Assembly: GCA_018817025.1 (NCBI GenBank)
Contig: JAHIUU010000006.1
Coordinates: forward strand, 251,909-315,908
Reading direction: 5' to 3'
Source: Candidatus Babelota bacterium
GTDB lineage: Bacteria; Babelota; Babeliae; Babelales; JAHIUU01
DNA: 64,000 bases
Shown here: piece after piece, positions 1 to 64,000 of the stretch
How the letters are laid out: each line of letters begins with the position of its first letter
Numbering within the stretch: position 1 is the first letter of the stretch
Notes under the pieces: model-generated
Seen by the model: the letters and a program-made list of their open reading frames with translations, nothing else
Told to the model about the DNA's origin: nothing
Database searches by the model: none
Position numbers and translations under genes: made by a program

Positions 1-800
1 CCGTCACTGAGAATCATCTTTTTTAACGAAAAAAAACATTTCCAGCCGTATCGTGAAAGACGGTAGTTGAAGTACGGAACGGAGACCTCACGGATTGTAA
101 ACGTTTTACACAGTTCTTCGATAGAGGTAAAAGCTTTTTCTGATGGGTTGTGCAGTGTGATTTTATCAATTGTTGTTGAGCCGTATGTTTTGATCAGATA
201 GGGTTTAAGTTCGAAAGAGACAAATTTTTGGGGTGAGCGTTTTTGCGTAAAAAAGCCATAGTCGGTTAGTTGTATAGTTTTGTTTTTCAAGCGGGTAACG
301 GCAAGTTGTTGAGAACAGTTTGGAATGAATTTTGTTTTTGGTCCCACTGGCCAGAAGGATGTGCGAATAAAATGTGTTGCCATGAACAGTGCGAGTGCGA
401 AAATTCCGAAGAATACCAACTTTGACAAAATTCGAAATGTGAATCGCAAGACAAGCAACATGACAAATATTGCGAGTAGAATGGTTAATGTTGTTTTTGG
501 CTTAGCAAAGCCGATGAGCCAGGTCTTTTTACCAAGCGATAGAATAACTTCCCAGTAGGAGGTTGTTGCTGACAGAGCATCAATGAATAGACCGTTTGGG
601 ATTGATAGCAGCTCGGTGAAGAATACGATTGAACTAAGAATTAAAAATATGGCCAGAAATGGGGTGAAGATAAAGTTGCCAACGAACGACATAAGAGAAA
701 TAGGGATTCCCCATGTTATAAGAATTGGCAAAGATGCGATAGTTACAATTGTTTGAACTTTAACGAAGTTTATGAGATATAGAGTGAGATTTTTTATCAC
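1..800 (-). CDS. ComEC/Rec2-like competence protein, C-terminal part only; runs off the left edge
   Basis: Not in the ORF track. Manual translation from GTG at 800 gives MIKNLTLYLINFVKVQTIVTIASLPILITWGIPISLMSFVGNFIFTPFLAIFLILSS...LTDYGFF...LKPYLIKTYGSTTIDKITLH, which resembles the ComEC Q..T..LP...ISL.S..N...P membrane segment followed by a degenerate MBL-like region. Confidence 0.55.
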   Translation of the reverse strand, partial: MIKNLTLYLINFVKVQTIVTIASLPILITWGIPISLMSFVGNFIFTPFLAIFLILSSIVFFTELLSIPNGLFIDALSATTSYWEVILSLGKKTWLIGFAKPKTTLTILLAIFVMLLVLRFTFRILSKLVFFGIFALALFMATHFIRTSFWPVGPKTKFIPNCSQQLAVTRLKNKTIQLTDYGFFTQKRSPQKFVSFELKPYLIKTYGSTTIDKITLHNPSEKAFTSIEELCKTFTIREVSVPYFNYRLSRYGWKCFFSLKKMILSD

Positions 801-814
801 ATTTATCACATTTA

Positions 815-1585
815 TTATTTAGGGTAGTTAATAAAAAGATTTTTCCAAAAGAGCGAACTGCTTCCAGGTTGTGGTGGTTTTCTTGTTTGCTCAAGCAAAA
901 AATCAAGTGTTTTCTTTTGGTGACTATGTTTTTTATCATGAGCTAGTCTTTCTAGGTCGTTTGCATTATAGCAGGTGCCATAAGATTGTTGGAGTCGTTT
1001 TTGAATTGAGTTCGTGAGGTCTTCAAGGAGATCAACCGTTTCTTGTTCCGTTGGCTTTTGTTTTTTTAGTTCCTGATCAAAGAGAAAAGGGTCTTGTTTT
1101 TTTTGAGGGTCGATAAAGAAAGTAAGCAAGGGATGAAGGAGTAGACTGCTAGAGCTGCGCTTGATGTGATTGATTGAACAGCGGGATCGAATGGTTGGAA
1201 GAATTGCCTGTTCGTTGTTCGTGAGCAGAAAAAACGTATATCCTGGGGGTGGCTCTTCGAGTGTTTTTAAAAGTTTATTGGCGCATACAGGTGAAAGGTG
1301 ATGTGCTTTTTTAAGAATAAAAAAAAACGATTGATTCTGTTCTAACTGAAATCGTATTGTTTTAAAGATTACAGTTAGGTCATCAAGAAGATATTTTTTT
1401 TCTGGTTCGATCCAAATGATCGATTGATGTTGTCCGTTTTTTATTTTGCGACATTCGTTGCAAAAACAATCGTCTTCGAAAGACTGCTTACAGAATTTTT
1501 TCTGTAATTGTTTGGTAATTGTTACATCGAGTTTTTGTTCGTCTCCAACAAATAGACGAGTTGGATTTGTGGTTTGCCTATTCAT
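815..1585 (-). CDS. holB: DNA polymerase III delta-prime subunit
   Basis: Zn motif C..C.C..C (CFCNECRKI), ANKLLKTLEEPP, LPTIRSRC; lies directly after tmk. Confidence 0.85.
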   Translation of the reverse strand: MNRQTTNPTRLFVGDEQKLDVTITKQLQKKFCKQSFEDDCFCNECRKIKNGQHQSIIWIEPEKKYLLDDLTVIFKTIRFQLEQNQSFFFILKKAHHLSPVCANKLLKTLEEPPPGYTFFLLTNNEQAILPTIRSRCSINHIKRSSSSLLLHPLLTFFIDPQKKQDPFLFDQELKKQKPTEQETVDLLEDLTNSIQKRLQQSYGTCYNANDLERLAHDKKHSHQKKTLDFLLEQTRKPPQPGSSSLFWKNLFINYPK

Positions 1586-2216
1586 CTGTTCCTGATTTCA
1601 AAAGCTCAAGGATTTTGACTGTTGCTTGTTTTTGTAACGTTTCTATCGATTCTTTACCGTCAAGTATGATAACGTTTTTTCGGTTTATAAAAATCTTATC
1701 AAACCCGTCACTTACCCGTTTCCAAAACTGTTTTTCTTCTGTTTCGAACGAAGTGAGCTTGTTTCCACGTTGCATAATTCGTTCGAGTGCAGTTGTAAAG
1801 TCGAGTTTAATATAAAAAGTCAGATCTGATTTGATGTTGCCCATAGCCCATTCGTTTGTTTGAATTATCATGTCTATGTCGAGGCCGCGACCATAGCCCT
1901 GGTAGGCGACCGACGAGTCGTCGAGTCGATCAGAGATGATAACCTTACCTTCCTCTAGGGCAGGGATAATTGTTTGTTCAAAGTGTTGCGCTCGGTCGGC
2001 TGCGAACAGAAGGTATTCTGCCTTGTCACAAATATCGTTTTTTGCTTCGTGAAGTAAGATGCGCAGCTGGTGTCCTAGAGGTGTGTCTCCAGGTTCTTTC
2101 GTGAGTATGACTTGGTGATCGTGAGCCTCAAGTGATTTTTGCAGCGCGTGAGCAAGAGAGCTTTTTCCTGAGCCGTCGATTCCTTCAATACTAACGAGAA
2201 GGCCTTTGTTCTTCAC
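1578..2216 (-). CDS. tmk: Thymidylate kinase
   Basis: IEGIDGSGKSS P-loop, TKEPG, LFAADRAQH, DR..DSSVAYQG. The GTG at 2216 overlaps the upstream TGA (GTGA). Confidence 0.95.
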   Translation of the reverse strand: MKNKGLLVSIEGIDGSGKSSLAHALQKSLEAHDHQVILTKEPGDTPLGHQLRILLHEAKNDICDKAEYLLFAADRAQHFEQTIIPALEEGKVIISDRLDDSSVAYQGYGRGLDIDMIIQTNEWAMGNIKSDLTFYIKLDFTTALERIMQRGNKLTSFETEEKQFWKRVSDGFDKIFINRKNVIILDGKESIETLQKQATVKILELLKSGTDE

Positions 2217-3448
2217 GAGAGACCACTTTCGGAACAACCTCGCTTGCCACGAGTGTATGCGATAGCAGGTGTATCGAGGGGGCGAGGGTTTCGATTTACA
2301 ACGTATGAGTTTTCTAAGCAGGAACAGACATACTTGATCTCGTTATCTGTAAGCTCTGGCCAGATAGGAAGAGCAAGAATGTTTTGCGTTGTATTGTGCG
2401 CAATTGGGCAGTCTGTCGCAAGTTCTTTTGGTGGTGTAAGGAATGGGATTTGGTCAAGCGTTTTTGGATAAAAAATGTTTGTTTCAATTTTTTTTTCTAG
2501 CAACTGTTCTTGAATGGTTTTTCGATTGGTGACTTGGATTGAGTACTGATGATATACGTGATGGCCAACCGTTTCACGGGGTGTTTTTATGAATGGAATT
2601 TTCGATAATCGTTTTGTGTAGTATTGGGCAATTTCTCGTCTTCGATCGTTATAGTCGTCAAGATACTTAAGTTTTTCCGTTGCGATGAGTGCTTGGATTG
2701 CATCAAGACGAGAGTTTCTGCCTTGGCACTCATAGTTGTAATGGGTTGCCCGCCCATGGTTGCGGAGTTTGAAAAGTTTTTCTGCAAGTTGAGTACTATT
2801 TGTTGTCATGACACCCCCGTCGCCGCATACCCCCAAGTTTTTTGTTGGGTAAAGAGAGAAGCAAGAGATGTCGCCAAATGTGCCAGCTTTTTTATTGTCG
2901 ATGTGCGCGCCGACGGCTTGGCAAGCGTCTTCTATTATCCACAAGTTCCAATCGTTAGCGATTGATTTAATTGCATTATAGTTTGCACATTGACCAAACA
3001 GATCTACTGAGATGATACCTGCGATAGGGAAACCAGTTTTTTTATGGACTGCTCGATCGTGACGAACGATAGCGTGTATTTTAAGCCAGGTTTCTATTTT
3101 TTTTGGGCAAATGTTATATGATTCGTCAATGTCGATAAAGACAGGGTGTGCTTTGTGAGCTGCGATTTCGCTGCTTGATGCAATGAACGAAAATGGCGTT
3201 GTTAAGACTATAGAATTGGGGGTAATTTCAAGTGCGGCAAGAGAAAGCCAGAGAGCATCTGTTCCCGAGTTGCATGATATTGCGTGTGTCGTTTCTGTAT
3301 AGGTTGCAAACTTTTTTTCAAATGTATCAACGTATGGTCCGCCAACAAATTGGTTGCTTGAGAGAAGCTGGTTTATTTGCAGCTCAAGTGAGTTTTTAAT
3401 GTTACTCAACTGGCGTTCAAGAGAAAAGAATGGAATATGATGATTCAT
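2213..3448 (-). CDS. DegT/DnrJ/EryC1/StrS PLP-dependent sugar aminotransferase
   Basis: CNSGTDAL, TTPFSFIAS, IEDACQA, SLYPTKNLG (PLP lysine), G.NSRLDAIQA, LALPIWPEL. Confidence 0.93.
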   Translation of the reverse strand: MNHHIPFFSLERQLSNIKNSLELQINQLLSSNQFVGGPYVDTFEKKFATYTETTHAISCNSGTDALWLSLAALEITPNSIVLTTPFSFIASSSEIAAHKAHPVFIDIDESYNICPKKIETWLKIHAIVRHDRAVHKKTGFPIAGIISVDLFGQCANYNAIKSIANDWNLWIIEDACQAVGAHIDNKKAGTFGDISCFSLYPTKNLGVCGDGGVMTTNSTQLAEKLFKLRNHGRATHYNYECQGRNSRLDAIQALIATEKLKYLDDYNDRRREIAQYYTKRLSKIPFIKTPRETVGHHVYHQYSIQVTNRKTIQEQLLEKKIETNIFYPKTLDQIPFLTPPKELATDCPIAHNTTQNILALPIWPELTDNEIKYVCSCLENSYVVNRNPRPLDTPAIAYTRGKRGCSESGLS

Positions 3449-3543
3449 AGGGCCCTGCTTTTTACGCAAAAGTGTTGTATTTATGAAATGTTCAGTATAA
3501 GCATAGAACTATGTTTTGTTAAGTTTCGTGATCGACTCGATTC

Positions 3544-3580
3544 TTGACTTTTGACAAGCGTATTTTACAGTTAGTATATG
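3544..3580 (+). promoter_or_regulatory. Probable sigma70 promoter(s) for the giant-protein operon
   Basis: TTGACT(3544)-N16-TACAGT, and an overlapping TTGACA(3551) with TAGTAT/TATATG downstream; spacers are not canonical. Confidence 0.45.
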
Positions 3581-3648
3581 TAGAAAATTAGAGGACTGGT
3601 AATGGAGTTTTTTTGTTTATTGTTTGTTCTTGGGCCGTGATGACAGGT

Positions 3649-3682
3649 AAACACGTGTTACAAATATTTGTAACACGTGTTT
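3649..3682. repeat. Perfect 34-bp palindrome AAACACGTGTTACAAAT|ATTTGTAACACGTGTTT
   Basis: Read directly. Each arm contains the self-palindromic 10-mer AACACGTGTT (3650-3659 and 3672-3681). A T-run follows. Confidence 0.95.
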
Positions 3683-3752
3683 TTTTGTTAACAGATAGGA
3701 GAAGCATTTTTACTGAGTAGTTTTTGGATGTTTTTCAAAAAGAGGAGAGGCA

Positions 3753-6700
3753 ATGAGACGAAGGTTTATGTGGGCACTATTTTTAGTAAGTTGCCTATGG
3801 ATAGGTGCGGTGCAATTACAGGCGATTGAATGGGATGGCACGGGGACGGCGCTTCGAGTGAGCGGGAAGTATCAAACCGACTTGCTTACATCGATGACCA
3901 TTAAAGGACATGTTGTCATTGATGGGGATGTAACGCTTGTTCGATCTGATAATCTTGGTTGTTTACCAATTTTTATTACTGCGGATACCTTTATTTCTAC
4001 TGATACGGGGGGTAATGGGTATGGGCACTTGAGTTTGTACGCCGATGAGTGTTCGGGGTATTACTTTCAAGTCGATAACGATCTGATTTTTACTGGTTCG
4101 AATCATGGTGATAAACATGCTAATAACAGAGAGCTTACCCTGACATTTTCTGGTCCCGGACAAACAGTCTTTCATATTTCAACCGGCAAGATGGTTGGGT
4201 TTGAAGGTTTCTTTGGCGACGGCAACGCTGCAGTCAATGGTTGGGATTCCTACTTGGATGACTACACAAAGACTGGTTCTGGGGTCATGGTTTACATCAC
4301 CATGGACCAAACCTATGATGAGGCGGTTGTTCAAGGGGTCAATAAAGTTGTTTTTGAACGTTTTTACAAATATGATGCTGCTGCTGAAGCGGCAGGAAGT
4401 TCTACTGGTATAGGTGATTCAGTTAAAATATCGATTGGTAAAAACTCATTTATAACCTATATATCGGACGTAGCCTCTGGTGTTTTAAATTGTGACGGAA
4501 CAGGATTTGGGTACGGTTCTTTGGCGTTCGATCCGATGTGTTACGGTCCTGGTCGCATGTTGCTTCATCTTAAGGGATCATACTACGTTGACAGTGCTGG
4601 CGAGATCGTTGGAATAACAAATGGCTACAACGATGGCGCGTTGGTTATTTCTGGTCACCACGTTGAAGATATGGCGACGATGGATGGCATTCGTCTTGGG
4701 GTTGATTTGAATAAACCGGCCGGTGTTGAAGCGATTTGTAGAATTGTTGACGAGCAGGCGATACGAGGTGGCGAAGGTCTATACTGGGATGTTGGTAATA
4801 CGTATACGCTTTATCAAGATAGCTTTGGTGAGCCGATTATCAATACGCTTGCCGGGGGGTCTTTTGATGGTATGCCTTCCCGTCGAGGCTTGTTGGTCCT
4901 CAACGAGAATAAGAGTGTGCCGGCGCTTGCGGCAGACACCTATGTTAACAATGAGTGGGCAACCAAATATACTTTTTCGGTCTTAGAGCTTGGGTCAACA
5001 TCAATCAGACCGGGTTTTATTCTTGGTACCAACGGTAAGATGGAGTTATTTCACAATACATTCTTAGATTATATTGCTGCATCGACGCAGATGCTTCAGG
5101 TTGGTCTTGTCGATCAACTCGGGGCAACAATCTCAACCACGGCTCGAAAGACACATAATCCTTCGGCATTGATAGCTGATGGCTTGGGAATTTTAGATGT
5201 CAATAATGTGAATGCGAGTGAGCCTTATGCAGCCGGAGCACTTCTCTTTCCTGACTATCTCGCTGATCTAGCGAGCCAGGGAGGGAGACATGCACAGATT
5301 TTGTTGCGAGGTGATGCGCGACTGTATTTGCGATCTGGTGTGATGAATGATGGTTATATTGATGCTGGCGATATCGCAGCAAATGGCATGGGTGGTTATA
5401 TCTATGTGCCGACAGGCGACCGAACCTATTCATTTACTATTAATTATGACGATACTGAAGGAACGTTTGATGGTTCGTTTATTGCTGGTATTGCAGCAAA
5501 TGGCGGGCTGTGGTACGAGACGATAGGTGAGGGAAACAATGTTCTTGATGTTGAGGGTAAGCTGACGATTCGTTCAACAAAAGATGATAATAGAACGAAT
5601 GAGAGTGGTTTTGTTCCTTACAAACTCAATGTTGTTCCACCCGCAGCGACTTATACTGATTATTGTTTTGCTCGACACGTACCAACGGGAGTTGCTCCTC
5701 GCGGTGCGCTGAACTTGCCCCCAATAAAACTTGACTACATGGGTCAAGAGGTTTGGAATGTTGATAATGATCAAGCGATGCGACCCTTGAGAGTTGATCG
5801 AGTGTATCCGGTTTACAATTCATCGTCGATACTCATGAATAATGAGCTTGCGATGCATAATGTGAACTGGCATCACAACGATATTCTTAAGATTGCAACG
5901 CCTGAGCAAGACAAAGCAGAACCAGTTGTCGTTGGTGGTGAGAAAGCAGCATATGATTACGCTTATTGGTCAACACTCAGTAATCCTGACTTGGCAGAAA
6001 CGCTCTATGTTGAGAACCCAATAGAACAGATTAACACAAAGGTTCCACTATTGAGTTTATATGACTCAACGTTGCATTGTCATGAATCGATCGTGATGTC
6101 TGGTGTTCGTGTTGTCGTGACCGATAAGTTTGTGTACGAGGTTGATAACGCTGATGGTCATGCAAAACTTGTACCAAATGTTTCTAAATTTATCTGTTAT
6201 AACCATGGTGATCCGCTTGATATGTTAAAGCGGGGTTATGGTCGAACAATTTTGTTGGGATCTCAGCAGAACAAGATGGCTGACGGTTGTCTTCTCAATG
6301 ATTACATGCAAAATGCATATCTCAATATTTATCGAAGTTGGACAACTGACTGGAATACCGGTGTCTGGGGAGACGACTTTAGTAACGGTCATCTTATTCG
6401 ATTGAGTTTAGAGACCGAGGCTCAGCCAAAATATACGATGCAGTACGAAAACAGAGCCAATCACAGTACGCTGCCTGAAACGTTCTCGCTTCTCCTTGAT
6501 GGAGAGGTTAGTCGCTATAAGAGAACTGCAACACAGGTATTTTACCTTGGTAACGCATCGTTCTCATCTCTTGGTTGGACAACGACGATGGGTGACCAGG
6601 TTGTTAAGCCTTCAGATTTGAGAGAACTAACCGAGACCTACTCATATGGTATTAACGAAGGCGCTCGACCTCGACCATGGGATTCAGCTTGGACTGGTGG

Positions 6701-9317
6701 AGACTATGTTGTTCTTGATCAGTTGTCGGTCAATCCTGCTGACTATAAGTTCAGTTTGAGTACGGGAGAGAATGATCCTGCTGAGCTGTATATCAATGGT
6801 GACAACTATTACTTTGGAGGTCGGGACTCATCTGGTAACTTGGCGACCGAGCCTGTCGTTGCTTCTAATGAATCAGGAATTTTCTACACAAACCATGGTG
6901 GCTTGACGCACATCAACCAAGCTGACAAGAGTGCCGATCAGCAGCATTACTATGATGCGTTTGTTGATACGGTTTTTGCCTATCGTCAATGGCCTCGCAT
7001 TTGGGATGTCAGCAGTGGGCAGTATATTCACGGATTGTCTGGTGTCGTTGACTTACCTCATGATCAGGTCAAGTTTGGTCGAAGTATTCAGCCATATGAA
7101 CTAAACTTCCCAACGATGCTTACTGAGAATGACGGACAACAGAAAGAACGCAACGTCAAGTTGATGGCATACAAGATCGATCAGTATGGAAAGAATCCTG
7201 CGAATAGATTTAAAGCATCTGGTGAAGAGATAACAATTCCGTGGAACTTTAGAACGGATAAGTCTGTCAAAATTACGTACAACGGCATGGAGCAAGCGCC
7301 AACTTATACGCCAGTAAAATCATTGCCGTTTATGAGTGATAGCATACTGGATCAGGTGAAGTCGATTTTCCGTTCGACAACGCCTGCGTTTGAAGTTGGT
7401 CCGAACGATGGTCCAGCGGAGATGCCTGAAGCTATTTTGACGGTTACAACAGGTGATATTATTGCACAAATGAGAGTCTCTGGGGCAACCAAAGCTGATC
7501 CGTTTCATCTCTATGTGAGTGGAGGACCATTTGGCTACGGAACTGTTCGAGAATTTACATCTCTTGCGTCGAACTACTTCAATCCTGGTGAGGGGTGTCA
7601 TGCGGCGGTTTTCTTAGATGGCGGTGCGCATATTGGCATCGGCTCTCGAGACTGGAACGAGCACTCATGTAACGCCTGGTCGGTTCTTGGGTATGACTAC
7701 TTAACGCTTTATCCAAACGGTAACAGCTTTGTTCGAGTGAATTCAGATATTATTGTTGCCGATAGGCTTCCAATTATTCCAACAACCAACTTTGGTGTTG
7801 TGTCCCGTGATAGACAATCGTTGACGTGGGATGATGAGCCTCAGAGCATAACATTCTACTCTACAGAGCCTCGGGAGATTCGTATTCTTGAGGGTGGAGA
7901 GCTTGACTTAAGCGCGTTCGGAAACCCTAGAACTGATAAATCATGGCCGTTCTATGTGGAAGACGAAGAGGTTATATATCAGCCTGCAGGGATAGAGTTT
8001 GCGGGTCAAATCAGAGTTGTGCTTGAGCCCGGTGCACGGATTAGGTTCCCAGCCAGTGTTGTGAGCCACCCAAATGATGAGAACGAACCAAACTTTGCGG
8101 CACCGGTTTTGTACTTTAACGATCAGACCGAGTTGATTTTCGAATCAAGTAAAGACATTGATGAGCAGAATTTCCCGGATGTGTATGGAGCTGACTCGAT
8201 TCGAAATAAGATTCTTGGTGTTGGTATGATTAGATTTAATCGAAATGCAAAGCTAAAGCTATTAGGGTTATCGCTTTTGGGAATCGAGACTGATGATTTG
8301 ACAAAAACAACAAGTGTGACGATTGAGCTTAATCGAGAATCTCAGTTCTTGATCGGAGATGAAACATCGGCCGGCGGAGGCTTCCAGATTGGGAATATTG
8401 TCGATAGAGGTTCTGATCACACAATTGATTTCAACTTGGTGTTAAAAGATCCAGAGTCGATGTTTAGAATCGAACGGGAAGGATTTTTTGGGTTGTCGGC
8501 TGGTACGATAAACAAGTTTGAAATCCCAAATCGTACTTGGAGATTCATCAACCTTCATAACGTTCGTACGATAGATGTCAATATTATCAATGGGACCTTC
8601 GATCACTCTCAAATGTTCCATGGCTCTGAGGACGATACATCTCTTATGGCAATAGGCCCCGCGAATACATATCGATTTAGAATAGGTGATGATACTGCTG
8701 CTGATGCGTCGCGATTAGATACGACGTTTATTCGTGGTGGTGGAAACATTTTATTTGTTAATACTTCAAGTCTTTCACCGGAGAGTTTCCCTAACTCTGG
8801 TGGTGAGGATGGATTGGGAGCGCCGTATCACTCGCAGGTGTTTATTCCGGAAGACAGTACAGTTGCAACAGGGGTGCCGGCAACACCGTTCCCAACGCCT
8901 AACGCAGCAACAGGAACCTACTCGAACGGGGATTATACGATTATGGCCTCGACACCATCGCTTGCACAGAGAGGAACTCCTCCTGACGGGGTTTCTTCCA
9001 CAAACGTGTACGCAGGCCGAGTAGATACAATGACTTTAAGTAAAGAGTTTCAGGGCGATGCTCATGCGTTCTTTCACTATTTGGGATATCCGCCTTTAAA
9101 CGCTTATGCGGGAATATCTAACTATGTTTGTTTTGCTGCGGCTCAAGAGAAGCATTATTTTGCCTACATTGGTGGGACTGCATTTAATACAGTCTTTAGA
9201 AGTATTAAAGAGGATCTAGGGCCTGAACTTAGGGTTGTAGATTCGTTAAAGGTTGGAGCTTTGAATACTGGAATTGGTGCAAGTAATACTGCTTCAGGAT
9301 TGTCGTCTGGTGTTTAG
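3753..9317 (+). CDS. Giant (1854 aa) secreted protein of unknown function, probably beta-rich surface protein
   Basis: Long uninterrupted ORF, RBS GAGGAGAGG, Sec signal MRRRFMWALFLVSCLWIGAVQLQA. Rich in G/D/T/N/Y. No family motif recognised. Confidence 0.9.
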   Translation: MRRRFMWALFLVSCLWIGAVQLQAIEWDGTGTALRVSGKYQTDLLTSMTIKGHVVIDGDVTLVRSDNLGCLPIFITADTFISTDTGGNGYGHLSLYADECSGYYFQVDNDLIFTGSNHGDKHANNRELTLTFSGPGQTVFHISTGKMVGFEGFFGDGNAAVNGWDSYLDDYTKTGSGVMVYITMDQTYDEAVVQGVNKVVFERFYKYDAAAEAAGSSTGIGDSVKISIGKNSFITYISDVASGVLNCDGTGFGYGSLAFDPMCYGPGRMLLHLKGSYYVDSAGEIVGITNGYNDGALVISGHHVEDMATMDGIRLGVDLNKPAGVEAICRIVDEQAIRGGEGLYWDVGNTYTLYQDSFGEPIINTLAGGSFDGMPSRRGLLVLNENKSVPALAADTYVNNEWATKYTFSVLELGSTSIRPGFILGTNGKMELFHNTFLDYIAASTQMLQVGLVDQLGATISTTARKTHNPSALIADGLGILDVNNVNASEPYAAGALLFPDYLADLASQGGRHAQILLRGDARLYLRSGVMNDGYIDAGDIAANGMGGYIYVPTGDRTYSFTINYDDTEGTFDGSFIAGIAANGGLWYETIGEGNNVLDVEGKLTIRSTKDDNRTNESGFVPYKLNVVPPAATYTDYCFARHVPTGVAPRGALNLPPIKLDYMGQEVWNVDNDQAMRPLRVDRVYPVYNSSSILMNNELAMHNVNWHHNDILKIATPEQDKAEPVVVGGEKAAYDYAYWSTLSNPDLAETLYVENPIEQINTKVPLLSLYDSTLHCHESIVMSGVRVVVTDKFVYEVDNADGHAKLVPNVSKFICYNHGDPLDMLKRGYGRTILLGSQQNKMADGCLLNDYMQNAYLNIYRSWTTDWNTGVWGDDFSNGHLIRLSLETEAQPKYTMQYENRANHSTLPETFSLLLDGEVSRYKRTATQVFYLGNASFSSLGWTTTMGDQVVKPSDLRELTETYSYGINEGARPRPWDSAWTGGDYVVLDQLSVNPADYKFSLSTGENDPAELYINGDNYYFGGRDSSGNLATEPVVASNESGIFYTNHGGLTHINQADKSADQQHYYDAFVDTVFAYRQWPRIWDVSSGQYIHGLSGVVDLPHDQVKFGRSIQPYELNFPTMLTENDGQQKERNVKLMAYKIDQYGKNPANRFKASGEEITIPWNFRTDKSVKITYNGMEQAPTYTPVKSLPFMSDSILDQVKSIFRSTTPAFEVGPNDGPAEMPEAILTVTTGDIIAQMRVSGATKADPFHLYVSGGPFGYGTVREFTSLASNYFNPGEGCHAAVFLDGGAHIGIGSRDWNEHSCNAWSVLGYDYLTLYPNGNSFVRVNSDIIVADRLPIIPTTNFGVVSRDRQSLTWDDEPQSITFYSTEPREIRILEGGELDLSAFGNPRTDKSWPFYVEDEEVIYQPAGIEFAGQIRVVLEPGARIRFPASVVSHPNDENEPNFAAPVLYFNDQTELIFESSKDIDEQNFPDVYGADSIRNKILGVGMIRFNRNAKLKLLGLSLLGIETDDLTKTTSVTIELNRESQFLIGDETSAGGGFQIGNIVDRGSDHTIDFNLVLKDPESMFRIEREGFFGLSAGTINKFEIPNRTWRFINLHNVRTIDVNIINGTFDHSQMFHGSEDDTSLMAIGPANTYRFRIGDDTAADASRLDTTFIRGGGNILFVNTSSLSPESFPNSGGEDGLGAPYHSQVFIPEDSTVATGVPATPFPTPNAATGTYSNGDYTIMASTPSLAQRGTPPDGVSSTNVYAGRVDTMTLSKEFQGDAHAFFHYLGYPPLNAYAGISNYVCFAAAQEKHYFAYIGGTAFNTVFRSIKEDLGPELRVVDSLKVGALNTGIGASNTASGLSSGV

Positions 9318-9327
9318 TATTGTATTA

Positions 9328-9350
9328 AGGGAGGGGAGCTCCCCCTCCCT
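9328..9350 (+). other. Intercistronic GC-rich hairpin
   Basis: AGGGAGGGG-agctc-CCCCTCCCT, 9-bp stem between the giant gene and the barrel gene, with only a weak U-tail. Confidence 0.7.
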
Positions 9351-9405
9351 CTTGCTTGAGAAGGGTCAGAAGTTGTGTTGGCGAGTTAAAAGTTTGGGAG
9401 AGACA

Positions 9406-11226
9406 ATGAGAGTGAGAGGCAAGAAGAATTTGCTTGTTATCGCTGCGATAACGATGCTATTTGGTACGTTGGTTGCAACGGAGTTTCGTTCGCCACTAAT
9501 TATTGAACGAGGACCGATGCGGTATGTGTTTGAGGAGTGGGGGGAGTCCGATTGTGGCCTAAAGGTATGGTCTTCCTGTTTTACACGAGAGTCCCATAAA
9601 GCGTTTTTATCTCATGGAACCAGTACGTATCCATTGAGTACGTTGTTCTTTAATAAGTCCTGCTTTAATTTGAGCGAGATTTTTCCTAATTCATACGTTG
9701 ATCCGGCAACTCAGTACTATTCACCGTATCTTGGGGTTACCCAATTAAAGCCTCGTATAACTTATTACGAAAAGGGGGTATCGCTTGGTGCTCGCTGGGC
9801 GCATCCTGTTTACAAAAACAAGGGTAGAGTTGGATTGCGGATTCAGGTTCCGTTTAGAAGCGTAGAAATTGAGCGAGAAGATCACGGCGACAAAGATACG
9901 AATCAACTTGATGATCTTATGACTGGTGAGATTGTTGATAGAGCCGGAACGCCAGCCCCTGCGACCGATGTGTATGCCCGAGCAATTAGATTAGATTTTT
10001 TGCAAAGTTTGCCGTATCAAGATACTGGGGAACTAATTTTTGGATTTGTTGGTACGTCGCCTAGAGTTTTGGGAGACGATGCTATTTTGTGGGATACTGC
10101 TGCACCAGCAACCGTTGGTAAGCGGGTTGGTGTTGTAATTCAGGCCGATGTGGGAGCGGCTCCAAGATCGCCAGATAGATTCTTGGGGATTCACCAAAAT
10201 CCTTCGGCGGCTCCAGCCGTTACGCCGGTTCCAACAGCTTTGGGTGAAAATGGTGCCATAAGTGATGATAAGCAGTTTTATTTTGCAAGTGGGGCTGATT
10301 ATAGTGCTTTGAATGTTAATACTGGATCTGCATCTGAGAAGGCGGCGGCGCAACAGAAAGCTTCGCAGTTGTGGGTTACCTCTGTTCATGAAACCGGTGC
10401 AGACAATATTCCGGGCCTAAGTAGTGGTTCTAAACTGATGTGGGATAGAATCGATTGGGTTTTAAATAACTACAACGATAACGTATTTGAGTGGCTTGAT
10501 GATCGAGGGTTTGAGTTTGCGACTCATCGTCGTTGTGGGATTGGTGATGTCGATCTTGACCTGTTCTATGAGCATCAATTCAATGATGATGCTGCTGGTG
10601 AAGTTATGATTGGCGTTCGCTTTCCAACCGGCGCAAGTGACAACTATTGTTGCAATCCGTATCGCGCGCAGATGGGTAATGGCGAACACTGGGAGATAAA
10701 GCTTGGTGGTATGATTGCCTGGCAGCCAATTGATTGGCTGAACGTCAAGGTTGATGGACGTTATTCGTTCGTGCTTAGTGATGATGAAAGACGTATGGCG
10801 GCGTTCAAGGGTGCGTGCGTAAAGAATATCGGTCCGTGTGTTAAAGCTAAGGTGAGCTGGGAGTATTTTGTTGGGACGGTTGACTTAAACCTGTTTCACC
10901 CAAAGACCGATGCGATCTCTTTTGTTCTAGGCTATGAGTTCTATTATAAGACAAAAGACAGTATTGACTTTAAGTGTCGGACGATAGAGTCATGGTTAGG
11001 GAACAAGTGGGATAGTGACACGTCGGCGTGGGTCGAGAATAAGCAGACGCTTGATCACTGTGTTGCAGAGAGGTATACCGATGCGATTACGCACAAAATT
11101 CGATTGGAAACCTCGTTCAGAATAAATAAGTATTTTGAGCTGTTCTGCGGCGGGGCCTACACGATTGCCGGGCGTAATGCGCCACGCGATTGCGACGGTT
11201 TCGGAGGGTTTGTTGTAACATTCTAA
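9406..11226 (+). CDS. Probable outer-membrane beta-barrel protein (COG4313/SphA-like motif, divergent)
   Basis: ATG 9406 with RBS GGGAG and signal peptide MRVRGKKNLLVIAAITMLFGTLVA. Alternating amphipathic strands, GIGDVDL...GVRFPTG motif, C-terminal GGFVVTF ending in Phe. Confidence 0.65.
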   Translation: MRVRGKKNLLVIAAITMLFGTLVATEFRSPLIIERGPMRYVFEEWGESDCGLKVWSSCFTRESHKAFLSHGTSTYPLSTLFFNKSCFNLSEIFPNSYVDPATQYYSPYLGVTQLKPRITYYEKGVSLGARWAHPVYKNKGRVGLRIQVPFRSVEIEREDHGDKDTNQLDDLMTGEIVDRAGTPAPATDVYARAIRLDFLQSLPYQDTGELIFGFVGTSPRVLGDDAILWDTAAPATVGKRVGVVIQADVGAAPRSPDRFLGIHQNPSAAPAVTPVPTALGENGAISDDKQFYFASGADYSALNVNTGSASEKAAAQQKASQLWVTSVHETGADNIPGLSSGSKLMWDRIDWVLNNYNDNVFEWLDDRGFEFATHRRCGIGDVDLDLFYEHQFNDDAAGEVMIGVRFPTGASDNYCCNPYRAQMGNGEHWEIKLGGMIAWQPIDWLNVKVDGRYSFVLSDDERRMAAFKGACVKNIGPCVKAKVSWEYFVGTVDLNLFHPKTDAISFVLGYEFYYKTKDSIDFKCRTIESWLGNKWDSDTSAWVENKQTLDHCVAERYTDAITHKIRLETSFRINKYFELFCGGAYTIAGRNAPRDCDGFGGFVVTF

Positions 11227-11247
11227 AACAGAATAATTTCGTACTGT

Positions 11248-11287
11248 AAAAAGAAAAGGTGAGATTCAATTCTCACCTTTTCTTTTT
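11248..11287 (+). terminator. Rho-independent terminator
   Basis: Perfect 17-bp inverted repeat AAAAAGAAAAGGTGAGA-ttcaat-TCTCACCTTTTCTTTTT just after the barrel stop. Confidence 0.9.
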
Positions 11288-11352
11288 GTTTTTTGTCAAA
11301 ATTTGATTTCTCATTGGGATACTATAACCTATCAGTCTTATGTGGTAAGTAG

Positions 11353-11610
11353 GTGAGACACACGGGGGAATGTGTGAAATACGAAGATACGATTCTAGAA
11401 ATCATCAAAAAATATGTTCCAAAAAGCAAAGTATATCTTTTTGGCTCTGGGGCCCACAAAACTCATACGCCTGGATCTGGTATCGATCTTGCGATTGATG
11501 CTGGAGAGGAGATCCGTCGAGAAGAAATAAAAGAAAAAAACATTCCATTGGAATTAAAGCATAACGTTTCAGTTATAACAAGATTTTTACGTAATCAGAA
11601 AGGTTTTTGA
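11353..11610 (+). pseudogene. Degenerate minimal nucleotidyltransferase (MNT), orphan
   Basis: KVYLFGSGAH...SGIDLAID against the canonical LFGSRARG...SDIDL: the first catalytic Asp is Gly and the C-terminal half looks shortened. No HEPN partner adjacent. Confidence 0.6.
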
Positions 11611-12239
11611 TGTCAAAATTACAAGCGATTGTTGAGCAGACAGAGTTGCTTCTTAAGAAGCAAAAAGAGGTTATGGATTTTTATAAAAATGAGTTTGTTT
11701 CTTTATACAGTCTTCTTGAGTCTGAACAGGAGAAGGCTGAAAAGAAGAAATCTGGTGAAGACCTGACGTCTTTTCAAAATGTTTATCACATGCTTTCTCA
11801 GTACGAAAAAGATGCAATTGAGTACATTAAAGAAGAGATTGAGTTCTTGGAAGAGCAGCTACGTCTTTTTGATGAGGTGAAGAAGCTTCCGGATGAAGAT
11901 AAGCAAGAAGAGATTGTAGCAACGATGCTTGAGGGGGCTGATGAGTTAGTCGAAACAGAGCGATTTGAAGCAGACATCGAAGCAGAAGTCGAAGAGGTTA
12001 AGGCTGAGTATCGGGCGAAAATCGATGACATCAAAAGTGCGCTTATTGAAGATGGTGTTAAGGAGCTTGAGGTATTGCTCGAGGCGTATATTGCGGCGCA
12101 AGAAGCTGAAGAAGATGATGAAGATGAGGAAGATGAGTTGTGCTGTGGTGGAAGCGAATCAGATTGTTCGTCATGTGAAAGTTGCTGTGGCATCAATATT
12201 TTTGAGGGACTAGAAGATGATGCAGGCAAAGACGAGTAA
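11607..12239 (+). CDS. Acidic coiled-coil hypothetical protein with Cys-rich C-terminal motif
   Basis: 210 aa, very E/D/K rich, tail EEDDEDEEDELCCGGSESDCSSCESCCG. Confidence 0.8.
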   Translation: MMSKLQAIVEQTELLLKKQKEVMDFYKNEFVSLYSLLESEQEKAEKKKSGEDLTSFQNVYHMLSQYEKDAIEYIKEEIEFLEEQLRLFDEVKKLPDEDKQEEIVATMLEGADELVETERFEADIEAEVEEVKAEYRAKIDDIKSALIEDGVKELEVLLEAYIAAQEAEEDDEDEEDELCCGGSESDCSSCESCCGINIFEGLEDDAGKDE

Positions 12240-12305
12240 AAAGAAAACTTTGTGTTGCACGGTTGGTATGATAAAATCTAAATTCGTTACTAACGTAGGA
12301 GAGCG

Positions 12306-12509
12306 ATGGAGCAAATAAAAAAGGTGACGATATCGCCAGGGTGTATCTCTTGTGGTACCTGTGAGGTTGTTTGTCCAGAGGTTTTTTATATCAAAGATGT
12401 CTCTTGTGTTAAGGATGGCGTTGATATCACGCAGCACGAGGGGTGCATAAAGGAAGCGGCGCAGATGTGTCCAGTTCAGGTGATTGAGATTGTTTTGGAG
12501 GAGTCCTGA
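12306..12509 (+). CDS. Single-cluster ferredoxin
   Basis: CISCGTCEVVCP plus a distal CP; RBS AGGAG. Confidence 0.9.
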   Translation: MEQIKKVTISPGCISCGTCEVVCPEVFYIKDVSCVKDGVDITQHEGCIKEAAQMCPVQVIEIVLEES

Positions 12510-12637
12510 GTTTGGGATATGCCGTATGGGAATTGACAATATGATTGATTTTGGTTGGCGTTTGAAGCGATTGCATTTGAAACTACTTATACATGAGATA
12601 GCAAAAGGTGGTACGTAAAAAATGTGTGGGAGTTGCC

Positions 12638-14245
12638 ATGGGTGTGGTATCGAGGTTGAAAGATAGCTTGGTTGGGCGGAAAAGGGGTCTTGAGGTAACG
12701 TTTTACGATGAGATAAAGGAGCGTTTTTCTTGGAGCGGGGGACTTTTACACGTTTCTGATTTTCTAAGGCGTGCGTTCCAAATGTATTCAAATAATGTTG
12801 CTCTCATTGGGACGGATCGGACGCTTACGTATAAAGAACTTTATTTTCGATCGTTGCAGGTTGCCCATCTTCTCAAACAAAATGGGATTACCTCTCGCGA
12901 TCACGTACTACTCTACTGTGAGAATTCAGTAGAGTTTTATATTTTTTACTATGCGATTTGGTTAAGGGGTGCCGTTGCGGTTCCTATAAACATTTTTTTA
13001 CATGAAAAAGAGCTCGCTTATATCATTAAAGATTCTGAGTCGCGCGCGATTCTTACGCTATCTTCGCGTGTGGAAAAATTAGAAGCTCTTTCTGGGAACG
13101 ATCTGCTTGAAAAATTGCCACTGGTGCTTACCGAAAAAGATATTGATTGGAGTGAGTCTGCTCCATGCAGTATGCGTAGTGCCGACGATCCGTTTGCTGA
13201 TCAAGCTTTGGGTATCGATGCGCTTGCTTTGTTGCTGTACACCTCTGGAACGACTGGCGTTCCTAAAGGGGTTATGCTTTCTTCTAGAAATATTTTAACG
13301 AACAGCATGCAAGATTACGCACGGTTACGCATGTTTTCTGATGAGAGAGAGCGTTTTCTTGCGGTTCTTCCCCTGTTTCATGTCTTTGCGCAAAACACGT
13401 GCATGTGGCTTCCTCTTTTGACCGGTTCGGTGGTAATTGTTGTTCCTCGAATTGAGCGACGATATATTTTGGATGGATTGCGAAAGAAACCGACGCTGTT
13501 TTTTGGTTTTCCTGCGTTATATGGGTTGCTTTGTCTTATGAAGACGGCGCCCCTTGAGTCGATAAAGCGGTTTGTTTCTGGCGCCGATGCGATGCCAGAC
13601 AAGATTCGGGTTGCCTTTGCAATGATCTATGGGCGAAAAATTTGTTCAGGGTATGGGCTAACAGAAGCGGCCCCTGTTATTGCTATTAATCATGATAATG
13701 AGAGTTTACTAACCAATGTGGTTGGGCGACCAGTTGTTGGTATTGATTGTGAGATTCGCGATGATTCTGGAAAGTGTCTAGCTTCAGGAGAGATTGGCGA
13801 CTTATGGGTGCGTGGCGATAACGTGATGCTTGGCTATTATAAAGCCCCAGAAGAGACGGCGAAGGTGCTTAAGGATGGCTGGTTGAATACGGGAGATCTT
13901 GCTTCTTTCGATGAGAATGGCAACCTGGCCATTCAGGGTCGGAGTAAAGACCTGATAATTCATAAGGGATTTAATATTTACCCACAAGAAGTTGAGAATG
14001 TTTTAATGTCGCATCCAGCAGTGTTTAAGGCTGCGGTTATCGGGAGGAATGAAGCGGTTGTTGGGCAGGTACCCATTGCGTTTATCGCAACACGGGATGA
14101 TAAGGATCGTATAGAACAGTCTTTAAGGGCGCTGTGTTCTGATAACTTGGCTTCGTACAAGATTCCTCGCAAGTTTATTTGTCTTGATGATTTGCCAATG
14201 AGCCCGACCGGAAAGATTGATAAAAAACAGTTACAGATGAGGTGA
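12638..14245 (+). CDS. Long-chain fatty-acid--CoA ligase (AMP-binding family)
   Basis: YTSGTTGVPKG, GYGLTE, WLNTGDL, GRSKDLI, YPQEVE, terminal GKIDK; RBS GGGAG before ATG 12638. Confidence 0.9.
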   Translation: MGVVSRLKDSLVGRKRGLEVTFYDEIKERFSWSGGLLHVSDFLRRAFQMYSNNVALIGTDRTLTYKELYFRSLQVAHLLKQNGITSRDHVLLYCENSVEFYIFYYAIWLRGAVAVPINIFLHEKELAYIIKDSESRAILTLSSRVEKLEALSGNDLLEKLPLVLTEKDIDWSESAPCSMRSADDPFADQALGIDALALLLYTSGTTGVPKGVMLSSRNILTNSMQDYARLRMFSDERERFLAVLPLFHVFAQNTCMWLPLLTGSVVIVVPRIERRYILDGLRKKPTLFFGFPALYGLLCLMKTAPLESIKRFVSGADAMPDKIRVAFAMIYGRKICSGYGLTEAAPVIAINHDNESLLTNVVGRPVVGIDCEIRDDSGKCLASGEIGDLWVRGDNVMLGYYKAPEETAKVLKDGWLNTGDLASFDENGNLAIQGRSKDLIIHKGFNIYPQEVENVLMSHPAVFKAAVIGRNEAVVGQVPIAFIATRDDKDRIEQSLRALCSDNLASYKIPRKFICLDDLPMSPTGKIDKKQLQMR

Positions 14246-14255
14246 TGTCGATACT

Positions 14256-15512
14256 ATGTCTTTGTTATATATAGAAGTTTTTATTTTCTTTGGAGCATTG
14301 TTATTTGCTGCGTTGTTTGCTTTTTTGGAAACATCGTTTACTGCGTTGCGTCTTTTTAAAATGCGAGAGCTAGAGACGAGTGTTTCAAAATATAAAGCGT
14401 TATTTGAAGCGTGGGAGAAAAAGCCTCAGCGTATTTTGATAACTATTTTGATAGCAAATAATTTTGCACATGTTATGTGCTCGGTTTTTATTGCTGAGAT
14501 CATGCAGAAGTTGTTTGGCAATTATGGCCTTGTATTTGGTGTTGGTATTGCAACGGTTATGATTCTTATTTTTGGTGAGATTATTCCAAAAAGTTTTGCA
14601 AAGGCTCATCATGAGAAGCTGTTCAGGGCGTCGCTTTGGATGGTTAATTTTCTCTATCGCATCTTATATCCTCTCGTGACTCTTTTGTTGAAAATTGCAA
14701 ACTTTTTCTCGAATCGATTTGGGGTTCGTCTTCTTGAAAAAGGTGAAGATATTTCCGAGAAAGAGATTGAGTTTTTAATTGATTACAGTGACCAAAAGGG
14801 GATTATAGAGGCAGAAAAAAGCGAGATGCTTCAGAATATTTTTGAGCTTGGAGAAACGCCGGTAAACAAGATTATGATTCCAAGATCAGACATTATCTTG
14901 TTGGCTTCTTCAAGCAGCCTTGATGATGCTTTGAAGGTTTTTTCGGCACATCGCTATTCTCGATTGCCTATCTATGAGGTAAAAGAGGAAAATATTATTG
15001 GTTTCTTATATCACAAAGATGTATTTGAGCTTGTGCATAAAAAACAAAAGAAGCCGCTTAAAGAGCTTGTCCGACCAATTTTGTTTGTTCCAGAGACGAA
15101 GAAGTGTAATCAATTATTGAGTGAGTTTTTGAAGAAACGTATGCATATGTCGATCGTTATCAATGAATATGGAAGTGTTGTTGGGTTAGCGACGCTTGAA
15201 GACGTTATAGAAGAGATTGTTGGTGAAATCCGAGATGAACATGAAAAAGTACGTTCAAAGATCGTTCCTCTTGAGCAAGGGGGTTGGTTGATTGATGCAA
15301 GTGTAAGTTTGGACGATTTAGAGGATCTTTTAGATATTCAGTTTCCGCCAAACGGTTCGGTGACTTTGGCCGGATTTCTCAGCGGGGAACTTCAGCATCT
15401 TCCACGTAAAGGCGAGCGTCTGGTCTACAAGGGATACTGTTTTCAGGTACAGCAGGCGAGCCCGAGACGCGTTTTTCAAGTACTTGTTTTTGAAGAGGGC
15501 GAAGAAAAGTAG
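14256..15512 (+). CDS. HlyC/CorC (CNNM-DUF21 + CBS + CorC) membrane protein
   Basis: ETSFTAL, TILIANN, GEIIPK, YSRLPIY, NEYG...LEDVIEEIVGEIRDE. Confidence 0.92.
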   Translation: MSLLYIEVFIFFGALLFAALFAFLETSFTALRLFKMRELETSVSKYKALFEAWEKKPQRILITILIANNFAHVMCSVFIAEIMQKLFGNYGLVFGVGIATVMILIFGEIIPKSFAKAHHEKLFRASLWMVNFLYRILYPLVTLLLKIANFFSNRFGVRLLEKGEDISEKEIEFLIDYSDQKGIIEAEKSEMLQNIFELGETPVNKIMIPRSDIILLASSSSLDDALKVFSAHRYSRLPIYEVKEENIIGFLYHKDVFELVHKKQKKPLKELVRPILFVPETKKCNQLLSEFLKKRMHMSIVINEYGSVVGLATLEDVIEEIVGEIRDEHEKVRSKIVPLEQGGWLIDASVSLDDLEDLLDIQFPPNGSVTLAGFLSGELQHLPRKGERLVYKGYCFQVQQASPRRVFQVLVFEEGEEK

Positions 15513-16777
15513 AGAATCAGTCCTGAGAGCAGAATTGCCGTAAATGGAATCAGATACCGAACCCCATCGTGTATTAAGTCATTCAGACAAAGCAGAAGCA
15601 GGACAGAACTTCCGACAAGCGCAAGAGAGCCCATTGTAATTCTAGTTATGCCATTCGGCGCGACTATAAAATAGGTAAGAACGCTTAATAAATAGGCTAT
15701 CACAACACCAAACGTACTCATTGGTATGAGTGTCAGAGGACTTTTTAGGGCAACAAGCAATAACAATAGAACAAGTGTTCCCTGGAGAATAATGCAAGTC
15801 CAGGGCGTATGATATTTGTTTAGTTTTGTAAGTGTTTTTGAAAATAAAATCTTTTTTTCTTTTGCGATTGCATATAGATTCCATGAGTTTGCATAATACA
15901 TGCCATAAAATCCGCCAATATACGAAGATAGAATTGCGAACTTGATCGTCAGGTTTCCCCATGAAATAATTGTTGCGTTATTTGTAAGTTTTGGGACGAT
16001 CTCGAAAAACGGGTTGTTTGTTTGTGCGCCAAGAATTCCCAGCAAGCCAAACTGTACAAGTGCGTATGTCGCTATGATTATGCCCAATGATATTAGCATG
16101 GCTCGAGCGGCATTTCGTTTGCCGTCTTGAATCTTATGGGTGATTGCGCAACAGGCTTCGATGCCGAGATAGGCGAACAGAACGATTGGCATGCTTTCAA
16201 AAATGCCAGATGGTTTTATTGGAGCTGCGATTACGTTTTTTATGTCGAACAGAAAGAACATTCCAACGATAACTAATCCAAACGGGATCATTTTGAGAAT
16301 GGTGAATCCTACGTGTATTTTTTCCAGTATCGTAATGTTTAGGAGGTTCAGAATAGTAAAGAGTATTATGAACGTTGTGTCGAACGAAAATTGTGCTATG
16401 TGTGGTGGAAGATAATGAGCAAAGGGGATGGAGAAGCCCATCTGCTTGGTGAGTTTGCTAAAAAAGTGCAGGATAAGCGCATTTCCGGCAAGTGTTCCAA
16501 CGAAGTAGCTCCAGCCACTAATAAAGCCCCAGAAATCACCAAGGTTTTTTTTACTATAGACGTATAGACCACCAGCCTGAGGGTATAGTCGTGAGAGGTG
16601 TGAGAGAACCACGACGAGTGGGAGCAAAAGGAGACCACAAAAAATCCAAGTGAGCGGCGCAAGCGCTCCGCTCACTTGAAAGATATTGCTTGCGCTGATG
16701 AAAAAACCTCCTCCAACAACGATATTAATGTTAATCAAGACCGCTGCCCACAAAGGAAGTTTTTTGATTATAGTCAC
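15476..16777 (-). CDS. APC-family amino acid permease
   Basis: ININIVVGGGFF, YPQAGGLYVY, FAYLGIE, many TM helices; GTG start just after the upstream stop. Confidence 0.88.
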   Translation of the reverse strand: MTIIKKLPLWAAVLININIVVGGGFFISASNIFQVSGALAPLTWIFCGLLLLPLVVVLSHLSRLYPQAGGLYVYSKKNLGDFWGFISGWSYFVGTLAGNALILHFFSKLTKQMGFSIPFAHYLPPHIAQFSFDTTFIILFTILNLLNITILEKIHVGFTILKMIPFGLVIVGMFFLFDIKNVIAAPIKPSGIFESMPIVLFAYLGIEACCAITHKIQDGKRNAARAMLISLGIIIATYALVQFGLLGILGAQTNNPFFEIVPKLTNNATIISWGNLTIKFAILSSYIGGFYGMYYANSWNLYAIAKEKKILFSKTLTKLNKYHTPWTCIILQGTLVLLLLLVALKSPLTLIPMSTFGVVIAYLLSVLTYFIVAPNGITRITMGSLALVGSSVLLLLCLNDLIHDGVRYLIPFTAILLSGLILYFSSPSSKTST

Positions 16778-16778
16778 G

Positions 16779-18077
16779 TTATTGCCCTGTAGCAGCCGTA
16801 CGCTTTTTGTATTGATACATAGCATAACCGATAGCAAATCCGGCTAACAGTGGGAGCGTTGATACGAATTTCATAAGATGTGTTGCTCCTAGTCCCTTAT
16901 CCATCCAGCTTGCATGGGTGAAGTATCCCAGTGAAATGAACGCAAGTATGGTCATGCCTATTTGTTTGGTTTGGCCCATTCGTCTTTGTAGTTTAAATAG
17001 CGCGATAAGCGTCAAAAAGAACGCTGTGAGTATGCCTAAGTTGATGACTGCGATAAAGATAGACTTGTTGCTGGTGGTACAGGTGATGATAAAGGTCAAA
17101 ATACCTTGGATAATAATTGCAACCCATGGCCTGTGCTGTTTGCTTTGTTTGATAAGTGCTTGAGAGTAGGGCAGTATATTTTCGTGAGCCATTGCTTGCA
17201 GGGTTGAAGAGACTGCGGTGAATATGCTGAAAACGGCATTGATAAAAACAAACGCGATTGTAACGGTTATAAATGTTGAAAAGAGTGCCTGTGCATATGG
17301 CGATAGGCCAAGGAAATAAACAAAATCTTTGGCGCTTCCAGCAGCGGCGAGGTTTTTTGCTCCCATGATGTGTAGGATGCCGAAGTGGAACAACGAGTAA
17401 AGAACCATGATGATTCCGAAGGCAAGCAGAATGGCGCGAGAAGCGCTGTTCTTATCTCCCTCGATTAGGTGACTGATTGTACAGCAGACTTCAAAGCCCC
17501 AGTAGCCGAAAAGCGCGAACGGGACGACCGAAGGAACGTTTCCAAGACTTGGCAGTGTGATATGGAACGCGGGGTTCCAGTAAGCAATAAATACTGCCAG
17601 GACGATAAGAAGAGGGAGAATTTTAAAGATCGTTCCAGCGTTTTGGATTCGACCGATTGTTTTGATATTCAAAAGCGACAAGAGTGATATCGTTGTGATG
17701 AAGAGTAGGTTGAATAGTACTGGGTTCATGGGAAAGTGAGGAAGTATAACGTCATCACGGAGTGCGATAGTCATGAATGCGCCAACACCTGTGTAGCCTA
17801 GGTAGTAGCCCCATCCACTAAAAAATCCTGCGTTAGGGCCAATAATGTTTTTGGCGTAGCTGTAAAAGCTTCCAGCACCAGGAAAGAGTCTAGCCATGGC
17901 AGCGACACTCAGAACGATCGGTAGCACGACAAGCGCTACGAGTGGCCAGCCGAGGAAACTTGCGTATCCGGCGCGTTGTGTCATGAGTGGTGGAAGAATG
18001 AATATTCCTATGCCGACCATAATGTTGATGTTCATCAAAACAGCTGTCCAGAAAGATATTTTGTGCGTCTGATCCAT
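16779..18077 (-). CDS. APC-family amino acid permease
   Basis: MNINIMVGIGIF, FPGAGSFYSY, FGYWGFE; tandem paralog of the neighbouring gene. Confidence 0.88.
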   Translation of the reverse strand: MDQTHKISFWTAVLMNINIMVGIGIFILPPLMTQRAGYASFLGWPLVALVVLPIVLSVAAMARLFPGAGSFYSYAKNIIGPNAGFFSGWGYYLGYTGVGAFMTIALRDDVILPHFPMNPVLFNLLFITTISLLSLLNIKTIGRIQNAGTIFKILPLLIVLAVFIAYWNPAFHITLPSLGNVPSVVPFALFGYWGFEVCCTISHLIEGDKNSASRAILLAFGIIMVLYSLFHFGILHIMGAKNLAAAGSAKDFVYFLGLSPYAQALFSTFITVTIAFVFINAVFSIFTAVSSTLQAMAHENILPYSQALIKQSKQHRPWVAIIIQGILTFIITCTTSNKSIFIAVINLGILTAFFLTLIALFKLQRRMGQTKQIGMTILAFISLGYFTHASWMDKGLGATHLMKFVSTLPLLAGFAIGYAMYQYKKRTAATGQ

Positions 18078-18133
18078 GGCAAACCCTTTATTTTGGTTGA
18101 GAAACTATAAGCTAATAGCTTACTTCAAGAGGG

Positions 18134-18946
18134 CTATGGTTGCAATGGGCTTCTGTTCCATTCGGGGAGGAATGTAAATGAGGCAAGAAGTTTTTTGGGA
18201 AGCTGTTGGTACAGATTGTTTTTTTTGCTTATTAATGCACCCCCATGTTTTGCTTCAATCAAGAGTGGCAAGTCCGCCATGAAACTGTTATCAGAATAGA
18301 TAAATTGAAGCGTGTAGTGGTCGTACCCCTCTCGACGAAGGAGTGTTTTTAGGAAACGATTTTTTCCAGAGCCGACACAAGGTTGCACCTTATTGTCTTC
18401 TAGTATGGTTCCTTGGATGAAGAAGCGTTTTTTCCATGCAAGATTTTCTTCGTCTAGTTGCTCGCAGAGCTTTTCAAAGAGTGGATCAAGGAGCTCTTGA
18501 ACGCTTCCTGAAAGTAGGACGACAACGGTGTTTTTGTTTCTGAGGTGGTGTTTGATTTTATGAAAACCTTGTGTATAGAGATGTGTTCTGAAGAAACTGT
18601 GTGAAAAAATGGAATGAGCCTTTTTCTGCAGTTTCTTTCCCAACAAATCGAGGGTTTTTAAAGTTTCAAAGAGGGCTTGATAAAATTTTTTTATTGTCCG
18701 ACATATATTTTCGTCAAGATGGTATATATTGCCGCTGCCACTTTCAAGCATGACATCGTTTGTCATTTGTGGGAGTTGCCTGAACAGCAGGATGGCTCCT
18801 CGGATTAGGAGTATGAAGCAGGTTCGAAAGAAGTAGAACTTTTCTCTGACTAAGCATTTTAAAAAGAAAAATGTTAAATTTCCCCGAATAAGCGTGTTGT
18901 CAACATCGAAGACAATGACATTAGTGACATTCGTCTGTTTTCTCAT
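18134..18946 (-). CDS. HAD-superfamily (IB-like) hydrolase
   Basis: Motif I FDVDNT, motif II LSGS, motif III K, YSDN...DLPLL. Confidence 0.75.
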   Translation of the reverse strand: MRKQTNVTNVIVFDVDNTLIRGNLTFFFLKCLVREKFYFFRTCFILLIRGAILLFRQLPQMTNDVMLESGSGNIYHLDENICRTIKKFYQALFETLKTLDLLGKKLQKKAHSIFSHSFFRTHLYTQGFHKIKHHLRNKNTVVVLLSGSVQELLDPLFEKLCEQLDEENLAWKKRFFIQGTILEDNKVQPCVGSGKNRFLKTLLRREGYDHYTLQFIYSDNSFMADLPLLIEAKHGGALISKKNNLYQQLPKKLLASFTFLPEWNRSPLQP

Positions 18947-19087
18947 ATTTGCCCCCCTATGGTCATTATATGTGGTTTAGATAGGGCATTACAATTAACG
19001 GTTGATTCTTGTGGCAAGCTGGCAATCTATTTTATATCAGTTATAATGGAGCAAGTGTTGATGTTTGTTATGGTAGGGAGAAGATCG

Positions 19088-20122
19088 ATGTCCAGTCTCA
19101 AGCGAGAGGTCGAGCAGGCTCAAGAAGAGTTTTCTCAAAGAATCGACCGAGTTACCTCGGTAAAAGACCTTGAGGTGGTCCGAATAGACTTTCTTGGTAG
19201 GCAGGGGAAGATCTCTACGTTGTTCAAACAAATAAAAACGCTCTCGGTTGATGAAAAAAAGGAGTTGGTTCCGCTTCTTAATAATCTAAAAAATATATCA
19301 GAAGATCTTATAAAGAAATCAAAAGACCGTCTTGTTCAGCAGCAAGCTCATGCTGTGCAACTAAAACAAAAAAATTTCGACGTTACGGCCGGTCAAACCG
19401 GTTTGCTAAAGGGGCACTCCCATCTGTATAGCCAATTTATAGAAGAGATAGAAAATATTTTCATTTCGATGGGATATGATGTGTTAGATGGGCCGTATGT
19501 TGAGACCGACTACTATAACTTTACTGCGCTGAATATTCCTCAAGATCATCCGGCTCGAGACATGTATGATACGTTTTGGTTGAATAAGAAAAATTTACTG
19601 TTGCGGACACACACTTCCCCGGTTCAGGTTCGGACGATGGAGCATTGTAAGCCTCCGTTTGCAGCGGTTGTTCCAGGATTTACCTTTCGCCATGAGGCGA
19701 CCGATGCGACGCATGACACGATGTTTGCTCAGTGTGAGGGGTTTGTGATTGATAAAAATATTACGTTATCTCATCTTTTTGCAACGGCTCAGACGTTTTT
19801 AAAAACATTATTTAAGACCGATGATCTTGATATTCGCATTCGACCAGGATTTTTCCCGTTTGTTGAGCCTGGTGTTGAGATTGATATGCGTTGTCCTTTT
19901 TGCAAATCAGGTTGTTCGGTATGTAAGAAGACGACCTGGCTTGAAGTGTTTCCTGGTGGTTTAATCCATCCAAACGTGCTACGAGCGGGAGGGATTGATC
20001 CAGAAGAATATTCTGGTTTCGCGTTTGGATTCGGCCTAACTCGTTTGGCTATGCTGAAATATAAAGTTAACGACATCCGGTTGTTCTTGAGTGGAAAGTT
20101 GAAATTTTTAGAGCAATTTTGA
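19088..20122 (+). CDS. pheS: Phenylalanyl-tRNA synthetase alpha subunit
   Basis: NFTALNIP.DHPARDM.DTF, LRTHTSPVQ, FPFVEPG, GFAFGFGL.RLAM. Confidence 0.97.
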   Translation: MSSLKREVEQAQEEFSQRIDRVTSVKDLEVVRIDFLGRQGKISTLFKQIKTLSVDEKKELVPLLNNLKNISEDLIKKSKDRLVQQQAHAVQLKQKNFDVTAGQTGLLKGHSHLYSQFIEEIENIFISMGYDVLDGPYVETDYYNFTALNIPQDHPARDMYDTFWLNKKNLLLRTHTSPVQVRTMEHCKPPFAAVVPGFTFRHEATDATHDTMFAQCEGFVIDKNITLSHLFATAQTFLKTLFKTDDLDIRIRPGFFPFVEPGVEIDMRCPFCKSGCSVCKKTTWLEVFPGGLIHPNVLRAGGIDPEEYSGFAFGFGLTRLAMLKYKVNDIRLFLSGKLKFLEQF

Positions 20123-20131
20123 GAGGAAAAA

Positions 20132-21055
20132 ATGCTTGTAACGAAAGCGATTATACCGGCAGCGGGGCTAGGGACTCGTTTTTTACCTGCAACAAAAGCT
20201 GTTCCTAAAGAGATGATTCCGTTACTTGATAAGCCATCGATTCAGTATGTTGTTGAGGAAGGAATCAAGTCCGGTGTTAAAAATTTTATTCTGGTTACAG
20301 GCAAGAACAAGGGGGCCATTGTTGATCATTTTAGTATGGATTCAGATTTCTTAGCGAGACTAGAAACGAAAAATAAAGCTGAGTTATTAGGTAATCTTTC
20401 GAAAATCCCATCCATTGCGCATTTTATGAGTATTCGTCAGGATGAGCCGCTTGGCCTTGGTCATGCTATTTGGACGGCCCGTCATGCGATAGGAAAAGAG
20501 TATGTTTCGATTATGCTTCCGGATGATATTTTTATTGGCCCTGATCCTGGACTGTCACAGCTTATTAAAATTGCGGCGCAAGAAAAGTGTAGCGTGGTTG
20601 CTGTCCAAGAAGTTCCCAAAAATCAGGTTTCTCGCTATGGCGTGATTGACGTCAAAAAGCAGTTTTCGCCAAATTTATTTCAAGTTAGAGATCTGGTTGA
20701 AAAGCCTTCTCCTGAGGACGCACCATCTTGCCTGGCGATTGTTGGTCGGTATGTTCTATCCCCGAATATTTTTGAGGCGCTTGAATCGACCAGTGTGGGA
20801 GCGATTGGTGAGGTTCAGCTTACCGATGGGATTCAAAAGCTTATATTTTCTGGGGAAAAGGTTTTTGCATATAAAGTTAAGGGTGAGCGGTACGATGTTG
20901 GTACGCCACTTGGTTTATTGAAAGCGTCGGTTAGACTTGCTCTGCAGAATCAAAAATATTCATCGGCTATGCTTGATTTTCTCTCTGAGCTTGATCGAGA
21001 GATGATCGTACTTCAGGGTAAGGCGGCAAAGCAGCGCTTTTCTTCTTCTTTGTAA
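20132..21055 (+). CDS. galU: UTP--glucose-1-phosphate uridylyltransferase
   Basis: PAAGLGTRFLPATKAVPKEM, LGLGHA, LVEKP, GE.QLTD. Confidence 0.95.
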   Translation: MLVTKAIIPAAGLGTRFLPATKAVPKEMIPLLDKPSIQYVVEEGIKSGVKNFILVTGKNKGAIVDHFSMDSDFLARLETKNKAELLGNLSKIPSIAHFMSIRQDEPLGLGHAIWTARHAIGKEYVSIMLPDDIFIGPDPGLSQLIKIAAQEKCSVVAVQEVPKNQVSRYGVIDVKKQFSPNLFQVRDLVEKPSPEDAPSCLAIVGRYVLSPNIFEALESTSVGAIGEVQLTDGIQKLIFSGEKVFAYKVKGERYDVGTPLGLLKASVRLALQNQKYSSAMLDFLSELDREMIVLQGKAAKQRFSSSL

Positions 21056-21057
21056 AA

Positions 21058-21093
21058 AAAGAGCCACGATGGTAACGACCATCGTGGCTCTTT
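21058..21093. terminator. Bidirectional terminator between convergent galU and folC-like genes
   Basis: Perfect 16-bp stem AAAGAGCCACGATGGT-aacg-ACCATCGTGGCTCTTT. Confidence 0.9.
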
Positions 21094-21110
21094 AGATTTT
21101 ATACGTTATT

Positions 21111-22508
21111 TTAAACTTTCTTGATCCCTCGATGCTTCCAATATTCGCTTATGAGGCTTTGGTGCCCGGTGACAACAATGAGCCCTTCACGTTCATCGAC
21201 AGCTTCTTTTATTGAGTCAAACGCTTTTGCGAATGAATCGAACGCTTTTGCTTTTACGCCGAGTTCTTTAGCGAGCTTTGTGAGATCCTGAGGGTCGTGA
21301 CTTTCTCGATTTGGAATAGGTACAAAGATCGCCTGCCCACTTACTTTTTTGAGTAGGTATCGAATTAACTTAATTGATTCAACCATTTTTGTGCAGATTG
21401 GAAGGCCGATAATCATGGAAAGGTCTTTAAGAGGGTGTTGATAATGCAAAAGACGTATTCCTAAGAATGTGTTGTTGAATGCGTCAAGGTTGTCGGCATT
21501 GTCGAGAAGTACTGATGGTTTCTCTTTGTTTAGTAATTCAAAGCGACCTGGAAGTAGGCTGAATTCATTGTGCCAGAACTTTTTCAACGTTTTGATTGGA
21601 TTAAGCTCAGCATTTCGTTTGGCCTCCAGAGTTGGTCGGCCACGGTGTCCTTTTTTTGTTGCCAGTAGATTTCCTCGTAGAAACGGTGAAAACTTTTTGC
21701 AAACATCTTCAATGTAGACTTGAGCGATACGTTCTCCGAGTGAAGCAGTTCTTCCGTAAAGTTGTTCATAAATGTATGGCAGAGAGGCGAGCTTTCTAAT
21801 TGGCATAGCCCAGTTGATTCCGCGTTCTTCTGCCCATTTTTTCATTTTGTTTAAGCGGATTTTGCTTTGCTCTGCTGAAACTACCCAGGTGCCACTTTTT
21901 GCGACCTCAAGCATGTTGAATGTGATCTCATCGAGATCTTCGCCTAAAATATTGCTCTCGTCTTGCGCAACGCGAGTGATGGCGACAACTTTCGGTGAGA
22001 AGATATTTGCCGCGTCATACTTGCCCCCAAGTCCGATTTCGATCAGTGCGACGGTAACATTTTCTGTTTTAAAATAAAGAAGCGATGCGATGGTCATGAG
22101 TTCATATGCCGTGGCTTCGATTTTGTGTGCTTGTGCCATGGTAATGACTTCATTGACCGTATCTGCAAATGTTTTGTTTTGAATGGCTTGGTCGTCAACA
22201 TAGACACGTTCATTGTAATTTAATATGTGAGAAGAGTACGCGATGCCGACTTTTTGGCCTTCTTCTTTTAAGAGCTTACTTGCAAAATGAATGGTGGAGC
22301 TTTTTCCGTTCGTTCCCCCCACGAGAATGGCCGGTATCTTTTGAGAGATGTTTCCAAAAAGTTTATCCAGTTGTTTCATTCTATCAACTGTTTTTTTATC
22401 ATGGTCGATAGGTTTAAGCGAGTCTAAAAATGATATGACTTCTTTATAACTTCTCGAACCTTCTGTGATCGATTTACCCGACTTATGACCTTGCGTTACC
22501 GGTGCCAT
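21111..22508 (-). CDS. Divergent FolC/Mur-ligase superfamily protein
   Basis: GGTNGKSS P-loop, T.YE..T, EIGLGGKYDAANI and PGRFE match folylpolyglutamate synthase. Conserved His motifs are altered and there is a basic insertion. Confidence 0.7.
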   Translation of the reverse strand: MAPVTQGHKSGKSITEGSRSYKEVISFLDSLKPIDHDKKTVDRMKQLDKLFGNISQKIPAILVGGTNGKSSTIHFASKLLKEEGQKVGIAYSSHILNYNERVYVDDQAIQNKTFADTVNEVITMAQAHKIEATAYELMTIASLLYFKTENVTVALIEIGLGGKYDAANIFSPKVVAITRVAQDESNILGEDLDEITFNMLEVAKSGTWVVSAEQSKIRLNKMKKWAEERGINWAMPIRKLASLPYIYEQLYGRTASLGERIAQVYIEDVCKKFSPFLRGNLLATKKGHRGRPTLEAKRNAELNPIKTLKKFWHNEFSLLPGRFELLNKEKPSVLLDNADNLDAFNNTFLGIRLLHYQHPLKDLSMIIGLPICTKMVESIKLIRYLLKKVSGQAIFVPIPNRESHDPQDLTKLAKELGVKAKAFDSFAKAFDSIKEAVDEREGLIVVTGHQSLISEYWKHRGIKKV

Positions 22509-22723
22509 GTTGGTGCTCCTTTGAGTTAAATTTTTGCAATTTCAATCCAAACCCCATTGAAACAACAAGTGCAACTACTACGAGGTAGTAAAGTGTCAAT
22601 TTGTCTTTCTTATGCTGATTAATTGCTTTTTGTTATAACAACTTTAAAATAAATTATGTTTCAGATGTTGTCAAAAAATTATTATTTAACAGTAAATAAT
22701 GGCAAAAGTGATTTTATATTACG

Positions 22724-23410
22724 ATGAGAAATTATATGGTAAAAGAAAAGCTTTTTTGGGGGAATTTGACTGATCGATCACGCTTGATTGAGTCTCTTAA
22801 AAATAACGAGGTTTCGATTGTATCAACAGATACCGTCTATGGGTTTCTGGGGAATGTGACCTTGGAGAGCTATGATCGGATTTGTTTCCTTAAAAACTGT
22901 CCAACTTGGCGACCGTTCCTCATTCTTATTGCATCACCTGATCAGGAGTCTATGGAAGAACGATTATCTAGGTTTGTTGACCTTGGAAGCGTTTCAAATA
23001 GAATAGTTTCATTCTTGTCTCGTTGTTGGCCGGGGCCAGTAACGGCGATTTTCAAGGCTAAGCCAGGACTGCCAGACTTTTTGGTTTCAGAGGATGGAAC
23101 TATTGCGTTGCGATGTCCTGATCATGATGGACTCCAGGCGATTTTGCCTGCGTTTGAGGGGTTGTTTTCAACAAGCGCAAACAGAACAGGCCGGCCGGTG
23201 CCGGAAAAGCTTTCTCGTGTTTCGCCTGAGATTTTTGAGCAGGTTGCATATACGGTGGTTGACGTGGTTGATGAGCTGGATGGCGAGATTGCAAAAAGAG
23301 AGCCGTCTAGTATTATTGATTTTTCAGGTCATGACGATTTGTGGCGAGTCGTTCGAGAAGGGGCGTATTCGATAGAAAAACTGAAAGAGATCTATGAACA
23401 AACAAAGTGA
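22724..23410 (+). CDS. tsaC: Threonylcarbamoyl-AMP synthase (Sua5/YrdC)
   Basis: TDTVYG, WPGPVT, IALRCPDH, STSAN, PSSIID. Confidence 0.88.
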   Translation: MRNYMVKEKLFWGNLTDRSRLIESLKNNEVSIVSTDTVYGFLGNVTLESYDRICFLKNCPTWRPFLILIASPDQESMEERLSRFVDLGSVSNRIVSFLSRCWPGPVTAIFKAKPGLPDFLVSEDGTIALRCPDHDGLQAILPAFEGLFSTSANRTGRPVPEKLSRVSPEIFEQVAYTVVDVVDELDGEIAKREPSSIIDFSGHDDLWRVVREGAYSIEKLKEIYEQTK

Positions 23411-24341
23411 GATGCAAACTGATAAGGCGTGGGCTCAGATCAAGAAGTCGTCAAAAATAACGCTTCTGACCCATTTTAAACCTGACGGCGACGGCATTGC
23501 TGCTTGTATTGCTTTCGAACTTGTGCTGTCCCGGTTGGGTAAACAGGTTGAGACTATCTACCCAAGTGCCCCTGAGCTCGAATTACAACGCCGGCCTCAG
23601 AACGTTTTTGTTAATGATCATAGTCAGTCACCGGATTTGCTTATTGCGCTTGACACGGCGAACTATGAGCGGCTTTACTACCCACAAGCGTTTCGGGATA
23701 TTCCATTAATCAATATCGATCATCATGTAAGCAATTCAATCAATGGAGCATATAACTTTATCGATCCAAATGCTTCAAGTGTTTGCGAGGTGCTATTTAA
23801 TTTTATTGTTTCGTGCGACCGGGAGTATATTGATCGGGAAGTTGCTGAGAACCTGTTGTTTGGAATTTTATACGATAGCCGTGTGTTTCACACGCAATCA
23901 ACATACCCAACGACGTTACGCATCGCCGCCGATCTCGTGGATCTTGGCGGGGATTTATTTAAACTAAAACTTGAGCTTCTAGCTCATAAGAGCCCAAAGA
24001 TATTTAAACTTTGGGCTCTTATGCTTGATCGTCTTACTGTTTCTGTTAGCGAGCGTGCTGCTTGGAGTTATCTTTTGCAGGATGACTTGCGCCAACTTGG
24101 GCTATCGATTTCATCGTTGGTTGGGTTTAATGATTTTCTGGCAGATATCTCTGGTATCGATGTGACGATTCTTTTTTATGAAACCGAAGATGGTTATACA
24201 AAAGTGTCGCTGCGTTCAAAAGAGTACGACGTTAACGTATTTGCAGCCAAGTTTGGTGGCGGCGGACATAAGCATGCGTCGGGAATTCGTAGCAACAAGC
24301 CACTCAAAGCTTTGATGGCCGAGATGGCTGCTGAGCTTTAA
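23394..24341 (+). CDS. nrnA: DHH/DHHA1 oligoribonuclease / pAp phosphatase
   Basis: H.KPDGDG, IDHH, KVSLRS, GGGGHKHASG. Confidence 0.88.
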   Translation: MNKQSEMQTDKAWAQIKKSSKITLLTHFKPDGDGIAACIAFELVLSRLGKQVETIYPSAPELELQRRPQNVFVNDHSQSPDLLIALDTANYERLYYPQAFRDIPLINIDHHVSNSINGAYNFIDPNASSVCEVLFNFIVSCDREYIDREVAENLLFGILYDSRVFHTQSTYPTTLRIAADLVDLGGDLFKLKLELLAHKSPKIFKLWALMLDRLTVSVSERAAWSYLLQDDLRQLGLSISSLVGFNDFLADISGIDVTILFYETEDGYTKVSLRSKEYDVNVFAAKFGGGGHKHASGIRSNKPLKALMAEMAAEL

Positions 24342-24343
24342 CC

Positions 24344-26074
24344 CTATATTGCTTCGTCAGGTCTTGCTGTCTGCACATCTTGTGCTGTCTGTCCTGCATG
24401 AGCAACGGATAGAACTTCTTCAATGGTGGTATCCCCTACTTTGATTCGTCGGAGGCCGTCTTCGGCTAAGGTTTTCATTCCTTCTTTGATGGCTTGTGCT
24501 TTGATCACTGAAGCGTCGACTTTTTGAACAATCAATCGAGCGAGAGCATCGCTTATTTCCATTACCTCAAAGATCGCAAGTCGCCCCTTATAGCCTGTCT
24601 GTAGGCAGTCGTCGCAGCCGATCGCTTTGTAGAAGATTGTTTTGGCCGCTTGTTGTTGTGTGACGCCTATCCGAGCAATCATTTCTGGAGTTGGTTGATA
24701 TGGCTGTTTGCATTTGTCGCACAACCGTCTGACTAGTCGTTGTGACATGATACAGACGACTGACGATGCGATCAAAAACGGTTCAATATCCATGTCGATC
24801 AATCGGGTAATCGTTGCCGGCGCGCTGTTGGTGTGGATTGTACTTAGGACGAGGTGGCCTGTTAATGCTGCTTGAGTTGCGATTTGTGCGGTTTCGGTAT
24901 CTCGAATTTCTCCGATCAGTACGATGTCTGGATCTTGACGAAGGATGGATCGAAGTGCTGTTGCAAACGTTAGGCCGACGCTATCTTTTACCTGTACCTG
25001 ACTAATCCCTTGAATGGTATATTCGACCGGATCTTCAACGGTAATGATGTTAACATCTGGTTTGTTTAATCGATCTAAAATTGAATAGAGCGTTGTCGTT
25101 TTACCTGAACCGGTTGGGCCACTAACTAGGATAATGCCGTTCGGCCTTTCGATATTGATGGAGAGGATCTTGTGATCGTATTCGGTCATTTTGAGTTTTT
25201 CGAGTTTTACAACCCCTTTTGTTTTGTCGAGCAGACGCATGACGACTCGCTCACCAAAGTTGCATGGCAAGACTGAGACTCGAATATCGATTGCTTTGTC
25301 GGCAACCTTGATTAGGATTCTTCCATCCTGAGGGACTCTTTTTTCTGCGATGTTTAGGTTTGACATGATTTTTATTCTGGAAACGATTGCGCCCTGATAT
25401 CGTTTTGGTGGGAGAAGTCGCTCGTACATGATACCGTCAATTCGGTATCGTACGCGTAGTTCTTTTTCAAACGGTTCGATATGAATATCGGATGCAGCTT
25501 CTTTGACTGCCTGGAATAAGATGTGATTGACGAGTTTAACGATCGGTGCTTCATTTGCCATCTCCATGATGTCTTTTTCTTCGATTGCACCGAGCTCGAA
25601 CTCTTCTTCTTCTTCGGCGAGTTCTTCCATCATTTCTTTGCTTGTTTCAAGCGGATAGTATTTATTGATCGCTGCAGTTATTGCGGTGTCAGTTGAAACG
25701 GCGCAACTGACGTCTCCCTCCATGAGCAGGGCGAGATCGTCAAGCGGTTGTAGATCTCGAGGGTTTGCGGTTAGAATTGTTTTTTCTCCCTCGAACATAA
25801 TCGGAATGACGACATGTTGTCGTAAAAATTTGAGAGGGATTCTACCAAGTATTTTTGTGTCGATCATTTGTTCGGTGATTTTTTCAACGAAAGTGATGCC
25901 GACCTGGACTGCAAGTGCGTTAGCGATCTGGTTTTTTGAGACCAAACCTAATTTGAGGAGTGTTTCTCCAATAAGGCCACCTGACTTTTTTTTCTCCTGA
26001 CGGCCCTTTTCGAGTTGTTCCTGTGTGATTGCCCCTTGTTCGACCAAGATTTCACCAAATTTCTTTTTTAACAT
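24344..26074 (-). CDS. GspE/PilB-type secretion/pilus assembly ATPase
   Basis: ASDIHIEP, PQDGR, GPTGSGKTTT, EDPVEY, LRQDPD...GEIRD, TGHLVLSTIH, CxxC...CxxC; MshEN-like N-terminus. Confidence 0.95.
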   Translation of the reverse strand: MLKKKFGEILVEQGAITQEQLEKGRQEKKKSGGLIGETLLKLGLVSKNQIANALAVQVGITFVEKITEQMIDTKILGRIPLKFLRQHVVIPIMFEGEKTILTANPRDLQPLDDLALLMEGDVSCAVSTDTAITAAINKYYPLETSKEMMEELAEEEEEFELGAIEEKDIMEMANEAPIVKLVNHILFQAVKEAASDIHIEPFEKELRVRYRIDGIMYERLLPPKRYQGAIVSRIKIMSNLNIAEKRVPQDGRILIKVADKAIDIRVSVLPCNFGERVVMRLLDKTKGVVKLEKLKMTEYDHKILSINIERPNGIILVSGPTGSGKTTTLYSILDRLNKPDVNIITVEDPVEYTIQGISQVQVKDSVGLTFATALRSILRQDPDIVLIGEIRDTETAQIATQAALTGHLVLSTIHTNSAPATITRLIDMDIEPFLIASSVVCIMSQRLVRRLCDKCKQPYQPTPEMIARIGVTQQQAAKTIFYKAIGCDDCLQTGYKGRLAIFEVMEISDALARLIVQKVDASVIKAQAIKEGMKTLAEDGLRRIKVGDTTIEEVLSVAHAGQTAQDVQTARPDEAI

Positions 26075-26200
26075 GGAAGAAGCTCCCGGTTTAGAGTACT
26101 AATTGAATTTTGATCATAGCAAAGTGAGTATCTTCGAGCAATAGTTCGACAGTTGCTTTCAATGCGAAATTATCTTGAGGCTGTATAAGCGTCTTTGTTT

Positions 26201-26229
26201 TTGCAATCTAGTGCAGAATGGCGTAGAAT
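26201..26229 (+). promoter_or_regulatory. Sigma70 promoter for the bamD operon
   Basis: TTGCAA-N17-TAGAAT. Confidence 0.65.
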
Positions 26230-26286
26230 ATCTCTTTCTATGTATTGGTATATGAATCGTATACGTCAAGTATGGGGAGTTACAGT

Positions 26287-27078
26287 ATGATAATAAGTAG
26301 TGTTAAGAGAAGTGGCTTTTTTGTTCTGTTAGCAGGGCTATTCTTGTTAACCGGGTGTGGCAAAGTAGAAAAGAAGCCGGAAGAGATGTCATTCAATGAA
26401 TTAAAAGAAAAGGTGGGTATTGCGCTTGAGAGAAACAAACATAGCCTTGCGATTCCTTATCTTGAGCAGCTTGTTGCCCAGTATCCGGAGAATCAGGACA
26501 TTTTTGAGTATAAATTTATTTTAGCCGACCTGTATATGAAAGTTGGGCGCTTGGAAGAGGCGCATCTGTTATACAAAAATTACACGAAATTTTACCCGTC
26601 AGAGGCTCGGGCCGAGCAAGCGCACTATAAGTCGATTCTTTCTAAGTTTTACCAAACCCTAAAAGTGAGCAGAGATTGTGATGATATTGATACGCAACAT
26701 GCGATCAAGCAGTGTCAAGCGTACTTGAAAAACAATCTGTTTAAGAAGCATCGTGACGATGTTCGAGACATTCAATATACCTGCGAGAGACGCCTCATTG
26801 ATAAAGAGATCTACGTTTTCAATACATACCTACGCAGAAAAAAGTTTCAGTCGGCTCAGCAACGAATTACATATCTGAGGACGACGTTTCTAGAGAAACA
26901 TCCGGAGCTTGCTGCGCAAATCCTTTATCTAGAAGGCAAACTAGCGCTTAAGAAAAAAGATGAAGCTGTGGTGAAAGCAAAGATCGGTGCTTTACTAACA
27001 AAGTATCCTGACTCTCGGTTTACCAAGATGGCTCATAGTATGGTTTCAAAGAAGAAAGAAACCTTTAAGTTTGTCTAA
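26287..27078 (+). CDS. bamD: Outer membrane protein assembly lipoprotein BamD-like (TPR)
   Basis: Lipobox LLTGC, TPR helices, YP..., F...YP...RAEQAHY. Confidence 0.75.
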   Translation: MIISSVKRSGFFVLLAGLFLLTGCGKVEKKPEEMSFNELKEKVGIALERNKHSLAIPYLEQLVAQYPENQDIFEYKFILADLYMKVGRLEEAHLLYKNYTKFYPSEARAEQAHYKSILSKFYQTLKVSRDCDDIDTQHAIKQCQAYLKNNLFKKHRDDVRDIQYTCERRLIDKEIYVFNTYLRRKKFQSAQQRITYLRTTFLEKHPELAAQILYLEGKLALKKKDEAVVKAKIGALLTKYPDSRFTKMAHSMVSKKKETFKFV

Positions 27079-27090
27079 TTGTAATGGATA

Positions 27091-27471
27091 ATGATGAACG
27101 AAGCACAGGCATTAGGATGTACGGGCGAGAGTCTTGTTGTACGGTTCTTGGAGGAGAGGGGGTATCGTGTTCGTGCAAAAAATTATCTGGCCCGGGCTGG
27201 GTCGGTCTGTTTGGGAGAGGTTGATATTATTGCTGAGAAAGACGAATTCCTCGTTTTTGTTGAGGTAAAGACTCGCAAGATTGCCTACTTTCCTATTTCA
27301 ACGGTTGTTACGAGAAGCAAGCAACAAAGAATTATAAAGGCAGCCAAAATGTTTTTGGCAAAGCACGGTTTGTATTATGAAAGAGTAAGTCGATTTGATG
27401 TAGCAACGGTGGTTTATAGCGATACTGGTGAATATGATATTGAGTACATAGAGAACGCTTTTGGCGTATAA
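27091..27471 (+). CDS. yraN: YraN (UPF0102) PD-(D/E)XK family protein
   Basis: G..GE...FLE..GY, GEVDII, VFVEVKTR, RFDV, IENAF. Confidence 0.92.
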   Translation: MMNEAQALGCTGESLVVRFLEERGYRVRAKNYLARAGSVCLGEVDIIAEKDEFLVFVEVKTRKIAYFPISTVVTRSKQQRIIKAAKMFLAKHGLYYERVSRFDVATVVYSDTGEYDIEYIENAFGV

Positions 27472-27960
27472 ATGGGAAAAATTATGAAACGATCTCACAA
27501 GTCAGGTTTGGGTTTTGGGGCAACGTCGGGGATTATTACGCCATTAGGGCTTATTGTTGGCCTCTATTCTGGGACTGAGTCTGCAGTGATAATTATTGGG
27601 GGTATTTTAACAATAGCAATAGCAGATGCGTTTTCTGACTCTCTAGGGGTTCATGTGTCAAAAGAGGCTGATCATGGGTATTCGACCAGAGAGATTTGGG
27701 AGGCAACGTTTGCAACGTTCTTTTCAAAGTTTTTTTTTGCTCTGATCTTTGTTGTACCATTTTTATTGTTGCACGTGGTGACTGCAACAATAGCTTCTGT
27801 TGTTTTTGGCATGGGGCTGCTTGCTATTTTTAGTTATTTCATCTCAAAAATGCGAAACGGAAATCCATGGCTGGCTATTGGGGAACATGTTGGTATTGGG
27901 GCGGTTGTTATTTTGATAACCTATTATTTGCCGGTGCTGATTAAAGTTTGGTTGGTATAA
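27472..27960 (+). CDS. VIT1/CCC1-family metal transporter (short form)
   Basis: FG.TSGIIT, AIADAFSDSLG.H.S.E, several TM helices. Confidence 0.8.
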   Translation: MGKIMKRSHKSGLGFGATSGIITPLGLIVGLYSGTESAVIIIGGILTIAIADAFSDSLGVHVSKEADHGYSTREIWEATFATFFSKFFFALIFVVPFLLLHVVTATIASVVFGMGLLAIFSYFISKMRNGNPWLAIGEHVGIGAVVILITYYLPVLIKVWLV

Positions 27961-27971
27961 AGAATTTGTGT

Positions 27972-28009
27972 AAAAAAAGAGGCTGTCTCTAAAGACAGCC
28001 TCTTTTTTT
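27972..28009. terminator. Bidirectional terminator
   Basis: Perfect 17-bp stem AAAAAAAGAGGCTGTCT-ctaa-AGACAGCCTCTTTTTTT between convergent genes. Confidence 0.92.
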
Positions 28010-28010
28010 C

Positions 28011-28322
28011 TTATTTCTTGTCGATTAGCCAGTTGTAGAGCCAAGCGAAAAACCATACGGTTATAAAGGTCGCAACAAATACGATTATGATTTTTCCAAA
28101 CGGGTAGTACCATGGACATGTGGTAGGAATTGTTTCTTCTAGCGTTGTTGGAAAGTGCTTTACGCCAAATCCGTGGTGATAGTGCCACATTGTTCCTCGC
28201 ATCATGCCGCGAAACATAGGCATTCTTCCGCAGAATGGTCGCCACAAAAACATTTTGACTACTTTTGCAAGTGTCATTGTTGTTGCGGCAGCAAGGGCGA
28301 ATTTATTCGTATCCAGCTTCAT
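28011..28322 (-). CDS. Small 2-TM membrane protein (DUF5676-like pattern)
   Basis: MKLDTNKFALAAA...Met/His-rich loop...VWFFAWLYNWL; RBS GGAGAGAGG. Confidence 0.7.
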   Translation of the reverse strand: MKLDTNKFALAAATTMTLAKVVKMFLWRPFCGRMPMFRGMMRGTMWHYHHGFGVKHFPTTLEETIPTTCPWYYPFGKIIIVFVATFITVWFFAWLYNWLIDKK

Positions 28323-28348
28323 ACCTCTCTCCTTTTTTAAAGTGGTAT

Positions 28349-29077
28349 TTAAGATTTGTTTTCGTAATCATTTGTTCCAAAATATCGGTCGCCATAGTCT
28401 CCAAGGCCTGGAACAATAAAACTTTTGTCGTTTAGTTTTATGTCAACGGCGGCGACAATGATCTTTTTTATTTTTGGAAACTTGCTGAGAATATGGTTAA
28501 TTCCAGCGGTTGCCGCAATGACGCCGACGAAAATAATATTTTCTTCTTCAGCTCCTTTTTTTATGACATAGTCTATCGTTTGGCCAGAGCTCCCGCCGGT
28601 TGCAAGCATCGGATCAAGAATGATAATCGTATCATCGGGGTTTATTTTAGGAAATTTTTCATAGTAAGTGGAAGCTTCTGCTGTTTTTTCATCTCGCTCA
28701 AGCCCGATTGTCCCTACCGTTGCTTTTTTAAAGAATTGAAGAAATGGATGAAGAAGTGTCTCGCCGGATCGTAATATTGGAACAAGAATCGTATTGTTTT
28801 TATATTCGTGACCGATTGTCGGGGCAAGCAGCGTTTCTATTTCAATCTCTTTAACGGGAATATATTTTATGGTCGCGGATGCGAGTACATAGGCAAGGTC
28901 GTCGCTTGCATCACGAAACTGGCGTATTGTTGATTCTTTTTTTCGTAGCCTGGTTACTAATTGTGGGGCTTGAACCATTTCGACTTGCGTTTGTAGGTTT
29001 TGGTTGTCCGTGTAAGCAACTGACGAGCTTGTGGCGAAAAAACTTGCGCAAAATAGAAGTGCTGTGTTTTTTTTCAT
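28349..29077 (-). CDS. upp: Uracil phosphoribosyltransferase paralog with N-terminal signal peptide
   Basis: VPILRSG, IILDPMLATGGS, IVPGLGDYGDRYFGT. RBS AAGGAG 5 nt before ATG 29077, then MKKNTALLFCASFFATSSSVA. Confidence 0.88.
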   Translation of the reverse strand: MKKNTALLFCASFFATSSSVAYTDNQNLQTQVEMVQAPQLVTRLRKKESTIRQFRDASDDLAYVLASATIKYIPVKEIEIETLLAPTIGHEYKNNTILVPILRSGETLLHPFLQFFKKATVGTIGLERDEKTAEASTYYEKFPKINPDDTIIILDPMLATGGSSGQTIDYVIKKGAEEENIIFVGVIAATAGINHILSKFPKIKKIIVAAVDIKLNDKSFIVPGLGDYGDRYFGTNDYENKS

Positions 29078-29184
29078 AGTATCTCCTTGAAACTTTAAGA
29101 GCTTCTTTTTGGGTGAAACAAATAAGTAAAAGTGTTTTGTCTGAAAAAGTTTCACAAATGAGAAGCGAAGAGTCAATCGATAAT

Positions 29185-29796
29185 TTAACCGGGAACGTCT
29201 GTGCCAAAGAAGCGATCGCCAAAGTCGCCGAGCCCTGGAATAATAAATTTTTTATTATTTAGTCTTTCGTCAATTGCTGGAACGATAATTTTTATTTTTG
29301 GAAATGCTTTCTTGATGCGTTCGAGCCCGTCAGGGGCCGCGACTATGGCTACGAAGACAATTTTTTCTTCGTGGGCACCTTTTTCTTTTAAAATGTTTAA
29401 CGCGTCAATAGCACTTCCACCTGTAGCAATCATTGGATCGAGTAATATGACGTCGTCTTGAGCGCTTAGTGGTGGCATTTTATAGTAATACAGTTCAGCG
29501 ACAGCTGTTTTTTCATCTCGCTGGAGCCCGACAAAGCCGACGGATGCTCGTTGAAAAAAATGTAAAAATGGGTTAAGCAGCGCGATGCCAGATCGAAGGA
29601 TTGGAACGAGAACGAGATTGTTTTTGAATTGACCCCCCTCTGTTTTTGCGAGTGGAGTTTCGATTGAGATGGTTTCTTGTTCTAAGAGTTGTGCTGCTTC
29701 AGCTGCGAGGATTAGACCGAGTTTTTCTGCGGCTTGTCGAAACTGTGCGATCGATGTTTTTTTATTTCTTAAAGTTGTTAGAAGGGCTTCTTTCAT
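29185..29796 (-). CDS. upp: Uracil phosphoribosyltransferase
   Basis: LVPILRSG, LLDPMIATGGS, FIIPGLGDFGDRFFGT. Confidence 0.95.
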   Translation of the reverse strand: MKEALLTTLRNKKTSIAQFRQAAEKLGLILAAEAAQLLEQETISIETPLAKTEGGQFKNNLVLVPILRSGIALLNPFLHFFQRASVGFVGLQRDEKTAVAELYYYKMPPLSAQDDVILLDPMIATGGSAIDALNILKEKGAHEEKIVFVAIVAAPDGLERIKKAFPKIKIIVPAIDERLNNKKFIIPGLGDFGDRFFGTDVPG

Positions 29797-30023
29797 AGGT
29801 TTTCCTGTTTTTGTTGTGCTAATGTTCTATGTATTGACGCGAGAAGCCATACGATGATTAGCGTGAATAGAAAGAGCAGGACGAATTTAAGAATGGGCGA
29901 TCCCCATGGCCATGTGCCATTGATATAGAGCGTGCTTTCTGGTGGGGGCGTTGGAATAAAGGCGAAAAAAAATGTTATAGATGTTGCGATTAGAAACGGG
30001 AACTTGATAGGATAAAACTTCAC
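29793..30023 (-). CDS. Small 2-TM membrane protein, translationally coupled to upp
   Basis: GTG start with RBS GAGGAG; its stop overlaps the upp ATG (ATGA). The C-terminal helix resembles that of 28011..28322. Confidence 0.7.
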   Translation of the reverse strand: MKFYPIKFPFLIATSITFFFAFIPTPPPESTLYINGTWPWGSPILKFVLLFLFTLIIVWLLASIHRTLAQQKQENL

Positions 30024-30183
30024 AAAATTCTCCTCTACTTGAATGTTTCAATTTTGTCTTAGCAAAACCTCGTTTATTTCGTCAACAAAGCACTTGTTTG
30101 TTTTTGCTTTTTTCTTATTGTATGATAAGACTTTGTAGCTGTTGCAAATTGTTTAATAAGAGTAATAGTAAAAAAGGAGCACC

Positions 30184-31311
30184 ATGTCTTTGACATATGC
30201 GCACTTTGTTATGGTGTTACTGTTTTGTTGTAGGGTCATGGTGGCTGGCGATATGAAATTTAAAAAGAGTGTGTATGGGGAACCAGTTTGTGGGCAAGGT
30301 TCGTTTTTTCTGGTTGGTAATATTGGAGGGACAAACGCGCGTTTTGCGCTTGCTCAGGTTAGGGATTCAGGATTTAGTCTAATCGCGTTATTTCAGGGTG
30401 ATAGTAAGCAGATTTCAAGGTTTCATTTGGCCGTAGATCAGATTCTTTCTACGATAAAAAATGATTATGATATTGTTGTCAGTCAAGCATGTTTTGCTGT
30501 TGCTGGTTTAGTTTCTCAAGGGCGTGATTACTGTCGAATGACCAATTTGTCGTGGGATATTGATACGAAACTTTTGATTGAGCAGACATCGCTCGTGAGC
30601 GTTGTGTTGCTCAACGATTTTGAGGCCGTTGGTTATGGTATTGAGGGGCTTTCTGAGTACGAGCTTCAATCTCTTACCCCAACAAAAAAAACATTTGGTA
30701 TTGCAAACAAAGCTATCATAGGTGCTGGAACAGGTCTGGGTAAGAGTGTTCTTATTTGGAATGAGCTTCAAAAAGAGTATGTTGTTGTTGCAACGGAGGG
30801 GGGTAGTGCAGACTTTCCGGCTTATGATAGCGAAGAGTTAGCGTTGATTAGTTTTATTCGTCGGTCGCAGGTTGGTTCCCAAGATGTTTGTTTCGAGCAT
30901 CTTCTTTCTGGTCGTGGAATTCAGAATATTTATAAGTTTTTATGTGAAGAGAAAAAAGTAGCGTCTTCTTGCGAGAAAAAGATTCGGGAGAGTAATTGTG
31001 ATCCTAAGGTAATCGCGGCATGTCAGGCAGATGATTTGTGTTGCAAAAAGACGTTTGAGTATTTCGTAACGTTTTATGGTCGGTGTGCACGAAATTTTGC
31101 CCTTGAAACTCTTGCACTCGGGGGGGTGTATATCGCCGGAGGGATTGCTCTGAGCAATCTTGATTTATTTAGAAGCGGTTCTTTTTTGTCTGAATTCTAT
31201 CGAAATCAAACGTTTAGAAGCATGCTTCAGAATATTCCCGTTTCGATAATTACCAGCCCCCACGTAGAGCTCTACGGCGCTATTTTATTTGGTCGTCGTG
31301 CTATTTTGTAA
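30184..31311 (+). CDS. glk: Glucokinase (Glk)-like protein with hydrophobic N-terminal extension and altered motifs
   Basis: GNIGGTNARF, MTNL.W, LNDFEA, GAGTGLG, TEGG, E.LLSG.G, GGVYIAGG; RBS AAGGAG. Confidence 0.8.
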   Translation: MSLTYAHFVMVLLFCCRVMVAGDMKFKKSVYGEPVCGQGSFFLVGNIGGTNARFALAQVRDSGFSLIALFQGDSKQISRFHLAVDQILSTIKNDYDIVVSQACFAVAGLVSQGRDYCRMTNLSWDIDTKLLIEQTSLVSVVLLNDFEAVGYGIEGLSEYELQSLTPTKKTFGIANKAIIGAGTGLGKSVLIWNELQKEYVVVATEGGSADFPAYDSEELALISFIRRSQVGSQDVCFEHLLSGRGIQNIYKFLCEEKKVASSCEKKIRESNCDPKVIAACQADDLCCKKTFEYFVTFYGRCARNFALETLALGGVYIAGGIALSNLDLFRSGSFLSEFYRNQTFRSMLQNIPVSIITSPHVELYGAILFGRRAIL

Positions 31312-31768
31312 TCTCCATGAGTTCGATGTCAAAAGTTAGATCTTTGCCTGCAAGAGGGTGGTTGGCGTCGAGCGTCAGGTGTGTGTCGGTAATGCCTATT
31401 ATGCTGAAAGCAATTGTTTCTTCAGGGTGGCTTTGATTGCATTTTCCGTCGGCACACGCCGGCTGTTTTTGAAATTTGAGGATCTGTCCAATTTCTGGCT
31501 TAAGATCTTGAGGGATTTTGGTTCGTTCTACCTGTAGAATTAGTTCTTTGCGAATTTGTCCGTAGGCTTTTTCGCTTGGAATTATTATGGTCGATTGTTC
31601 TCCCGGAGCCATGTCGATGACAGCCTCTTCAAAGCCGGGGATTAATTTTTTCTCTCCTATGGTGAATTGAATTGGTTCCCGTTGAAGCGATGAGTCGAAA
31701 ACGGTGCCGTCTTTTAGTTTTCCTGTGTAATGAACTTTGACGTTGTCGCCTATTTTTGCTTGGGCCAT
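31301..31768 (-). CDS. FKBP-type peptidyl-prolyl isomerase (SlyD/FkpB-like)
   Basis: V.VHYTG.L.DGTVFDSS, LIPGFE, LDANHPLAGKDLTFDIE. Confidence 0.95.
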   Translation of the reverse strand: MAQAKIGDNVKVHYTGKLKDGTVFDSSLQREPIQFTIGEKKLIPGFEEAVIDMAPGEQSTIIIPSEKAYGQIRKELILQVERTKIPQDLKPEIGQILKFQKQPACADGKCNQSHPEETIAFSIIGITDTHLTLDANHPLAGKDLTFDIELMEITK

Positions 31769-31853
31769 TAAATTCCTTCTCTTTAGGACAGAAAAATTGA
31801 TAAAGTGTCACTGTACCATGAAATGGCGAAAATAGGAAAAAGAGGAGGGGTTT

Positions 31854-33281
31854 GTGAATAAAATAGCTTTTTTGATTTTGTTTACTTTTGTTTGGGGATA
31901 TGCGGCACCAGATCATGGGACAGCAACTCGTTGTTTGCCATGGTCTATGGGTGGCAAGCCCTGCAACCAAAAGGTTGACACAAGCGGACAGCTTTGCCCT
32001 GAGGAGCAGGCATATGTTGCAGCTCGGACGCCTATGGTCGAGGAGGCCCTACAAAAGTTTCTTGGGCGGGAGTGCTCTGCGAGGGTTGCTTATTGTTGTA
32101 GCGGAGGAGGGTATCGAGCGATGCTATCATCGCTTGGTTTTTTGTCCGGAATGCGTGAGATTGGACTTGCTGATGGGGTGATGTACAGTGCAACACTTTC
32201 AGGATCTACATGGTTTCAAGTACATTGGCTACTCCGAAAGCACCTAGAAAACATGACGTTCCCACAGTTTCTAGTGTTATTAGAGGGGCTTACTAGAGAG
32301 CCGTTCTTGCATCCAGATAAGTATGAATTTCGAACTCTTCTTGATAAAATTATTTCTGTTTTAACTGATCGGGGTAAAGTCGAAACGGCAGATCTTCTAG
32401 GAACCATTTTGGCGAATCGTCTTTTTGATGGTTTAGAAAACGTTCAGGATATAACGTTTTCCCCGCTTCGAGATGCTTTTCAAAACAATTCGTTTAATGA
32501 ACCGTTTCCCCTGTTTTCGTTGATTTTGTCTGATTTATTTCCGTATGAATGGTTTGAGGTGAATCCGTATGTGAGTGGTAGTGAGTATTTGGGTGCATTT
32601 ATTCCAACGAGCACGCTAGACAGCTTTTTTAAGAACAGTCAATGTTCAGAGTTGTTTCCAGAAAAGAGTCTAGGTTGGTTCTTGGCGATGTTTGGAAGTG
32701 CATACAATTTTAGTGTTGGTGATGTATTGATTTTTATTGCCAAAGAGAGCAAGCAGGAGTGGTTTGTCGATATGGTGAAAACGTTTGTTGATCAACACGA
32801 TTTTCATGATGCACGTATGTTTGCTTCTCCAATATACAATTTTACGTATGGCATGCAGGGTGGCGTTCTTGCTCATCAAAAGGAAACAGAGCTTTCTGAT
32901 GCCGGTATGGATTTTAATTTGGCGATTCCTCTTCTTTTACGAGAAGGCCGGAAGGTAGATGTGATTCTTGTTTGCGATGCTTCGACTGGGGTTTCGATTA
33001 CAGAGCACAAAGATTTGCACTATGCGAAAGCATATGCTGATCGTAAGGGTATAAAATTCCCCCCGCTCTCCAACCCACGATGGATTGGAGAACAGGTGCT
33101 TGTTTTTGAAGACGATCAGGACAAGACGGTGCCCGCGGTCGTTTATTTTGCTAATCCTGTACCAGAAGGAACGCTAGAATTTGATTATACAAAAGAGGAG
33201 TTTGATGCTGTTTATGGCACGATAAAAAAAACGGTTCTCGCGAGCAAAGAGGCTATAAAAGAAGTTTTTTTAAGAAGATGA
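31854..33281 (+). CDS. Secreted cytosolic-phospholipase-A2/lysophospholipase-like enzyme
   Basis: Signal peptide MNKIAFLILFTFVWGYA; CSGGGYRAM, LSGSTW and DAGMDFNL match the cPLA2 Arg/Ser/Asp motifs. Confidence 0.85.
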   Translation: MNKIAFLILFTFVWGYAAPDHGTATRCLPWSMGGKPCNQKVDTSGQLCPEEQAYVAARTPMVEEALQKFLGRECSARVAYCCSGGGYRAMLSSLGFLSGMREIGLADGVMYSATLSGSTWFQVHWLLRKHLENMTFPQFLVLLEGLTREPFLHPDKYEFRTLLDKIISVLTDRGKVETADLLGTILANRLFDGLENVQDITFSPLRDAFQNNSFNEPFPLFSLILSDLFPYEWFEVNPYVSGSEYLGAFIPTSTLDSFFKNSQCSELFPEKSLGWFLAMFGSAYNFSVGDVLIFIAKESKQEWFVDMVKTFVDQHDFHDARMFASPIYNFTYGMQGGVLAHQKETELSDAGMDFNLAIPLLLREGRKVDVILVCDASTGVSITEHKDLHYAKAYADRKGIKFPPLSNPRWIGEQVLVFEDDQDKTVPAVVYFANPVPEGTLEFDYTKEEFDAVYGTIKKTVLASKEAIKEVFLRR

Positions 33282-34613
33282 ATTTATTGGTTTTGTGACG
33301 AATAGTCGCCATCCAAAGACGATGGAGTCAAGAACGGTCCAAAGTAAGAATGAAACGTAGCCACCAAAGATTCCATACCCCATTTTGATTCCAAGTAGGT
33401 ATGCGAGTGGCAGGAAGAAGAGGTAGCTTGACAGAGTCCCGGCGATAAAGACGAACCGGGTATCCCTTGCTGCGGTCAGAGTGCCTTTGAGTATCAGGTA
33501 GCTTGAGCTGAATAGTTGGGTTATGCAGATCAGATAGATTGATGGGACTGCAAGGGTGACGACTACGGAATTTGCTGGACTGAAAAATTGTGCGATCTGT
33601 TTGGCAAATAGTGAGACTGCTAGAGAAATCCCTCCTACAAATGGAAGACTTGCGAAAAAGATCTTTTTGGTTGCCGGAATAACAAAATCATATTGTTTTT
33701 CTCCAATCGCTTTACCAATTAAAATTGTTGCAGCAACAAAAAAACCGGTTGGGGGCAGGTATGTTGCGAGAAAAACTTGAAACACAATTTGGTGGGCTGC
33801 CATCACATTAGGACCTTGTTTTGTGAAAAGAAGAACGAAAAGAAGAAGTGCAAAAATAAGGGAACCAGCGTAGAGCCCGACTTCGCCGCCAACTTTCATA
33901 AATGTTTTAAAAATTGGTCGATCAAATTTCAATATATTTTTTAGGTTGAGATATTTTTTTGTAAGAGGGATTGTAATGAGCAGGAGTATACTCAAGATAG
34001 ATCCAATAATATAGGTGATGAGGGTTGCGAGGGCGATTCCCTTGATCCCGAGTGCTGGGAACCCCCATTTGCCGTACATAAAAACGTAATTGAGCAATAC
34101 GTCCGATAAGCATATTGTCATAGTGATCAAAAATGGAAAGACTGCGTTTTTTAGACCTCGAAATAGTCCAATGACAGCAAAAATAATCAGATGAAACGGT
34201 AGTCCCATAAGTCGTATAGTCAAGTATGGAACACCAGTGCTAACCAGCTCCCCGTTGTTTATTGTTTTAAAAGTTAGGGAGGATATTATTGGGATAACGG
34301 GAAGAATTAAACAGCCGATGACAATCGCGAGAAGAAGAGCCAGGTTGATTGTTTTGGTGACGCTTTGTGGCTGCTTGGCGCCAAAAAAACGTGCAACAAG
34401 GACGGTTGTGCCGGTACGAATTCCCTCCAAAAATGCATAGACAGCGGCACAGATATTGTTGGCGATGGCAGCTGCTGCAATAATGACTGCAGCGCCTCCC
34501 AGCTGACCGATAAAGAGAAGGTCGATAAAGCTGATCGACATGACCGTTATCTGTGATGCAAGGGCCAGCCAGGCGAGACTATAGATAGATGCAAGGGTGA
34601 AATTTCGCTTCAT
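33270..34613 (-). CDS. MATE-family efflux transporter
   Basis: D..FIGQLG, VARFFGA, FRGL.N, LNYVFMYG.WGFPALGIKG.A.AT, AAHQI. Confidence 0.92.
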   Translation of the reverse strand: MKRNFTLASIYSLAWLALASQITVMSISFIDLLFIGQLGGAAVIIAAAAIANNICAAVYAFLEGIRTGTTVLVARFFGAKQPQSVTKTINLALLLAIVIGCLILPVIPIISSLTFKTINNGELVSTGVPYLTIRLMGLPFHLIIFAVIGLFRGLKNAVFPFLITMTICLSDVLLNYVFMYGKWGFPALGIKGIALATLITYIIGSILSILLLITIPLTKKYLNLKNILKFDRPIFKTFMKVGGEVGLYAGSLIFALLLFVLLFTKQGPNVMAAHQIVFQVFLATYLPPTGFFVAATILIGKAIGEKQYDFVIPATKKIFFASLPFVGGISLAVSLFAKQIAQFFSPANSVVVTLAVPSIYLICITQLFSSSYLILKGTLTAARDTRFVFIAGTLSSYLFFLPLAYLLGIKMGYGIFGGYVSFLLWTVLDSIVFGWRLFVTKPINSSS

Positions 34614-34719
34614 GAGATGCTCCTAAATTTTATTTTTTCTAGAAAAAATACTTTCTTGTCGTTAGCATTAGGAAGATAATTGTAAATTGAAACTATCAGA
34701 CTTGGCAAGAAAGGGGCAC

Positions 34720-34992
34720 ATGCGTATGGGTCGGTCTCGATTTATAACGATGTCGTTTCTTTTACTTGTTTTCTTTATTTTTCTCAAAATTTATCAGCAC
34801 AATAGAATTGTTACAACGGTTTATAAAAAACAAAAAATTGAGCGTATAAAAGGAAAATTGAAAAAAAAGAAAAATTCACTTTTGGTAACGCTATATAAGC
34901 TCAAGGGTCAGCAGCGAGTTCGCGAAAAAGCGTATGAGTTGGGGATGCGCTCACTTAAACCGTCGCAGATTATGACGGTAACAAGAACCTAA
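34720..34992 (+). CDS. ftsL: Cell division protein FtsL-like
   Basis: Basic N-terminus, single TM, coiled coil, RV...A..LGM; immediately upstream of ftsI. Confidence 0.65.
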   Translation: MRMGRSRFITMSFLLLVFFIFLKIYQHNRIVTTVYKKQKIERIKGKLKKKKNSLLVTLYKLKGQQRVREKAYELGMRSLKPSQIMTVTRT

Positions 34993-35008
34993 TTGTTGGG
35001 GGAACATA

Positions 35009-36661
35009 ATGATAATACGAAAAAATTATAAACCAAGGTTGTTGCTTGTTTTACTTTTTTTTCTTGTCCTATACGCGGTTATTGCCGTTCGTCTTTTTTT
35101 GGTTCAAATTTATCAACAGGATTTTTTTGAGATTCTTGCTCGTCAGCAGTATGTGACTGAGATTACGACGCGGCCGGCAAGAGCCTTGATCTATGATAGG
35201 AATGGAGAGCCGCTCACATTAAACAGAGAACGGCTCTCCGCTTTTTTGTTGCCACACCGTTTTCATGAACCAAAAAGAATCATGAAATTATTGAAAAAAC
35301 GATTTCCATCTGTATACAAAAAGTTACGAAAAGAAAAGAAACGGCGATTCTTGTGGGTTGATAGGCATCTTTCTGCCGAAGCTTTGCGAGAAATGAAAGC
35401 ATATAACAGTCCGGACATTTATTTTTTAGCCGAGCCCGAGCGGTTTTATCCATTTCCCGCAACGGCGCATGTGGTTGGATTCACCGATGTTGATAACATT
35501 GGTATTGCGGGGATTGAATTGCGGTTCAATAATTTGGTTGGAGGGACTCCGACGACGTTTGTTTTGGAAAAAGATGCTCGCTCCGGTCATTTTTATTTTA
35601 ATAGAGATATAAAAAAACGGGGTGGGGAGGGTGAGCCGGTAACGCTTACTATCGATAGAAATTTGCAGTTTTTTGCCCAGGAAGAACTGTTGAAAACGGT
35701 TGCGAATTATGAGGCAAAAGGCGGGGCTGTTTTGATTATGGACCCTAACTCTGGACATGTTTTAGCTATGGCAAGCAGCCCTGGATTTGATCCAAATCAA
35801 TCACGCATCACCGATCCTGAGCAAACAAAAAATATTCCGGTTACCGAGTGTTTTGAGTTGGGGTCAGTTATTAAGGTTTTTGCCGCGTTGGCGGCGCTTG
35901 AAGAAGGTGTTGTGACGCCTGACGAAGAACTAGATTGTGAGGGAAAATCAACATATATAGATGGATTTCGAGTTGAAAACTGGAAGTCTCTCGGAGAAGG
36001 GATCCATTCATTTTCTGAGGTTGTTGCTCAGTCGAACAATGTTGGGATTGCTAAAGTTGCTAAGAGGCTAGGGCCTCGTCTGTATTATCACTTGCGAAAG
36101 CTTGGTTTTGGCAATCGAACTGGTATTCGTTTTCCGGGTGAGCGTTCTGGGTTTGTTAACCCGCCGCACAATTGGTCTCGCTCTTCGATTGTTGTGCTTT
36201 CATTTGGATATGAGATTATGGCGACGATACTGCAGTTGGGAAAAGCTTTTTCCGTTATCGCAAATGGGGGATATGATGTCCAGCCTGTTCTCGTGCTAAA
36301 TCCAGAGCGCAAAAAGCGGGTTTTGCCTTTTGGAGCGCTTTATAAAAAAGAAGTTGTTGAGCAACTCAAAGATATTCTTGAGTTGAGAGGATGGTTGAAG
36401 AAGCGATATAGCATCGAAGGCTATCGAATTGTTGGAAAAACAGGTACGGCGCGGAGTGTCAAAGATGGAAAATATTCTCAGAATGATCATGTCTACACCT
36501 ATGCTGCTATTGTTGAAAAGGGCGATTACAGAAGGGTTGTTGTCTCATTCATAAAGGAGCCAAAAAAGGCGCATATGTGGGCGACTGAGGTGACGACGCC
36601 GCTATTCCACAAGGTTGCTGAGAAGATGGTCGTATATGACACTGCGAAGGGGGTTTTGTGA
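35009..36661 (+). CDS. ftsI: Class B penicillin-binding protein (FtsI/PBP3)
   Basis: R.LIYDRNG, R.YP, GIELRFN, LTID, SVIK (SxxK), SNN (SxN), KTG. Confidence 0.92.
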   Translation: MIIRKNYKPRLLLVLLFFLVLYAVIAVRLFLVQIYQQDFFEILARQQYVTEITTRPARALIYDRNGEPLTLNRERLSAFLLPHRFHEPKRIMKLLKKRFPSVYKKLRKEKKRRFLWVDRHLSAEALREMKAYNSPDIYFLAEPERFYPFPATAHVVGFTDVDNIGIAGIELRFNNLVGGTPTTFVLEKDARSGHFYFNRDIKKRGGEGEPVTLTIDRNLQFFAQEELLKTVANYEAKGGAVLIMDPNSGHVLAMASSPGFDPNQSRITDPEQTKNIPVTECFELGSVIKVFAALAALEEGVVTPDEELDCEGKSTYIDGFRVENWKSLGEGIHSFSEVVAQSNNVGIAKVAKRLGPRLYYHLRKLGFGNRTGIRFPGERSGFVNPPHNWSRSSIVVLSFGYEIMATILQLGKAFSVIANGGYDVQPVLVLNPERKKRVLPFGALYKKEVVEQLKDILELRGWLKKRYSIEGYRIVGKTGTARSVKDGKYSQNDHVYTYAAIVEKGDYRRVVVSFIKEPKKAHMWATEVTTPLFHKVAEKMVVYDTAKGVL

Positions 36662-37642
36662 GTCCTGATCGCATAGAAAAAAAAGATTGGGATGCCGTTG
36701 ACACATTTCATGCGCATTGGTGATCTGGTGGTTTGAAGCGTGATTTTTCAGTGGGACGAGTAGACTTCGTTTTTGAAAGAATTCCAGCTCAAAAAGTGTG
36801 CCTGCGCCAGCTCGACAAATGACAAGGTCGGCTAGACGATAAAAGTCTTTGATTGAATTAGTGTATTCAAATATGTGAGCGGGAATGTTGTGTTGCTCAT
36901 AGAATTTTTTCCAATTAGTTTGATCGATAGATCCGGTTTGATGAATTACCTGTATTGAGCCTATATATTGGTTTGTTTGTATAAATTCCTTGATCATATT
37001 ATTTAGCAAGAGTGAGCCTTGTGAACCGCCAAGTAAAAAAATTGTTTTACGGCCAGAAGAAAAGTGTGGGGGCCGAGTTATGGGGCTGGTTGTATCATGC
37101 ACTGAAAAGCGAAGTGGGTATTTTTCTAGTGAGCATTTGTTTTGATATTTGCTTTTAAAAAATTTTGTACTTTTTTGAAACGAAATAAAGATTTTTTTTG
37201 CAACTGGTGACAAGAATCGAGTTGCCTTTCCCGGGATAACATTGAACTCATGTAGCTCTACTGGTATTGAGAGAAGTTTGCCTGCCAGACATACCGGTAT
37301 TGCTATAATCCCACCGGTGCTGATTATGACACATGGTTTTTGTTTCTTTAAAAAATGAAAACTTTTAAAAAATGAGTGTGCGAATTGTAAAAAAAACAGG
37401 GGGTAGCGCCATATTTTTTTGCCGGGGAGATTTGTCAGCTTGAGCCGTACTATTTGTATTGGTTGGTCATAGTTTGCGAGTATCGCTTGGTCGAGCTTTC
37501 TGGTATTACAAAAAAAGAGAAGTGATCCGTGGGGCGTTTGTTCAAGATGTTGTTTTCCAAGACGTAGAGCAGGTGTGATGTGACCACCAGATCCACCTGC
37601 GACAAGACAGATTGTTTTATTTAGCGGAGCAAGTTTTTGCAT
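36602..37642 (-). CDS. murG: Undecaprenyl-PP-MurNAc-pentapeptide GlcNAc transferase
   Basis: GGSGGHITP, STGG, HEFN..PG.A, GGSQG, HQTG, CRAGAGT. Confidence 0.93.
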   Translation of the reverse strand: MQKLAPLNKTICLVAGGSGGHITPALRLGKQHLEQTPHGSLLFFCNTRKLDQAILANYDQPIQIVRLKLTNLPGKKIWRYPLFFLQFAHSFFKSFHFLKKQKPCVIISTGGIIAIPVCLAGKLLSIPVELHEFNVIPGKATRFLSPVAKKIFISFQKSTKFFKSKYQNKCSLEKYPLRFSVHDTTSPITRPPHFSSGRKTIFLLGGSQGSLLLNNMIKEFIQTNQYIGSIQVIHQTGSIDQTNWKKFYEQHNIPAHIFEYTNSIKDFYRLADLVICRAGAGTLFELEFFQKRSLLVPLKNHASNHQITNAHEMCQRHPNLFFLCDQDSQNPLRSVIYDHLLSNLVE

Positions 37643-39263
37643 GGCTTTGAATTATTTTGTCATGAGGTGCAAGCGTGAGGGCTTTGTTGAAAAGTTCTTT
37701 CGCTTCGTTATATTTTCCTTGCTTTTGGAGAATACATGCCTTTGTATCAAGAAAGTATGGTGACTGTGGAGTTGTTGCTAATGCTTTGTCAATCAGCGTG
37801 AGCGCGTATGAAAGTTTAGTAGAGGACTGTTTTTTTGGTTTTGATATCAGGTATGCCATGAGATTGTAAGTTGACGGATATATGACTTCTTGCTGAAGTG
37901 CGCGGTCGAGTGTTTTGGTTGCTTCTTGCTTATTATCAGTTACAAAATGTATAAATCCTGTTTGAAACAGTAGCTTGGCTTTGAGTTTTTTGCTGTTTGT
38001 TCGCTTAAACGCTTGGTCGTAGCTTTTGAGTGCGTTGTTGTACTGTTTAGCTTGTATTTGTAGATCTGCTATCGCGAGAGGGATGGTGTCGAGAGTATCG
38101 TGTTTTTTGTTGGCAGCTTCTAGAATTGCTATTGCTTGTTCGGATGAAATAATTTGCTCCTTGCCACTTAGTCTAAGAATGAGCTTAATAATGGAGTTGT
38201 TATGTGGTTTTTTTAGAAGCCAATTTTGTATGAGAGGCGCAATTTCTTCGTATTGATTGAGGGCTATGCAGATTTCAATTTTAAGTCCGATTGCTTTTTC
38301 AAAAAGAGGGCTTTTATTCAGTGCTTCATTAATTGCATTGAGCGCTTTGACATGATTTTTTGCTTTCCATTCGAGAAGGGCAAGGTCGGTGTAATATTCT
38401 GGTTGGTCTCTATTCTCTTGATTAATTTTTCTTAGCTCAGCAGCAGCTTGAGCAAATTTTCGTTGTGAAAAGAGAAGTTGGACAAGCTGTTTGGTAATTG
38501 CTGGGTCGTGTTTTGTAAGAGATAAATATTTTCTGTAGTGAGCGATGGCCTGATCAATCTGTTTTGTTTGCTCAAGCAGGAGAGCTTTGAAAAGAACTCC
38601 CTGATCGAATTTTGGGGCTAGTTTGAGGCTACTGTCAATTGCGGCGAGTGCTTGCTTAGGATTTCCAATCTTGAGCAGGATTTTTGCTTTTAGAAAGTAG
38701 AACAGGAAGAATCTGTTTTGGTTTGATTTGTTTGTGAGAAACGCTTCGATTTCTTCGAGAGCTTTTGATATGTTGTTTGTTCTTTCATTATGAGCGGCTG
38801 AGTAATATGCGATTTGCTCGTTTTCTGGGTACTGTTCTTTTAGCTTCTCAAGAAACTCTCTTGCTTGTATATCTTTATTAGTGTTTAGGAGCGATTGTGC
38901 ATAGATTAGTTGAATCTCTAGATTTTCTTTAAAGTTATCTTGTGTTTTATCTATAAGACTAACAATTCTATTAAATTGATTGGTTTGAGAGAGTAGTCGT
39001 AAATAGCCGTCATAGACATATGATGGAGCGTCTCGTATGAACAGATCGTTGTATATTTTGAGTGCCTGGTGAAACTGGCCGCTGTGTTGAAAGTAGTTTG
39101 CTTTAAGATAGAGCGTTGACTGTTGAATTTTTTCTTCTGTTGCTGTGCTTAGGAACGAGAATAGTGTTGTTTGTGTTGGTTTAGCCAGTTCTGGTTGTGT
39201 ATTTGCTGTGGTTACAATAAACAAAAAAAGAAAAAGAATATATTTTTTCTTGTTTTTCTGCAT
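37617..39263 (-). CDS. Exported TPR-repeat protein
   Basis: Signal-like N-terminus, multiple TPR helices, terminal YN..AY...P....LDT.A...G.Y.EA...AL..AP. Confidence 0.85.
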   Translation of the reverse strand: MQKNKKKYILFLFLFIVTTANTQPELAKPTQTTLFSFLSTATEEKIQQSTLYLKANYFQHSGQFHQALKIYNDLFIRDAPSYVYDGYLRLLSQTNQFNRIVSLIDKTQDNFKENLEIQLIYAQSLLNTNKDIQAREFLEKLKEQYPENEQIAYYSAAHNERTNNISKALEEIEAFLTNKSNQNRFFLFYFLKAKILLKIGNPKQALAAIDSSLKLAPKFDQGVLFKALLLEQTKQIDQAIAHYRKYLSLTKHDPAITKQLVQLLFSQRKFAQAAAELRKINQENRDQPEYYTDLALLEWKAKNHVKALNAINEALNKSPLFEKAIGLKIEICIALNQYEEIAPLIQNWLLKKPHNNSIIKLILRLSGKEQIISSEQAIAILEAANKKHDTLDTIPLAIADLQIQAKQYNNALKSYDQAFKRTNSKKLKAKLLFQTGFIHFVTDNKQEATKTLDRALQQEVIYPSTYNLMAYLISKPKKQSSTKLSYALTLIDKALATTPQSPYFLDTKACILQKQGKYNEAKELFNKALTLAPHDKIIQSHAKTCSAK

Positions 39264-39274
39264 GATAGCTTCCC

Positions 39275-39721
39275 CTACGGTTTGATTTTTTTACATCGAA
39301 TGTAGAATTGTTCAAGTGATTGAGCTAATTCTGTATTTTTCATCAATTGGAGTTTGCTATGTTCAATGATTGTTAGACAGTGTTCTGTTCGATAAGTTTT
39401 TTCTGTTAGAGAGTCTTGTTTGGATTGATGGCTTGTTTTTGGTGTTGTAAATCGAACCGTTTTGAACTGTATGTTTTTAATTTTATTTTCTTGTAGATAT
39501 GTGTTTATTTTTTGTTTGAGCATTGGGGACAATAAAAAGAGTTCCTGGGCCCATGTTGGATGACAAACGCCGATGGTAAGCGAGGTTTCAGTTAGTTTTT
39601 CGATGCGAACTTTTTCTTTTAAATTGCCAATGATTGTCTCCCAGTATCCGAATAGTTTTATTTTCCAGAGATGTTCGTTTGGAATTATGTTGGTAAGAAT
39701 GGTTCCGATACGTTTTGGCAT
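39275..39721 (-). CDS. DUF721/DciA-family protein
   Basis: W..IIG, L.IGV.HPTWAQEL..L...L..KIN. Confidence 0.75.
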   Translation of the reverse strand: MPKRIGTILTNIIPNEHLWKIKLFGYWETIIGNLKEKVRIEKLTETSLTIGVCHPTWAQELFLLSPMLKQKINTYLQENKIKNIQFKTVRFTTPKTSHQSKQDSLTEKTYRTEHCLTIIEHSKLQLMKNTELAQSLEQFYIRCKKIKP

Positions 39722-39841
39722 ATAAGTTCGTATGGTTATGGTTTTGTTGCTAGAGATGTTTTTCAGTGTACACATCACCATCTTTTGTTACAATGATTTT
39801 TGCCAAAATATATCGGTTTATTTGTGAGAGAGGAGCTTTTT

Positions 39842-41713
39842 GTGGGCAAATATTTAGAACTTGAGGCGAGGGCGTTGCAATTGCGCATTGATTCCCTTCG
39901 AGCTACAGCAGCGAGTGCTTCCGGTCATCCTACGACCTGCCTTTCTGCGGCCGATATTGTTTCGGCTCTTTTTTTTAAAATAATGAATTTCAATGTTTCT
40001 AGTCCCGACGATCTAACCAATGATCGGTTTATTTTGTCGAAGGGGCACGGAGTTCCCGTTGTCTATGCTGCTTACAGGCAATTGGGGGTTTTGAGCGATG
40101 AAGATTTTATGAAGCTTCGAGAATTTGACAGCCCTCTCGAGGGGCATCCTACGCCACGGTTTGTTTACAATGAAGCGGCGACAGGGTCTTTGGGACAAGG
40201 TCTTGCAATTGGTGCAGGGATGGTGTTGCACGCGCATCGCGACAAGCTTGCGTATAAGACATACGTGCTTCTCGGTGATGGCGAAGTTGCAGAGGGGTCA
40301 GTTTGGGAGGCGGCTGAGTTTGCTTCGTATTATAACTTGAACAGTCTGACTGCCATTGTTGACTGTAATCGATTGGGCCAAACTGGTCAGACGTTATATG
40401 GGCATGATGTAGAAAAACTTGCAGAAAAGTTTAGGGCCTTTGGGTGGCGTACGGTCGTTATTGATGGGCATGATATTGAACAAATCGTCGAGGAGCTTGA
40501 AAAAACAAAAACGTCTCTCGACAAGCCGACGGCGATTGTTGCAAAAACATATAAGGGGCATGGGGTTGATTCTTTTCAAGATAAAAATGGGTTTCATGGC
40601 AAGCCTGTAAAAGCTGAAGAACTTGGACCAGTAATACAACATTTGAAGAATCGTTTTGTTGAAGCGAATCAGTATTTGGAACGAGAGATTATTGTTTCTC
40701 AGAAAAAAGTAGATCTTTTGTCTTATACCAAAAAAAGCTTTTCTTCCATCTCTATAGATATCACGACTGACATGCACAGTAAGTTATTTGAGAAAACAGA
40801 AAAGCTTGCAACAAGAAAAGCGTTTGGGTACGCGTTAGCCTCGCTTGGCCGGGTGTGTTCTGATATTGAAGTTCTTGATGCTGACGTGAAAAATTCGACG
40901 TTTACAGAAATTTTCGAAAAAGAGTTTCCAGATCGATTGACGCAATGTTTTATTGCGGAGCAGACAATGATAGGTGTTGCAACTGGGTTGCAGGCGCGGG
41001 GTAAAATTCCGTTTGCGGCGACTTTTGCTGCGTTTTTAACGCGCGCGCACGACCAAATTCGTATGGCCGGCATTGGTTGCAACGCGTTACGCTTGTGCGG
41101 GTCTCACGCTGGGGTGTCGATCGGAGAGGATGGTCCATCCCAAATGGGACTTGAAGATTTGTCGATGATGCGATCTGTTCCAAGGTCTATCGTGCTATAT
41201 CCAAGTGATGCGGTTTCGACTTATAAGCTTGTTGAACGGATGGCGAATTATAACGCTGGTATTTCGTATTTGCGGACAACTCGTTCAGCAACACCAATAT
41301 TATACAAGAAAGATGAACTGTTCGAGGTTGGGGGCTGTAAGGTTTTGCGAGAAAGTGATAACGATCAAGCCTGTCTTGTTGCGGCTGGAATAACGGTGCA
41401 CGAGGCGCTCAAGGCGTACGAGATCTTAAAAGAAAAAAATATTTTTGTTTCTGTTATTGATGCTTACTCGATTAAGCCAATCGATAGTGAGATGATAAAA
41501 AAAATTGCTTGTAAGTCAGGCAATAACGTTATAACGATCGAAGATCACTATATCGAAGGCGGTCTTGGCGAGGCTGTTGCGGCTGCGTTGATTAACGATC
41601 CTATTGTTCTTAAGATACTAGCGGTCACGAAGTTATCCCGATCAGGGAAGCCGGACGAACTCCTTGCATATGCAGGTATTGATGCTGCAAGTATCGTGAG
41701 TTGTTTCGAGTAA
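39842..41713 (+). CDS. tkt: Transketolase (TKT, eukaryote-like long form)
   Basis: SGHPT, LSKGH, LEGHP, GSLGQG, LGDGE..EGSVWEA, IAEQ, GEDGPSQMGLED. Confidence 0.93.
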   Translation: MGKYLELEARALQLRIDSLRATAASASGHPTTCLSAADIVSALFFKIMNFNVSSPDDLTNDRFILSKGHGVPVVYAAYRQLGVLSDEDFMKLREFDSPLEGHPTPRFVYNEAATGSLGQGLAIGAGMVLHAHRDKLAYKTYVLLGDGEVAEGSVWEAAEFASYYNLNSLTAIVDCNRLGQTGQTLYGHDVEKLAEKFRAFGWRTVVIDGHDIEQIVEELEKTKTSLDKPTAIVAKTYKGHGVDSFQDKNGFHGKPVKAEELGPVIQHLKNRFVEANQYLEREIIVSQKKVDLLSYTKKSFSSISIDITTDMHSKLFEKTEKLATRKAFGYALASLGRVCSDIEVLDADVKNSTFTEIFEKEFPDRLTQCFIAEQTMIGVATGLQARGKIPFAATFAAFLTRAHDQIRMAGIGCNALRLCGSHAGVSIGEDGPSQMGLEDLSMMRSVPRSIVLYPSDAVSTYKLVERMANYNAGISYLRTTRSATPILYKKDELFEVGGCKVLRESDNDQACLVAAGITVHEALKAYEILKEKNIFVSVIDAYSIKPIDSEMIKKIACKSGNNVITIEDHYIEGGLGEAVAAALINDPIVLKILAVTKLSRSGKPDELLAYAGIDAASIVSCFE

Positions 41714-41717
41714 ATAG

Positions 41718-41968
41718 CGACTTAAGGTCTGTTGCGTTTTGGGCCTCAAAGGCCTTTAAAGGTCGATTTTTTTGATAGGATCGTTCGAAGAGTCTGTTTG
41801 CCGTTTCTATAATCTCTTGGTCTTTAAGGAGCCGGACGAGAGTTAATAAAAACTTTTCCTGAAGGGTGACATACTCACGGTAATGAATTACCGTGCATCT
41901 TAATCTTTGCACTTAAGAATCGCTTTCTGCTTCGACGAGCCAACTTGATCGCCATCTCGCAAGAAGGC
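41718..41968 (-). pseudogene. Frameshifted remnant resembling the DinB/UmuC (Y-family polymerase) little-finger domain
   Basis: Three minus frames stitch to AFL / EMAIKLARRSRKRFLSAK / TVIHYREYVTLQEK...KDQEIIETANRLFERSYQKNRPLKAF...ATDL, which follows the IMS_C pattern. Confidence 0.45.
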
Positions 41969-42073
41969 ACCCAGAGGTTATTCTCTCAGATGGTTGCATT
42001 TTAAGACTTTTTCTCACTAAACTGAGAGCGGTTTTGTAAGAAATAAAAACAAAAAGTACGAAGAATTAATGTT

Positions 42074-44542
42074 ATGATATTAACTGAAATGTTAAAAGAT
42101 AACGCAAGCGAGTATCCAGATAGTCCTGCCCTAACAATGAAAATGGGGTTTCGTACCGTTACCCTGACATACAAGCAAGCGTACGATGCTTCTCGTCAGG
42201 TCGCGTTGCTGCTTAATTGTGAGGGTGTGAAGAAGGGTGATGCTGTTTTGCTGCTTGCGCCAAACTCCCCTTACTGGATTTGCACGTTTTGGGGATGTAT
42301 GCTTGCAGGTGTCGTTGTTGTGCCGCTCAATGTGCAGAGTACGCCCAAGCTGGTTGAAAAAATTGCCAAGCAGGTCGATGCGAAGTTGTTTTTTGCTCAT
42401 CGATATTATCGATACGATTTACCCGGTGAGATTAATCGATACGATGTTGACCTACTTCCTGAGCATCTAAAATCGTTTAAGCCTGATCGATTCGAAGCGT
42501 TATTCGTAGATGAAAACGATCTTGTTGAAATCTTGTACACCTCTGGAACGACTGGCGATCCGAAGGGGGTATTGCTTACCCACAAAAATTTATATTCAAA
42601 TGTTGCTGCGATTTCAAAATTGGTGTCGCTTGAGTTTGGTAAAGAACGGTTACTTTCTATTTTGCCGTTAAGCCATATTTTTGAACAGGCCGGCATGCTG
42701 CTTGCGTTTCATTACCGGGCACATACGATTTATGCCCACTCTCACGCGGCTATTCGCGATCTTCTTCAGGGATATAGCGTTACAAAAATGCTCGCTGTCC
42801 CTGAGTTTCTAAAGATTTTGATGGGAAGAATAGAAGGTGCGTTTGCTGAGCGTGGTAAAATAAATCTTTTTAAAAAGCTTGTGCGTTTTTCGCTTAAACT
42901 TCCCGGAAAAAAAATCTCGCGCTTATTATTTTATATGGTGCATAAAAAATTGGGTGGCAAGTTGGACACGATTGTTTCTGGTGGAGCTCCGCTTGATCCA
43001 GAATTAGAGCGCAAATGGAACGCCTTGGGAGTTGCGTTGTTTCAGGGGTACGGTCTTACCGAGACGTCGCCGCTGATAGCTTGTAATACATATGACGATC
43101 ACAGATTTGGATCCGTTGGTCGCGTCGTGCCAGGTGTCCAAGTTAGACTTTCTGAGCAAGGGGAGATTCAGGTTCGTGGGCCGAGTGTGTTTTCTGGTTA
43201 CTTTAAAAATAAAGAAAAAACAAAAGAAGCGTTTACTCGTGACGGTTGGTTTAGGACAGGTGATGTGGGCGAGTTTGACCAGAATAAATTTCTTTTTTTA
43301 AAGGGGCGAAGGAAATATATGATTGTTGGCCCCGGTGGCCAGAACGTATTTCCCGAAGATATCGAAGAGATTATTAATAGTTTTGAGGTGGTGCTAGATT
43401 GTACTGTTGTTGGTATTGAGCAGGCGAGTGGCATGGTTGAAATCCATGCGGTCTTGCTCAGGCCACAGGGAGATGTGGCGGCTATTATTGCGCGAGCGAA
43501 TGAGCGGCTTGCTTCCTATCAGCAGGTTACCGGTTTTTCGGTTTGGCCAGAAGAAGACTTCCCACGGTCTGCGACGAAGAAAGTAAAAAAAGATGAGGTA
43601 ATAAGATTTTTACTTTCTCAAAAAGGAGAGAACGGAGTTGTGACGAGTGGGGGGAATGTGGCCCCGGTTGTTTTGCTTCTTGCACGGGTGACTGGCGTAG
43701 CAAGTTCACGGATAACTCCTGAAACAAGCTTTGCTAAGCTCCATATAGATTCACTTCTGCGTGTTGAGTTGATTGCTCGGATTGAGGAGCAGTTTGAGAT
43801 TTTGCTTGACGAAGCGAAGTTGACGAGTCAAACAACGGTTGAGCAACTTGAAAAAATGATTTGTGAACGTGAGACGGTTAAAGCACTTGCGCCGTTGTCA
43901 TGGTGGCCTCGATTATGGTGGGCTAGAGGGATTCGTGAGGTTGGTCAATGGTTAGTTTTTCTTTTGATGCGCATATTTATTAAGCTCCAAGTTAAGGGGA
44001 TAGAAAATCTCAATGGACTGTCTTTACCAGTTGTTTTTATGCCAAATCATCTATCCTATTTTGATCCGATGATTTTGGTGGCGGCGTTGCCTAGAAAGGT
44101 TGGTCGACACGTTGCGTTTGCGGCTGCAAATGACATGCTCTATGGAAGTTACCGGTGGTTTGCTGGCTTTGCAGAGCTTTTATTAAATGCGTTTCCGTTT
44201 CCAAGGCGTGAGGGTGAAAACGTGAAGCTTGGACTTGATTATATGGGGCGGATTTTGGATGAAGATTTTTCGGTTGGTGTATTTCCCGAAGGGAAAGTGA
44301 GTGAGACCGGTGAGCTTTTGCCTTTAAAGAAGGGGGCCGGTCTTGTTGCGATTGAGATGCGAGTGCCCGTTGTACCGGTTTATATCGAAGGAAGTCAGGA
44401 AGTCTTTCCGTACTTTACTTTGTTTCCTAGAAAGCGGGGAACGGTAACGGTGACGTTTGGAAAGCCTATAATGTTTAAGCCTACAGAATCATATGTTGCT
44501 GCGACTGAGCAGATAGAAGAAGCGTTGAAAGAGCTTTCCTAA
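42074..44542 (+). CDS. Tri-domain AMP-dependent acyl ligase - acyl carrier protein - lysophospholipid acyltransferase (PlsC-like)
   Basis: YTSGTTGDPKG, GYGLTE, WFRTGD, KKVKK; ACP motif IDSLLRVELIARIEEQF; PNHLSYFD and VFPEG acyltransferase motifs. Confidence 0.9.
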   Translation: MILTEMLKDNASEYPDSPALTMKMGFRTVTLTYKQAYDASRQVALLLNCEGVKKGDAVLLLAPNSPYWICTFWGCMLAGVVVVPLNVQSTPKLVEKIAKQVDAKLFFAHRYYRYDLPGEINRYDVDLLPEHLKSFKPDRFEALFVDENDLVEILYTSGTTGDPKGVLLTHKNLYSNVAAISKLVSLEFGKERLLSILPLSHIFEQAGMLLAFHYRAHTIYAHSHAAIRDLLQGYSVTKMLAVPEFLKILMGRIEGAFAERGKINLFKKLVRFSLKLPGKKISRLLFYMVHKKLGGKLDTIVSGGAPLDPELERKWNALGVALFQGYGLTETSPLIACNTYDDHRFGSVGRVVPGVQVRLSEQGEIQVRGPSVFSGYFKNKEKTKEAFTRDGWFRTGDVGEFDQNKFLFLKGRRKYMIVGPGGQNVFPEDIEEIINSFEVVLDCTVVGIEQASGMVEIHAVLLRPQGDVAAIIARANERLASYQQVTGFSVWPEEDFPRSATKKVKKDEVIRFLLSQKGENGVVTSGGNVAPVVLLLARVTGVASSRITPETSFAKLHIDSLLRVELIARIEEQFEILLDEAKLTSQTTVEQLEKMICERETVKALAPLSWWPRLWWARGIREVGQWLVFLLMRIFIKLQVKGIENLNGLSLPVVFMPNHLSYFDPMILVAALPRKVGRHVAFAAANDMLYGSYRWFAGFAELLLNAFPFPRREGENVKLGLDYMGRILDEDFSVGVFPEGKVSETGELLPLKKGAGLVAIEMRVPVVPVYIEGSQEVFPYFTLFPRKRGTVTVTFGKPIMFKPTESYVAATEQIEEALKELS

Positions 44543-44553
44543 CGACAATTACT

Positions 44554-45930
44554 CTAGGTATTGTTTTTTTGTTTGTCGATTATTACTTCTGGGTTTCCAA
44601 TAATTTTGTTTTTCTCTACAAGCTTGTGATGTTTGACGCTCACAAACCGTGCCACAATAGCCCAAAAGGAAACGATGGTAAGCAGAATAGGGGCTGAGTA
44701 GCCTATCGTTTGAATTGGTGAGAAGTTTCTAAACAGGGCGTTGATTCCTGCGCCGGCTCCTTTAATCGATCGAATGCCGAAGACGTCGATCCATCCCTTT
44801 GTTTTAAATTTGACGTCTCGTGTTGTAGGGATATAAAGAATTTCTTTAGCAGGGTTGTTTAGCGCGTACGAGAGCCCTTTCAAAATAATCATAGAGGTGA
44901 AAACGATTGGGAGAACGGGAAATATTCGTACGCCGCATATGACAAGACCGGTTGCGATTGGAAAGAAGAGAAGACAAATTCTTAGGCCAAGTGTGCGCAG
45001 GAAAAAACTTGTTCCCACCAAAGCAAAGACGAGTGTCAGGCTGTTTGCCATCATGCCGTATCGAGCGTAAAACGCGGCAAAAGCCTCTTTGGTTGGGTAG
45101 GTATGATGAGCGAGTAGGTTCATCTGAAATTCCAGCATGGTTCCAATTATTTCATATCCCGTCGTAACGACAAAAATGCCAAGAAGATAAGGGTTGGTTA
45201 TTAACAGTCGTAAACCTTCGAAAAAACCTGTTTTTGGCTGGTTGACTCGGAAGAATGGAGTATCTACAAGGTCGCTTTTTTGTTCTATTGATTGGTTGAT
45301 AATAAATGGAACAAGGGCTATGCAAAAGCTTGCGATTGTAATCATAATTGGCAGGCCCAATGTTTGCGAGTAGTTTGCGACAAGAATCGTGCCGCTGATC
45401 GTGCCGACCTGCGTTATGGTAAGGATCATTCCGTATCCTCGTTTTGCCTCGTCAGTTTTAGTTTGACTTGCGACAAAAGACCAAAACAGTGCAGGGGCAA
45501 GCGCCCCAAAACTTTCGATGATAACATAGCTTACCCAGCCGACAATACTTCCTGGGAGCCAGTAAAGAAATGGAAATAGCGTGTATGCAAGTGATATGAA
45601 AGAATTTTGTGGGTACGCGACAAGGAATGCGATTCCTAAGAACATTGAAATATAGAATGAGTAGATGACGAAGAAAAGCTTCTCTTTTTTGAACAGGTCG
45701 ATCAGTTTGCTATAAATGAGAACGAGAGGGATGATAAGAAGAAACGATGCGATTTTGCCCCATGGCTGCCATCGTACTCCGACCATGTCGATAAATATTG
45801 CTTCTCGTATTCCTCGAAGCATCCAGTATGGTCCTATGGTGAGCATGAGTGCCAAAGAAAACAGTCCAAATTTTTTTAGTTCCGAGACACTCAAATCACC
45901 CCATATAATTCTAAGGGGCTTTGGCAACAC
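44554..45930 (-). CDS. Nucleotide transporter, NTT/TLC (ATP/ADP translocase-like)
   Basis: WGDL...E.KKF, YW.LR, FWSF, NP.KEILYIPT.RDVKFK.KGWIDVFG.R..K. Confidence 0.88.
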   Translation of the reverse strand: MLPKPLRIIWGDLSVSELKKFGLFSLALMLTIGPYWMLRGIREAIFIDMVGVRWQPWGKIASFLLIIPLVLIYSKLIDLFKKEKLFFVIYSFYISMFLGIAFLVAYPQNSFISLAYTLFPFLYWLPGSIVGWVSYVIIESFGALAPALFWSFVASQTKTDEAKRGYGMILTITQVGTISGTILVANYSQTLGLPIMITIASFCIALVPFIINQSIEQKSDLVDTPFFRVNQPKTGFFEGLRLLITNPYLLGIFVVTTGYEIIGTMLEFQMNLLAHHTYPTKEAFAAFYARYGMMANSLTLVFALVGTSFFLRTLGLRICLLFFPIATGLVICGVRIFPVLPIVFTSMIILKGLSYALNNPAKEILYIPTTRDVKFKTKGWIDVFGIRSIKGAGAGINALFRNFSPIQTIGYSAPILLTIVSFWAIVARFVSVKHHKLVEKNKIIGNPEVIIDKQKNNT

Positions 45931-46005
45931 GGCAGGGACCTTTCTTGTTTGTTCCTAAACTAGCAAAAGGTATCGTATCAGATCTGGAACAATGTTCAAG
46001 TGGGT

Positions 46006-47337
46006 CTATTTCTTTTTACTCATCATCTCCCAGAACTCATCGTTTGACTTGGTTTTTCGCATCTTTTCAATGATAAATTCCATGCCGTCGATTGTGTTCA
46101 TAGTGCCAAGAAATTTCTGCAGTATCCAGAGATTTTTGACCCCTTCTGGAGTGAGGAGAAGGTCTTCACGCCGAGTTCCTGAGCTTTGAAGATCAAAGGC
46201 CGGATAAATCCGACGATTAGAAAGTTTTCTTGTGAGGTGGATTTCCATGTTGCCGGTTCCCTTGAATTCTTCGAAGATAACCTCATCCATACGAGAGCCG
46301 GTTTCGATAAGTGCCGTTGCGAGGATTGTTAGTGATCCCCCCTCTTCGACATTTCGTGCGGCACCAAAAAAACGCTTTGGTCGTTGCAGTGCGTTCGCAT
46401 CTATACCACCACTCAAAACTTTTCCTGATGACGGAGCCAAGGTGTTGTAAGCGCGAGCAAGACGTGTCAGAGAGTCGAGAAGGACAACGACATCGTGGCC
46501 ACATTCAACAAGTCGTTTTGCTTTTTCTAACACAATCTCTGCTACCTGAACGTGTCGTGTTGCGTACTCGTCAAATGTTGAACTAACGACTTCTGCGTCC
46601 ACCGAACGCTGCATGTCGGTTACCTCTTCTGGGCGTTCGTCGATGAGTAGGATGATCATGATCACTTCAGGGTGATTCTCGATGATGGTATTAGCGATCT
46701 CTTTCAAGAGAACCGTCTTACCCGTTCTTGGCGGAGCAACGATGATTCCTCGCTGTCCCTTACCTACCGGCGTGAGAATGTCCATGATTCGTGTTGAAAT
46801 AACGGTTGGTGTGCCTACGAGATTGAATTTTTCGTCAGGAAAGAGTGGTGTTAGGTTTTCAAAAACTGTTTTATGTGAAGAGTGTGTTGGTTGTGCAAAG
46901 TTTACGCTTTCAACCCGTTGAAGTGCGAAATATTTCTCGCCTTCTTTTGGCTTTCTCAAAGTTCCTTTGATGACGTCTCCTGTTCGCAATCCAAAACGTT
47001 TAATGTGTGCCGGAGAGACATAAATGTCATCCGGTCCTGGAACGTAGTTGAACTTTGGGGAGCGCAGGAAACCAAATCCGTCAGGAAGACGCTCGAGTAT
47101 TCCTTCTCCATAAATCTCAACATTTTTTTCAGATTGTGATTCAAGTATTTTGAAGATAATTTCTTGTTTTTTTAAAGAGCCAACGTCAGGAATGCCAAGC
47201 TTTTGAGCATAGTCGATTAAATCAGTGATGCTCATCTCTTTTAATGAGCGCATATTGATTGACGTTTTAGGGTGCTTTAGGTGAGTATTAACTTCTGGTT
47301 TGTTATTTTTTTTTATGTCTTTTGTCATTTTCCCCAA
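46006..47337 (-). CDS. rho: Transcription termination factor Rho
   Basis: [50 protein letters not shown]. Confidence 0.98.
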
Positions 47338-47389
47338 TTTACACGTTAGTTTGATTATTAAGATTACTGTCTAATTTGCTAATTTATTT

Positions 47390-48274
47390 TTACTTGCTTT
47401 GTTTGGAGGCTGGCTTAAGTGCCAACATAACTGGACTTGCAACATAGATGGATGAGTACGTTCCAACGACGATACCTACAAGCATCGCTAGGGAGAAGCC
47501 TCTTAGCGCCGGTCCGCCGAGAACGAAGATTGACCCGACAGCAAGCAGGGTAGAAAAGCTTGTCAAAAGGGTTCGTCGTAGCGTTTGGTTCAGGCTAATA
47601 TTGACAATGTTTTCTTCGGTCTGTTCTTTTAGCTTTTTCATGTTTTCGCGAATTCTACTGAATATAACGATTGAGTCATTGAGTGAATATCCGATAACGG
47701 TCAGGATTGCCGCTAGAACGTGGACAGAAATCTGCTCTCCCAATACAAGGAATGCGGTTATAACGACGAGCATGTCGTGAGCGATAGCGGCTACAGCCCC
47801 TGCTGCGAACCGATATTTTGATCGGATTGTTACGTACAGCAAGATAAGAAGTAGAGATAGTAAGACTGATAAGATGGCGTTGAACTTTATGTCGCGCCCT
47901 ACTTCTGGGCCTACCCAGTCTATACTGTCTAATGTGGGGAAATTTTTTGGGTAAAGCGTTTTAACCTCTTTAAAGATTACTTCACCGAGATTTTCTTCTG
48001 ATCCTTGAACCTGAATGATAAATGAGTAGTTGGTTCCTTGGGCTCCACTGTTACCAATGCTCTGAATAACGGCGTCTTGATATCCGGCTTTGGCGAGGCT
48101 TTTTCTCAAGTCACTAATTGGCAATGGGGTTTGGAAAGAGATTCGTATTTCTGATCCACCTGCGAAGTCAACGTAGTAACGAAATCCCTTTGTGAAAAAG
48201 GCAATCCCGCCGACGACCAAAACTCCAAGTGATATGGCATAACAAATGTAACGATACTTAAGAAAATCTATCAT
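47390..48274 (-). CDS. secF: Protein translocase subunit SecF
   Basis: DFAGG, VGPEVG, HD, GYSLND.IVIF.RIRE, TL.RT..TS.ST, GTYSSIYVA. Confidence 0.95.
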   Translation of the reverse strand: MIDFLKYRYICYAISLGVLVVGGIAFFTKGFRYYVDFAGGSEIRISFQTPLPISDLRKSLAKAGYQDAVIQSIGNSGAQGTNYSFIIQVQGSEENLGEVIFKEVKTLYPKNFPTLDSIDWVGPEVGRDIKFNAILSVLLSLLLILLYVTIRSKYRFAAGAVAAIAHDMLVVITAFLVLGEQISVHVLAAILTVIGYSLNDSIVIFSRIRENMKKLKEQTEENIVNISLNQTLRRTLLTSFSTLLAVGSIFVLGGPALRGFSLAMLVGIVVGTYSSIYVASPVMLALKPASKQSK

Positions 48275-48324
48275 TGATTTATCCTGCTTTTTAAAGATAT
48301 CTACTTCTCCTTGAGCGACTTCCC

Positions 48325-48579
48325 CTATTTCTCTTTTACAGAGACAAACATTCTACGTTTGAACCCCTTGTGGAAATGGACTGTTCCGTCTGCGACTGCG
48401 AACAGTGTATCATCCCCACCGCGCCTGACGCCGTGTCCTGGATGAAACTTTGTTCCTCGTTGTCGAATGATGATTTGGCCGCAGTGAACGGCTTGGCCGC
48501 CAAACTTTTTACAGCCTAGTCGTTTACTTTGACTATCGCGACCGTTTTGCGTTGAACCGCCACTTTTACTCGTTGACAT
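48325..48579 (-). CDS. rpmA: 50S ribosomal protein L27
   Basis: [35 protein letters not shown]. Confidence 0.98.
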
Positions 48580-48690
48580 GACGTAATCCTTTATAGTATC
48601 AAAAAAGATGGAGTTTTTCCCGATCTAGACAAGTTTGTTTTGAACAGTCTTAATTCTGTTGTAAATTTCCTTAAATGTCAAAAAAATAGG

Positions 48691-51390
48691 CTATTTTGTT
48701 ATTTTTGCCCAGTTTTTTCCTGTTCGAATAGCCACCAAAAATGGGATTTTCCATGATACCACCGATTCCATCGTTTTTTTTACGAGATGTTCTACCTCCT
48801 TTACCTCGCTGTTGGGGCATTCGAATAGAAGCTCATCGTGTATTTGCAGTATAATGGCAGATTCGAGTTTTTTTGTTTTGAGAGCGCCATGAACGTTGAG
48901 CATGGCCAACTTCATGATCTCAGCTGCCGTTCCCTGCATTGGGGTGTTGACCGCGATTCGTCTTGCCGCCTCGTAGAGTGTTCGATTTTGTTCTCGCAAT
49001 CCGGGGACGTACCGTTTTCGGCCGAGCCATGTTTCGACAAATCCCGACGCTTCTGCCTGGGCGACCGTTTTCTCAATCCATTTGGCAACCTCCGGGTACT
49101 GCTCAAAGTATTTTTGAATGTACGTTTTGGCGTCGCCTTGCTTAATTCCTAGGTCTTTTGCAAGGCCATATGGTGTTAGACCGTAGACGATACCAAAGTT
49201 GATTCGTTTTCCCATTTGCCGTTGTTCATGAGTTACTTTGTTTAATGGGATTTCAAAGATTTGCGAGGCAGTTCGTTGATGAATGTCCTGGCCGTGTAGG
49301 AACGCTTCGGTTAAATTTTTACAGCCGGTGACGTGAGCGAGGACGCGGAGCTCGATTTGTGAGTAGTCGGCCGATAGTAATTGTTTGCCGTGTGGGGCGA
49401 TGAATGCCTCTCTGATTAATAGCCCTAGCTCTCCGGTTGCCGGGATGTTTTGCAAGTTTGGGTTGGAGCTTGATAGTCGTCCGGTGGCGGCAATTGTTTG
49501 ACTGAATGAGGTATGTACTCTTTTAGTTTTAGGGTTTACAAACCTTGGTAGAGATTCTATATAAGTACTTTTTAGTTTGAAAAATTCTCGATACTGGAGA
49601 ATGAGACCAGGAACAGGGTGCTGTTCACTTAACTGTGTTAGGACCTCCTGGTCTGTTGACCTCTGGCCTTTTATGCTTTTTTTTACAATAGGAAGTTTTA
49701 GTTCGTCAAACAGTAGAGTTTCTATTTGTTTTGGCGAATTGAGATTAATGTCGCCATATAGCTTTAGTTGTTTCTTGTTGAGAGAGCCGAAGATTTTGCT
49801 TTCAATAGTATGGAGTTTGCGGGTGACTTTTTTCTCGAGTTCTTTGAGTGCTGTAGGGTCGAGAAGCATGCCGGTGCGTTCTATATCGAAAAGAACACGG
49901 CTGAGTGGTAGCTCGATCGTTTTAAATATTTTTTGCAGTTTTTTTTCTTTCGACAATTCTTTTTTTAGCAGCTTGGTTAGTTTTAGCGTTTGGAGGGCGT
50001 CGTGGGCTGCGTAGGTTGCTGCTTCTGGGATTGGCACCTGGTCGAACGTTTTGTATTGCTTGCCAAGGACCTCCTTGAACGAGTCCATTTTTTCTTCAAG
50101 ATAACGAAGAGAAAGTTTTTTGAGTCCAATGCGATCCGATTCTTTTCGTAGGAGGTTGGCGGCGAGTAGTGTATCAAAGTCGATACCATCGAGTTCAATT
50201 CCCTGGTTCCACAGGACAAGCTGGTCGAATTTTGCGTTATGGAGAGTTTTTTTGATCGTTTTGGATGTCAGTATAGGGGCGAGCGACTTGAGTAGTTCTT
50301 GTTCAAATGGGATGTAGTACGATTTTTTTGTGTCGTATGCGATGGAGAGGCCGACCATCCTTTCCTGAAGGGGATCAAGGCCTGTTGTTTCGGTATCAAG
50401 GGCAAATAGTTTTTTCTCTTTGAGCTTCAGGATAAGATTTTTTAGTGCTTTGCTGTCTCGAATAATAATGCATGTCCAGAGAGTTTTTTTTGCCTGAGAT
50501 TTACGGTTGTCTTGCTTTTGCAGAAAAGTAGTTTGTGTTTGTTCGTCTTTCTCGATGAGACTTTTAAATTCGAGTTCTTGAAAGAGTTGATTTGCATTTT
50601 TCCAGTTGTTTTTGTTGAAAGACATTTTATTTAGCGTCATTGGTGTTTTTACATACATAAGAGAAAAAAGTTTTAAGCTTAAAAAAGCGTTTTTCTTACC
50701 TGCTTCCAAGAGGTTTCTGATTCGTTCTTTTTTGATTTTGTCGAGATTTTGATAAAGCTCGTCGAGTGATTCGAACTGCTTGACGATTTCAGCCGCCCCT
50801 TTTTTGCCGATTCCTCGGACGCCTGGAATGTTGTCTGAGGCGTCTCCGACGATGGCGTGGTAGAAAGCGAGTTTTTCTGGTGCGAAGCCTCGCTTGTCAG
50901 TAAACACTTTTGTGTCGATGATTTCTTTTTTCAATGGATCAAGAATAATGAGTTTAGGAGAAATGAGTTGATGCAGGTCTTTGTCGGGACCGATCAAAAC
51001 GATAGGTTTGTCTTTGTAGTCTTGCTCGATTGAGTAAATTAAGTCATCTGCTTCGTAGCCAGCTTTCGATATTTGTGCAATTTTGACCGTATCAATGATC
51101 TTGAGGATTTGCTCTTTTTGTAAAAACAGGTCGCTTGGTGGTGCTTGTCTTGTTGCTTTGTATGCTTCGAAGATTTTGTTTCGAAACGTTTTCCCCTTGC
51201 TATCCCATGCGATGATGAGGTATTGAGGGTCGAAGTCATCGATCAATTTTTTTATTGCTCGACAGAAACCGTAGATTGCTTGCGTTGGTATACCTTGTGA
51301 TGTTTGAAGTGGGCGTAGTCCATAATATGATCGATAAAGGAGGGATGAGCCGTCGATGAGAAAGAGGGAGTCTTTTTTGATTCTTTGCAT
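48691..51390 (-). CDS. polA: DNA polymerase I with intact 5'-3' and 3'-5' exonuclease motifs
   Basis: LIDGSS, EADD, GD.SDNIPGV; ExoI DTETTG, HNAKFD, YAAHDA; SSSNPNLQNIP, ADYSQIELR, K.INFG..YG, QIHDEL. Confidence 0.98.
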   Translation of the reverse strand: MQRIKKDSLFLIDGSSLLYRSYYGLRPLQTSQGIPTQAIYGFCRAIKKLIDDFDPQYLIIAWDSKGKTFRNKIFEAYKATRQAPPSDLFLQKEQILKIIDTVKIAQISKAGYEADDLIYSIEQDYKDKPIVLIGPDKDLHQLISPKLIILDPLKKEIIDTKVFTDKRGFAPEKLAFYHAIVGDASDNIPGVRGIGKKGAAEIVKQFESLDELYQNLDKIKKERIRNLLEAGKKNAFLSLKLFSLMYVKTPMTLNKMSFNKNNWKNANQLFQELEFKSLIEKDEQTQTTFLQKQDNRKSQAKKTLWTCIIIRDSKALKNLILKLKEKKLFALDTETTGLDPLQERMVGLSIAYDTKKSYYIPFEQELLKSLAPILTSKTIKKTLHNAKFDQLVLWNQGIELDGIDFDTLLAANLLRKESDRIGLKKLSLRYLEEKMDSFKEVLGKQYKTFDQVPIPEAATYAAHDALQTLKLTKLLKKELSKEKKLQKIFKTIELPLSRVLFDIERTGMLLDPTALKELEKKVTRKLHTIESKIFGSLNKKQLKLYGDINLNSPKQIETLLFDELKLPIVKKSIKGQRSTDQEVLTQLSEQHPVPGLILQYREFFKLKSTYIESLPRFVNPKTKRVHTSFSQTIAATGRLSSSNPNLQNIPATGELGLLIREAFIAPHGKQLLSADYSQIELRVLAHVTGCKNLTEAFLHGQDIHQRTASQIFEIPLNKVTHEQRQMGKRINFGIVYGLTPYGLAKDLGIKQGDAKTYIQKYFEQYPEVAKWIEKTVAQAEASGFVETWLGRKRYVPGLREQNRTLYEAARRIAVNTPMQGTAAEIMKLAMLNVHGALKTKKLESAIILQIHDELLFECPNSEVKEVEHLVKKTMESVVSWKIPFLVAIRTGKNWAKITK

Positions 51391-51482
51391 AATATTTTCT
51401 CCATAATTTTTCGTGATTTTTTATATAGTACCATCAATAATCGCTTTCCAAAATAAGAAAACCATACTACGCTACGGGCATC

Positions 51483-51887
51483 ATGAAAAAACTAGGGTTA
51501 GATATAGGCGATGTTTGGGTTGGTACAGCGTTGGCTGACGCCATGGGGATTACCTGCCGGCCGTTCCAGACTGTTACGCTACAAGAATTAGATCAATTTA
51601 TAGAAGAGCTATTGCAGCGCGAGCCGATCGATACGGTTGTTGTTGGTCATCCAATAACAGCAGGGGGTAAGGTAAGCCAGCAAACAGAATCGACGGAGAA
51701 GATCTTTGCGCGATTAAAGGAGCGATTTAAAGAGGTCTCTTGGGTTCTATGGGACGAGCGGTTTAGTACGAAGCGGGCCGCTTCGGTAACGAAGGGGCGC
51801 AAGAAAAATAAAAAAGGGGAGCATTCGATAGCAGCTGCATTTGTTTTGCAAAGTTATCTTGATAGTATAGCACATCTTATGGGGTAG
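51483..51887 (+). CDS. ruvX: Holliday junction resolvase-like / pre-16S rRNA nuclease YqgF
   Basis: LGLDIG..WVG.A..D, VVG.P, WDERFST, AA..LQSYLD. Confidence 0.92.
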   Translation: MKKLGLDIGDVWVGTALADAMGITCRPFQTVTLQELDQFIEELLQREPIDTVVVGHPITAGGKVSQQTESTEKIFARLKERFKEVSWVLWDERFSTKRAASVTKGRKKNKKGEHSIAAAFVLQSYLDSIAHLMG

Positions 51888-51922
51888 GATTTGGGAAACT
51901 CTCTAGGAGTTTTTGACAATTA

Positions 51923-51931
51923 TGCTATAAT
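51923..51931 (+). promoter_or_regulatory. Extended -10 promoter
   Basis: TGcTATAAT upstream of the zinc-ribbon gene. Confidence 0.6.
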
Positions 51932-51986
51932 GTCGCAGAAGGGGTTTTGGGAAAGAGGTAGTACCTCGGAACGATGAGGAGGTGTA

Positions 51987-52169
51987 ATGAAGTGCCCTAA
52001 ATGCGAGGGTTTGATGATAATGCAATCCTTCTTCAACCATTTTATTAATTTTGAGGGGTGGAAGTGTTTAAATTGTGGCAAAATCATCGAAAAAAAAGAG
52101 AATACCATCAAGGATGATGTGTTCAGTGTGTTTTATCAGCGACAAAAAACAAAAGACCACGGTGACTAG
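51987..52169 (+). CDS. Small zinc-ribbon protein
   Basis: MKCPKCEGLM...WKCLNCG; strong RBS GAGGAGGTG. Confidence 0.85.
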   Translation: MKCPKCEGLMIMQSFFNHFINFEGWKCLNCGKIIEKKENTIKDDVFSVFYQRQKTKDHGD

Positions 52170-52172
52170 TGT

Positions 52173-52850
52173 ATGATATATGTGGGGCTACAGGGAAGTT
52201 ATAAATCTTTCGAGATTGCTCTTTTTCAGGACAAAATTTGTCTGCAAACTGTTTCGGGTGATGGGGTTCAGGCCAGTTCGCAATTTCTTGTTTTTTTTCA
52301 GAAACTTTTACAAAAAAATAAAAAAAAACTATCCGACCTGCAGTTTATTGCGGTTGATCAAGGCCCGGGAGCATTTACTTCGTTGCGTGTTATCATTGCA
52401 ACGGTTAATGCACTTGCCTTTGAAACGGGGGTTTCACTTGTTGGGGTTGATGGTCTTGATGCGCTTGCACAGGAGACCTGCGACTTAGTAAAGAAAGCTA
52501 TACGGGAGCCAAACAAGGTGGTTCTCGTTTCTCTTTTGAATGCATACAATAATGAAGTATATTACTCGATATGCGACAATAAGGGTTACAAAAAAATTGA
52601 TTGTTTAATCGATGAGCTCGAGCATATGAAAGCGTCCCGGTTTTTATTTACGGGTAACGGTGCGTCTTTACATAAAGAACTTATTTTTGAGATTCTTGGT
52701 GATCGAATTGTCAATCCGTATGTGCCGTTGTCGTTCTGTTCAGCAAAACAGGTTGGCATCATGGGTTTTTTGTTTTGGGAAGAGAAGAAAAATATCTATT
52801 CAGAACTGAAGCCGCTTTACCTCAAGACGCAGACCTTTGCGGTGCGGTGA
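52173..52850 (+). CDS. tsaB: tRNA threonylcarbamoyladenosine biosynthesis protein TsaB
   Basis: AVDQGPGAFTSLRV, GVDGLDALA, KPLYL. Confidence 0.9.
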   Translation: MIYVGLQGSYKSFEIALFQDKICLQTVSGDGVQASSQFLVFFQKLLQKNKKKLSDLQFIAVDQGPGAFTSLRVIIATVNALAFETGVSLVGVDGLDALAQETCDLVKKAIREPNKVVLVSLLNAYNNEVYYSICDNKGYKKIDCLIDELEHMKASRFLFTGNGASLHKELIFEILGDRIVNPYVPLSFCSAKQVGIMGFLFWEEKKNIYSELKPLYLKTQTFAVR

Positions 52851-53589
52851 TTCCTCGGAGAATTCCTAAGCCAACCGTGACGGCCTCACGAGACCTCAAG
52901 ATTGTTGGTGTTAGCGCATAAAAAGTAAACCCTGCTGTATGCAGGGATTTTTTTTCGAGCTCAACAAAGCCTCCCTCGGGACCAAGCGCAATAAGAAACG
53001 TTTTGTTAGACGCTTGTTTAAATGTGTCGACGAATAGTGACAGGTGGTTTCCGTGTTCATCAAAGCAAATTTTATAATCATTACTTTGTTGTATTGCTTG
53101 AGAGAGTGGTTGAGCCTTGAGCAGAGTCGGTGGAATAAAGTTTTTTGATTGTTCACATGCTGAGATCATAACTTTTTGGAGACGACTTTGCTCTTTGTCT
53201 GTGATTTTCGAACCAGATTTTTCTGTAATAACGGGAACTATCTCTTGGACGCCCATTTGTGCGGCAACGTAGCTAGCGTATTCGAGGGCCTCTTTTTTTA
53301 GGACAGGAAGAAGGAGCGTGAGTGTGGGAGCTACGGGAACGTTTATTATTTTTTTAAAAATTGCTCCGACGATCGTTCGTTTTTCTGAAAACATTTTTTC
53401 ATGAGCAATGAGTTCGACATGAATATACGTATTGAACAAAATAAAATGTTCTTGTGGTTTGATTCGAAGTATCTTGACGAGTCGATTCCAAAGCGATGGG
53501 TCTTTGAATTCGAAAAGGTTTTGCTCGCGAAGTTGGCCTAATAGTTCCGTTAGATTTTCTTGGTAGCATGCAAATGTGTGTTTATTCAT
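52822..53589 (-). CDS. rsmE: 16S rRNA m3U1498 methyltransferase
   Basis: KILRIK, LK...LE, ACEQS, LGPEGGF, LTPTILRSREA. Confidence 0.88.
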   Translation of the reverse strand: MNKHTFACYQENLTELLGQLREQNLFEFKDPSLWNRLVKILRIKPQEHFILFNTYIHVELIAHEKMFSEKRTIVGAIFKKIINVPVAPTLTLLLPVLKKEALEYASYVAAQMGVQEIVPVITEKSGSKITDKEQSRLQKVMISACEQSKNFIPPTLLKAQPLSQAIQQSNDYKICFDEHGNHLSLFVDTFKQASNKTFLIALGPEGGFVELEKKSLHTAGFTFYALTPTILRSREAVTVGLGILRGITAPQRSAS

Positions 53590-53986
53590 TTTGCTTTTGT
53601 TTGCGCTTTTTGTAGTAGAGAAGGTAGGCGGCAGCGAGTGCGGCACCGCTTGCGCTGGTACCGTAGGCAATTTGATGTGTTTTAATATGTTCTTTAGAGA
53701 GTTCCCATTTTATTGAGAGAGGAAGGTCCCAGAAGAGTTTGAATTTTTCCAAAGCAGAGAGAACAATTTCTTCTTCTGTTTGCGGGAGCAGTTCCGTGAT
53801 AACATTGTTTGCGACCTGATTAAAGATATCATCAAGATCTTGTTCATTAAGATTTTGTTCGTTTATTATATTTTCGCCTTCTAATATTTGCTCAGATTTG
53901 ATTGGATCTTGCTCAATAGTCTTTTCGCAAAAGAGTGTTAGGGGGGCACCTGTAACGATGAAAAAAAGAAGAGTTTTGTTAGTCAT
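53582..53986 (-). CDS. Hypothetical exported protein with C-terminal membrane anchor
   Basis: Signal-like MTNKTLLFFIVTGAPLTLFC, acidic core, hydrophobic SASGAALAAAYLLYY followed by KKRKQK. Confidence 0.7.
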   Translation of the reverse strand: MTNKTLLFFIVTGAPLTLFCEKTIEQDPIKSEQILEGENIINEQNLNEQDLDDIFNQVANNVITELLPQTEEEIVLSALEKFKLFWDLPLSIKWELSKEHIKTHQIAYGTSASGAALAAAYLLYYKKRKQKQNE

Positions 53987-54107
53987 TTTGTTCCTTTCAC
54001 TATGGTAAGATGCTACGGTACGGTGAGACAGGAGAATGCGCGAAGAGTTCTCATAAAACAGTAGTTTAGTAAAAAATTAGTATTTATGGAAATGCCAAGG
54101 GGGTAGA

Positions 54108-55718
54108 ATGATTCAAAGAGAAATAAACCGGGATGGTGTCAGGCCAACAATGCTACTCATTTTTGACGGATTTGGCTATCGAGAGGAGCGGGGGGGCAAT
54201 GCGATCGCGCATGCAGCTATGCCGACCTGGGATATGTTGCAGCGTCGATATCCGCATGAATTGCTAAAAGCTTCTGGTCGTGCTGTAGGGTTGCCGGATG
54301 GTTTCATGGGCAATTCTGAGGTTGGGCATATGACTATTGGGGCGGGACGACCGATTATGACTCCATTGTGTAAGTTTCACGATAGCATTGATAATAAAAC
54401 GTTCTTTAAAAACAAACTTTTGATTGAGAAGTTTACACAGCTAAAAGAAACAGGCCACGCTCTCCATTTGTTGGGGCTGCTCTCTGACGCCGGCGTGCAC
54501 AGTCACGATCGACATATACATGAACTTTTGCGTTTGGCAAAAATGGTTGGGGTAAAAAAAACGTTCATTCATGCGTTTCTTGATGGTCGCGATACGCCAC
54601 CAAAGTCTGCTCAACTATACCTTGATCGCTTGCAGAAGCATTGTGATCAAGCGAACTATGGTGCTATAGCCAGTTTGCACGGCCGATTTTATGCGATGGA
54701 TCGTGATAACAATTGGGATCGTGTGCAAAAAAGTTATGAGGTGTTGTGTGGCACATGTCACAGGTGTTTTGGCGTTGGTGATAATATTGATTCTCGAATG
54801 TGGCAAGAAGTAATTCATGATTGCTATAGTCGAGGGGTTTATGACGAATTTATTGAGCCCGTTTTGCTTTCTTCCGAAGATACCATTCGAGAAGGCGACG
54901 GTCTTTTTTTTACAAACTTTCGGCCTGATCGTATGCGGCAATTAACCGAATGTTTCTTAGATCCGTCATTTAATAAGTTTGCTTCGTGTGGCTTAACGGC
55001 AACGAATGGAAAGTTGGCGTTTGTTTTTTCAACAACGAGATATTCTAAATCGTTTGAGAATTTTACAAATACTGTGTTATTTGAAGACGAGGTGATTACC
55101 CCTACTCTTCTTGATCTTATTACAAAAAAGATATTTATAATTGCAGAGACTGAGAAGTATGCGCATGTGACCTACTTTTTTCGAGGCAAAGTTGACATCG
55201 AACTTGCACTTGAAACGCGGGTATTAATACCATCGATTAAAGCGAGAACGTATATTAACCATCCCGATATGTCAGCTTATGAAATTACGGCTCGTATTAT
55301 CGAATCGTTACGAGTTGATCCCGCTTATTTCTATTTAGTTAACTATGCGAACTGCGATATGGTTGGTCATTCAGGCGACTTTGAGGCGACGGTAAAAGCT
55401 TGCGAATGTTTGGATAAACAGCTGAAGGTTTTATATGAAGAGGTGGTCGAAAAGCTTGGAGGGACGATCTTTCTTGTTTCTGATCATGGTAACGCGGAAG
55501 AAATGATAGATTTAACCACAGGCCGACCAAAAACCGCGCATACATGCAATCCGGTCCCATTTGTGACTATCTGTAAGTCTTTAGTCGGTGACTACAAGAA
55601 ATTTGACCAAGGGAATTTCGAGACTATTCACGGCCTATCGATTGTTTCTCCGACAATTTTGCGCCATTTAGGGTTGCGGGTGCCAGAGGTTATGAAGGAC
55701 GCGAAATTCTTGTTATGA
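54108..55718 (+). CDS. gpmI: 2,3-bisphosphoglycerate-independent phosphoglycerate mutase
   Basis: DGFG, GLPDG.MGNSEVGH, GRFYAMDRD..WDR, AETEKYAHVT, N.DMVGH, SDHGNAE. Confidence 0.97.
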   Translation: MIQREINRDGVRPTMLLIFDGFGYREERGGNAIAHAAMPTWDMLQRRYPHELLKASGRAVGLPDGFMGNSEVGHMTIGAGRPIMTPLCKFHDSIDNKTFFKNKLLIEKFTQLKETGHALHLLGLLSDAGVHSHDRHIHELLRLAKMVGVKKTFIHAFLDGRDTPPKSAQLYLDRLQKHCDQANYGAIASLHGRFYAMDRDNNWDRVQKSYEVLCGTCHRCFGVGDNIDSRMWQEVIHDCYSRGVYDEFIEPVLLSSEDTIREGDGLFFTNFRPDRMRQLTECFLDPSFNKFASCGLTATNGKLAFVFSTTRYSKSFENFTNTVLFEDEVITPTLLDLITKKIFIIAETEKYAHVTYFFRGKVDIELALETRVLIPSIKARTYINHPDMSAYEITARIIESLRVDPAYFYLVNYANCDMVGHSGDFEATVKACECLDKQLKVLYEEVVEKLGGTIFLVSDHGNAEEMIDLTTGRPKTAHTCNPVPFVTICKSLVGDYKKFDQGNFETIHGLSIVSPTILRHLGLRVPEVMKDAKFLL

Positions 55719-55846
55719 AGCCCTTTTTATGATAGAGTAACCCTTTCTCAATCCCCCTACATGCGGTATGACAACTAGAAAAACAGGTGCAGTTTTGGTA
55801 TTTCTTCTTGAGGTAGGGGCACCTTTAACAGAAGGAAGGACACGAG

Positions 55847-57184
55847 GTGATGGGACAAAGGTTAATTCGGGCGTTATGGGGAGACCTGAGTAAAGAGGAA
55901 CTTAAGAAGTTTTCGCTTCTTGCAGTTGGCTTTTTTTTGTTGATTGGCTCCTACTGGCCACTCAAAATTTTAAAAGATGTGGTCTTTATCAACATGATTG
56001 GAAGTAAGTACCAGCCAGATGCAAAGATTTTGTCGCTGATACTTTTTTTTCCACTTGTTCTGTTTTACTCTCGTCTTGTCGATTACTTCTCGAAAGAAAA
56101 ATTAATTTATTTTTTCGTTATTATGTACGGCAGTCTTGGGTTTCTGTTCGTCTATTTCTTTTATCACCCAACGATTGGGGTTGCAAATGCTGAGCAGAGT
56201 CCCTATAGATTGCTCGGATGGCTATTTTATCTGTTTGTTGAGAGCTACATTTCTATAATGGTTTCATTATATTGGGCATTTATAAATGACGTAACGACGC
56301 CAGAGTCTGCTAAAAAGGGTTACGGCCTTCTTATTTTTGGCAGTCAGCTTGGTGCGGTTGTTTTCATTTCTATAGGTAACTATCTATCTCGTGATGTTTC
56401 ATTGTATGCGCAGCGTGTGCCATTTATTGCCCTGATGTCAGTTCTCACTTTTTTCCTGGTTGCCCTTGTCGTCTTTCTATTAACTCATGTTGTTAGTCAT
56501 GATGAACTTCAGGGATATCAGGGGACAGACAAAGGTATTGAGAAGAAGGGATCGGTAGGTTTTTTTGATGGGCTACGTGTTCTGCTTAGATTTCCGTATG
56601 TTGGTGGAATTTTTGGATTAGTATTTTTTCATGAGGTTGTTTCCGCGCTCATGCATTATCAAATGCTTCGGTTGGTAGAGGTGACCTATCTTTCGAATTC
56701 TGGGTTTGTCAATAAGTTTATGTTTGATTTTACGCTTGTTATGCAAGGTATATCCTGTTTGTTTGCCCTCTTTGGAACATCGTATTTTCAGCGAAAAATA
56801 GGAGTGAGGGGTTGCTTACTATCTTACCCAATATTGTTAGGCATAGGCGTTGTGTTTTATATTGTTAATCCGACATTATCGTTTATTGCTGGTGTTATGA
56901 TTATTGCGAAGGGAATCAACTACGTTCTCAATCAGCCGGCCAAAGAGATTTTGTATATTCCAACAACCAGGGCGATTAAGTATAAGGCTAAGGCGTGGGT
57001 GGATATGTTTGGTTTGCGTTCAGCCAAGATGGGAGGCTCTCTTGTTAATAAGTCGATAGGGTTGGCCTCGAATGTTACTGGCGGTATTTCAATACTCGTG
57101 ATAGTTTTCTGGGTTGGTCTTTCTAGGGCTATTGGTCGCAAATATCACGAGGTTGTTACGAAAGGGGATCGTATCGGGGCATAA
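55847..57184 (+). CDS. Nucleotide transporter, NTT/TLC
   Basis: LWGDL..EE.KKF, YW.LKILKD, NQPAKEILYIPT..IKYKAKAW.D.FG.R..K. Confidence 0.88.
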   Translation: MMGQRLIRALWGDLSKEELKKFSLLAVGFFLLIGSYWPLKILKDVVFINMIGSKYQPDAKILSLILFFPLVLFYSRLVDYFSKEKLIYFFVIMYGSLGFLFVYFFYHPTIGVANAEQSPYRLLGWLFYLFVESYISIMVSLYWAFINDVTTPESAKKGYGLLIFGSQLGAVVFISIGNYLSRDVSLYAQRVPFIALMSVLTFFLVALVVFLLTHVVSHDELQGYQGTDKGIEKKGSVGFFDGLRVLLRFPYVGGIFGLVFFHEVVSALMHYQMLRLVEVTYLSNSGFVNKFMFDFTLVMQGISCLFALFGTSYFQRKIGVRGCLLSYPILLGIGVVFYIVNPTLSFIAGVMIIAKGINYVLNQPAKEILYIPTTRAIKYKAKAWVDMFGLRSAKMGGSLVNKSIGLASNVTGGISILVIVFWVGLSRAIGRKYHEVVTKGDRIGA

Positions 57185-57209
57185 AAAGAGGCATTTTTAT
57201 TGATTCTCT

Positions 57210-57238
57210 TTGTCAAGATAGCAGTGCCTTGCTATAAT
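57210..57238 (+). promoter_or_regulatory. Near-consensus sigma70 promoter for the third NTT gene
   Basis: TTGTCA-N17-TATAAT with extended -10 TG. Confidence 0.8.
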
Positions 57239-57341
57239 TGATCAGGAAATCAGGGAGTTTTACCTTGCGGGGGAGGACGGGCCTAGAAGTTCCTAAATTT
57301 GTATTTGTGTTTTTTTGTTTTACCGTTTCGAGGAGATGGTT

Positions 57342-58715
57342 ATGCTACGACTTGTTCGTGTTTTATGGGGTGATTTGACGAGAGATGAACTCAAGAAGTT
57401 CGGGATCTTGTCGGTTGCCATGATGTTGATTGTTGGTAACTATTGGATGTTGCGTGTAACTAAAGATGCGTTATTTGACGTCCTCGTTGGATTTCGTCAA
57501 TGGCAGCCGGTTGCAAAGATGATTTCTGTGCTCGTTATGGTTGTTGTTGTTCTTGGGTATAGTAAGCTTGTTGACATGCTCAGGCGACACCATCTTATCT
57601 ATCTGGTATGTTCTTTTTACGGGGTGACCTTTATTCTTCTCAGTTACCTTGCTACGAATCCAGAGCTTCTCGCAGTAAGTAGTACCTCCTTAATCTACCC
57701 ACTTGTGTCATGGATTCCGTCAAAGATTCCTGGTGGTGGTATTGGGTGGTTTGCCTATGTCTTTCTGGAAAGTTATGGTTCGCTTTTGATCGCAGTATTT
57801 TACTCCTTTATTGCGAGTGTTATGACAACCGGATTGGCGAAAAAGGGGTACGGTATGATGATGTCCATAACACAGTTTGGAACATTGTCTGGTGTGCTTA
57901 TCTCTATGTTTTTTGTCGAGCGAGTTGGCATTCCAATGTTGTACTTTTTTGGTGGGATCGTGGTTTTATCGGCACCGTTTATCATAAGGTACTACATATC
58001 ACAATTTCCTGAAGATATTGCCTCGACACAAGAGGCTGTTGCTGGGAAGAAAAATAAGACGGGATTTTTCGAGGGATTGCGACTTATTGCAACGCGGCCA
58101 TATATCATGGGTGTTTTTGTTGTCGTGACCGCCTATGAAATTATCTCAACTATCGTTGAGTATCAAATGAGCTGGATTGCTGTCGGGATTTATTCGCCAG
58201 AACAGTTCACTGTCTTTCGAACCTATCAGGGACTTGGAATTAACTTGCTTGCATTATTATTTGCCATTATCGGCACCAGCTTCTTCATGAGAAGACTTGG
58301 CTTGAAATTTTGTTTAATGGCGTTTCCTATTACGATAGGTGTGGTTGTGACTGCAAACTATCTTGTACGGTTGTCAGGGGCTGGAAATACCACCTTAATG
58401 TGGGTTCTTATGCTCGCAACGGTTGCGATCAAGGGTCTTAATTATGCGCTGAACAAACCAACCTCAGAAGTGATGTACATTCCAACCAGTAAAGATGTGA
58501 AATTTAAGTCAAAAGGCTGGATTGATGTTTTTGGAAATCGCTCGACCAAAGGAGTTGGTGCTACCGTGTCGAAGAGTCTGGGACACTCGCTTCCAGTCTT
58601 GTTGATGTACGGTACAATCATATCGCTTGGAATTGTTGGAGTTTGGTTATTGATAGCACAGTTTGTTGGTAATAAGTTCAACAAACTACAAGAACAGGAT
58701 GCGATTGTCGAATAA
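57342..58715 (+). CDS. Nucleotide transporter, NTT/TLC
   Basis: LWGDL..DE.KKF, YWMLRVTKD, NKP..E.MYIPT.KDVKFKSKGWIDVFG.R.TK; RBS AGGAG. Confidence 0.88.
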   Translation: MLRLVRVLWGDLTRDELKKFGILSVAMMLIVGNYWMLRVTKDALFDVLVGFRQWQPVAKMISVLVMVVVVLGYSKLVDMLRRHHLIYLVCSFYGVTFILLSYLATNPELLAVSSTSLIYPLVSWIPSKIPGGGIGWFAYVFLESYGSLLIAVFYSFIASVMTTGLAKKGYGMMMSITQFGTLSGVLISMFFVERVGIPMLYFFGGIVVLSAPFIIRYYISQFPEDIASTQEAVAGKKNKTGFFEGLRLIATRPYIMGVFVVVTAYEIISTIVEYQMSWIAVGIYSPEQFTVFRTYQGLGINLLALLFAIIGTSFFMRRLGLKFCLMAFPITIGVVVTANYLVRLSGAGNTTLMWVLMLATVAIKGLNYALNKPTSEVMYIPTSKDVKFKSKGWIDVFGNRSTKGVGATVSKSLGHSLPVLLMYGTIISLGIVGVWLLIAQFVGNKFNKLQEQDAIVE

Positions 58716-58770
58716 GACAAAAAGTTTCCGGTAAAAAATGTTTTCTATTCCAATAGAAACATAGAAATTA

Positions 58771-58825
58771 GGGGCTGGTTGGCGGTTTTTACGTATGGAT
58801 GCCGAGAAACAACCAGTCCCTTTTT
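58771..58825 (+). terminator. Long-loop stem with U-tail, probable NTT terminator
   Basis: GGGGCTGGTTG ... CAACCAGTCCC (11 bp, one G-U) followed by TTTTT. Confidence 0.55.
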
Positions 58826-59004
58826 AGTTGCTAACAAAAATGTTAGTAACTAAAATTGCAAATATTGATTTTGCTTGTCTGTAGTTGCTTGCTGTAGACT
58901 GTCTTGTTTTGGTACACTTTTGCTTTGTGGTTTGTAGTCAGGCAATTTGAGAGATTTACATAATCTTGTTTGACGCGACGCGGTGGAAGTCGTAAAATTG
59001 TCTC

Positions 59005-60318
59005 ATGAAAATTCCCACAATCTATCCAGTTACTTGTCATACTCGTCATGTTGGTCCAGGCTCGACTTTTGTTGCGATCGATGGGTTTAAGCGTAATGGC
59101 GTTTCGTTTCTTGATGAGGCGGTTGCTCGGGGTGCGACGACGCTTGTTATCAACAGGTCTCTGCAGGGACAGATCGCCTGTCCTCCTGGGGTCTCGGTTT
59201 GTTTTGTAGATGATTGTCGAAAAGAACTTGCAGGATTATCAAGTGTTGCCCTGGGGAATCCGTCAAAGAAATTAAAAATAATTGGCATTACCGGAACAAA
59301 AGGTAAGACGTCCACGACATATATTATTGAGTATTTGTTACGTCAGGTCGGCTATAAAACAGCCCTGTTGGGATCAATAAGAAACAAAATTGTCGACGAC
59401 CAGGTTGAAAGTACTTTGACAACTCCAGAGAGCGATTATTTACATGTTTTTTTCGATCAGTGTGTCAAGCGTGGTGTAACGCATCTCGTGATGGAGGTTT
59501 CGTCACATGCCCTTGCGCTCCATCGAGTTTTCGGAATTCAGTTTCATGTTGTTGGTTTTACAAATCTTGCTCCTGAGCACATGGATTTTCATCCAACCAT
59601 GGAGCAGTATTTTGCAACGAAAACAAAAATTTTCTCTCAGGTTCATCCTAACGGACATGTTGTAATAAATTGTGATAATGAGTGGGGGCGTAGGGCTGCA
59701 TCAGGTGTGAAAAACTGTGTTATGTTCCGTAAAACTGATATTGAACTTTCGATCCCGTCTCTTATGGGAGAGTTTAATAAGTATAATGCGATTATGGCTT
59801 ATCTAGTTTGTAGAAAACTAGGCTTGAAAGAAAAAGAAATACGTGAGTTCCTAAAAAAAATTCCCGGGATTCCCGGGCGTCTTCAGTTGCACGTGCTCAA
59901 AAATGGCGCTCGTGCGTTTGTTGATTTTGCTCACAATCCGTCTTCGTTTGAGGCGGTGTTGCAAACATTACGCTCTCTAAGTTCTCACTTAATTGTTTTA
60001 TTTGGTTGTGGGGGCGATCGTGATAAAAAAAAGCGTTCTGCTATGGGGCGCCTTGCGACGCAGTATGGCGACATTGTTATTGTTACCAGCGACAACCCAA
60101 GAGATGAGGATCCCATGACAATCATAAGAGATATTTGTCAGGGGGTAACAAAAGATGTGATTTGTGTGCCAGACCGAAAAGAGGCTATCGCTCGAGTGGT
60201 CACTTTTTCTCGGCCCGATTCTATTGTTGCCTTGCTAGGCAAAGGGCATGAATCATATTATCTTTGTGGGGGCGAGTGTTATCGGTGGAGCGACTTCGAG
60301 GAGATTAGTCAATATTAA
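59005..60318 (+). CDS. murE: UDP-MurNAc-tripeptide synthetase (Mur ligase)
   Basis: GITGTKGKTST, TTPES, MEVSSH, FTNL..EH.DFH, VDFAHNP, FGCGGDRD..KR, TSDNPR, GKGHE. Confidence 0.9.
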   Translation: MKIPTIYPVTCHTRHVGPGSTFVAIDGFKRNGVSFLDEAVARGATTLVINRSLQGQIACPPGVSVCFVDDCRKELAGLSSVALGNPSKKLKIIGITGTKGKTSTTYIIEYLLRQVGYKTALLGSIRNKIVDDQVESTLTTPESDYLHVFFDQCVKRGVTHLVMEVSSHALALHRVFGIQFHVVGFTNLAPEHMDFHPTMEQYFATKTKIFSQVHPNGHVVINCDNEWGRRAASGVKNCVMFRKTDIELSIPSLMGEFNKYNAIMAYLVCRKLGLKEKEIREFLKKIPGIPGRLQLHVLKNGARAFVDFAHNPSSFEAVLQTLRSLSSHLIVLFGCGGDRDKKKRSAMGRLATQYGDIVIVTSDNPRDEDPMTIIRDICQGVTKDVICVPDRKEAIARVVTFSRPDSIVALLGKGHESYYLCGGECYRWSDFEEISQY

Positions 60319-60332
60319 GAAAGGGCATACGT

Positions 60333-61334
60333 ATGAATAAAAATATATTATTGATAGTAATAGCGTCATTACTGCTTCTTTCGTCTTGTACAACAATTGG
60401 ACAAGATAAAGAGCGTTTCGATTACAAAGTAGTTATTATCGGTTCCGGTCCGGCTGGCCTTACTGCTGGCATTTACACGTCTCGAGGAAATTTTGACACA
60501 TTAATTGTAGAAGGCGATATCCCTGGAGGGTTATTAACCGAGACCCCTGAGATTGGCAACTGGCCTGGCGAAAAAAGCATCTCAGGATATGATCTCATGG
60601 AAAAAATTCGTGATCATGCAAAGCACGAGGGCTGCAAGCTTGTTTCAGATAGTGTTTCTAAAATCGATTTTTCAAAAAAACCATATACTATTTTCACGCA
60701 GGGCGGAAAGTCGTATCAAGCTCAAGCGATCATCATTGGTACGGGGGCGAAGCGAAAAAAACTTGGGTGTCCTGGCGAGCAGGAGTATTGGGGCAAGGGT
60801 GTCTCGGCTTGCGCGACCTGTGACGCGCCGTTCTATCGAGGCAAAACGGTGGCCGTTGTTGGTGGTGGACATACTGCTTTGACCGAAGCGCATCATCTAG
60901 CTCGTTTTGCAAAAAAAGTTATTATGATTCATCGGTCTTCAGAATTTCATGTTGCCGATCCAATAAAAGATAAAGTTATTCAAGACCCCAAAATAGAAAT
61001 TATTCACGATAGTTTGATACAGAAGATTATTGGTGATAGGAGAACCGTGACAGGAGTTGTGATAAACAATCGTTTGGATCAAAAAATTACGTCTATAGCA
61101 ACAGACGGCGTTTTTGTCGCTATAGGTTTCATTCCAAACGTCGAGATGTTTGATGGCCAGTTAGAGCTTGATGATCGTGGTTTTCTTAAAGTTTCGGGCG
61201 ACTCAAAGACGAGTCAAGAAGGGGTGTTCGCTGCTGGAGACGTAATTCATCGTAAATATCAGCAGGCGATTGTTGCTGCAGGCGATGGGTGCAAGGCGGC
61301 GCTCGACTGTATAGAGTATTTTGATAAGGGGTAA
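60333..61334 (+). CDS. trxB: Thioredoxin reductase with N-terminal lipoprotein signal
   Basis: IIGSGPAG, GG.L, GVSACATCD, VVGGG, IHR, GVFAAGDV; N-terminus MNKNILLIVIASLLLLSSC. Confidence 0.93.
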   Translation: MNKNILLIVIASLLLLSSCTTIGQDKERFDYKVVIIGSGPAGLTAGIYTSRGNFDTLIVEGDIPGGLLTETPEIGNWPGEKSISGYDLMEKIRDHAKHEGCKLVSDSVSKIDFSKKPYTIFTQGGKSYQAQAIIIGTGAKRKKLGCPGEQEYWGKGVSACATCDAPFYRGKTVAVVGGGHTALTEAHHLARFAKKVIMIHRSSEFHVADPIKDKVIQDPKIEIIHDSLIQKIIGDRRTVTGVVINNRLDQKITSIATDGVFVAIGFIPNVEMFDGQLELDDRGFLKVSGDSKTSQEGVFAAGDVIHRKYQQAIVAAGDGCKAALDCIEYFDKG

Positions 61335-61349
61335 CCTGGGGGTGATGTT

Positions 61350-63479
61350 TTGCAAACAAATTTACGTAAACGTTATGTTGTTTTACTTCTCAGTATTGCT
61401 GTTTTGTTTGCAACCGCTTGGCTGACGATTTTTTTCCAGCGCAAGCAGCATTTGATTGGCGGTGGAATCAATCGCACGTTTCTTTTTTTATTAATTAATG
61501 CTCACGTTATTGTGAGCATTATTCTTTTGTATTTAATTGTTCGTCAAAGCATAAAACTGTTTATTGAACGGCGAAAAAAGATTCCAGGTTCGGCGTTTAA
61601 ACGAAACCTGCTTTTTGCTTTTATTATCTTCTCTGTTATTCCTGGGGTTTTCGTTTTTTTTATAGCGGGAAAGTTTATTACGACTAGCATCGACCATTGG
61701 TTTGAGGCACGTCTTGGGACCGGGCTTGAGAAAGGCTTGTACCTGCATGAACAGCAGACCAGACAGGAGCGAGAAGCGATTGCGAGGTGGGGTTGCCTGA
61801 TAAAAGAAGGTGGGATATCTCGTTTGGATATTATTAAGCAAGAACACCCAGATCTTTCTCGTTATAAGATTTATCTATGGGGAAAGAATTTTTCTAAAAC
61901 TCTTAAAACTACTAAAGATATAGGTTCGATTGGTGACGAGGTTCGTGTTTGGAGGGAATTTAGAAAACGTAACGACCGATCGACGCAGAGTTTGCGAAAG
62001 GATTTCTTTACTCAGTTGAACCGGGCAGGAGTTGCTGGTCATACCTTTGATTTTTATGGGTCGCTTTACTGGGTAGCAAAAATTGGTGATTACCGGCTTG
62101 TTCTTGTTCATCGCTACCCAGATTTCATTCGTTATCCGTTGATTGAAATGCAAAATTCACTTGATGATTACTTGCAATTGAGATCGATAAGAAGTCCTAT
62201 CTACTGGAGCTACTTGGTTATGTTTTTATTGCTCACGCTTTTGATTTTATTTTTATCGATTTGGTGTGCGTTTTATCTTGCTCGTGGGATTAGTGAGCCG
62301 ATCAAAGAGCTGCTTTTATCCATAGGGAAAATTAGAGCAGGCAACTTTGATGCACAGGTCAGGCTAAAGCCGGCCGACGATTTGCTTTCTCTTGTAAGTG
62401 GATTTAATGAGATGACTCATTCTTTAAAACGTGCTTATACGAATCTTGAGTTTCACAATAAAGAGATGCTGACTATGCTGGAACATATTAAAGAGTCGGT
62501 GTTTTTTATTAACGATTATGGACGAATTGTCTCGTTCAACGAGGCTTCAAAAAAATTGGTAAAGCACTATCTTGGTGTAACACGATTTAAAAATAAGAAG
62601 ATATCTATCTTAGGGGTCTACGTTAAAGATCTTTTTTTTGCGCTGGTTAGAGAGCTTAAGACATCAGGCAATAGCGCTCCGCTATCACGCGAGATTTCTT
62701 TTTCGCATGAGGGTGAGATCAAAACGTTTATGGTGTACGGTGCGATTATGACATCCCATCGTGGCATTCTTGTTATTATTGAAGATATGAGTGACTTGTA
62801 CAAAATTAATAAAATCAAAACGTGGCAGGAAGCTGCCAAGCAGATGGCTCACGAGATAAAAAATCCGCTGACGCCGATTCAGTTGACTACGCAGCGCTTG
62901 CAAAGAAAGTTGCGAAAACAACCTGGTTGCGATCCGGTATTGATGGAGTGTACGCAAACCATTTTGCACCAAGTTGCCGTTATCAAAGGGCTTGTGACAC
63001 ACTTTTCTGAGTTCGCCAAAATGCCAGGGACTATTATAGAGCAGCTTGAGATTAATGCGATTATTAAAAAGGTTTGTTCTTTCTACGAGACCAGCTATCC
63101 GGAAATAGAGTTTTCGTATGACCTACAAAAGTTTTTGCCAACATTCAAGGCCGACAAAAAAAAGATGAAACGAGTTCTTGTTAATTTGCTTGACAATAGT
63201 ATTCGCGTTTTACGTGATTTTGATGATGAAAAAAGAATAACGATCAAGACTCGCTTTAGAACGGCAAGAAACCAAATAGAACTTCTTATTTCAGACAGTG
63301 GTCCTGGGATTTCTCGGGAGGTGCAGGAAAAGCTTTTTCTGCCCTATGTTTCGAGTGACAAAAAAAACATGGGGCTTGGGCTTGCGATTGCACACGATAT
63401 CATTTCTCAGGCCGGGGGCTCTATTAAGTTGCTTTCAGACTCTCAGGGTGCGACCTTTCAAATATTGCTACCTGTGTAG
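61350..63479 (+). CDS. NtrY-like sensor histidine kinase (TM, HAMP, PAS-like, HisKA, HATPase)
   Basis: W.E.AKQMAHEIKNPLTPIQL, NLLDNS, DSGPG, F.PYVS, GLGLAI. Confidence 0.93.
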   Translation: MQTNLRKRYVVLLLSIAVLFATAWLTIFFQRKQHLIGGGINRTFLFLLINAHVIVSIILLYLIVRQSIKLFIERRKKIPGSAFKRNLLFAFIIFSVIPGVFVFFIAGKFITTSIDHWFEARLGTGLEKGLYLHEQQTRQEREAIARWGCLIKEGGISRLDIIKQEHPDLSRYKIYLWGKNFSKTLKTTKDIGSIGDEVRVWREFRKRNDRSTQSLRKDFFTQLNRAGVAGHTFDFYGSLYWVAKIGDYRLVLVHRYPDFIRYPLIEMQNSLDDYLQLRSIRSPIYWSYLVMFLLLTLLILFLSIWCAFYLARGISEPIKELLLSIGKIRAGNFDAQVRLKPADDLLSLVSGFNEMTHSLKRAYTNLEFHNKEMLTMLEHIKESVFFINDYGRIVSFNEASKKLVKHYLGVTRFKNKKISILGVYVKDLFFALVRELKTSGNSAPLSREISFSHEGEIKTFMVYGAIMTSHRGILVIIEDMSDLYKINKIKTWQEAAKQMAHEIKNPLTPIQLTTQRLQRKLRKQPGCDPVLMECTQTILHQVAVIKGLVTHFSEFAKMPGTIIEQLEINAIIKKVCSFYETSYPEIEFSYDLQKFLPTFKADKKKMKRVLVNLLDNSIRVLRDFDDEKRITIKTRFRTARNQIELLISDSGPGISREVQEKLFLPYVSSDKKNMGLGLAIAHDIISQAGGSIKLLSDSQGATFQILLPV

Positions 63480-63482
63480 GAT

Positions 63483-64000
63483 TTAATGGTGATGAATAAA
63501 CCATTCCTTTGTCACTTCGATTCCAATAATTTTCACTAATGAGAGAACAAGAATAAGTCCCCATTCTTGGGTGCCGAGGGAAACGGTTGCGAATAGCTTC
63601 TGCATTGGAGGAATGTAAATGACCAAAAGTTGTATTGCTGCGCCAGCAAGTACTGCTACGTTGAGCCACTTGTTTTTAAATGGGTTCACTCGAAAGAGTG
63701 ACGATCGCATGCTTCGGACAGAAAAGACGTATAAGAGTGAGTCGATTGCTAGTGCCGTGAACATAATCGTACGAATGTGTGGTAAGTCAAAACTTGTTTG
63801 CAACAGCCCAAGATAAAGGCCAAATAGTCCAAAATCAGTAACGATTCCAATCACAAAGATAAGTATTTTCATGTGTCTATTCATGATAGGTTCGTCTTTA
63901 GAGCGAGGTTTTTCTAGCATTACTTCAGGCTCGCCCGGTTCCATGGTTAGCGCGAGGTTGGGAAATCCGTCGGTAACTAAATTAATCCAAAAAATTTGTG
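63483..64000 (-). CDS. Cation-transporting P-type ATPase (type II, Ca2+-like), C-terminal part; runs off the right edge
   Basis: QIFWINLVTDGFPNLALTMEP...M..KPR, NPFKNKWL, LQL..IYIP..Q.LF. Confidence 0.92.
   Translation of the reverse strand, partial: QIFWINLVTDGFPNLALTMEPGEPEVMLEKPRSKDEPIMNRHMKILIFVIGIVTDFGLFGLYLGLLQTSFDLPHIRTIMFTALAIDSLLYVFSVRSMRSSLFRVNPFKNKWLNVAVLAGAAIQLLVIYIPPMQKLFATVSLGTQEWGLILVLSLVKIIGIEVTKEWFIHHH

Follow-up and report, generated by a model that had tools for sequence, protein, structure and literature searches.

A perfect palindrome of 34 bp, located in the spacer between two divergent genes of an uncultured Candidatus Babelota bacterium (Babeliales; Dependentiae/TM6), a parasite of protists, raises the question of whether it acts as DNA, as the binding site of a regulator, or as RNA, in the leader of the gene downstream. 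Both options were left open in the original prediction, which proposed either a dimer-of-dimers operator on one helix face or a hairpin or attenuator in the 5′ untranslated region that switches between one long stem and two short ones. The stretch of DNA that we analyzed (here, the window) is 64,000 nucleotides long and corresponds to C21:251909-315908 of a 1.1-Mb metagenome bin of 26 contigs with 43% G+C. Based on sequence comparison, the palindrome is probably the DNA image of a plus-strand Rho-independent terminator that would serve as leader attenuator of an operon encoding a giant exported protein and its partner.

The palindrome reads AAACACGTGTTACAAATATTTGTAACACGTGTTT, spans positions 3649 to 3682, and is perfect over 34 bp without a spacer, as originally described. 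It is found in a 283-nt divergent spacer between a DegT-family aminotransferase gene on the minus strand and a 1,854-aa open reading frame (ORF) on the plus strand, 71 nt upstream of the giant-gene start, and no long gene ends before it. Its reported placement between a promoter and the ribosome-binding site of the giant gene also held, with the promoter-like TTGACT-16-TACAGT upstream and a Shine-Dalgarno sequence (3742 to 3750) downstream, as did the presence of a T-run (TTTTGTT follows the palindrome, and seven consecutive T are at 3680 to 3686) and the absence of an adjacent regulator gene in the gene neighborhood. A self-complementary 10-mer, AACACGTGTT, is nested in each arm (3650 to 3659 and 3672 to 3681; 22 bp from start to start); these nested boxes are real but peculiar to the window sequence, being absent from the ortholog L006. 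By our own calculation, the chance expectation of a perfect 17+17 palindrome in 1.1 Mb is about 6e-5, and this 34-bp sequence occurs a single time in the genome. Since its flanks are not inverted copies of each other, the palindrome is not a chimeric fold-back join. An assembly artefact, named with the original prediction as an outcome that would overturn it, is further argued against by the diverged L006 ortholog, which was assembled independently and has the same hairpin. A second 34-bp zero-loop perfect palindrome, AAAACAATTCGAAAAAGCTTTTTCGAATTGTTTT, is located at C18:93562-93595, inside an ORF and 82 nt from the start of a minus-strand gene according to crude ORF calls.

When read as RNA, the palindrome forms a plus-strand hairpin of 15 pairs, with a 5′ arm at 3649 to 3663, an AUAU loop at 3664 to 3667, and a 3′ arm at 3668 to 3682. 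The predicted energy of this stable stem-loop is −19.0 to −19.5 kcal/mol (z about −5.8), and none of 200 shuffled sequences folded as well. Immediately 3′ of the stem is a U-run, TTTTTTTGTT (plus strand, 3680 to 3689), whose first three T are the last three bases of the stem; L006 has TTTTTTGTT in the same position. There is no matching A-run on the 5′ side of the palindrome, and the terminator therefore reads on the plus strand only. A terminator scan identified the palindrome as the sole terminator-like site within positions 3300 to 3900. Just upstream, a second in-frame UGA (3641 to 3643) and a purine-rich tract (together 3641 to 3647, plus strand) can pair with the U-run and extend the stem by seven weak pairs; in L006, where the sequence is UGA UGA UGA, the extension is eight pairs. 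A scan of positions 3000 to 4200 against Rfam, at E values up to 10, returned only chance miRNA-like matches to the hairpin.

The closest comparison comes from L006 (Logan SRR20820740), the sole close contig, in which the giant protein is 74% identical, the DegT protein 75% identical, and the spacer 85% identical to those of the window. The two loci share the same order of promoter block, Shine-Dalgarno sequence, 12-codon ORF, hairpin, and TTTTGTT. Comparing the upstream regions of orthologs had been proposed as a check, and L006 has a hairpin at the same place (2758 to 2789; AGCACGTACTACAA-GTGT-TTGTGGTACGTGTT). Nine of its 34 positions differ from the window (26%), seven of them in the stem, and 14 of the 15 pairs are kept. 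The stem changes consist of two double compensatory replacements (G-C to A-U and U-A to C-G) and two G.U wobbles, with loss of the outermost pair, so that pairing rather than sequence is conserved in the one relative that carries the hairpin. On the plus strand, the energy is −18.7 kcal/mol in L006 versus −19.0 kcal/mol in the window, while on the minus strand of L006 the wobbles become C.A mismatches, leaving 12 of 15 pairs and −12.4 kcal/mol. In simulations with seven random stem substitutions, as many pairs were kept in 0.3 to 2.7% of trials (P = 0.003 to 0.03), and such an energy was kept in 0.07 to 0.2% of trials (P = 0.0007 to 0.002). The compensatory changes, the wobbles that pair on the plus strand only, and the retained U-run thus point to an RNA hairpin read on the plus strand, that is, a Rho-independent terminator. 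Template switching in quasi-palindromes can produce concerted changes on both arms without selection on RNA, and the compensatory changes are therefore weaker proof of selection here than in ordinary RNAs. The plus-strand-only wobbles, the equal energy, and the U-run nonetheless argue for RNA function, in a comparison whose statistics are thin (two sequences for the hairpin, three for the mini-ORF).

The hairpin also belongs to a class that recurs in this genome. We tallied perfect stems, in place of a looser hairpin definition that gave too noisy a picture of gene context. In the main contigs there are 41 perfect hairpins whose arms measure at least 12 bp, most of them with A-runs and T-runs at their feet, and 31 of the 41 follow an ORF stop codon at a distance of up to 200 nt, usually 0 to 30 nt. 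Long perfect hairpins are this organism's intrinsic terminators, often bidirectional. The hairpin under study begins 8 nt after the stop of a mini-ORF and, among perfect hairpins with arms of at least 16 bp, is the one found in a divergent spacer upstream of a gene start. Its striking symmetry is explained by the terminator reading, and the nested palindromes are incidental. In annotating these genomes, long perfect palindromes with T-runs are best read as terminators first.

Genome-wide tallies left out two sets of short contigs, one (C1, C2, C3, C5, C7, C15, C17, C22, and C26) with 51 to 62% G+C and the other (C11 and C13) with 30 to 34% G+C, compared to 42% in the main contigs; short contigs with such deviant G+C are probably bin contamination. 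The longest inverted repeat in the genome is a 66-nt hairpin with 29-bp perfect arms (ACATAAACCCAAACACACCCAACAATTCG...) at C21:87034-87099, which is 3 nt after the end of a minus-strand gene and has no clear T-run. Only one other strong hairpin followed by a T-run precedes a gene start within a divergent spacer, at C21:54567-54592 (GGGTCGCGG...CCGCGACCC, then CTTTTTTCTT), and it could be a second leader attenuator.

Upstream of the palindrome, a predicted sigma-70-type promoter is present on the plus strand at 3544 to 3571 (−35 TTGACT, 3544 to 3549; 16-nt spacer; −10 TACAGT, 3566 to 3571). It matches the consensus at 9 of 12 positions, in a phylum where sigma-70 consensus scans are weak evidence, and would place the start of transcription near 3578 to 3585. 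The promoter block, GATTCTTGACTTTTGA.A...TATTTTACAGTTAGT, is almost invariant in the window, L006, and a more distant relative, L131 (JGI Ga0074469_10404032), which was found via its DegT protein (72% identical). Between promoter and palindrome is a U-rich mini-ORF of 12 codons (plus strand, 3602 to 3640) encoding the peptide MEFFCLLFVLGP, with a UGA stop and the second in-frame UGA behind it. It is preceded, 6 nt before the ATG, by the Shine-Dalgarno sequence AGAGGA (plus strand, 3590 to 3595), which is read directly from the sequence and kept in the three relatives with varying letters (AGAGGA, AGAGGG, and TAGGAG). This conserved mini-ORF before the giant-protein operon is a new observation, missed in the original prediction.

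The mini-ORF peptides are MEFFCLLFVLGP in the window, MESFCLSFILGP in L006, and MKGSRLDLFILGP in L131, and both the start codon and the C-terminal F-V/I-L-G-P-UGA are constant in all three lineages (n = 3). The sole indel within the mini-ORF among the three sequences is 3 nt long and in frame. Synonymous codons are used for Leu (CTT/CTC/CTA), Gly (GGG/GGT/GGT), Pro (CCG/CCA/CCA), and Ile (ATA/ATT), and of the five sites that vary within the final five sense codons, four are third positions with synonymous changes (P about 0.05 by our own binomial calculation). Modest but coherent, this evidence suggests that the mini-ORF may be translated and that its C-terminal end may matter. A genome search for paralogous mini-ORFs ending in ...LGP* found none. 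Recoding of UGA was ruled out, as UGA ends 196 of 729 ORFs and RF2 is encoded.

Downstream of the terminator, a Shine-Dalgarno-like GATAGGAGA (plus strand, 3694 to 3702) is the same in L006 and reads ATGAGGAGG in L131. No ordinary start codon was found at the right distance downstream of it, and in folds it pairs with the U-run preceding the giant-gene Shine-Dalgarno sequence. The ribosome-binding region of the giant gene (plus strand, 3730 to 3755) consists of the U-run GUUUUUC, AAAAAGA, the Shine-Dalgarno sequence GAGGAGAGG (3742 to 3750), and the ATG at 3753; the segment GUUUUUUC-AAAAAGA-GGAGAGGC (3730 to 3751) is nearly invariant in the window, L006, and L131. The U-run and the Shine-Dalgarno sequence can pair in a G.U-rich manner, with a local anti-Shine-Dalgarno/Shine-Dalgarno stem in L006 and L131, and this pairing may be a small translational control stem at the start of the giant gene. 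A further segment upstream of the giant ATG, GTAGTT(G)T.TG.A..TTTTTCAAAAAGAGGAG, is conserved even in clades without the leader.

The gene that follows encodes a 1,854-aa exported protein of a Babeliales-wide family (plus strand, 3753 to 9317). A search of 5.8 billion proteins recovered, apart from its own entry, 13 relatives of the giant protein, and 75 of 261 Babeliales genomes have a member of its family, at identities of up to 48%. A partner ORF of 650 aa follows at 9274 to 11226, with a terminator near 11248 (C21:263156). On the other side of the spacer, the divergent DegT/DnrJ/EryC1 aminotransferase gene (minus strand, 2213 to 3448) has tmk and holB behind it and a likely minus-strand promoter, TTAACA-17-TATACT, at 3522 to 3494. 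The divergent DegT-giant arrangement is conserved among relatives. The 10-mer TTTTGTTAAG (3513 to 3522) is also found in L006, L007, L009, L011, L012, L131, L133, and L134 but was not seen in the spacers of L008 or L132; it is conserved in most of the DegT-giant spacers read, including those of clades without the leader, and its minus-strand TTAACA fits the DegT −35 element. A similar sequence, TTTTGTTAA, is located after the palindrome at 3683 to 3691. Elsewhere in the window, the gene for Rho factor is on the minus strand at 46006 to 47337 (TIGR00767; 658 bits). GC skew switches at C21 ~160,000 from about −0.19 to about +0.16, marking a replication origin or terminus. The window is on the G-rich side of this switch, with the giant gene encoded by the G-rich strand, which would be the leading strand only in the case of an origin. 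With the switch about 95 kb from the palindrome, a replication origin or dif site was ruled out for the latter.

The distribution of the leader indicates that its parts differ in age or importance. L131 is the sister of the window and L006 in the DegT tree (support 99/99) and keeps the promoter block and the Shine-Dalgarno-preceded mini-ORF, but it has no hairpin or palindrome; an A/U-rich stretch of 13 nt is there instead, and the leader fold is not significant (z = +1). Neither promoter block, mini-ORF, nor hairpin with a T-run was found in 17 more distant orthologous leaders. The leader cassette is thus seen in a clade of three members, all that the DegT tree recovers from the collections, and the terminator in two of the three; on these sequences, the hairpin arose later than the mini-ORF or is easier to do without. 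As L131 lacks the hairpin and the 17 leaders lack the element altogether, the element is dispensable for the operon. A search of the spacer DNA against 40 relatives found a homolog only in the window's own genome, with no genome of the same family among GTDB representatives. Scanning GTDB genome contigs with an alignment of the giant protein gave no match, a metagenome scan gave only relatives at up to 56% identity, and a search with the N-terminal 303 aa, aimed at fragments on contig ends, gave nothing. Among leaders without the mini-ORF, Shine-Dalgarno-preceded start-stop pairs (ATG TAA and ATG TGA) occur in L007 (3935 to 3943) and L133 (about 521 to 516, minus strand of the locus), and in L012 a longer upstream ORF extends into the giant-gene start.

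Several other explanations of the palindrome were weighed against the terminator. An operator, at which a dimer-of-dimers transcription factor would occupy one helix face over both AACACGTGTT boxes, or over the entire palindrome, and repress the leader promoter or block elongation, would account for the perfect DNA symmetry and for two self-complementary 10-mers spaced 22 bp apart, and L006 is still 12/14 symmetric at the DNA level. However, L006 has AGCACGTACT and GGTACGTGTT in place of AACACGTGTT, neither of them self-complementary, and L131 keeps the promoter without the palindrome. Bases have changed symmetrically with pairing kept, with mismatches that are G.U on the plus strand only; the location at about +70 to +105 from the predicted start would be unusual for an operator, and no regulator gene is adjacent. 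The genome scans suggested with the original prediction revealed no regulon: AACACGTGTT has 4 exact occurrences versus 1.25 expected, two of them at the palindrome itself (at up to one mismatch, 43 versus 38 expected genome-wide, nearly all inside ORFs), and the TGTTACA half-site arrangement TGTTACA-N6-TGTAACA is unique in the genome. A genome-wide search for paired CACGTG likewise found no regulon. The stem top, TTACAAATATTTGTAA, is loosely NrdR-box-like (8 of 16 positions), but the genome encodes no NrdR, and this candidate was ruled out. With the nested boxes lost in L006, the palindrome absent from L131, no motif excess, no half-site conserved in orthologs, and no cognate regulator, the dimer-of-dimers operator did not hold up, and we consider a DNA operator of any kind very unlikely. 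An element for mRNA processing or stability, with a duplex of roughly 22 pairs acting as an RNase III site or protective stem-loop, is highly improbable. Some surface-protein mRNAs are stabilized by long leaders with hairpins, and the extended stem reaches 7+15 pairs in the window and 8+14 in L006; against this, weak A-U and G.U pairs make up the extension, a conserved U-run immediately following the stem is the mark of termination, and protective stems act at the extreme 5′ end, whereas the palindrome is about 70 nt into the predicted transcript. That the palindrome has no function at all, being either an assembly artefact or a neutral quasi-palindrome that template switching made perfect as the DNA was replicated, is barely credible. 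Template switching can yield perfect palindromes and paired changes without selection, and the sister lineage L131 does without the element, but a different sample, assembled independently, carries the hairpin in the equivalent position, where it folds with equal energy despite 26% divergence in sequence, the flanks exclude a chimeric fold-back, and the U-run is kept only on the side of a plus-strand terminator.

A different challenge accepts the terminator and assigns it to another unit. The promoter, mini-ORF, and hairpin could form a stand-alone small gene with an RNA of roughly 105 nt, whose product is a 12-aa peptide and/or a small regulatory RNA and whose end is simply marked by the hairpin, while the giant gene has its own promoter downstream. 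The gap of 8 nt between stop and hairpin is what terminators at gene ends usually show in this genome, the hairpin itself is canonical and strong, and the mini-ORF is conserved at the peptide level. A weak, unrecognized promoter downstream of the hairpin is possible, and GTAGTT(G)T.TG.A..TTTTTCAAAAAGAGGAG before the giant ATG could hide one, but a sigma-70 consensus scan found no promoter-like site on the plus strand between the hairpin and the giant gene. In L131, moreover, the promoter and mini-ORF run into the giant gene without a terminator, suggesting a cis-acting leader, and 12 aa would be very short for a free product that has no other copy in the genome. We therefore regard a separate gene as unlikely and favor the leader attenuator. 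The attenuator option of the original prediction is supported at its core by the compensatory changes, the plus-strand-only G.U wobbles, the kept U-run, and the terminator class of the hairpin; no such support exists for the proposed alternation of one long stem with two short ones, given that AACACGTGTT alone folds at 0 kcal/mol and is not conserved.

As a leader attenuator, the hairpin would set the amount of operon mRNA. Transcription from the conserved leader promoter would meet the terminator about 70 to 110 nt downstream, before the giant gene, and each transcript would then terminate at the U-run, as a leader RNA of roughly 105 to 110 nt with the mini-ORF on it, or else continue into the giant gene. 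Here, we infer the promoter, the actual 3′ end, and the dependence of the operon on read-through. The likeliest form of control is also the most speculative step, possible but doubtful, namely that read-through is set by translation of the mini-ORF or by its slow stop. Decoding of UGA is especially slow after Pro (PMC3082878), PepNL, a 14-aa peptide from an upstream ORF (uORF), can arrest at UGA (PMC11890864), and terminator hairpins can be prevented by trailing ribosomes (PMC5021804). A ribosome dwelling on the Pro-UGA stop would have its leading edge where the stem begins, and it might destabilize the base of the hairpin directly or serve as a readout of translational capacity. The first stop base is 11 nt from the stem foot in the window and 12 nt in L006, and by our own estimate a ribosome on the first UGA reaches only about position 3650. 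Such a ribosome is estimated to cover the purine tract and melt one or two A-U pairs but to spare the 12-pair core, and anti-termination is therefore not assured by geometry alone. No conserved antiterminator was found, either with the leader folded before the 3′ arm is made or with the whole leader folded up to the giant-gene start. Alternative pairings of the 5′ arm are weak and differ between the window and L006, and a long-range pairing between the mini-ORF and the giant-gene Shine-Dalgarno sequence is seen in the window only. A long shot would be that the F-V/I-L-G-P-UGA mini-ORF encodes a new ribosome-arrest leader peptide of Dependentiae that gates a giant surface system and that, in the lineage of the window, was coupled to a newly acquired terminator, the ribosome on Pro-UGA choosing between leader RNA and operon mRNA without an antiterminator.

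These results place a striking sequence in an ordinary class of elements, as most likely an intrinsic terminator that would act as a leader attenuator, and remove the exotic operator reading. As a by-product, they bring to light a small conserved Pro-UGA leader peptide before the operon for a giant exported protein and its partner in Dependentiae, a phylum in which, to our knowledge, genetics is lacking and hardly any gene regulation has been described. Should read-through be under mini-ORF control, the leader would offer a simple and testable case in which translation is coupled to the expression of a surface-protein operon of very high cost. Such a leader would also provide a snapshot of a terminator being added to an existing uORF leader, because the sister lineage L131 is without a terminator. 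This natural pair of lineages with and without the terminator is a second point of interest.

In comparison with known attenuators, the leader shares single features with several systems. As in pyrBI (pyrL) and pyrE of Escherichia coli, the leader ORF is U-rich and terminator action could depend on how close the ribosome is to RNA polymerase (PMC5021804); in contrast, the pyrL ORF runs through its terminator, whereas the mini-ORF stops 8 nt before the hairpin, and there is no link to pyrimidine metabolism here. With trpL, pheL, and hisL of E. coli, the leader shares a Shine-Dalgarno-preceded short ORF upstream of a terminator, an ORF that is recognized here by its conservation, and enterobacterial pheL also encodes a hydrophobic peptide ending in Pro-UGA (PMC3082878). 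In contrast to these leaders, there is no conserved run of sensed regulatory codons among MEFFCLLFVLGP, MESFCLSFILGP, and MKGSRLDLFILGP (Phe-Phe of the window is Ser-Phe in L006), the leader has no alternative 1:2 / 2:3 / 3:4 pairing or exclusive antiterminator pairing overlapping the leader ORF, and the genes that would be controlled encode a surface protein and its partner rather than a biosynthetic pathway. Since no antiterminator is conserved, this is not a trp-type attenuator.

TnaC and PepNL (PMC8450073, PMC11890864) resemble the mini-ORF in being very short uORFs with a conserved C-terminal end beside UGA; conserved residues beside the stop are likewise seen in the three sequences available here (n = 3). 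The last residue of TnaC is Pro, as in the mini-ORF peptide, and UGA codons in tandem, as in the window and L006, would stop ribosomes that read through, which is how escape has been described for PepNL. Neither peptide is similar in sequence to the mini-ORF product, and the gene context here suggests no inducer. TnaC acts via Rho and a rut site, whereas the leader has an intrinsic terminator in two lineages and an A/U-rich tract in the third. The closest likeness is to leader intrinsic terminators (attenuators) in general. The leader studied here differs from these in a stem that is unusually long, A-U rich, and perfectly symmetric and in having no riboswitch, T-box, or other Rfam leader match and no conserved antiterminator fold. 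It shares with them a stable stem-loop and U-run between the promoter and the first structural gene, with pairing kept through compensatory changes and a hairpin class that matches the gene-end terminators of this genome.

What the first reader, a model, noticed from the sequence alone, without database searches (positions are those of the whole stretch)
28349..29077. Uracil phosphoribosyltransferase paralog with a Sec signal peptide
Seen: a strong RBS (AAGGAG, 5-nt spacer) opens MKKNTALLFCASFFATSSSVA-YTD (basic n-region, hydrophobic core, SVA cleavage-like site) ahead of intact PRPP- and uracil-binding motifs. A signal-less paralog sits next door. Known: Upp is cytoplasmic and needs PRPP. Inference: an exported copy acting in the periplasm, vacuole or host cytosol, for example making UMP for import by NTTs or releasing uracil. 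Caveat: an internal Met (VEMVQ) without an obvious RBS could be an alternative start.
Basis: partly seen in the sequence, partly recalled or inferred. Interest (0 to 1): 0.7.

Follow-up and report, generated by a model that had tools for sequence, protein, structure and literature searches.

The report
Exported uracil-salvage enzyme in intracellular bacteria
A protist-parasite bacterium (phylum Dependentiae) has two copies of the uracil-recycling enzyme UPRT, and one copy, like about 80 relatives in Dependentiae and Chlamydiota, carries a conserved export signal, so a PRPP-dependent enzyme normally thought cytoplasmic probably works in the periplasm or the host.

Summary
The minus-strand ORF 28349-29077 encodes an intact UPRT (Pfam 1.4e-60). 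Its ATG has a strong AAGGAG RBS, and residues 1-21 have the n/h/c layout of a Sec signal peptide (SVA|Y). An ordinary 203-aa upp lies next door.

A syntenic ortholog (71% identity) keeps the leader and lacks the internal Met. The leader is under purifying selection (pN 0.25 against pS 0.74).

I collected 78 leader-bearing UPRTs. Their hydrophobic cores have a median length of 12. The N-flank averages +2.0 net charge and the C-flank -1.0. A (-3,-1) cleavage site is present in 76 of 78.

These proteins form several clades in Dependentiae. About 21 of 400 Chlamydiota genomes carry one, including Ca. Protochlamydia phocaeensis. The leader arose at least twice, and the maximum-likelihood trees need 4-7 changes of state. 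In some genomes the leader form is the only UPRT, and two of those genomes lack PRPP synthetase.

The window's genome also encodes a leader-bearing purine PRTase, 5 NTT transporters, 2 signal peptidases I and 3 secretins.

Most likely this is a Sec-exported, active UPRT that uses host PRPP and uracil. Export and activity are untested. I found no paper describing an exported UPRT.

The parts
28349..29077 (-). Leader-bearing UPRT gene (242 aa)
   Evidence: ORF. Pfam PF14681 1.4e-60 and NF001097 188 bits. PDB 1o5o 4.5e-39. AF2 mean pLDDT 91.4.
29083..29088 (-). Shine-Dalgarno AAGGAG, 5 nt before the ATG
   Evidence: Read from sequence. The ortholog has GAGGAG 7 nt before its ATG.
29015..29077 (-). 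Signal peptide, residues 1-21: n-region MKKN, h-region TALLFCASFFA, c-region TSSSVA, predicted cleavage A21|Y22
   Evidence: Feature analysis: N-flank net charge +2, following 15 aa net -2, and a single (-3,-1) site after residue 21. pN 0.25 against pS 0.74 versus the ortholog. AF2 pLDDT 57-66 with no secondary structure over residues 1-27.
28988..29014 (-). Short variable linker, residues 22-30 (YTDNQNLQT)
   Evidence: Over residues 22-39, pN 0.43 against pS 0.57, and there is a 3-residue indel versus the ortholog.
28370..28987 (-). UPRT catalytic domain, residues 31-236, including the canonical N-terminal strand VEMVQAPQLV
   Evidence: T. gondii UPRT chains align from residue 32. AF2 gives strand 32-34 and pLDDT above 94 from residue 31. 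Invariant residues include R103, R128, E130, T132, M157, A159, T160, G162, D212, PGLGD-GDR.
28349..28369 (-). C-terminal tail NDYENKS plus stop codon
   Evidence: Tails of at least 5 aa occur in 30 of 77 leader forms (mean net charge -2.2) and in 5 of 73 short forms. A DDY-acidic tail is shared with L015, P0003, P0011 and L060.
28976..28978 (-). Internal Met34, the alternative start (rejected)
   Evidence: No SD-like sequence upstream. The ortholog has Ile at this position.
29185..29796 (-). Ordinary, leaderless upp (203 aa), immediately upstream
   Evidence: PF14681 5.9e-67 and TIGR01091 218.5 bits, above the cut-off. Sits in a 100/99* clade of short forms separate from the leader copy.
29148..29178 (-). 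Conserved 31-nt intergenic block GATTGACTCTTCGCTTCTCATTTGTGAAACT; candidate separate promoter of the leader copy
   Evidence: 28 of 31 nt identical to L015, although synonymous sites differ by about 70%. Calling it a promoter is inference (TTGACT, then 17 nt, then TGTGAAACT).
29089..29105 (-). Small hairpin just 5' of the RBS (GAAGCT-CTTAA-AGTTTC)
   Evidence: L015 has AAGACCT-TTCG-AGGTCTT at the same place. Only two sequences were compared, so this is weak.
28011..28322 (-). 103-aa tail-anchored small membrane protein, 26 nt downstream, with its own AGGAGAGAGG RBS; probably the last gene of the operon
   Evidence: 68% identical to the 100-aa gene at the same position in L015. No Pfam hit.
29793..30023 (-). 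76-aa small membrane protein upstream of the upp pair
   Evidence: Its C-terminal TM region resembles that of the 103-aa protein (36% over 36 aa). A counterpart ORF lies upstream of upp202 in L015.
27972..28009 (.). 17-bp stem terminator-like hairpin that closes the minus-strand unit
44554..45930 (-). NTT/TLC nucleotide transporter (context: candidate importer)
   Evidence: PF03219 hit at C21:296549-297802. ORF.
55847..57184 (+). NTT/TLC nucleotide transporter (context)
57315..58715 (+). NTT/TLC nucleotide transporter (context)
24344..26074 (-). GspE/PilB-type secretion ATPase (context: type II secretion or pilus machinery)
   Evidence: PF00437 4.6e-138.

Best explanation
The gene encodes a catalytically competent uracil phosphoribosyltransferase that starts at ATG 29077. 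The Sec pathway carries it across the inner membrane, and signal peptidase I removes its 21-residue leader after SVA. The mature enzyme (about 221 aa) is then soluble in the periplasm and may be released further by the type II secretion machinery.

There it would condense uracil with host-derived PRPP to make UMP. PRPP could reach the enzyme by the same route as the host nucleotides that feed the NTT transporters. The UMP would then be taken up, either directly or after host kinases convert it to UTP, through the genome's nucleotide transporters. The neighbouring leaderless Upp would serve salvage inside the cell with PRPP from the two prs genes.

Shown here:
- the start codon;
- that the leader is coding and conserved;
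- the signal-peptide properties of the leader;
- the intact active-site motifs and fold;
- that leader-bearing UPRTs recur in two phyla of intracellular bacteria.

Inferred:
- actual export and cleavage;
- the final compartment;
- the source of PRPP;
- how UMP is recovered.
For: Start and leader:
- AAGGAG lies 5 nt before the ATG. The ortholog L015 has the same gene order, a GAGGAG RBS, the same MKK start and no internal Met.
- The leader has pN 0.25 against pS 0.74.
- Its hydrophobic core is too short for a transmembrane helix. There is positive charge before it, negative charge after it, and a single (-3,-1) site at A21.
- AF2 models residues 1-27 as unstructured and the rest as a confident UPRT fold.

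Enzyme: Pfam, NCBIfam and PDB matches, with all invariant catalytic columns kept.

Comparative evidence:
- 78 leader-bearing UPRTs have a median core of 12 residues. The N-flank is more positive than the C-flank in 72 of 78, and a (-3,-1) site is present in 76 of 78.
- They form all-leader clades, with at least 2 origins forced by starred branches. None of 200 bootstrap trees has a single origin, and 4-7 changes of state are needed.
- Independent tandem pairs of short Upp followed by leader Upp occur elsewhere.
- Leader forms are the only UPRT in G029, G153, G143, G250 and G254. G250 and G254 lack prs.
- 21 of 23 Chlamydiota genes of the P0192 type carry leaders.

Machinery in the same genome: 2 signal peptidases I, 3 secretins, a GspE-type ATPase, 5 NTT genes and a second (purine) PRTase with a leader.
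Against: - There is no experimental evidence of export, cleavage or activity. No trained signal-peptide predictor was available, so my scoring is rule-based.
- PRPP outside a bacterial cytoplasm is unproven, and PRPP is chemically labile.
- No UMP importer is known among characterised NTTs.
- 22 of 23 Chlamydiota genomes with the leader type have prs, as do G029, G143 and G153. Genomes therefore do not show a general dependence on external PRPP.
- Some cytoplasmic-type Upps also occur in genomes without prs: G004, G176, G210 and G211.
- No RNA data exist for this organism.
Confidence: 0.6

Rival explanations
1. The leader is not cleaved and acts as a signal anchor. The UPRT is tethered to the inner membrane with its catalytic domain in the periplasm, perhaps beside transporters.
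For: Some homologs have longer cores: L060 has 20 residues and L108 has 18. The purine PRTase in this genome has a 17-residue core. The charge distribution fits an N-in, C-out topology just as well.
Against: The window's core is about 11 strongly hydrophobic residues before a Ser-rich c-region with a good SVA|Y site. The median core over 78 sequences is 12, and 76 of 78 have a (-3,-1) site.
Confidence: 0.13
2. The protein is exported but its role is not bulk UMP synthesis for uptake. It acts as a metabolic effector in the host (draining host PRPP or uracil, or boosting host UTP/CTP pools), or as a uracil/UMP-binding or moonlighting protein.
For: Acidic C-terminal tails are enriched in leader forms, 30 of 77 against 5 of 73. 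Dependentiae conserve a type II secretion system (PMC4776705). No UMP importer is known.
Against: All catalytic columns are invariant across leader forms. The domain is under strong constraint, with pN 0.12. This argues for retained enzymology, although an effector role that uses the same chemistry is not excluded.
Confidence: 0.15
3. The hydrophobic N-terminus anchors the enzyme at the cytoplasmic face of the membrane (N-out, C-in), coupling it to a uracil permease as a salvage metabolon.
For: Leader forms are the only UPRT in several genomes that do have prs and therefore make PRPP inside the cell.
Against: The positive-inside rule points the other way. The N-flank averages +2.0 and the 15 residues after the core average -1.0, and the N-flank is the more positive in 72 of 78. 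The cores are too short to span a membrane.
Confidence: 0.07
4. The start codon is mis-assigned. Translation begins at Met34, the protein is an ordinary cytoplasmic Upp, and the upstream 'leader' is untranslated.
For: Met34 would give a 209-aa protein of canonical length. NCBI's pipeline did call a downstream start, dropping the leader, for the G250 homolog HLC07184.1 at 195 aa.
Against: Met34 has no RBS, whereas ATG 29077 has AAGGAG. Met34 is Ile in the ortholog. In the leader pN is well below pS. Leader properties are conserved over 78 sequences.
Confidence: 0.04

Closest known systems
Canonical bacterial uracil phosphoribosyltransferase (Upp; T. maritima 1O5O, B. caldolyticus 1I5E, E. coli 2EHJ)
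   Same: Same fold and motifs: PILRSG, RDExT, DPMLATGGS, PGLGDxGDR. E-values of 4.5e-39 to 6e-25 against solved structures. Same predicted chemistry (uracil + PRPP gives UMP + PPi).
   Different: Canonical Upp is about 208 aa, has no leader and is cytoplasmic. The window protein adds a 21-aa Sec-type signal, a 9-aa linker and a short acidic tail. It scores 180.6 bits on TIGR01091, below that equivalog's cut-off of 208.35.
Toxoplasma gondii UPRT (1UPF, 1BD3)
   Same: A salvage UPRT of an obligate intracellular parasite. Aligns from residue 32 of the window protein, E 4e-36.
   Different: From my own knowledge, the Toxoplasma enzyme works in the parasite's cytosol. It has no secretory signal.
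Leader-bearing UPRTs of Chlamydiota (for example WP_068468783.1, Ca. Protochlamydia phocaeensis, annotated simply 'uracil phosphoribosyltransferase')
   Same: Signal peptide, then a linker, then a full UPRT. Found in 21 of 23 genomes with this type. The Dependentiae G250 and G254 copies nest inside this clade at 100/99*.
   Different: A different clade from the window's copy. The linker is longer (20-45 aa) and carries a conserved 'IQxNRxN...LLPIVHCSFxPSKYE' segment. In most of those genomes it is the only UPRT.
Leader-bearing HGPRT/XPRT-like purine PRTase of the same genome (G000 C18, about 44.0-44.7 kb; earlier finding e1-2406952)
   Same: A PRPP-dependent salvage enzyme with an N-terminal n/h region (MKTTKSLLFIILIVGTFVTFVINK) in the same organism.
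   Different: A different PRTase family. Its core is longer (17 residues), so it may be an anchor. It matches the purine PRTase models only weakly (about 1e-7).
Extracellular nicotinamide phosphoribosyltransferase (eNAMPT) of mammals, and secreted nucleotide-processing enzymes of intracellular parasites (Toxoplasma vacuolar NTPases, Legionella ecto-NTPDase). Named from my own knowledge, not tested here.
   Same: They are precedents for a PRPP-dependent enzyme, or a nucleotide-salvage enzyme, placed outside the producing cell.
   Different: They are unrelated families. For eNAMPT the availability of extracellular PRPP is itself disputed. None is a UPRT.

Membership tests
Uracil phosphoribosyltransferase (PF14681 / NF001097) | Profile match above the curated cut-off | tested here: met
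   PF14681 scores 204.7 bits (cut-off 27). NF001097 scores 188.1 bits (cut-off 114). The stricter equivalog TIGR01091 scores 180.6, below its cut-off of 208.35.
Uracil phosphoribosyltransferase (PF14681 / NF001097) | PRPP-binding loop (acidic residue-P-M-L-A-T-G-G-S) | tested here: met
   LDPMLATGGSS at residues 154-164. M157, A159, T160 and G162 are invariant in 99 homologs.
Uracil phosphoribosyltransferase (PF14681 / NF001097) | Arg of PILRSG and the flexible-loop R-D/N-E-x-T | tested here: met
   R103, R128, E130 and T132 are invariant.
Uracil phosphoribosyltransferase (PF14681 / NF001097) | C-terminal uracil-binding motif I/V-x-PGLGD-x-GDR | tested here: met
   IVPGLGDYGDRYFGT at residues 221-235, on invariant columns.
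Uracil phosphoribosyltransferase (PF14681 / NF001097) | Type I PRTase fold | tested here: met
   AF2 mean pLDDT 91.4 and pTM 0.86, with alternating strands and helices. Sequence matches to 12 solved UPRTs. No structural search was run.
Uracil phosphoribosyltransferase (PF14681 / NF001097) | UPRT activity (uracil + PRPP gives UMP) | not testable with these tools
   Needs an enzyme assay.
Sec-type (signal peptidase I) signal peptide | Positively charged n-region | tested here: met
   MKKN, net +2. The mean over 78 homologs is +2.0.
Sec-type (signal peptidase I) signal peptide | Hydrophobic h-region of about 7-15 residues, shorter than a transmembrane helix | tested here: met
   ALLFCASFFA, followed by a polar TSSSVA. 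The family median is 12, and only 2 of 78 reach 18 or more.
Sec-type (signal peptidase I) signal peptide | c-region with small uncharged residues at -3 and -1 | tested here: met
   S19-V20-A21|Y22. 76 of 78 homologs have such a site.
Sec-type (signal peptidase I) signal peptide | Signal peptidase I encoded in the genome | tested here: met
   Two TIGR02227 genes on C20. SecYEG and SecA were not searched.
Sec-type (signal peptidase I) signal peptide | Score from a trained predictor (SignalP or similar) and experimental cleavage | not testable with these tools
   No such predictor was available.
Lipoprotein (signal peptidase II) signal | Lipobox [LVI][ASTVI][GAS]C at the end of the h-region | tested here: not met
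   The only Cys is C10 in LLFC, with Phe at -1. There is no consistent lipobox across homologs.
Tat signal | Twin-arginine motif (S/T)RRxFLK | tested here: not met
   The n-region is MKKNT and holds no RR.
Type II secretion substrate | Sec/Tat export plus recognition of the folded protein by the T2SS (no sequence motif is known) | not testable with these tools
   The machinery is present: 3 secretins and a GspE-type ATPase. Substrate status cannot be read from sequence.

The most novel reading that the evidence does not exclude
Obligate intracellular bacteria of at least two phyla (Dependentiae and Chlamydiota) run PRPP-dependent nucleobase salvage outside their own cytoplasm. Exported UPRT, and in this genome also an exported purine PRTase, would use host PRPP in the periplasm, vacuole or host cytosol to turn freely diffusing bases into nucleotides. 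NTT-type transporters would then capture those nucleotides. On this reading the trait was gained repeatedly and passed between the phyla by gene transfer.
Probability: 0.35. Interest if true: 0.8.

Novelty: new variant of a known kind. Interest (0 to 1): 0.68.

Why it matters
UPRT is a textbook cytoplasmic enzyme, and its co-substrate PRPP is regarded as an intracellular metabolite. A conserved, repeatedly evolved export signal on an intact UPRT, in lineages that live inside eukaryotic cells and cannot make nucleotides (PMC4776705), implies one of two things. Either host PRPP is accessible outside the bacterial cytoplasm, or these enzymes act as secreted metabolic effectors.

Either case would add a step to how Dependentiae and environmental chlamydiae parasitise host nucleotide pools, which has so far been explained by NTT transporters alone. 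It would also give a simple, testable handle: leader fusions, enzyme assays, and localisation in cultivable Parachlamydiaceae.

There is a practical point as well. Annotation pipelines label these proteins plainly 'uracil phosphoribosyltransferase', and in at least one case the leader was trimmed away (HLC07184.1), so metabolic reconstructions place them in the wrong compartment.

Tried and rejected
- **Internal start at Met34.** Rejected: no RBS, not conserved in the ortholog, and the leader is under constraint.
- **Upstream TTG 29176 or GTG starts of the 275-aa open frame.** Rejected: no SD, and the ortholog's frame is closed 11 codons upstream of its ATG.
- **Lipoprotein or Tat signal.** No motifs.
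- **Exported PRPP synthetase as a partner.** Both prs genes of the genome lack leaders.
- **Prediction that leader-only genomes lack prs.** It holds only for G250, G254 and G207. It fails for G029, G143, G153 and for 22 of 23 Chlamydiota. It therefore gives no general support.
- **Recent tandem duplication as the origin of the window's pair.** Not supported: the two copies sit in different clades. It does apply to the f19-type pairs.
- **AU test of a single clade for all leader forms on 170 rows.** It did not finish in the time allowed, so I used starred-branch and bootstrap counts instead.
- **The search for related loci with the window protein in genome contigs.** Found nothing.
- **RNA evidence.** Only the source DNA metagenome (groundwater) holds the sequence.
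- **Rfam on the intergenic region.** Nothing meaningful.
- **Literature.** No paper links UPRT with Dependentiae, and I found none that describes an exported, periplasmic or secreted bacterial UPRT.
- **My automatic start-picker for the Chlamydiota genes.** It mis-scored 'LLPIV' as a core in two cases, so I used manual starts taken.

Full report
**1. What is there**

The finding's coordinates hold a minus-strand ORF. It starts at ATG 29077 and stops at 28349, giving 242 aa. AAGGAG lies at 29088-29083, separated from the ATG by five bases.

The product matches Pfam UPRTase at 1.4e-60 over residues 36-235. It matches NCBIfam PRK00129 at 188 bits against a cut-off of 114. It falls short of the stricter TIGR01091 equivalog, scoring 180.6 against 208.35. 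It matches twelve solved UPRTs; the best is T. maritima 1O5O at 4.5e-39, and T. gondii UPRT aligns from residue 32.

Immediately upstream, at 29185-29796 on the same strand, lies a 203-aa leaderless upp. It is 53% identical and passes both equivalog models.

An AlphaFold2 model built on 99 homologs has mean pLDDT 91.4. Residues 1-27 have pLDDT 57-66 and no secondary structure. The confident fold begins with a strand at residues 32-34.

The internal Met of VEMVQ is residue 34.

**2. Is the leader translated?**

- The only Shine-Dalgarno-like sequence is in front of ATG 29077. Met34 is preceded by ACGCAAGTCGAA.
- A metagenomic protein, P0002, is 71% identical over the full length. Its contig L015 has the same neighbourhood: FKBP, a 202-aa upp, the 245-aa leader upp, a 100-aa membrane protein, and then VIT1, UPF0102 and YfiO/BamD. 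It is therefore a true ortholog.
- The ortholog starts MKKSTVLLISASLLTANSSAF behind a GAGGAG RBS. Its frame is closed 11 codons upstream of that ATG. It reads IEIVS where the window reads VEMVQ, so the alternative start does not exist there.
- Between the two genes synonymous sites are near saturation (pS 0.67-0.74). In the 21 leader codons pN is only 0.25. In residues 22-39 pN is 0.43, and in the domain it is 0.12. The leader is coding sequence under constraint.

**3. Is it a signal peptide?**

No trained predictor was available, so I scored the classical features.

- The window protein has an n-region MKKN (net +2).
- It has a hydrophobic core, ALLFCASFFA.
- It has a polar c-region, TSSSVA, with a single (-3,-1) site, so cleavage is predicted after A21.
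- The following 15 residues have net charge -2.
- There is no lipobox and no twin-arginine motif.

The genome encodes two signal peptidases I, three secretins and a GspE-type ATPase. Published comparative genomics reports a type II secretion system as conserved in this phylum (PMC4776705).

**4. Relatives**

The window's genome is a 1.1-Mb, 26-contig assembly. Its homologs are labelled Dependentiae or Babeliales.

*Dependentiae.* Of 261 species genomes, 58 have any UPRT. Reading the upstream frames of all hits shows leaders in three settings:
- in the window's genome;
- in G168 and G212, each of which also has a short copy elsewhere;
- as the only UPRT in G029, G153, G143, G250 and G254.

*Metagenomic proteins.* Two database searches added about 50 more leader forms.

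*Chlamydiota.* One hit is WP_068468783.1 of Ca. Protochlamydia phocaeensis. Scanning 400 Chlamydiota genomes found 23 with this type at 51-100% identity, and 21 of the 23 have a clear leader. A further lineage occurs in three genomes of 1.0-1.1 Mb and one of 1.3 Mb. It also has leaders, followed in the first three by an 80-110-aa linker.

*Pooled properties of the 78 leader forms:*
- the median hydrophobic core is 12 residues (range 7-20, only two of 18 or more);
- the N-flank averages +2.0 net charge and the next 15 residues average -1.0;
- the N-flank is the more positive in 72 of 78;
- 76 of 78 have a (-3,-1) site.

These are the properties of cleavable Sec signals. They are not those of membrane anchors or of N-out tethers. 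The leader sequences themselves are not conserved between clades, only their physico-chemical pattern, which is typical of signal peptides.

*Control.* None of fifteen UPRTs from Actinomycetota, Bacillota, Pseudomonadota and Dormibacterota that were fetched incidentally has such an extension. This control is small.

**5. Phylogeny**

All trees were built on the catalytic domain only.

| Tree | Rows | Result |
|---|---|---|
| Quick ML | 171 | Leader forms fall into all-leader clades; 4 changes of state |
| Quick ML with Chlamydiota and outgroups | 174 | 80 leader rows against 89 short rows need 7 changes; at least 3 are forced by starred branches |
| Careful | 70 | 4 changes (bootstrap range 4-5); 0 of 200 bootstrap trees show a single origin; at least 2 origins forced by starred branches |

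Three points are firm:
- The window's leader copy groups with its ortholog (99/89*). The neighbouring short copy sits in a separate 100/99* clade of short forms. The tandem pair is therefore not a recent duplication.
- One leader clade (P0054, P0090, P0155, P0125, L029; 100/99*) is nested among short forms of the same Dependentiae family. Its genes sit directly downstream of a short upp next to pheT and lspA. This is an independent tandem duplication followed by gain of a leader.
- The G250 and G254 copies nest inside the Chlamydiota clade (100/99*), which indicates gene transfer between the two phyla.

The deep backbone is unresolved, so the older leader clades could share one origin.

The leader forms also keep the canonical N-terminal strand of Upp. 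The window has QVEMVQAPQLV, the Chlamydiota type has LPIVHCSFxPSKYE, and E. coli (from my own knowledge) has KIVEVKHPLV. The 200-203-aa Dependentiae Upps have lost this strand; NCBIfam matches begin at profile position 13-14.

**6. Metabolic context**

- The genome has two prs genes, both without leaders, so the cytoplasmic Upp has PRPP.
- It has five TLC/NTT transporter genes, three of them in this window.
- It has a second PRPP-dependent salvage enzyme with a leader. This is an HGPRT/XPRT-like protein on contig C18 that begins MKTTKSLLFIILIVGTFVTFVINK behind a GAGGA RBS. An earlier finding of this scan (e1-2406952) pointed me to it, and I confirmed the gene and its N-terminus.
- I tested whether leader-only genomes lack prs. 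G250, G254 and G207 do. G029, G143, G153 and 22 of 23 Chlamydiota do not. Dependence on external PRPP is therefore possible but is not written in gene content.

**7. Mechanism**

The best-supported reading is a Sec-exported, signal-peptidase-I-processed, active UPRT. The compartment beyond the inner membrane is unknown.

Host nucleotides must already cross the outer membrane to reach the NTTs in the inner membrane. Host PRPP (390 Da) could therefore plausibly reach a periplasmic enzyme. Alternatively, the protein could be released by the type II system and act in the vacuole or host cytosol, where host kinases would raise UMP to UTP for NTT import. Both routes are inference.

The reverse reaction, releasing uracil, is unlikely on what is generally known of phosphoribosyltransferase equilibria.

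Leader forms more often carry acidic C-terminal tails of at least 5 aa, 30 of 77 against 5 of 73. The meaning of these tails is unknown.

**8. Comparison with what is known, and novelty**

The protein is a member of the UPRT family by every sequence criterion tested. What differs is its predicted location.

Searches of the open literature found no paper linking UPRT with Dependentiae, and I found none describing an exported, periplasmic or secreted bacterial UPRT. The sequences exist in databases under the plain name, and one was annotated with the leader trimmed off.

I therefore rate it a new variant of a known kind. It is a textbook cytoplasmic enzyme repeatedly re-targeted for export in host-dependent bacteria.

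**9. Verdict**

- I put export of some kind at about 0.75-0.8.
- I put the full mechanism as stated at 0.6.
- Interest is 0.68. A PRPP-dependent enzyme outside the cytoplasm is surprising, the comparative signal is strong and convergent, and simple experiments would settle it.

Noticed in passing
G000 contig C18, about 44000-44700 (-), outside the window: An HGPRT/XPRT-like purine PRTase with an N-terminal leader MKTTKSLLFIILIVGTFVTFVINK behind a GAGGA RBS. It is a second PRPP-dependent salvage enzyme with an export or anchor signal in the same genome.
   Followed up: partly
L122 (G271), L123 (G267), L124 (G264), L125 (G283): Three Chlamydiota genomes of 1.0-1.1 Mb, and one of 1.3 Mb, encode UPRTs of another lineage with leaders (for example MKTILATLCLILCASCCSKG). 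In the first three an 80-110-aa linker precedes the canonical VYVLSHPLIQHK start. The Cys-rich ends of these leaders might be lipoprotein signals.
   Followed up: partly
window 29148-29178 (-) and L015 2488-2518: A 31-nt intergenic block between the two upp genes is 28 of 31 identical in the two genomes, although synonymous sites differ by about 70%. It could be a separate promoter for the leader copy (TTGACT ... TGTGAAACT) or a regulatory site.
   Followed up: partly
window 29089-29105 (-): A small hairpin directly 5' of the RBS of the leader upp. L015 has a different but also self-complementary sequence at the same place (AAGACCT-TTCG-AGGTCTT). It may control translation. Only two sequences were compared.
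   Followed up: no
window 28011-28322 (-) and 29793-30023 (-): Two small tail-anchored membrane proteins flank the upp pair. The 103-aa one is 68% identical to the gene at the same position in L015, and the 76-aa one has a counterpart ORF there too. Their TM regions resemble each other. Neither has a Pfam hit.
   Followed up: partly
L030 (G170) and L040 (G169): In two genomes of one Dependentiae genus, the short upp lies in a single open frame (438-444 aa) with an upstream signal-peptide pentapeptide-repeat protein. This is either a fusion or two genes with no stop codon between them.
   Followed up: no
L066 (G254), L070 (G250): The only UPRT of these Dependentiae genomes nests inside the Chlamydiota leader clade (100/99*). 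This indicates gene transfer between two phyla of intracellular bacteria. Both genomes lack prs.
   Followed up: partly
P0190 / HLC07184.1 (G250 contig): The public annotation starts this gene at an internal Met (195 aa) and drops the leader. Other gene callers give 243 aa for the same locus.
   Followed up: partly
window 30184-31311 (+): The glucokinase-family protein next to the upp unit (PF02685, 4e-79) has about 40 extra N-terminal residues with a hydrophobic stretch. An internal Met (MKFKK) just before the domain could be the true start. This is the subject of another finding.
   Followed up: no
leader-form UPRTs generally (for example window 28349-28369): C-terminal tails of at least 5 aa, mostly acidic (DDY-acidic, or NDSEPxFExL in one clade), occur in 30 of 77 leader forms and in 5 of 73 short forms.
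   Followed up: partly

Follow-up and report, generated by a model that had tools for sequence, protein, structure and literature searches.

Conserved export signals on normally intracellular enzymes suggest partly externalised chemistry in a Dependentiae genome

Extracytoplasmic thioredoxin-family lipoproteins fed by CcdA/DsbD are known as Etrx1/2 in Streptococcus pneumoniae, ResA/StoA in Bacillus and TlpA; in these systems electrons cross the membrane via CcdA/DsbD and thioredoxin reductase stays cytoplasmic. The NTRC of plastids and cyanobacteria and the TrxR-Trx fusion of Mycobacterium leprae work in the stroma or the cytoplasm and are not known to carry a bacterial export signal. Microsporidian hexokinases have gained secretion signals, which persist throughout the lineage and are lacking in free-living relatives; the signal is a eukaryotic ER signal, found chiefly on hexokinase, and its function was shown by yeast secretion trap (Cuomo et al. 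2012, PMC3514677; Senderskiy et al. 2014, PMC3976299; Ferguson & Lucocq 2018, PMC6460350). Chlamydia trachomatis secretes glycogen enzymes by type III secretion into the inclusion lumen, a vacuolar compartment for which the importer is UhpC (Gehre et al. 2016, PMC4829429; PMC9251005). The initial annotation of the DNA studied here had put forward externalised metabolism as an undescribed idea, for which the microsporidian hexokinase (PMC3514677) and the Chlamydia glycogen enzymes (PMC4829429) are the closest precedents. Chromulinavorax destructans, of the same phylum as the present genome, bears signal sequences on 44% of its proteins, including ankyrin proteins, proteases, nucleases and HAD hydrolases; its NUDIX hydrolases are classed as cytoplasmic, and thioredoxin, kinases and phosphoribosyltransferases (PRTases) each have 0 occurrences in that report (Deeg et al. 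2019, PMC6561590).

The stretch analysed here (the window, 64,000 nucleotides) is part of a Dependentiae (TM6) genome of 1.1 Mb that was assembled from groundwater, Dependentiae being the phylum of the organism that carries it, a parasite of protists. All four elements previously noted, the Upp paralog, TrxB, the Glk-like protein and three TLC-family genes, are in the sequence (Table 1), and in this Dependentiae genome TrxB carries a lipoprotein (SPII) signal and the Upp paralog a Sec (SPI) signal. The TrxB, Upp, Gpt, TrxA and Glk of E. coli reside in the cytoplasm. The conserved export signals on such normally intracellular enzymes (TrxB and Upp, perhaps Glk) suggest that their chemistry may run partly outside the bacterium's own cytoplasm, where it would be expected to use host ATP-type cofactors.

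Table 1. Features of the window discussed in the text
Feature	Coordinates	Strand	Evidence
GspE/PilB-type secretion ATPase	24344..26074	-	GSPTGSGKTT Walker motif, GspE-like sequence; read by eye, no HMM
Upp2, uracil phosphoribosyltransferase paralog with Sec signal, 242 aa	28349..29077	-	NF001097
Upp2 SPI-type signal peptide MKKNTALLFCASFFATSSSVA, cleavage-type site SVA before Y	29015..29077	-	SD-supported ATG
Upp1, canonical signal-less uracil phosphoribosyltransferase, 203 aa	29185..29796	-	Pfam UPRTase 5.9e-67
Glk-like protein, 375 aa, 23-aa hydrophobic leader (30184-30252)	30184..31311	+	Pfam Glucokinase 4.1e-79
Secreted eukaryote-type phospholipase (PLA2_B) with signal peptide	31854..33281	+	Pfam PLA2_B 3.5e-17
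TLC-superfamily carrier (NTT-like, distant)	44554..45930	-	Pfam TLC 7.2e-26; TIGR00769 79 bits
TLC-superfamily carrier (NTT-like, distant)	55847..57184	+	Pfam TLC 3.7e-21; TIGR00769 64 bits
TLC-superfamily carrier (NTT-like, distant)	57315..58715	+	Pfam TLC 3.6e-18; TIGR00769 60 bits
Thioredoxin-disulfide reductase (TrxB) paralog, lipoprotein precursor, 333 aa	60333..61334	+	TIGR01292
TrxB SPII signal MNKNILLIVIASLLLLSSC, lipobox L-S-S-C19	60333..60389	+	Direct sequence reading

With 354.8 bits, TrxB passes the TIGR01292 equivalog cut-off of 343.45. Its N-terminus, MNKNILLIVIASLLLLSSC19, divides into MNK, NILLIVIASLLLL and L-S-S-C19, which correspond to the basic n-region, hydrophobic core and lipobox ([LVI][ASTVI][GAS]C) that define the SPII signal of a lipoprotein precursor. 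The lipobox reported earlier cannot be skipped by any start codon, as up to the FAD motif the frame offers just two further start-type codons, TTG (L7) and CTG (L14), and both fall inside the leader. The CATC, FAD GxGxxG, GGGHTA and GD motifs are intact, and SACATCD, GSGPAG and AAGDV, aligned to the canonical leaderless E. coli TrxB, are conserved across the lipobox-bearing clade. Lipobox leaders were found in 22-23 of the best 120 TrxB homologues, and the lipobox Cys is conserved in homologues at 56-74% identity. The lipobox-bearing proteins (n=23) constitute one deep clade (starred branch, support 99) whose members diverge to approximately 50% identity, two apparent exceptions being truncated gene calls. 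This clade, in which TrxB is split from Trx, is rare, and no close relative was found among GTDB species representatives. A second, signal-less TrxB is encoded at C21:27162-28094.

For Upp2, the Sec signal proposed by the initial annotation is real, but the reading frame then given (28349-29176, from a TTG) was too long: an AAGGAG ribosome-binding site at 29088-29083, 5 nt before the ATG at 29077-29075 (minus strand), supports that ATG, which still includes the leader, and the TTG at 29176 was rejected. By our own heuristic the signal consists of MKK, the core NTALLFCASFFA and SVA|Y, that is, a basic n-region, a hydrophobic stretch and small residues at -3/-1. The protein passes NF001097 (188.1 bits against a cut-off of 114) with its PRPP loop DPMLATGGS, VPILRSG and GLGDYGDR intact, and it shares 53% identity with Upp1, encoded in tandem. 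The homologues P0122, P0123 and P0131 also bear leaders, as do 10 other Upps (in all, 14 of 121 homologues are leader-bearing), with at least four gains forced by starred branches, and Upp2 falls with the three named homologues in a starred clade (97). Every leader-bearing Upp retains the PRPP and uracil motifs, and the order upp2(SP)-upp1-glk(SP) also occurs in two metagenomic relatives (L031 and L032).

Such leaders might be artefacts: starts could have been called wrongly, or an AT-leaning genome could yield hydrophobic N-termini by chance. Signal peptides were called with our own crude heuristic rather than SignalP, and several Rossmann-type N-termini misled it; Adk, CTP synthase, NTP-transferases, KdsA, MnmA, FabF and EndoIII were clear false positives. 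An exported adenylate kinase (C9:3876-4604), itself an artefact of this sort, was rejected, the 'leader' needing a GTG without SD when an SD-supported ATG 16 codons downstream gives the normal Adk N-terminus. In addition, the public gene call for Glk begins at M19 and omits the leader. However, TrxB has no usable start 3' of its leader, SD sites fit the leader-including ATGs of Upp2 and Glk, and only 44 of 3343 internal Met-started segments of the proteome pass the strict filter (1.3%, taken as the null rate). Conservation in homologues, within clades and across the phylum, is more decisive against chance than this rate; it refutes the artefact for TrxB and Upp2, and as a general account we regard it as highly improbable.

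In this genome the Glk-like protein fits an externalised-enzyme scheme only weakly. Its hydrophobic leader is translated, since the ATG lies 4 nt after an SD (AAGGAG, 30174-30179) with in-frame stops immediately upstream, so that the earlier claim holds to this extent; but the leader is atypical, with no K/R n-region and with R/K residues after the core. The protein passes PF02685 (266 bits) and is below the equivalog cut-offs of TIGR00749 (210.6 against 225.45 bits) and NF001415 (248.8 against 333 bits). Its clade has six members, four of which bear leaders. The catalytic Asp of NDFEA is retained; the phosphate-1 Asp (GDxGGT) is Asn (GNIGGT) in all six clade members (D in 114 of 120 sequences), and the glucose-contact His of EGGH (H in 113/120) is replaced, as EGGS, in the window copy only. 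The genome has no second copy of the gene. Given a leader without basic residues, changes at two conserved positions and this single copy, export of Glk is uncertain.

Leaders are also present on other enzymes of this genome and phylum. A genome-wide screen found a lipoprotein thioredoxin with the lipobox VVPGC and WCPPC as its active site, and a Gpt-like purine PRTase carries a leader as well; signal-less paralogues of TrxB, Trx and Upp are retained in the same genome. At least 91 of 150 Dependentiae genomes have an open frame of 450 aa or more that encodes a TrxR-Trx fusion of approximately 500 aa, and all 30 fusion loci examined have N-terminal leaders, mostly with a lipobox, though anchors also occur. 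In the window lineage TrxR and Trx are separate lipoproteins with no fusion; the fusion clade is distinct from the split clade, which indicates that the leader was probably gained twice. Leader-bearing thioredoxins are found in many Dependentiae genomes, and all 10 Gpt-like PRTases found bear leaders. This recurrence across the phylum matches what a lineage-wide strategy predicts, and the strategy proposed at the outset gains from leaders inherited over deep divergence and recurring in other families, with Glk as its weak member.

The leaders could alternatively be membrane tethers or inefficient dual-targeting signals, leaving catalysis on the cytoplasmic side of the inner membrane, for example beside transporters. 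The genome's Gpt-like PRTase, encoded between ABC-transporter genes, indeed has an anchor-type leader without a clear cleavage site, and the fusion leaders L085, L087 and L092 resemble uncleaved anchors. The single-copy Glk, with its charge distribution, agrees with tethering too, as does the fact that no UhpC/UhpT-type (OPA-family) hexose-phosphate importer is recognisable in the genome. On the other hand, a lipobox-like Cys ends the hydrophobic core in 41 of the 52 related TrxR leaders, where it would be useless for a cytoplasmic tether, since lipid modification occurs only after translocation. The mean net charge of these leaders is +1.8 in the n-region versus +0.15 after the core, a positive-inside bias that puts the catalytic domains outside, and the retention of signal-less TrxB, Trx and Upp paralogues also speaks against tethering, which we judge decidedly unlikely.

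The proteins may also be exported to do another job. In this case TrxR (with Trx) might be a flavin-dependent thiol oxidase making envelope disulfides, comparable to eukaryotic QSOX with its Trx and flavin domains, and the PRTases might be base- or nucleotide-binding proteins. DsbB and VKOR, the usual disulfide generators, were not found in the genome, and CcdA/DsbD is present and already provides a reductive route, so that a periplasmic reductase is not strictly required, a point against an exported reductase. At the NADPH site GGGHTA is present, but HRSSEFH stands in place of HRRDGFR and HRR, the motif for the NADPH 2'-phosphate, is missing; this lack of HRRxxxR likewise counts against the reductase reading and is shared by the genome's cytoplasmic TrxB (IQIHDRLT). 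The CxxC of exported Trx varies widely (CPPC, CYPC, CFPC, CMPC, CPSC, CGPC). Nevertheless, exported TrxRs retain the pyridine-nucleotide GGGxxA, and CPPC, CEPC and CxPC resemble the reducing extracytoplasmic oxidoreductases StoA, ResA and TlpA, which counts against an oxidase. For the PRTases, purifying selection on the PRPP loop and uracil motifs of all leader-bearing Upps argues against a mere binding role. Such alternative functions are unlikely, but less so than tethering.

The best explanation of the whole, and in our view a fairly probable one on the sequence evidence, is that Sec-translocated TrxB/Trx and PRTases act as enzymes outside the cytoplasm. TrxB, Upp2, Trx and the Gpt-like PRTase would be translocated by Sec, and TrxB and Trx would be lipid-anchored via Lgt and LspA, both encoded in the genome (PF01790, 174.6 bits; PF01252, 106.6 bits; both above cut-offs); Tat (TatC) was not found there. 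FAD acquisition by exported TrxB would have to follow Sec export, which weighs against export. The site at which the enzymes act may be the periplasm, the cell surface or, once they have been released by a type II/pilus-like secretin or vesicles, the host. Sec signals are also found on F-box, RING, ankyrin and LRR proteins of the genome, so that the Sec route probably continues to the host; the GspE/PilB-type ATPase is a possible route beyond the outer membrane, and a GspD N0-domain protein is encoded elsewhere in the genome. The exported enzymes would need PRPP, NAD(P)H, FAD or ATP, which are expected to be absent around free-living cells and abundant around a bacterium replicating in host cytoplasm. 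With cofactors thus supplied by the host, the PRTases would make nucleotides from host bases and host PRPP, and the TrxR/Trx pair could use host NAD(P)H to reduce disulfides in envelope or host proteins.

As in microsporidia, an obligate intracellular energy parasite would place an N-terminal secretion signal on an otherwise cytosolic ATP-dependent enzyme, and the signal is conserved in the parasite lineage, here in clades of TrxB, Upp and the Gpt-like PRTase. Unlike in microsporidia, the predicted signals are bacterial Sec and lipoprotein signals and lie on PRTases and TrxR/Trx, glucokinase being the weakest case. Microsporidia import host nucleotides via NTT-type carriers. The three window carriers, earlier taken for NTTs, pass Pfam TLC but reach only 60-79 bits on TIGR00769, against the curated cut-off of 387 bits used as the criterion for NTP/NDP exchange; they can be placed in the Pfam TLC superfamily alone, far from characterised NTTs, and the genome has five TLC-type genes in all. 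The system resembles Chlamydia in that enzymes from the core metabolism of an intracellular bacterium lie outside its cell (for the present genome a prediction); Chlamydia imports the product, and differs in using type III secretion rather than Sec/lipoprotein signals and in its OPA-family transporter, a family not found in the Dependentiae genome. With Etrx, ResA, StoA and TlpA it shares a lipid- or membrane-anchored thioredoxin-fold protein with its CxxC site outside, as well as CcdA, but in Dependentiae the lipoprotein signal is on the flavoenzyme itself. The fusions in most Dependentiae genomes have the TrxR-linker-Trx architecture of NTRC and the M. leprae protein and differ from these in their leaders, the window lineage having split parts. 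Finally, the synteny of the PLA2_B gene with the upp/glk cluster is conserved, a signal-peptide-bearing counterpart adjoining the cluster in both L031 and L032.

The best-supported reading of the sequences is that the leaders of the thioredoxin reductase/thioredoxin pair (TrxR/Trx) and of the phosphoribosyltransferases (PRTases) are real export signals. In addition to trxB, the stretch carries two tandem upp genes, a divergent glk-like gene, a gene for a secreted eukaryote-type phospholipase and three TLC-family carriers. The TrxB product begins MNKNILLIVIASLLLLSSC19, and beyond its ATG the reading frame offers just two more start-type codons ahead of the GSGPAG FAD motif, TTG (L7) and CTG (L14). 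As both fall inside the leader, it cannot be avoided, and the lipobox leader with a supported start recorded in the initial annotation is upheld. Lipobox leaders were found in 22-23 of the 120 best TrxB homologues; in a tree built without the leader columns, these lipobox TrxBs formed one clade (support 96-99, starred), inside which identity falls to about 50%, and its two seemingly leaderless members are truncated gene calls. The window TrxB passes the TrxB equivalog cut-off, and the lipobox TrxBs conserve CATC, the FAD motif, GGGxxA and the GD motif but not HRR. The signal-less TrxB of the same genome is also devoid of the HRRxxxR NADPH motif, reading IQIHDRLT; the sequences hint that Dependentiae TrxRs generally may not prefer NADPH. 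Among GTDB species genomes, no close relative of the split lipoprotein TrxB (a TrxB lipoprotein with a separate Trx) was found, the best matches being canonical TrxBs at 50-56% identity.

Most of the 150 Dependentiae genomes sampled encode a single-chain TrxR-linker-Trx fusion of roughly 500 aa, and open frames of 450 aa or more contain a TrxR match in at least 91 of the 150. The window's genome is without a fusion, and its TrxR and Trx are present as two separate lipoproteins. A hydrophobic leader was observed at the N-terminus of all 30 fusion loci examined, most with a terminal lipobox Cys and a few resembling uncleaved anchors. A lipobox-like Cys is found in 41 of 52 TrxR leaders, whose mean net charge is +1.8 in the n-region versus +0.15 past the core, a pattern matching the orientation expected of an exported domain. 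If the leaders instead tethered the enzymes at the cytoplasmic face, Glk and some of the anchor-type leaders would be accommodated, but the conserved lipobox Cys would not. The fusions (94) and the split lipoprotein TrxBs (99, starred) form distinct clades in a joint tree, with the latter joining canonical TrxBs (93); because the clades are separate, the leader on TrxR was probably gained twice. A lipid-anchored TrxR/Trx system seems to have arisen on at least two occasions in the phylum, once as a fusion and once as separate lipoproteins. Thioredoxins with leaders occur in many genomes of the phylum, and the CxxC dipeptide of the fusion Trx is highly variable (CPPC, CYPC, CFPC, CMPC, CPSC and CGPC).

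LspA and Lgt are present in the window's genome, and CcdA/DsbD_TM was also found; TatC, DsbB and VKOR were not detected in this 96.7%-complete assembly. Tat export of a folded flavoprotein was ruled out, there being neither TatC nor a twin-arginine motif, and because TatC is absent, the flavoenzyme would have to cross unfolded and bind FAD outside. The presence of CcdA likewise rules out the exported TrxR as a substitute for a missing CcdA/DsbD. Both the missing DsbB and VKOR and the reductive route already supplied by CcdA speak for an alternative in which the exported TrxR is a thiol oxidase making disulfides; with DsbB and VKOR undetected and CcdA/DsbD present, envelope disulfides have no evident source. 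Returning to an exported TrxR/Trx reductant, such a system could serve as a switch that senses the host, whereby a disulfide-cross-linked envelope would be reduced once the infectious particle enters the host cytoplasm. Such a switch would be analogous to the reduction of the chlamydial outer-membrane complex, which is itself unexplained.

For Upp2, the leader-bearing uracil phosphoribosyltransferase of the tandem, AAGGAG at 29088-29083 lies 5 nt ahead of ATG 29077, and the N-terminus, MKKNTALLFCASFFATSSSVA with cleavage before YTD, is built of a basic n-region and a hydrophobic core followed by a cleavage site with small residues. The Sec signal proposed for this paralog and the Shine-Dalgarno-supported ATG were retained, whereas the ORF as first drawn (from TTG at 29176) proved overlong. 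The possibility that the leaders are artefacts of mis-called starts is excluded for TrxB and Upp2. Leaders were present in 14 of 121 Upp homologues, the window copy lying within a clade of four (97, starred), and since the starred branches force separate gains, at least four independent gains are indicated. The PRPP loop and uracil-binding motifs are kept in every leader-bearing Upp, and the tandem of upp2, with its signal, and the signal-less upp1 is kept in two metagenomic relatives, in one of which a signal-bearing glk adjoins. In the phylum sample, each of the ten Gpt-like PRTases detected had a leader as well. Signal-less TrxB, Trx and Upp copies are retained in the window's genome, while Glk and the Gpt-like PRTase have one copy each.

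In the Glk-like gene, ATG 30184 is placed 4 nt past AAGGAG with stop codons directly upstream, so that the 23-residue leader MSLTYAHFVMVLLFCCRVMVAGD is translated; the public gene call starts at M19. The hydrophobic leader and supported start reported initially were thus confirmed, but no K or R precedes the hydrophobic core. The window Glk belongs to a clade of six (99, starred), four of which have leaders, and textbook signal peptides were found in the members P0244, P0245 and P0262. The phosphate-1 Asp is replaced by Asn throughout this clade, and EGGH by EGGS in the window copy alone. P0242, a leaderless member of the clade and a close homologue, has no space for a leader in its glycogen operon, which encodes a GH15 glucoamylase, a GT5 glycogen synthase and a GH57 protein, followed by this Glk; as P0242 is leaderless and ends the operon, the Asn-variant is probably a functional cytoplasmic kinase in its own lineage. 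The branch of the window Glk is long (0.61); the protein may differ in specificity or be undergoing decay, and we would give its export an even chance at best. An exported Glk would be understandable alongside import of glucose 6-phosphate by a UhpC/UhpT-type carrier; no recognisable OPA-family hexose-phosphate transporter of this type was found in the window's genome (29.5 bits versus a cut-off of 407).

The genome comprises 1.10 Mb in 26 contigs, of which C21 contains the window at positions 251909-315908, and the closest matches of the window proteins are Candidatus Babeliales/Dependentiae (TM6) proteins. These matches rule out a chlamydial origin, which the NTTs and GC content had at first suggested. 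The only public run holding the window's DNA is of groundwater metagenome DNA, and a look for RNA reads marking transcript 5' ends yielded no other run. The short contigs C1, C2, C3, C5, C7, C15, C17, C22 and C26, with 50-62% GC versus 42-44% in the remaining assembly, are probably bin contamination and were omitted from the proteome screen, in which 974 ORFs on contigs of 40-46% GC were passed through a heuristic leader filter (null rate of 1.3% on internal Met-started segments). By Pfam search of the N-terminal 245 residues, the approximately 165 leader-bearing proteins were mostly orphans or ordinary envelope proteins. Besides the candidates from cytoplasmic-type families in the table, a CPT-like P-loop kinase and a DUF2608 protein had candidate leaders. 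The heuristic produced clear false positives: the signal peptide of adenylate kinase came from a mis-called GTG start, and the leaders on CTP synthase, nucleotidyl-transferases, EndoIII, KdsA, MnmA and FabF are really conserved hydrophobic or Rossmann N-termini.

Locations of features in the window's genome (G000; contigs C1 to C26), in another sampled genome (G116) and at loci in other sequences (L numbers)
Feature	Location	Strand	Remarks
TrxR-Trx fusions	L063-L092		
TrxR-Trx fusion, example	L045:328-1830 = G116:C1:146789-148291		
Signal-less TrxB	C21:27162-28094	-	
Thioredoxin with leader	C21:15511-15981		Lipobox VVPGC, active site WCPPC
CcdA/DsbD_TM	C21:228216-228857		In 337-aa frame
Glk-like gene	window 30184-31311		
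Glycogen operon with P0242	L096:454-6077		
Gpt-like PRTase with leader	C18		Start at M39
NUDIX hydrolase	C4:75921-76436		Candidate leader
HSP20 small heat-shock protein	C14:36196-36738		Candidate leader
APH/choline-kinase-like protein	C24:20092-21168		Candidate lipoprotein
Memo-like protein	C21:98180-99787		Candidate lipoprotein
Type I phosphodiesterase/nucleotide pyrophosphatase	C24:47210-48811		Candidate signal peptide or lipobox
NLS-like stretch	L032:3-473	-	
NLS-like stretch	C18:860-1939	+	
F-box/LRR, RING-finger and ankyrin-repeat proteins, examples	C24:156519-157769; C16:26214-26918; C21:204480-205544		Classical Sec signals
Signal-peptide family of about 500-560 aa	C24:125556-127241		
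Paralogues of this family	C14:79587-81218; C16:20001-21518; C24:129409-132769		

The three window carriers, initially taken for NTTs, pass the Pfam TLC model but, at 60-79 bits, fall short of the NTT model, whose cut-off is 387 bits, and are best described from their sequences as distant NTT-like proteins; the genome has five TLC-family carriers. The sequences show the signals and their conservation, intact catalytic motifs, retained cytoplasmic paralogues and processing machinery; we infer translocation, the compartment, reliance on PRPP and NAD(P)H from the host, and any link to the TLC carriers. Outside the cytoplasm, TrxR/Trx and the PRTases would work on cofactors that only an intracellular parasite meets there: lipid-anchored TrxR/Trx would draw its NAD(P)H and FAD from the host, either in the periplasm or on the surface of the parasite, and the exported PRTases would use up host PRPP to form nucleotides for uptake. 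Taken jointly, the anchored TrxR/Trx, the exported PRTases and the possible redox switch would make the host cytosol an extension of Dependentiae metabolism, a proposal that we put forward tentatively and with more doubt than confidence.

The principle has been described before, as microsporidian hexokinase acquired functional secretion signals alongside NTT-type import (PMC3514677) and Chlamydia trachomatis secretes glycogen enzymes into the inclusion by type III secretion (PMC4829429); an externalised metabolism is to that extent not without precedent. What sets the Dependentiae case apart is that enzymes of nucleotide salvage and thiol redox chemistry carry bacterial Sec and lipoprotein signals, and our literature search for exported, periplasmic or lipoprotein thioredoxin reductases, and for Dependentiae with these enzymes, found nothing relevant. 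If the signals work, the Dependentiae case would be a bacterial Sec-based counterpart of the microsporidian hexokinase, with a need for ATP, PRPP, NAD(P)H or FAD in a compartment that lacks them in free-living bacteria. It would then include the first bacterial flavin thioredoxin reductase located outside the cytoplasm, carry the secreted-enzyme idea beyond sugar phosphorylation into nucleotide salvage and thiol redox chemistry, and imply that intracellular parasitism opened an enzymatic niche beyond the bacterial cytoplasm. Such genes are entered as cytoplasmic pathway steps when Dependentiae metabolism is reconstructed, and probably also for other bacteria that depend on a host. The Dependentiae literature describes a very large secretome and a cultured member, C. 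destructans, that replicates in the host cytoplasm (PMC6561590); in the part searched, thioredoxin, kinases and PRTases are not mentioned.

Eukaryote-directed F-box/LRR, RING-finger and ankyrin-repeat proteins with classical Sec signals are encoded in the genome and apparently exit via Sec plus a second step. Their signals suggest that export by Sec can lead on to the host. Some leader-bearing enzymes (including P0131) have K/R-rich, NLS-like stretches just past the signal peptide, such as KKRK...KKRK in an Upp2 homologue and RRRKR...KRRK in the CPT-like P-loop kinase; such stretches would have a meaning only in proteins that arrive in the host, and could also be of compositional origin. A further family of signal-peptide proteins shares the N-terminal motifs KTYTNKTFLMPRSH... 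and NPARICREGVAAYTTF, has no Pfam match and includes one member with a very Cys-rich stretch; its members are possibly major proteins of the outer membrane and could serve as substrates for an exported thiol-redox system.

Follow-up and report, generated by a model that had tools for sequence, protein, structure and literature searches.

A fatty-acid ligase, acyl carrier and acyltransferase in one chain: a candidate module for exogenous fatty-acid use in Dependentiae

Published work describes Dependentiae as without fatty-acid synthesis and reliant on the lipids of their hosts (PMC4776705, PMC6561590). Genome papers on Dependentiae and Patescibacteria describe the missing lipid and fatty-acid synthesis and the use of host lipids while leaving the enzyme unnamed (PMC4776705, PMC6561590, PMC7242380). 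What, then, does a single protein that joins a fatty-acid ligase, an acyl carrier protein (ACP) and an acyltransferase (AT) do in such a bacterium? The gene in question belongs to Candidatus Babelota bacterium, an intracellular member of the Dependentiae (TM6) with a 1.1 Mb genome, and lies in a window of 64,000 nt (assembly GCA_018817025.1, contig JAHIUU010000006.1, 251,909-315,908, forward strand) to which all nucleotide positions below refer. We consider it probable that the fusion works as a self-contained module through which exogenous fatty acids enter phospholipid. Its family is a concrete candidate for host-lipid use, one that would need only ATP, free fatty acid, a phosphopantetheinyl transferase and a lyso-lipid.

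A three-domain fusion and its fold

The fusion gene occupies 42074..44542 on the + strand and encodes 822 aa, as seen in the ORF list, the translation and the Pfam matches. N-terminal conservation favours the start codon at 42074 (L3 is at least 90% conserved); an alternative database gene call starts 5 codons downstream and gives 817 aa. The 360 nt upstream (41714..42073, + strand) are non-coding and contain a terminator-like hairpin (41751-41764) 3' of a transketolase-like gene, so that the fusion gene is probably transcribed on its own; a consensus scan called no sigma-70-like promoter on the + strand upstream of it. Its neighbours are the transketolase-like gene and a TLC transporter, and neither elb-like genes (elbB/C/E type) nor an LplT-like partner was found among them. 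The acpS gene of this genome is on a different contig, which rules out an acpS adjoining the fusion gene in the window. A tblastn search of positions 36001-48000 also gave no acpS match, although the same query missed most known adjacent acpS genes.

The ORF opens with the ligase: residue 8 pairs with position 2 of the Pfam model in the alignment of the adenylate-forming (ANL) N-terminal domain (residues 8-377, 42095..43204, PF00501 E 3e-74; this and all features below are on the + strand). Motif searches located the A3 P-loop YTSGTTGDPKG (155-165, nt 42536-42568), the A7 motif GYGLTE (325-330, nt 43046-43063) and the A10 lysine K503 (nt 43580-43582). The hinge and the ligase C-terminal subdomain (391-515, 43244..43618) begin with GWFRTGD (391-397), which supplies the A8 hinge Asp (GWxxTGD) and, together with a downstream GRRK, forms a fatty-acyl-CoA-synthetase-like signature. 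All four ANL signatures, including the A7 consensus GYGxTE, are 97-100% conserved. AMP-binding_C (PF13193) matches residues 430-503 weakly, under its cut-off. A flexible linker (516-534, 43619..43675), the least conserved stretch of the protein (mean top-residue frequency 0.27), leads to the acyl carrier domain (535-596, 43676..43861, PF00550 (PP-binding) E 1.6e-11). Here the phosphopantetheine site is predicted from the motif LHIDSL (556-561) to be Ser560 (nt 43751-43753); a preliminary description had placed this serine in IDSL at 43748-43753, and those six nucleotides are exactly the codons of D559 and S560.

Downstream of the carrier, a Trp-rich amphipathic segment (SWWPRLWW...) and a long helix (601-640, 43874..43993; helix 615-635 in the model) probably form an interfacial membrane anchor before the acyltransferase core. 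That core has the PlsC/GPAT fold (43985..44539); Pfam covers residues 638-771 (PF01553 E 1.3e-22) and the fold reaches residue 822. The family's features are all present: HX4D as NHLSYFD (658-664, with H659/D664 at nt 44048-44065), the block II Arg (R711), FPEG (737-740, nt 44282-44293), block IV as VPVVPV (764-769) and the alpha/beta PlsC fold. The order AMP-binding, carrier, PlsC-type in one chain, as first described, is thus borne out by Pfam and by the motifs. The term "NRPS-like" used at that stage suits the adenylation-carrier logic but not the rest, since the carrier resembles a fatty-acid-synthesis ACP and there is no condensation or ketosynthase domain, Pfam matches being limited to AMP-binding, PP-binding and Acyltransferase.

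Among 120 relatives (about 50% overall identity), the catalytic motifs, intact in the fusion, are 98-100% conserved, which together with the domain E-values puts the architecture far beyond chance. The P-loop residues, D397, G411, R412, K503 and S560 are 100% conserved; D559 is 98% conserved and L561 and E565 are nearly invariant; W611, H659, R711 and P738-E739-G740 are invariant. Taxon labels of the metagenome-assembled genomes (MAGs) that hold relatives at 46-51% identity may be unreliable.

An AF2 model of the whole protein has a pLDDT of 83.9, falling below 50 at residues 518-528 in the linker. The ligase has FadD13, MenE and 4CL as its best PDB sequence matches and 3r44 as its top Foldseek match (E 5e-41); the fusion also shows detectable sequence similarity to the AasS structure 8jyl (E 4.7e-20). 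From its sequence, the ANL domain is predicted to act on fatty acids, and in the model its C-terminal subdomain best fits thioester-forming conformers. NCBIfam and PDB sequence matches of the carrier are AcpP/AcpM-type ACPs, not PCPs, and its fold agrees with ACPs at an rmsd of 1.2-1.6 A. The acyltransferase aligns with Thermotoga maritima PlsC (5kym) at a VIA-align Z of 19.2 (rmsd 3.0 A, 187 residues), the Trp-rich/helix region pairing with the N-terminal helix region of that protein from chain residue 39, and with a plant GPAT at Z 17.7. The fold does not discriminate between acceptors: PlsC, plant GPAT, GPAT1 and chain T of 7zkq, which we take to be tafazzin, all fall at Z 15-19.

Lipid genes in the source genome and its relatives

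The source genome carries AcpS, free AcpP, PlsX, PlsY, a separate PlsC and a FadD-like ligase, so the fusion meets no obvious need there. Fatty-acid synthesis (FASII) is reduced to a FabD-FabG-AcpP-FabF remnant: FabH, FabI, FabK and FabA/FabZ were not found in this genome, and FabA/FabZ was not found in 16 FabF-positive relatives either. Candidates for FabH and for a second ketosynthase turned out to belong to a mevalonate cluster, as its HMG-CoA synthase and its thiolase. A complete FASII is thus ruled out, as is a genome devoid of fab and ACP genes. The preliminary description, which had called for a check of fab and acpS genes, was largely right in proposing a route without de novo fatty-acid synthesis, except that fabD-fabG-acpP-fabF is kept. 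Its proposal that scavenging runs through this one protein fits the incomplete FASII but not the presence of free AcpP, PlsX, PlsY and PlsC. Since FASII is incomplete, the canonical AcpP/PlsX/PlsY/PlsC route must also take scavenged acyl chains. The fusion would be a parallel acylation route in this genome, not the sole one. The case is therefore less striking in this window, and the canonical route, the FadD-like ligase and the non-adjacent acpS all count against reading the fusion as a self-contained module.

The strongest evidence for the fusion's role is the gene content of its relatives in two other sets of genomes, the Dependentiae families f8 and f14 (12 genomes, 88-98% complete). FabF, PlsX, PlsY and DgkA were each found in 0/12 and no separate PlsC was found, where "not found" in a MAG does not amount to proven absence. 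The fusion orthologue is the sole PF01553 acyltransferase in all 12 and the sole PF00501 AMP-binding enzyme in 11, and acpS lies directly upstream of it on the same strand in 11/12, a different set of 11. CdsA and CDP-alcohol phosphatidyltransferases are both present in 12/12. Beyond the fusion, no enzyme that activates or transfers acyl groups could be recognised in these most reduced relatives. Linkage to acpS is not a general trait: in two further families, f7 and f11, it is Dtd, LiaF-like or GyrI-like genes that precede the fusion, and the fusion gene's neighbours differ from family to family. In two other MAGs the module is split into an operon of the form acpS / ligase / ACP-AT, and in both the carrier stays fused to the acyltransferase. 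A scan of a genome collection with one narrow peptide pattern returned 12 loci and is not a census.

A proposed route and its alternatives

The route that follows, with every chemical step, the use of a fatty acid, the choice of acceptor and the contact with the membrane, is one that we infer from the domains with their motifs and folds, from sequence conservation and from which genes are present and in what order. The genome's AcpS would convert the Ser560 carrier to its holo form. The ANL domain would use ATP to adenylate a free long-chain fatty acid and, in its thioester-forming conformation, load the acyl group onto the phosphopantetheine thiol at Ser560 of the same chain. The carrier would then swing on the flexible linker to the PlsC-fold domain, which the Trp-rich amphipathic segment may hold at the membrane surface, and the His659/Asp664 dyad would acylate a lyso-glycerophospholipid at its free hydroxyl. 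Of the possible acceptors 1-acyl-glycerol-3-phosphate is the likeliest, and its acylation would supply CdsA with phosphatidate; lysophospholipids from the host may serve as well. The assembly-line reading first put forward for this gene (activate, carry, transfer) fits the conserved active sites, the AcpS in the genome, the acpS-upstream linkage and the split operons. In the source genome the fusion would work alongside the canonical route; in f8 and f14 it would apparently be the sole acylation route. If confirmed, it would be the key step by which these parasites build their membranes, and would offer a compact means of making phospholipids in cell-free systems and synthetic cells.

A bolder version, which we put forward tentatively and think rather unlikely, concerns lineages that keep CdsA and in which FabF, PlsX, PlsY, PlsB, PlsC and DgkA were not found. 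There, fusion and AcpS might be the entire acylation machinery, acylating both glycerol-3-phosphate positions from host fatty acids as a one-protein, FASII-independent phosphatidate synthase. If true, this would explain membrane building in Dependentiae and in the split-operon Patescibacteria.

Alternatively, the fusion might serve only Aas-like membrane repair in a Lands cycle, re-acylating lyso-PE and lyso-PG from phospholipases or from the host with no de novo phosphatidate. The chemistry would equal that of the module we favour; the acceptor and the physiological role would differ. In NCBIfam comparisons the best curated models for the acyltransferase domain are of the Aas / LplT-Aas lysophospholipid type (67 bits, vs 55 for the LPA-acyltransferase model, AGP_acyltrn), whereas the genome's separate PlsC shows the opposite trend (46 vs 74 bits); this leans toward lyso-PE/PG and against LPA as the acceptor. 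For the de novo route, moreover, the source genome has a full set of PlsX, PlsY and PlsC. All these scores, however, are far under curated cut-offs: the domain reaches 45-67 bits across Aas-type models with cut-offs of 886-1349 (44.5 vs 886 for one such model), and TIGR00530 gives it 55 bits vs 103. There is also no LplT-like partner nearby, and the f8 and f14 genomes, with no other acyltransferase found, have retained CdsA and CDP-alcohol transferases, enzymes for which phosphatidate is required. We therefore judge repair as the only role to be unlikely, though worth keeping in view.

It is less likely still, and in our estimate improbable, that the fusion is a specialised, ElbD-like enzyme whose product is not bulk phospholipid but some non-standard lipid (a precursor of ether lipids, an acylated amino lipid or a different secondary lipid). 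The order ACS-ACP-AGPAT is that of ElbD, and PF01553 also holds OlsA- and GlsA-type lyso-aminolipid acyltransferases, with GlsA a weak match to this domain at 27 bits. Against it, a FAR domain and elb-like neighbours are absent, the neighbours vary among families, and the most reduced of the CdsA-bearing relatives keep the fusion as their sole acyltransferase. Lastly, an embedded carrier that is structural or vestigial, with the ligase making acyl-CoA or charging free AcpP in trans while the acyltransferase draws on that soluble donor, would suit a ligase that is FACL-like (closest to FadD13, MenE and 4CL, not to FAALs) and the free ACP of nearly all Dependentiae, f8 and f14 included, but is very improbable given the invariant Ser560 with its nearly invariant surroundings, the operonic acpS in 11 of the 12 f8 and f14 genomes and the split operons that keep ACP and AT fused.

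Comparison with known systems

Proteins of this architecture are already known: they are widespread in Bacteria, with tri-domain members in Acidobacteriota, Chloroflexota and Thermodesulfobacteriota, form a large family in databases and resemble ElbD minus its reductase. ElbD, from the ether-lipid biosynthesis of Myxococcus xanthus (FAR-ACS-ACP-AGPAT), shares the order ACS-ACP-AGPAT with the fusion. In vitro work confirmed its ACS and ACP activities but could not detect its acyltransferase activity, and "ElbD-like homologues lacking the FAR1 domain" are mentioned from other phyla (PMC9131029). ElbD begins with a FAR1-like reductase, whereas the fusion has no reductase family match and only non-coding sequence in the 360 nt upstream; and ElbD makes ether lipids, whereas the role we propose for the fusion is bulk phospholipid acylation. 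A search of longer proteins, which is weak evidence, found no ElbD-like proteins containing the ACP-AT half, and a literature search gave no described fusion of AMP-binding, PP-binding and lysophospholipid acyltransferase domains beyond ElbD.

E. coli Aas (2-acyl-GPE acyltransferase / acyl-ACP synthetase) and LplT-Aas pair an ANL with a PlsC-family domain, as the fusion does, and pass exogenous fatty acids to lysophospholipids. In Aas, however, the acyltransferase is N-terminal to the synthetase, whereas the fusion has the ligase at 8-503 and the AT at 638-771. This reversal, already pointed out in the preliminary description, agrees with NCBIfam Aas-type models, to which the fusion's AT aligns early (8-153 of 719, 418-592 of 1147) and its ligase late (898-1056 of ~1140). 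As a whole protein the fusion scores 192 and 183 bits on models of this group (Aas, NF005959; LplT-Aas, NF006386 and NF005291), vs cut-offs of 1349 and 1221. Aas uses free ACP, whereas the fusion has an embedded carrier with a conserved DSL serine, and the LplT flippase is neither fused to the fusion gene nor adjoining it.

PlsC (1-acyl-sn-glycerol-3-phosphate acyltransferase) has its fold, motifs and N-terminal helix region in common with the fusion's AT at 23-26% identity, the source genome's own PlsC included. Unlike PlsC, this AT is joined to its own donor-generating machinery. Vibrio AasS and chlamydial AasC also put exogenous or host fatty acids on a phosphopantetheine thiol for phospholipid synthesis, but their carrier is free AcpP, loaded in trans, and the acyltransferases are separate proteins, whereas the fusion is one chain.

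A three-domain enzyme in a single chain

The gene at 42074-44542 (+) is a single ORF of 822 aa, and its product (the fusion) matches Pfam models in the order AMP-binding (residues 8-377, E 3e-74), PP-binding (535-596, E 1.6e-11) and Acyltransferase PF01553 (638-771, E 1.3e-22), with a weak AMP-binding_C match at 430-503. The ligase carries the P-loop YTSGTTGDPKG (155-165), GYGLTE (325-330), GWFRTGD...GRRK (391-414), similar to the fatty-acyl-CoA-synthetase signature, and the A10 lysine K503; the carrier motif is LHIDSL, and the PlsC-type acyltransferase domain (AT) contains NHLSYFD (HX4D; 658-664), FPEG (737-740) and VPVVPV (764-769). ORF, domain order and the full set of diagnostic motifs thus bear out the preliminary description of a ligase-ACP-acyltransferase protein, which had also placed the phosphopantetheine serine exactly (D559-S560, nt 43748-43753). 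Across 120 aligned full-length relatives (about 48-62% identity), S157-G161 and P163-G165 of the P-loop, E330, D397 and K503 in the ligase, and S560, H659 and P738-E739-G740 in the carrier and AT, are invariant (100%), with D664 (99%) and D559 (98%) close behind; conservation is lowest in the linker 516-534. With 98-100% conservation at their residues, all three active sites are under selection, and the fusion is a genuine enzyme whose three domains are intact and conserved.

The nearest sequences and structures to the ligase are FadD13, MenE, MatB and 4-coumarate ligase (4CL), and by sequence and predicted fold it is of the acyl-CoA/acyl-ACP-synthetase type, not a FAAL. In an AlphaFold model built from a 41-sequence alignment (mean pLDDT 83.9, pTM 0.76), its C-terminal subdomain best fits thioester-forming conformers (TM 0.73-0.80, rmsd 4-5 Å), namely the MenE ternary complex, 4CL with AMP and CoA, and the second conformation of luciferase. 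The carrier resembles FAS-type ACPs (AcpP, AcpM) in both sequence and fold (rmsd 1.2-1.6 Å) and is 33% identical to the genome's own AcpP over 43 residues. A separate ACP-AT model (pLDDT 84.1) matched T. maritima PlsC best (Z 19.2, rmsd 3.0 Å, 187 residues), followed by plant GPAT (Z 17.7), human GPAT1 (15.9) and chain T of the complex I assembly intermediate PDB 7zkq (15.5), presumably tafazzin. The PlsC fold of the modelled AT is certain; by itself, such a fold does not tell the acceptor. Carrier and AT are joined by a Trp-rich amphipathic segment, in which W611 is invariant, and a long helix; both align with the PlsC N-terminal helix region, and we infer that the fusion associates monotopically with the membrane.

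Gene surroundings and lipid genes of the genome

Genes with housekeeping functions in an intracellular bacterium surround the fusion, and no lipid gene adjoins it: a transketolase-like gene, DciA, a TPR protein, MurG and a PBP upstream, and a convergent TLC ATP/ADP translocase followed by Rho, SecF and PolA downstream. Because 360 nt of non-coding sequence precede the gene and a terminator-like hairpin immediately follows the transketolase-like gene, the fusion gene probably stands alone and is not cotranscribed with its neighbours. The stop codon of the translocase (44554-45930, -) lies 11 nt from that of the fusion, and two further ORFs of TLC translocase-like size lie at 55847-57184 and 57315-58715 (+).

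The assembly (1.10 Mb, 26 contigs, 96.7% complete) encodes an AcpS-type PPTase, one of the genes that the preliminary description proposed to check. That description's idea that de novo fatty-acid synthesis is dispensed with fared less simply: FabA/FabZ was found neither in this genome nor in 16 FabF-positive relatives (0/16), and searches of the genome found no FabK and no FabI (the SDR search gives only FabG), but the genome is not fab-free, having a classic rpmF-plsX ... fabD-fabG-acpP-fabF cluster with a free 82-aa AcpP. An apparent FabH and second ketosynthase were rejected as HMG-CoA synthase and thiolase beside HMG-CoA reductase; the three genes lie side by side at 75534-78445 (-) of contig C21 (locus L016, 340-3251) and form a mevalonate cluster, which causes false FabH or ketosynthase matches in Pfam-based fab inventories. 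The canonical elongation cycle is thus incomplete, which makes de novo synthesis of fatty acids unlikely, in agreement with published statements on TM6 (PMC4776705; PMC6561590). One idea is that the remnant fabD-fabG-acpP-fabF (contig C24, 120650-123975; locus L011, 6651-9974), lacking FabH, FabZ, FabI and FabK, would perform one condensation and one reduction on scavenged acyl-ACP, yielding 3-hydroxyacyl-ACP for lipid A. At ~105 kb on C24, a GT9 heptosyltransferase gene adjoins that of a 532-aa carboxyltransferase.

The genome also encodes PlsY, a stand-alone 244-aa PlsC, CdsA and two CDP-alcohol transferases, while DgkA was not found in it; the fusion is one of two acylation routes here, not the only one. 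Its other AMP-binding enzymes are an acetate-CoA ligase and a stand-alone 545-aa FadD-like long-chain fatty-acid ligase (12608-14245, +; 409 bits on NF004837, under the cut-off), a candidate acyl-ACP synthetase supplying free AcpP. In most Dependentiae families without the fusion, similar ligases of 515-560 aa are the sole AMP-binding matches.

Distribution, mechanism and acceptor

Those homologues that carry an organism name belong to Candidatus Babeliales, Dependentiae or TM6, and NCBI and JGI annotate the relatives simply as "AMP-binding protein" or "long-chain acyl-CoA synthetase". A search of 201 Dependentiae genomes found full-length orthologues (41-53% identity) in 38, two broken copies included, clustered in certain families: f7 (4/4), f8 (8/8), f14 (4/4), f13 (7/9) and f11 (14/23). 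Family f1 contributes only the window's own genome, f3 has none (0/67), and none was found in f5, f6 or f9. The broken copies, G149:C2:431661-434045 in two pieces and G186:C5:6306-9104 in three, both in FabF-positive genomes, may reflect frameshifts, pseudogenization or errors of assembly. FabF was found in f7, f11, f13 and f1, and in neither f8 (0/8) nor f14 (0/4); free ACP is near-universal (179/201).

Families f8 and f14 (12 genomes, 88-98% complete) are the most informative about function. PlsY, PlsX and DgkA were each found in 0/12, whereas AcpS, CdsA and one to three CDP-alcohol phosphatidyltransferases occur in all 12. The single PF01553 match per genome is the fusion every time (12/12), and in 11 of 12 it is also the only AMP-binding match. 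Judged from gene content, phosphatidate would be needed, yet the fusion appears to be the sole recognisable protein that activates and transfers acyl groups. In 11/12, acpS, whose product would arm the carrier, lies immediately 5' on the same strand (gaps of roughly 16-91 nt, 537 nt in one genome; three loci confirmed by Pfam); this linkage is absent in f7 and f11. The f8/f14 genomes, with no FabF, PlsX, PlsY or PlsC found, retain a free but divergent ACP 80-136 aa in length (PP-binding E 1e-6 to 1e-10), for example at G019:C2:81826-82008 and G074:C4:16031-16228.

The best-supported reading is activation, carriage and transfer: the ligase would adenylate a fatty acid and pass it as a thioester to the in-cis holo-carrier, which would bring it to the membrane-associated PlsC-fold domain for acylation of a lyso-glycerophospholipid. 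This mechanism, put forward in the preliminary description, is reasonable and is backed by gene context in relatives. As to the acceptor, f8/f14 gene content favours lysophosphatidate (LPA), perhaps G3P too. NCBIfam ranking argues for Aas-like lyso-PE/PG, the top curated models for the AT being Aas-type acyl-[ACP]--phospholipid O-acyltransferases (67 bits, against 55 for the LPA-acyltransferase domain model); the genome's stand-alone PlsC, only 26% identical to the AT, ranks oppositely (46 against 74 bits). Since that canonical PlsC is present, both acceptor types are possible in the window's genome.

Split operons and known systems

A 302-aa ACP-AT protein (44% identity) is encoded in an acpS / 520-aa ligase / ACP-AT operon (14-nt overlap) on a 351-kb Kerfeldbacteria-labelled contig (L041, JBDRKW010000020.1, 2812-7195). 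On the same strand lie an acylphosphatase gene 5' and PEBP-family and Ser_hydrolase genes 3', which may be further lipid-handling partners, such as a lipase freeing fatty acids. Among 12 named loci are a second split operon and three more fused genes with acpS upstream, and in the ESM Atlas three-domain clusters are commonest in Acidobacteriota, Chloroflexota and Thermodesulfobacteriota, with two-domain ACP-AT clusters in Acidobacteriota, Fusobacteriota and Myxococcota. The architecture thus occurs widely, and the fusion is not unique.

The label 'NRPS-like' fits no more than the pairing of adenylating and carrier domains: with only AMP-binding, PP-binding and Acyltransferase domains, the fusion is not an NRPS. 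It would work much as Aas does, but its domain order is reversed, as the preliminary description had recognized, its carrier is embedded and its scores fall far under the Aas cut-offs. With M. xanthus ElbD it shares the ACS-ACP-AGPAT core, but has neither the N-terminal reductase (FAR) domain nor elb-type surroundings; for other phyla, "ElbD-like homologues lacking FAR1" have been mentioned, without functional data (PMC9131029). As a type, the fusion is a variation on two known systems, Aas and ElbD.
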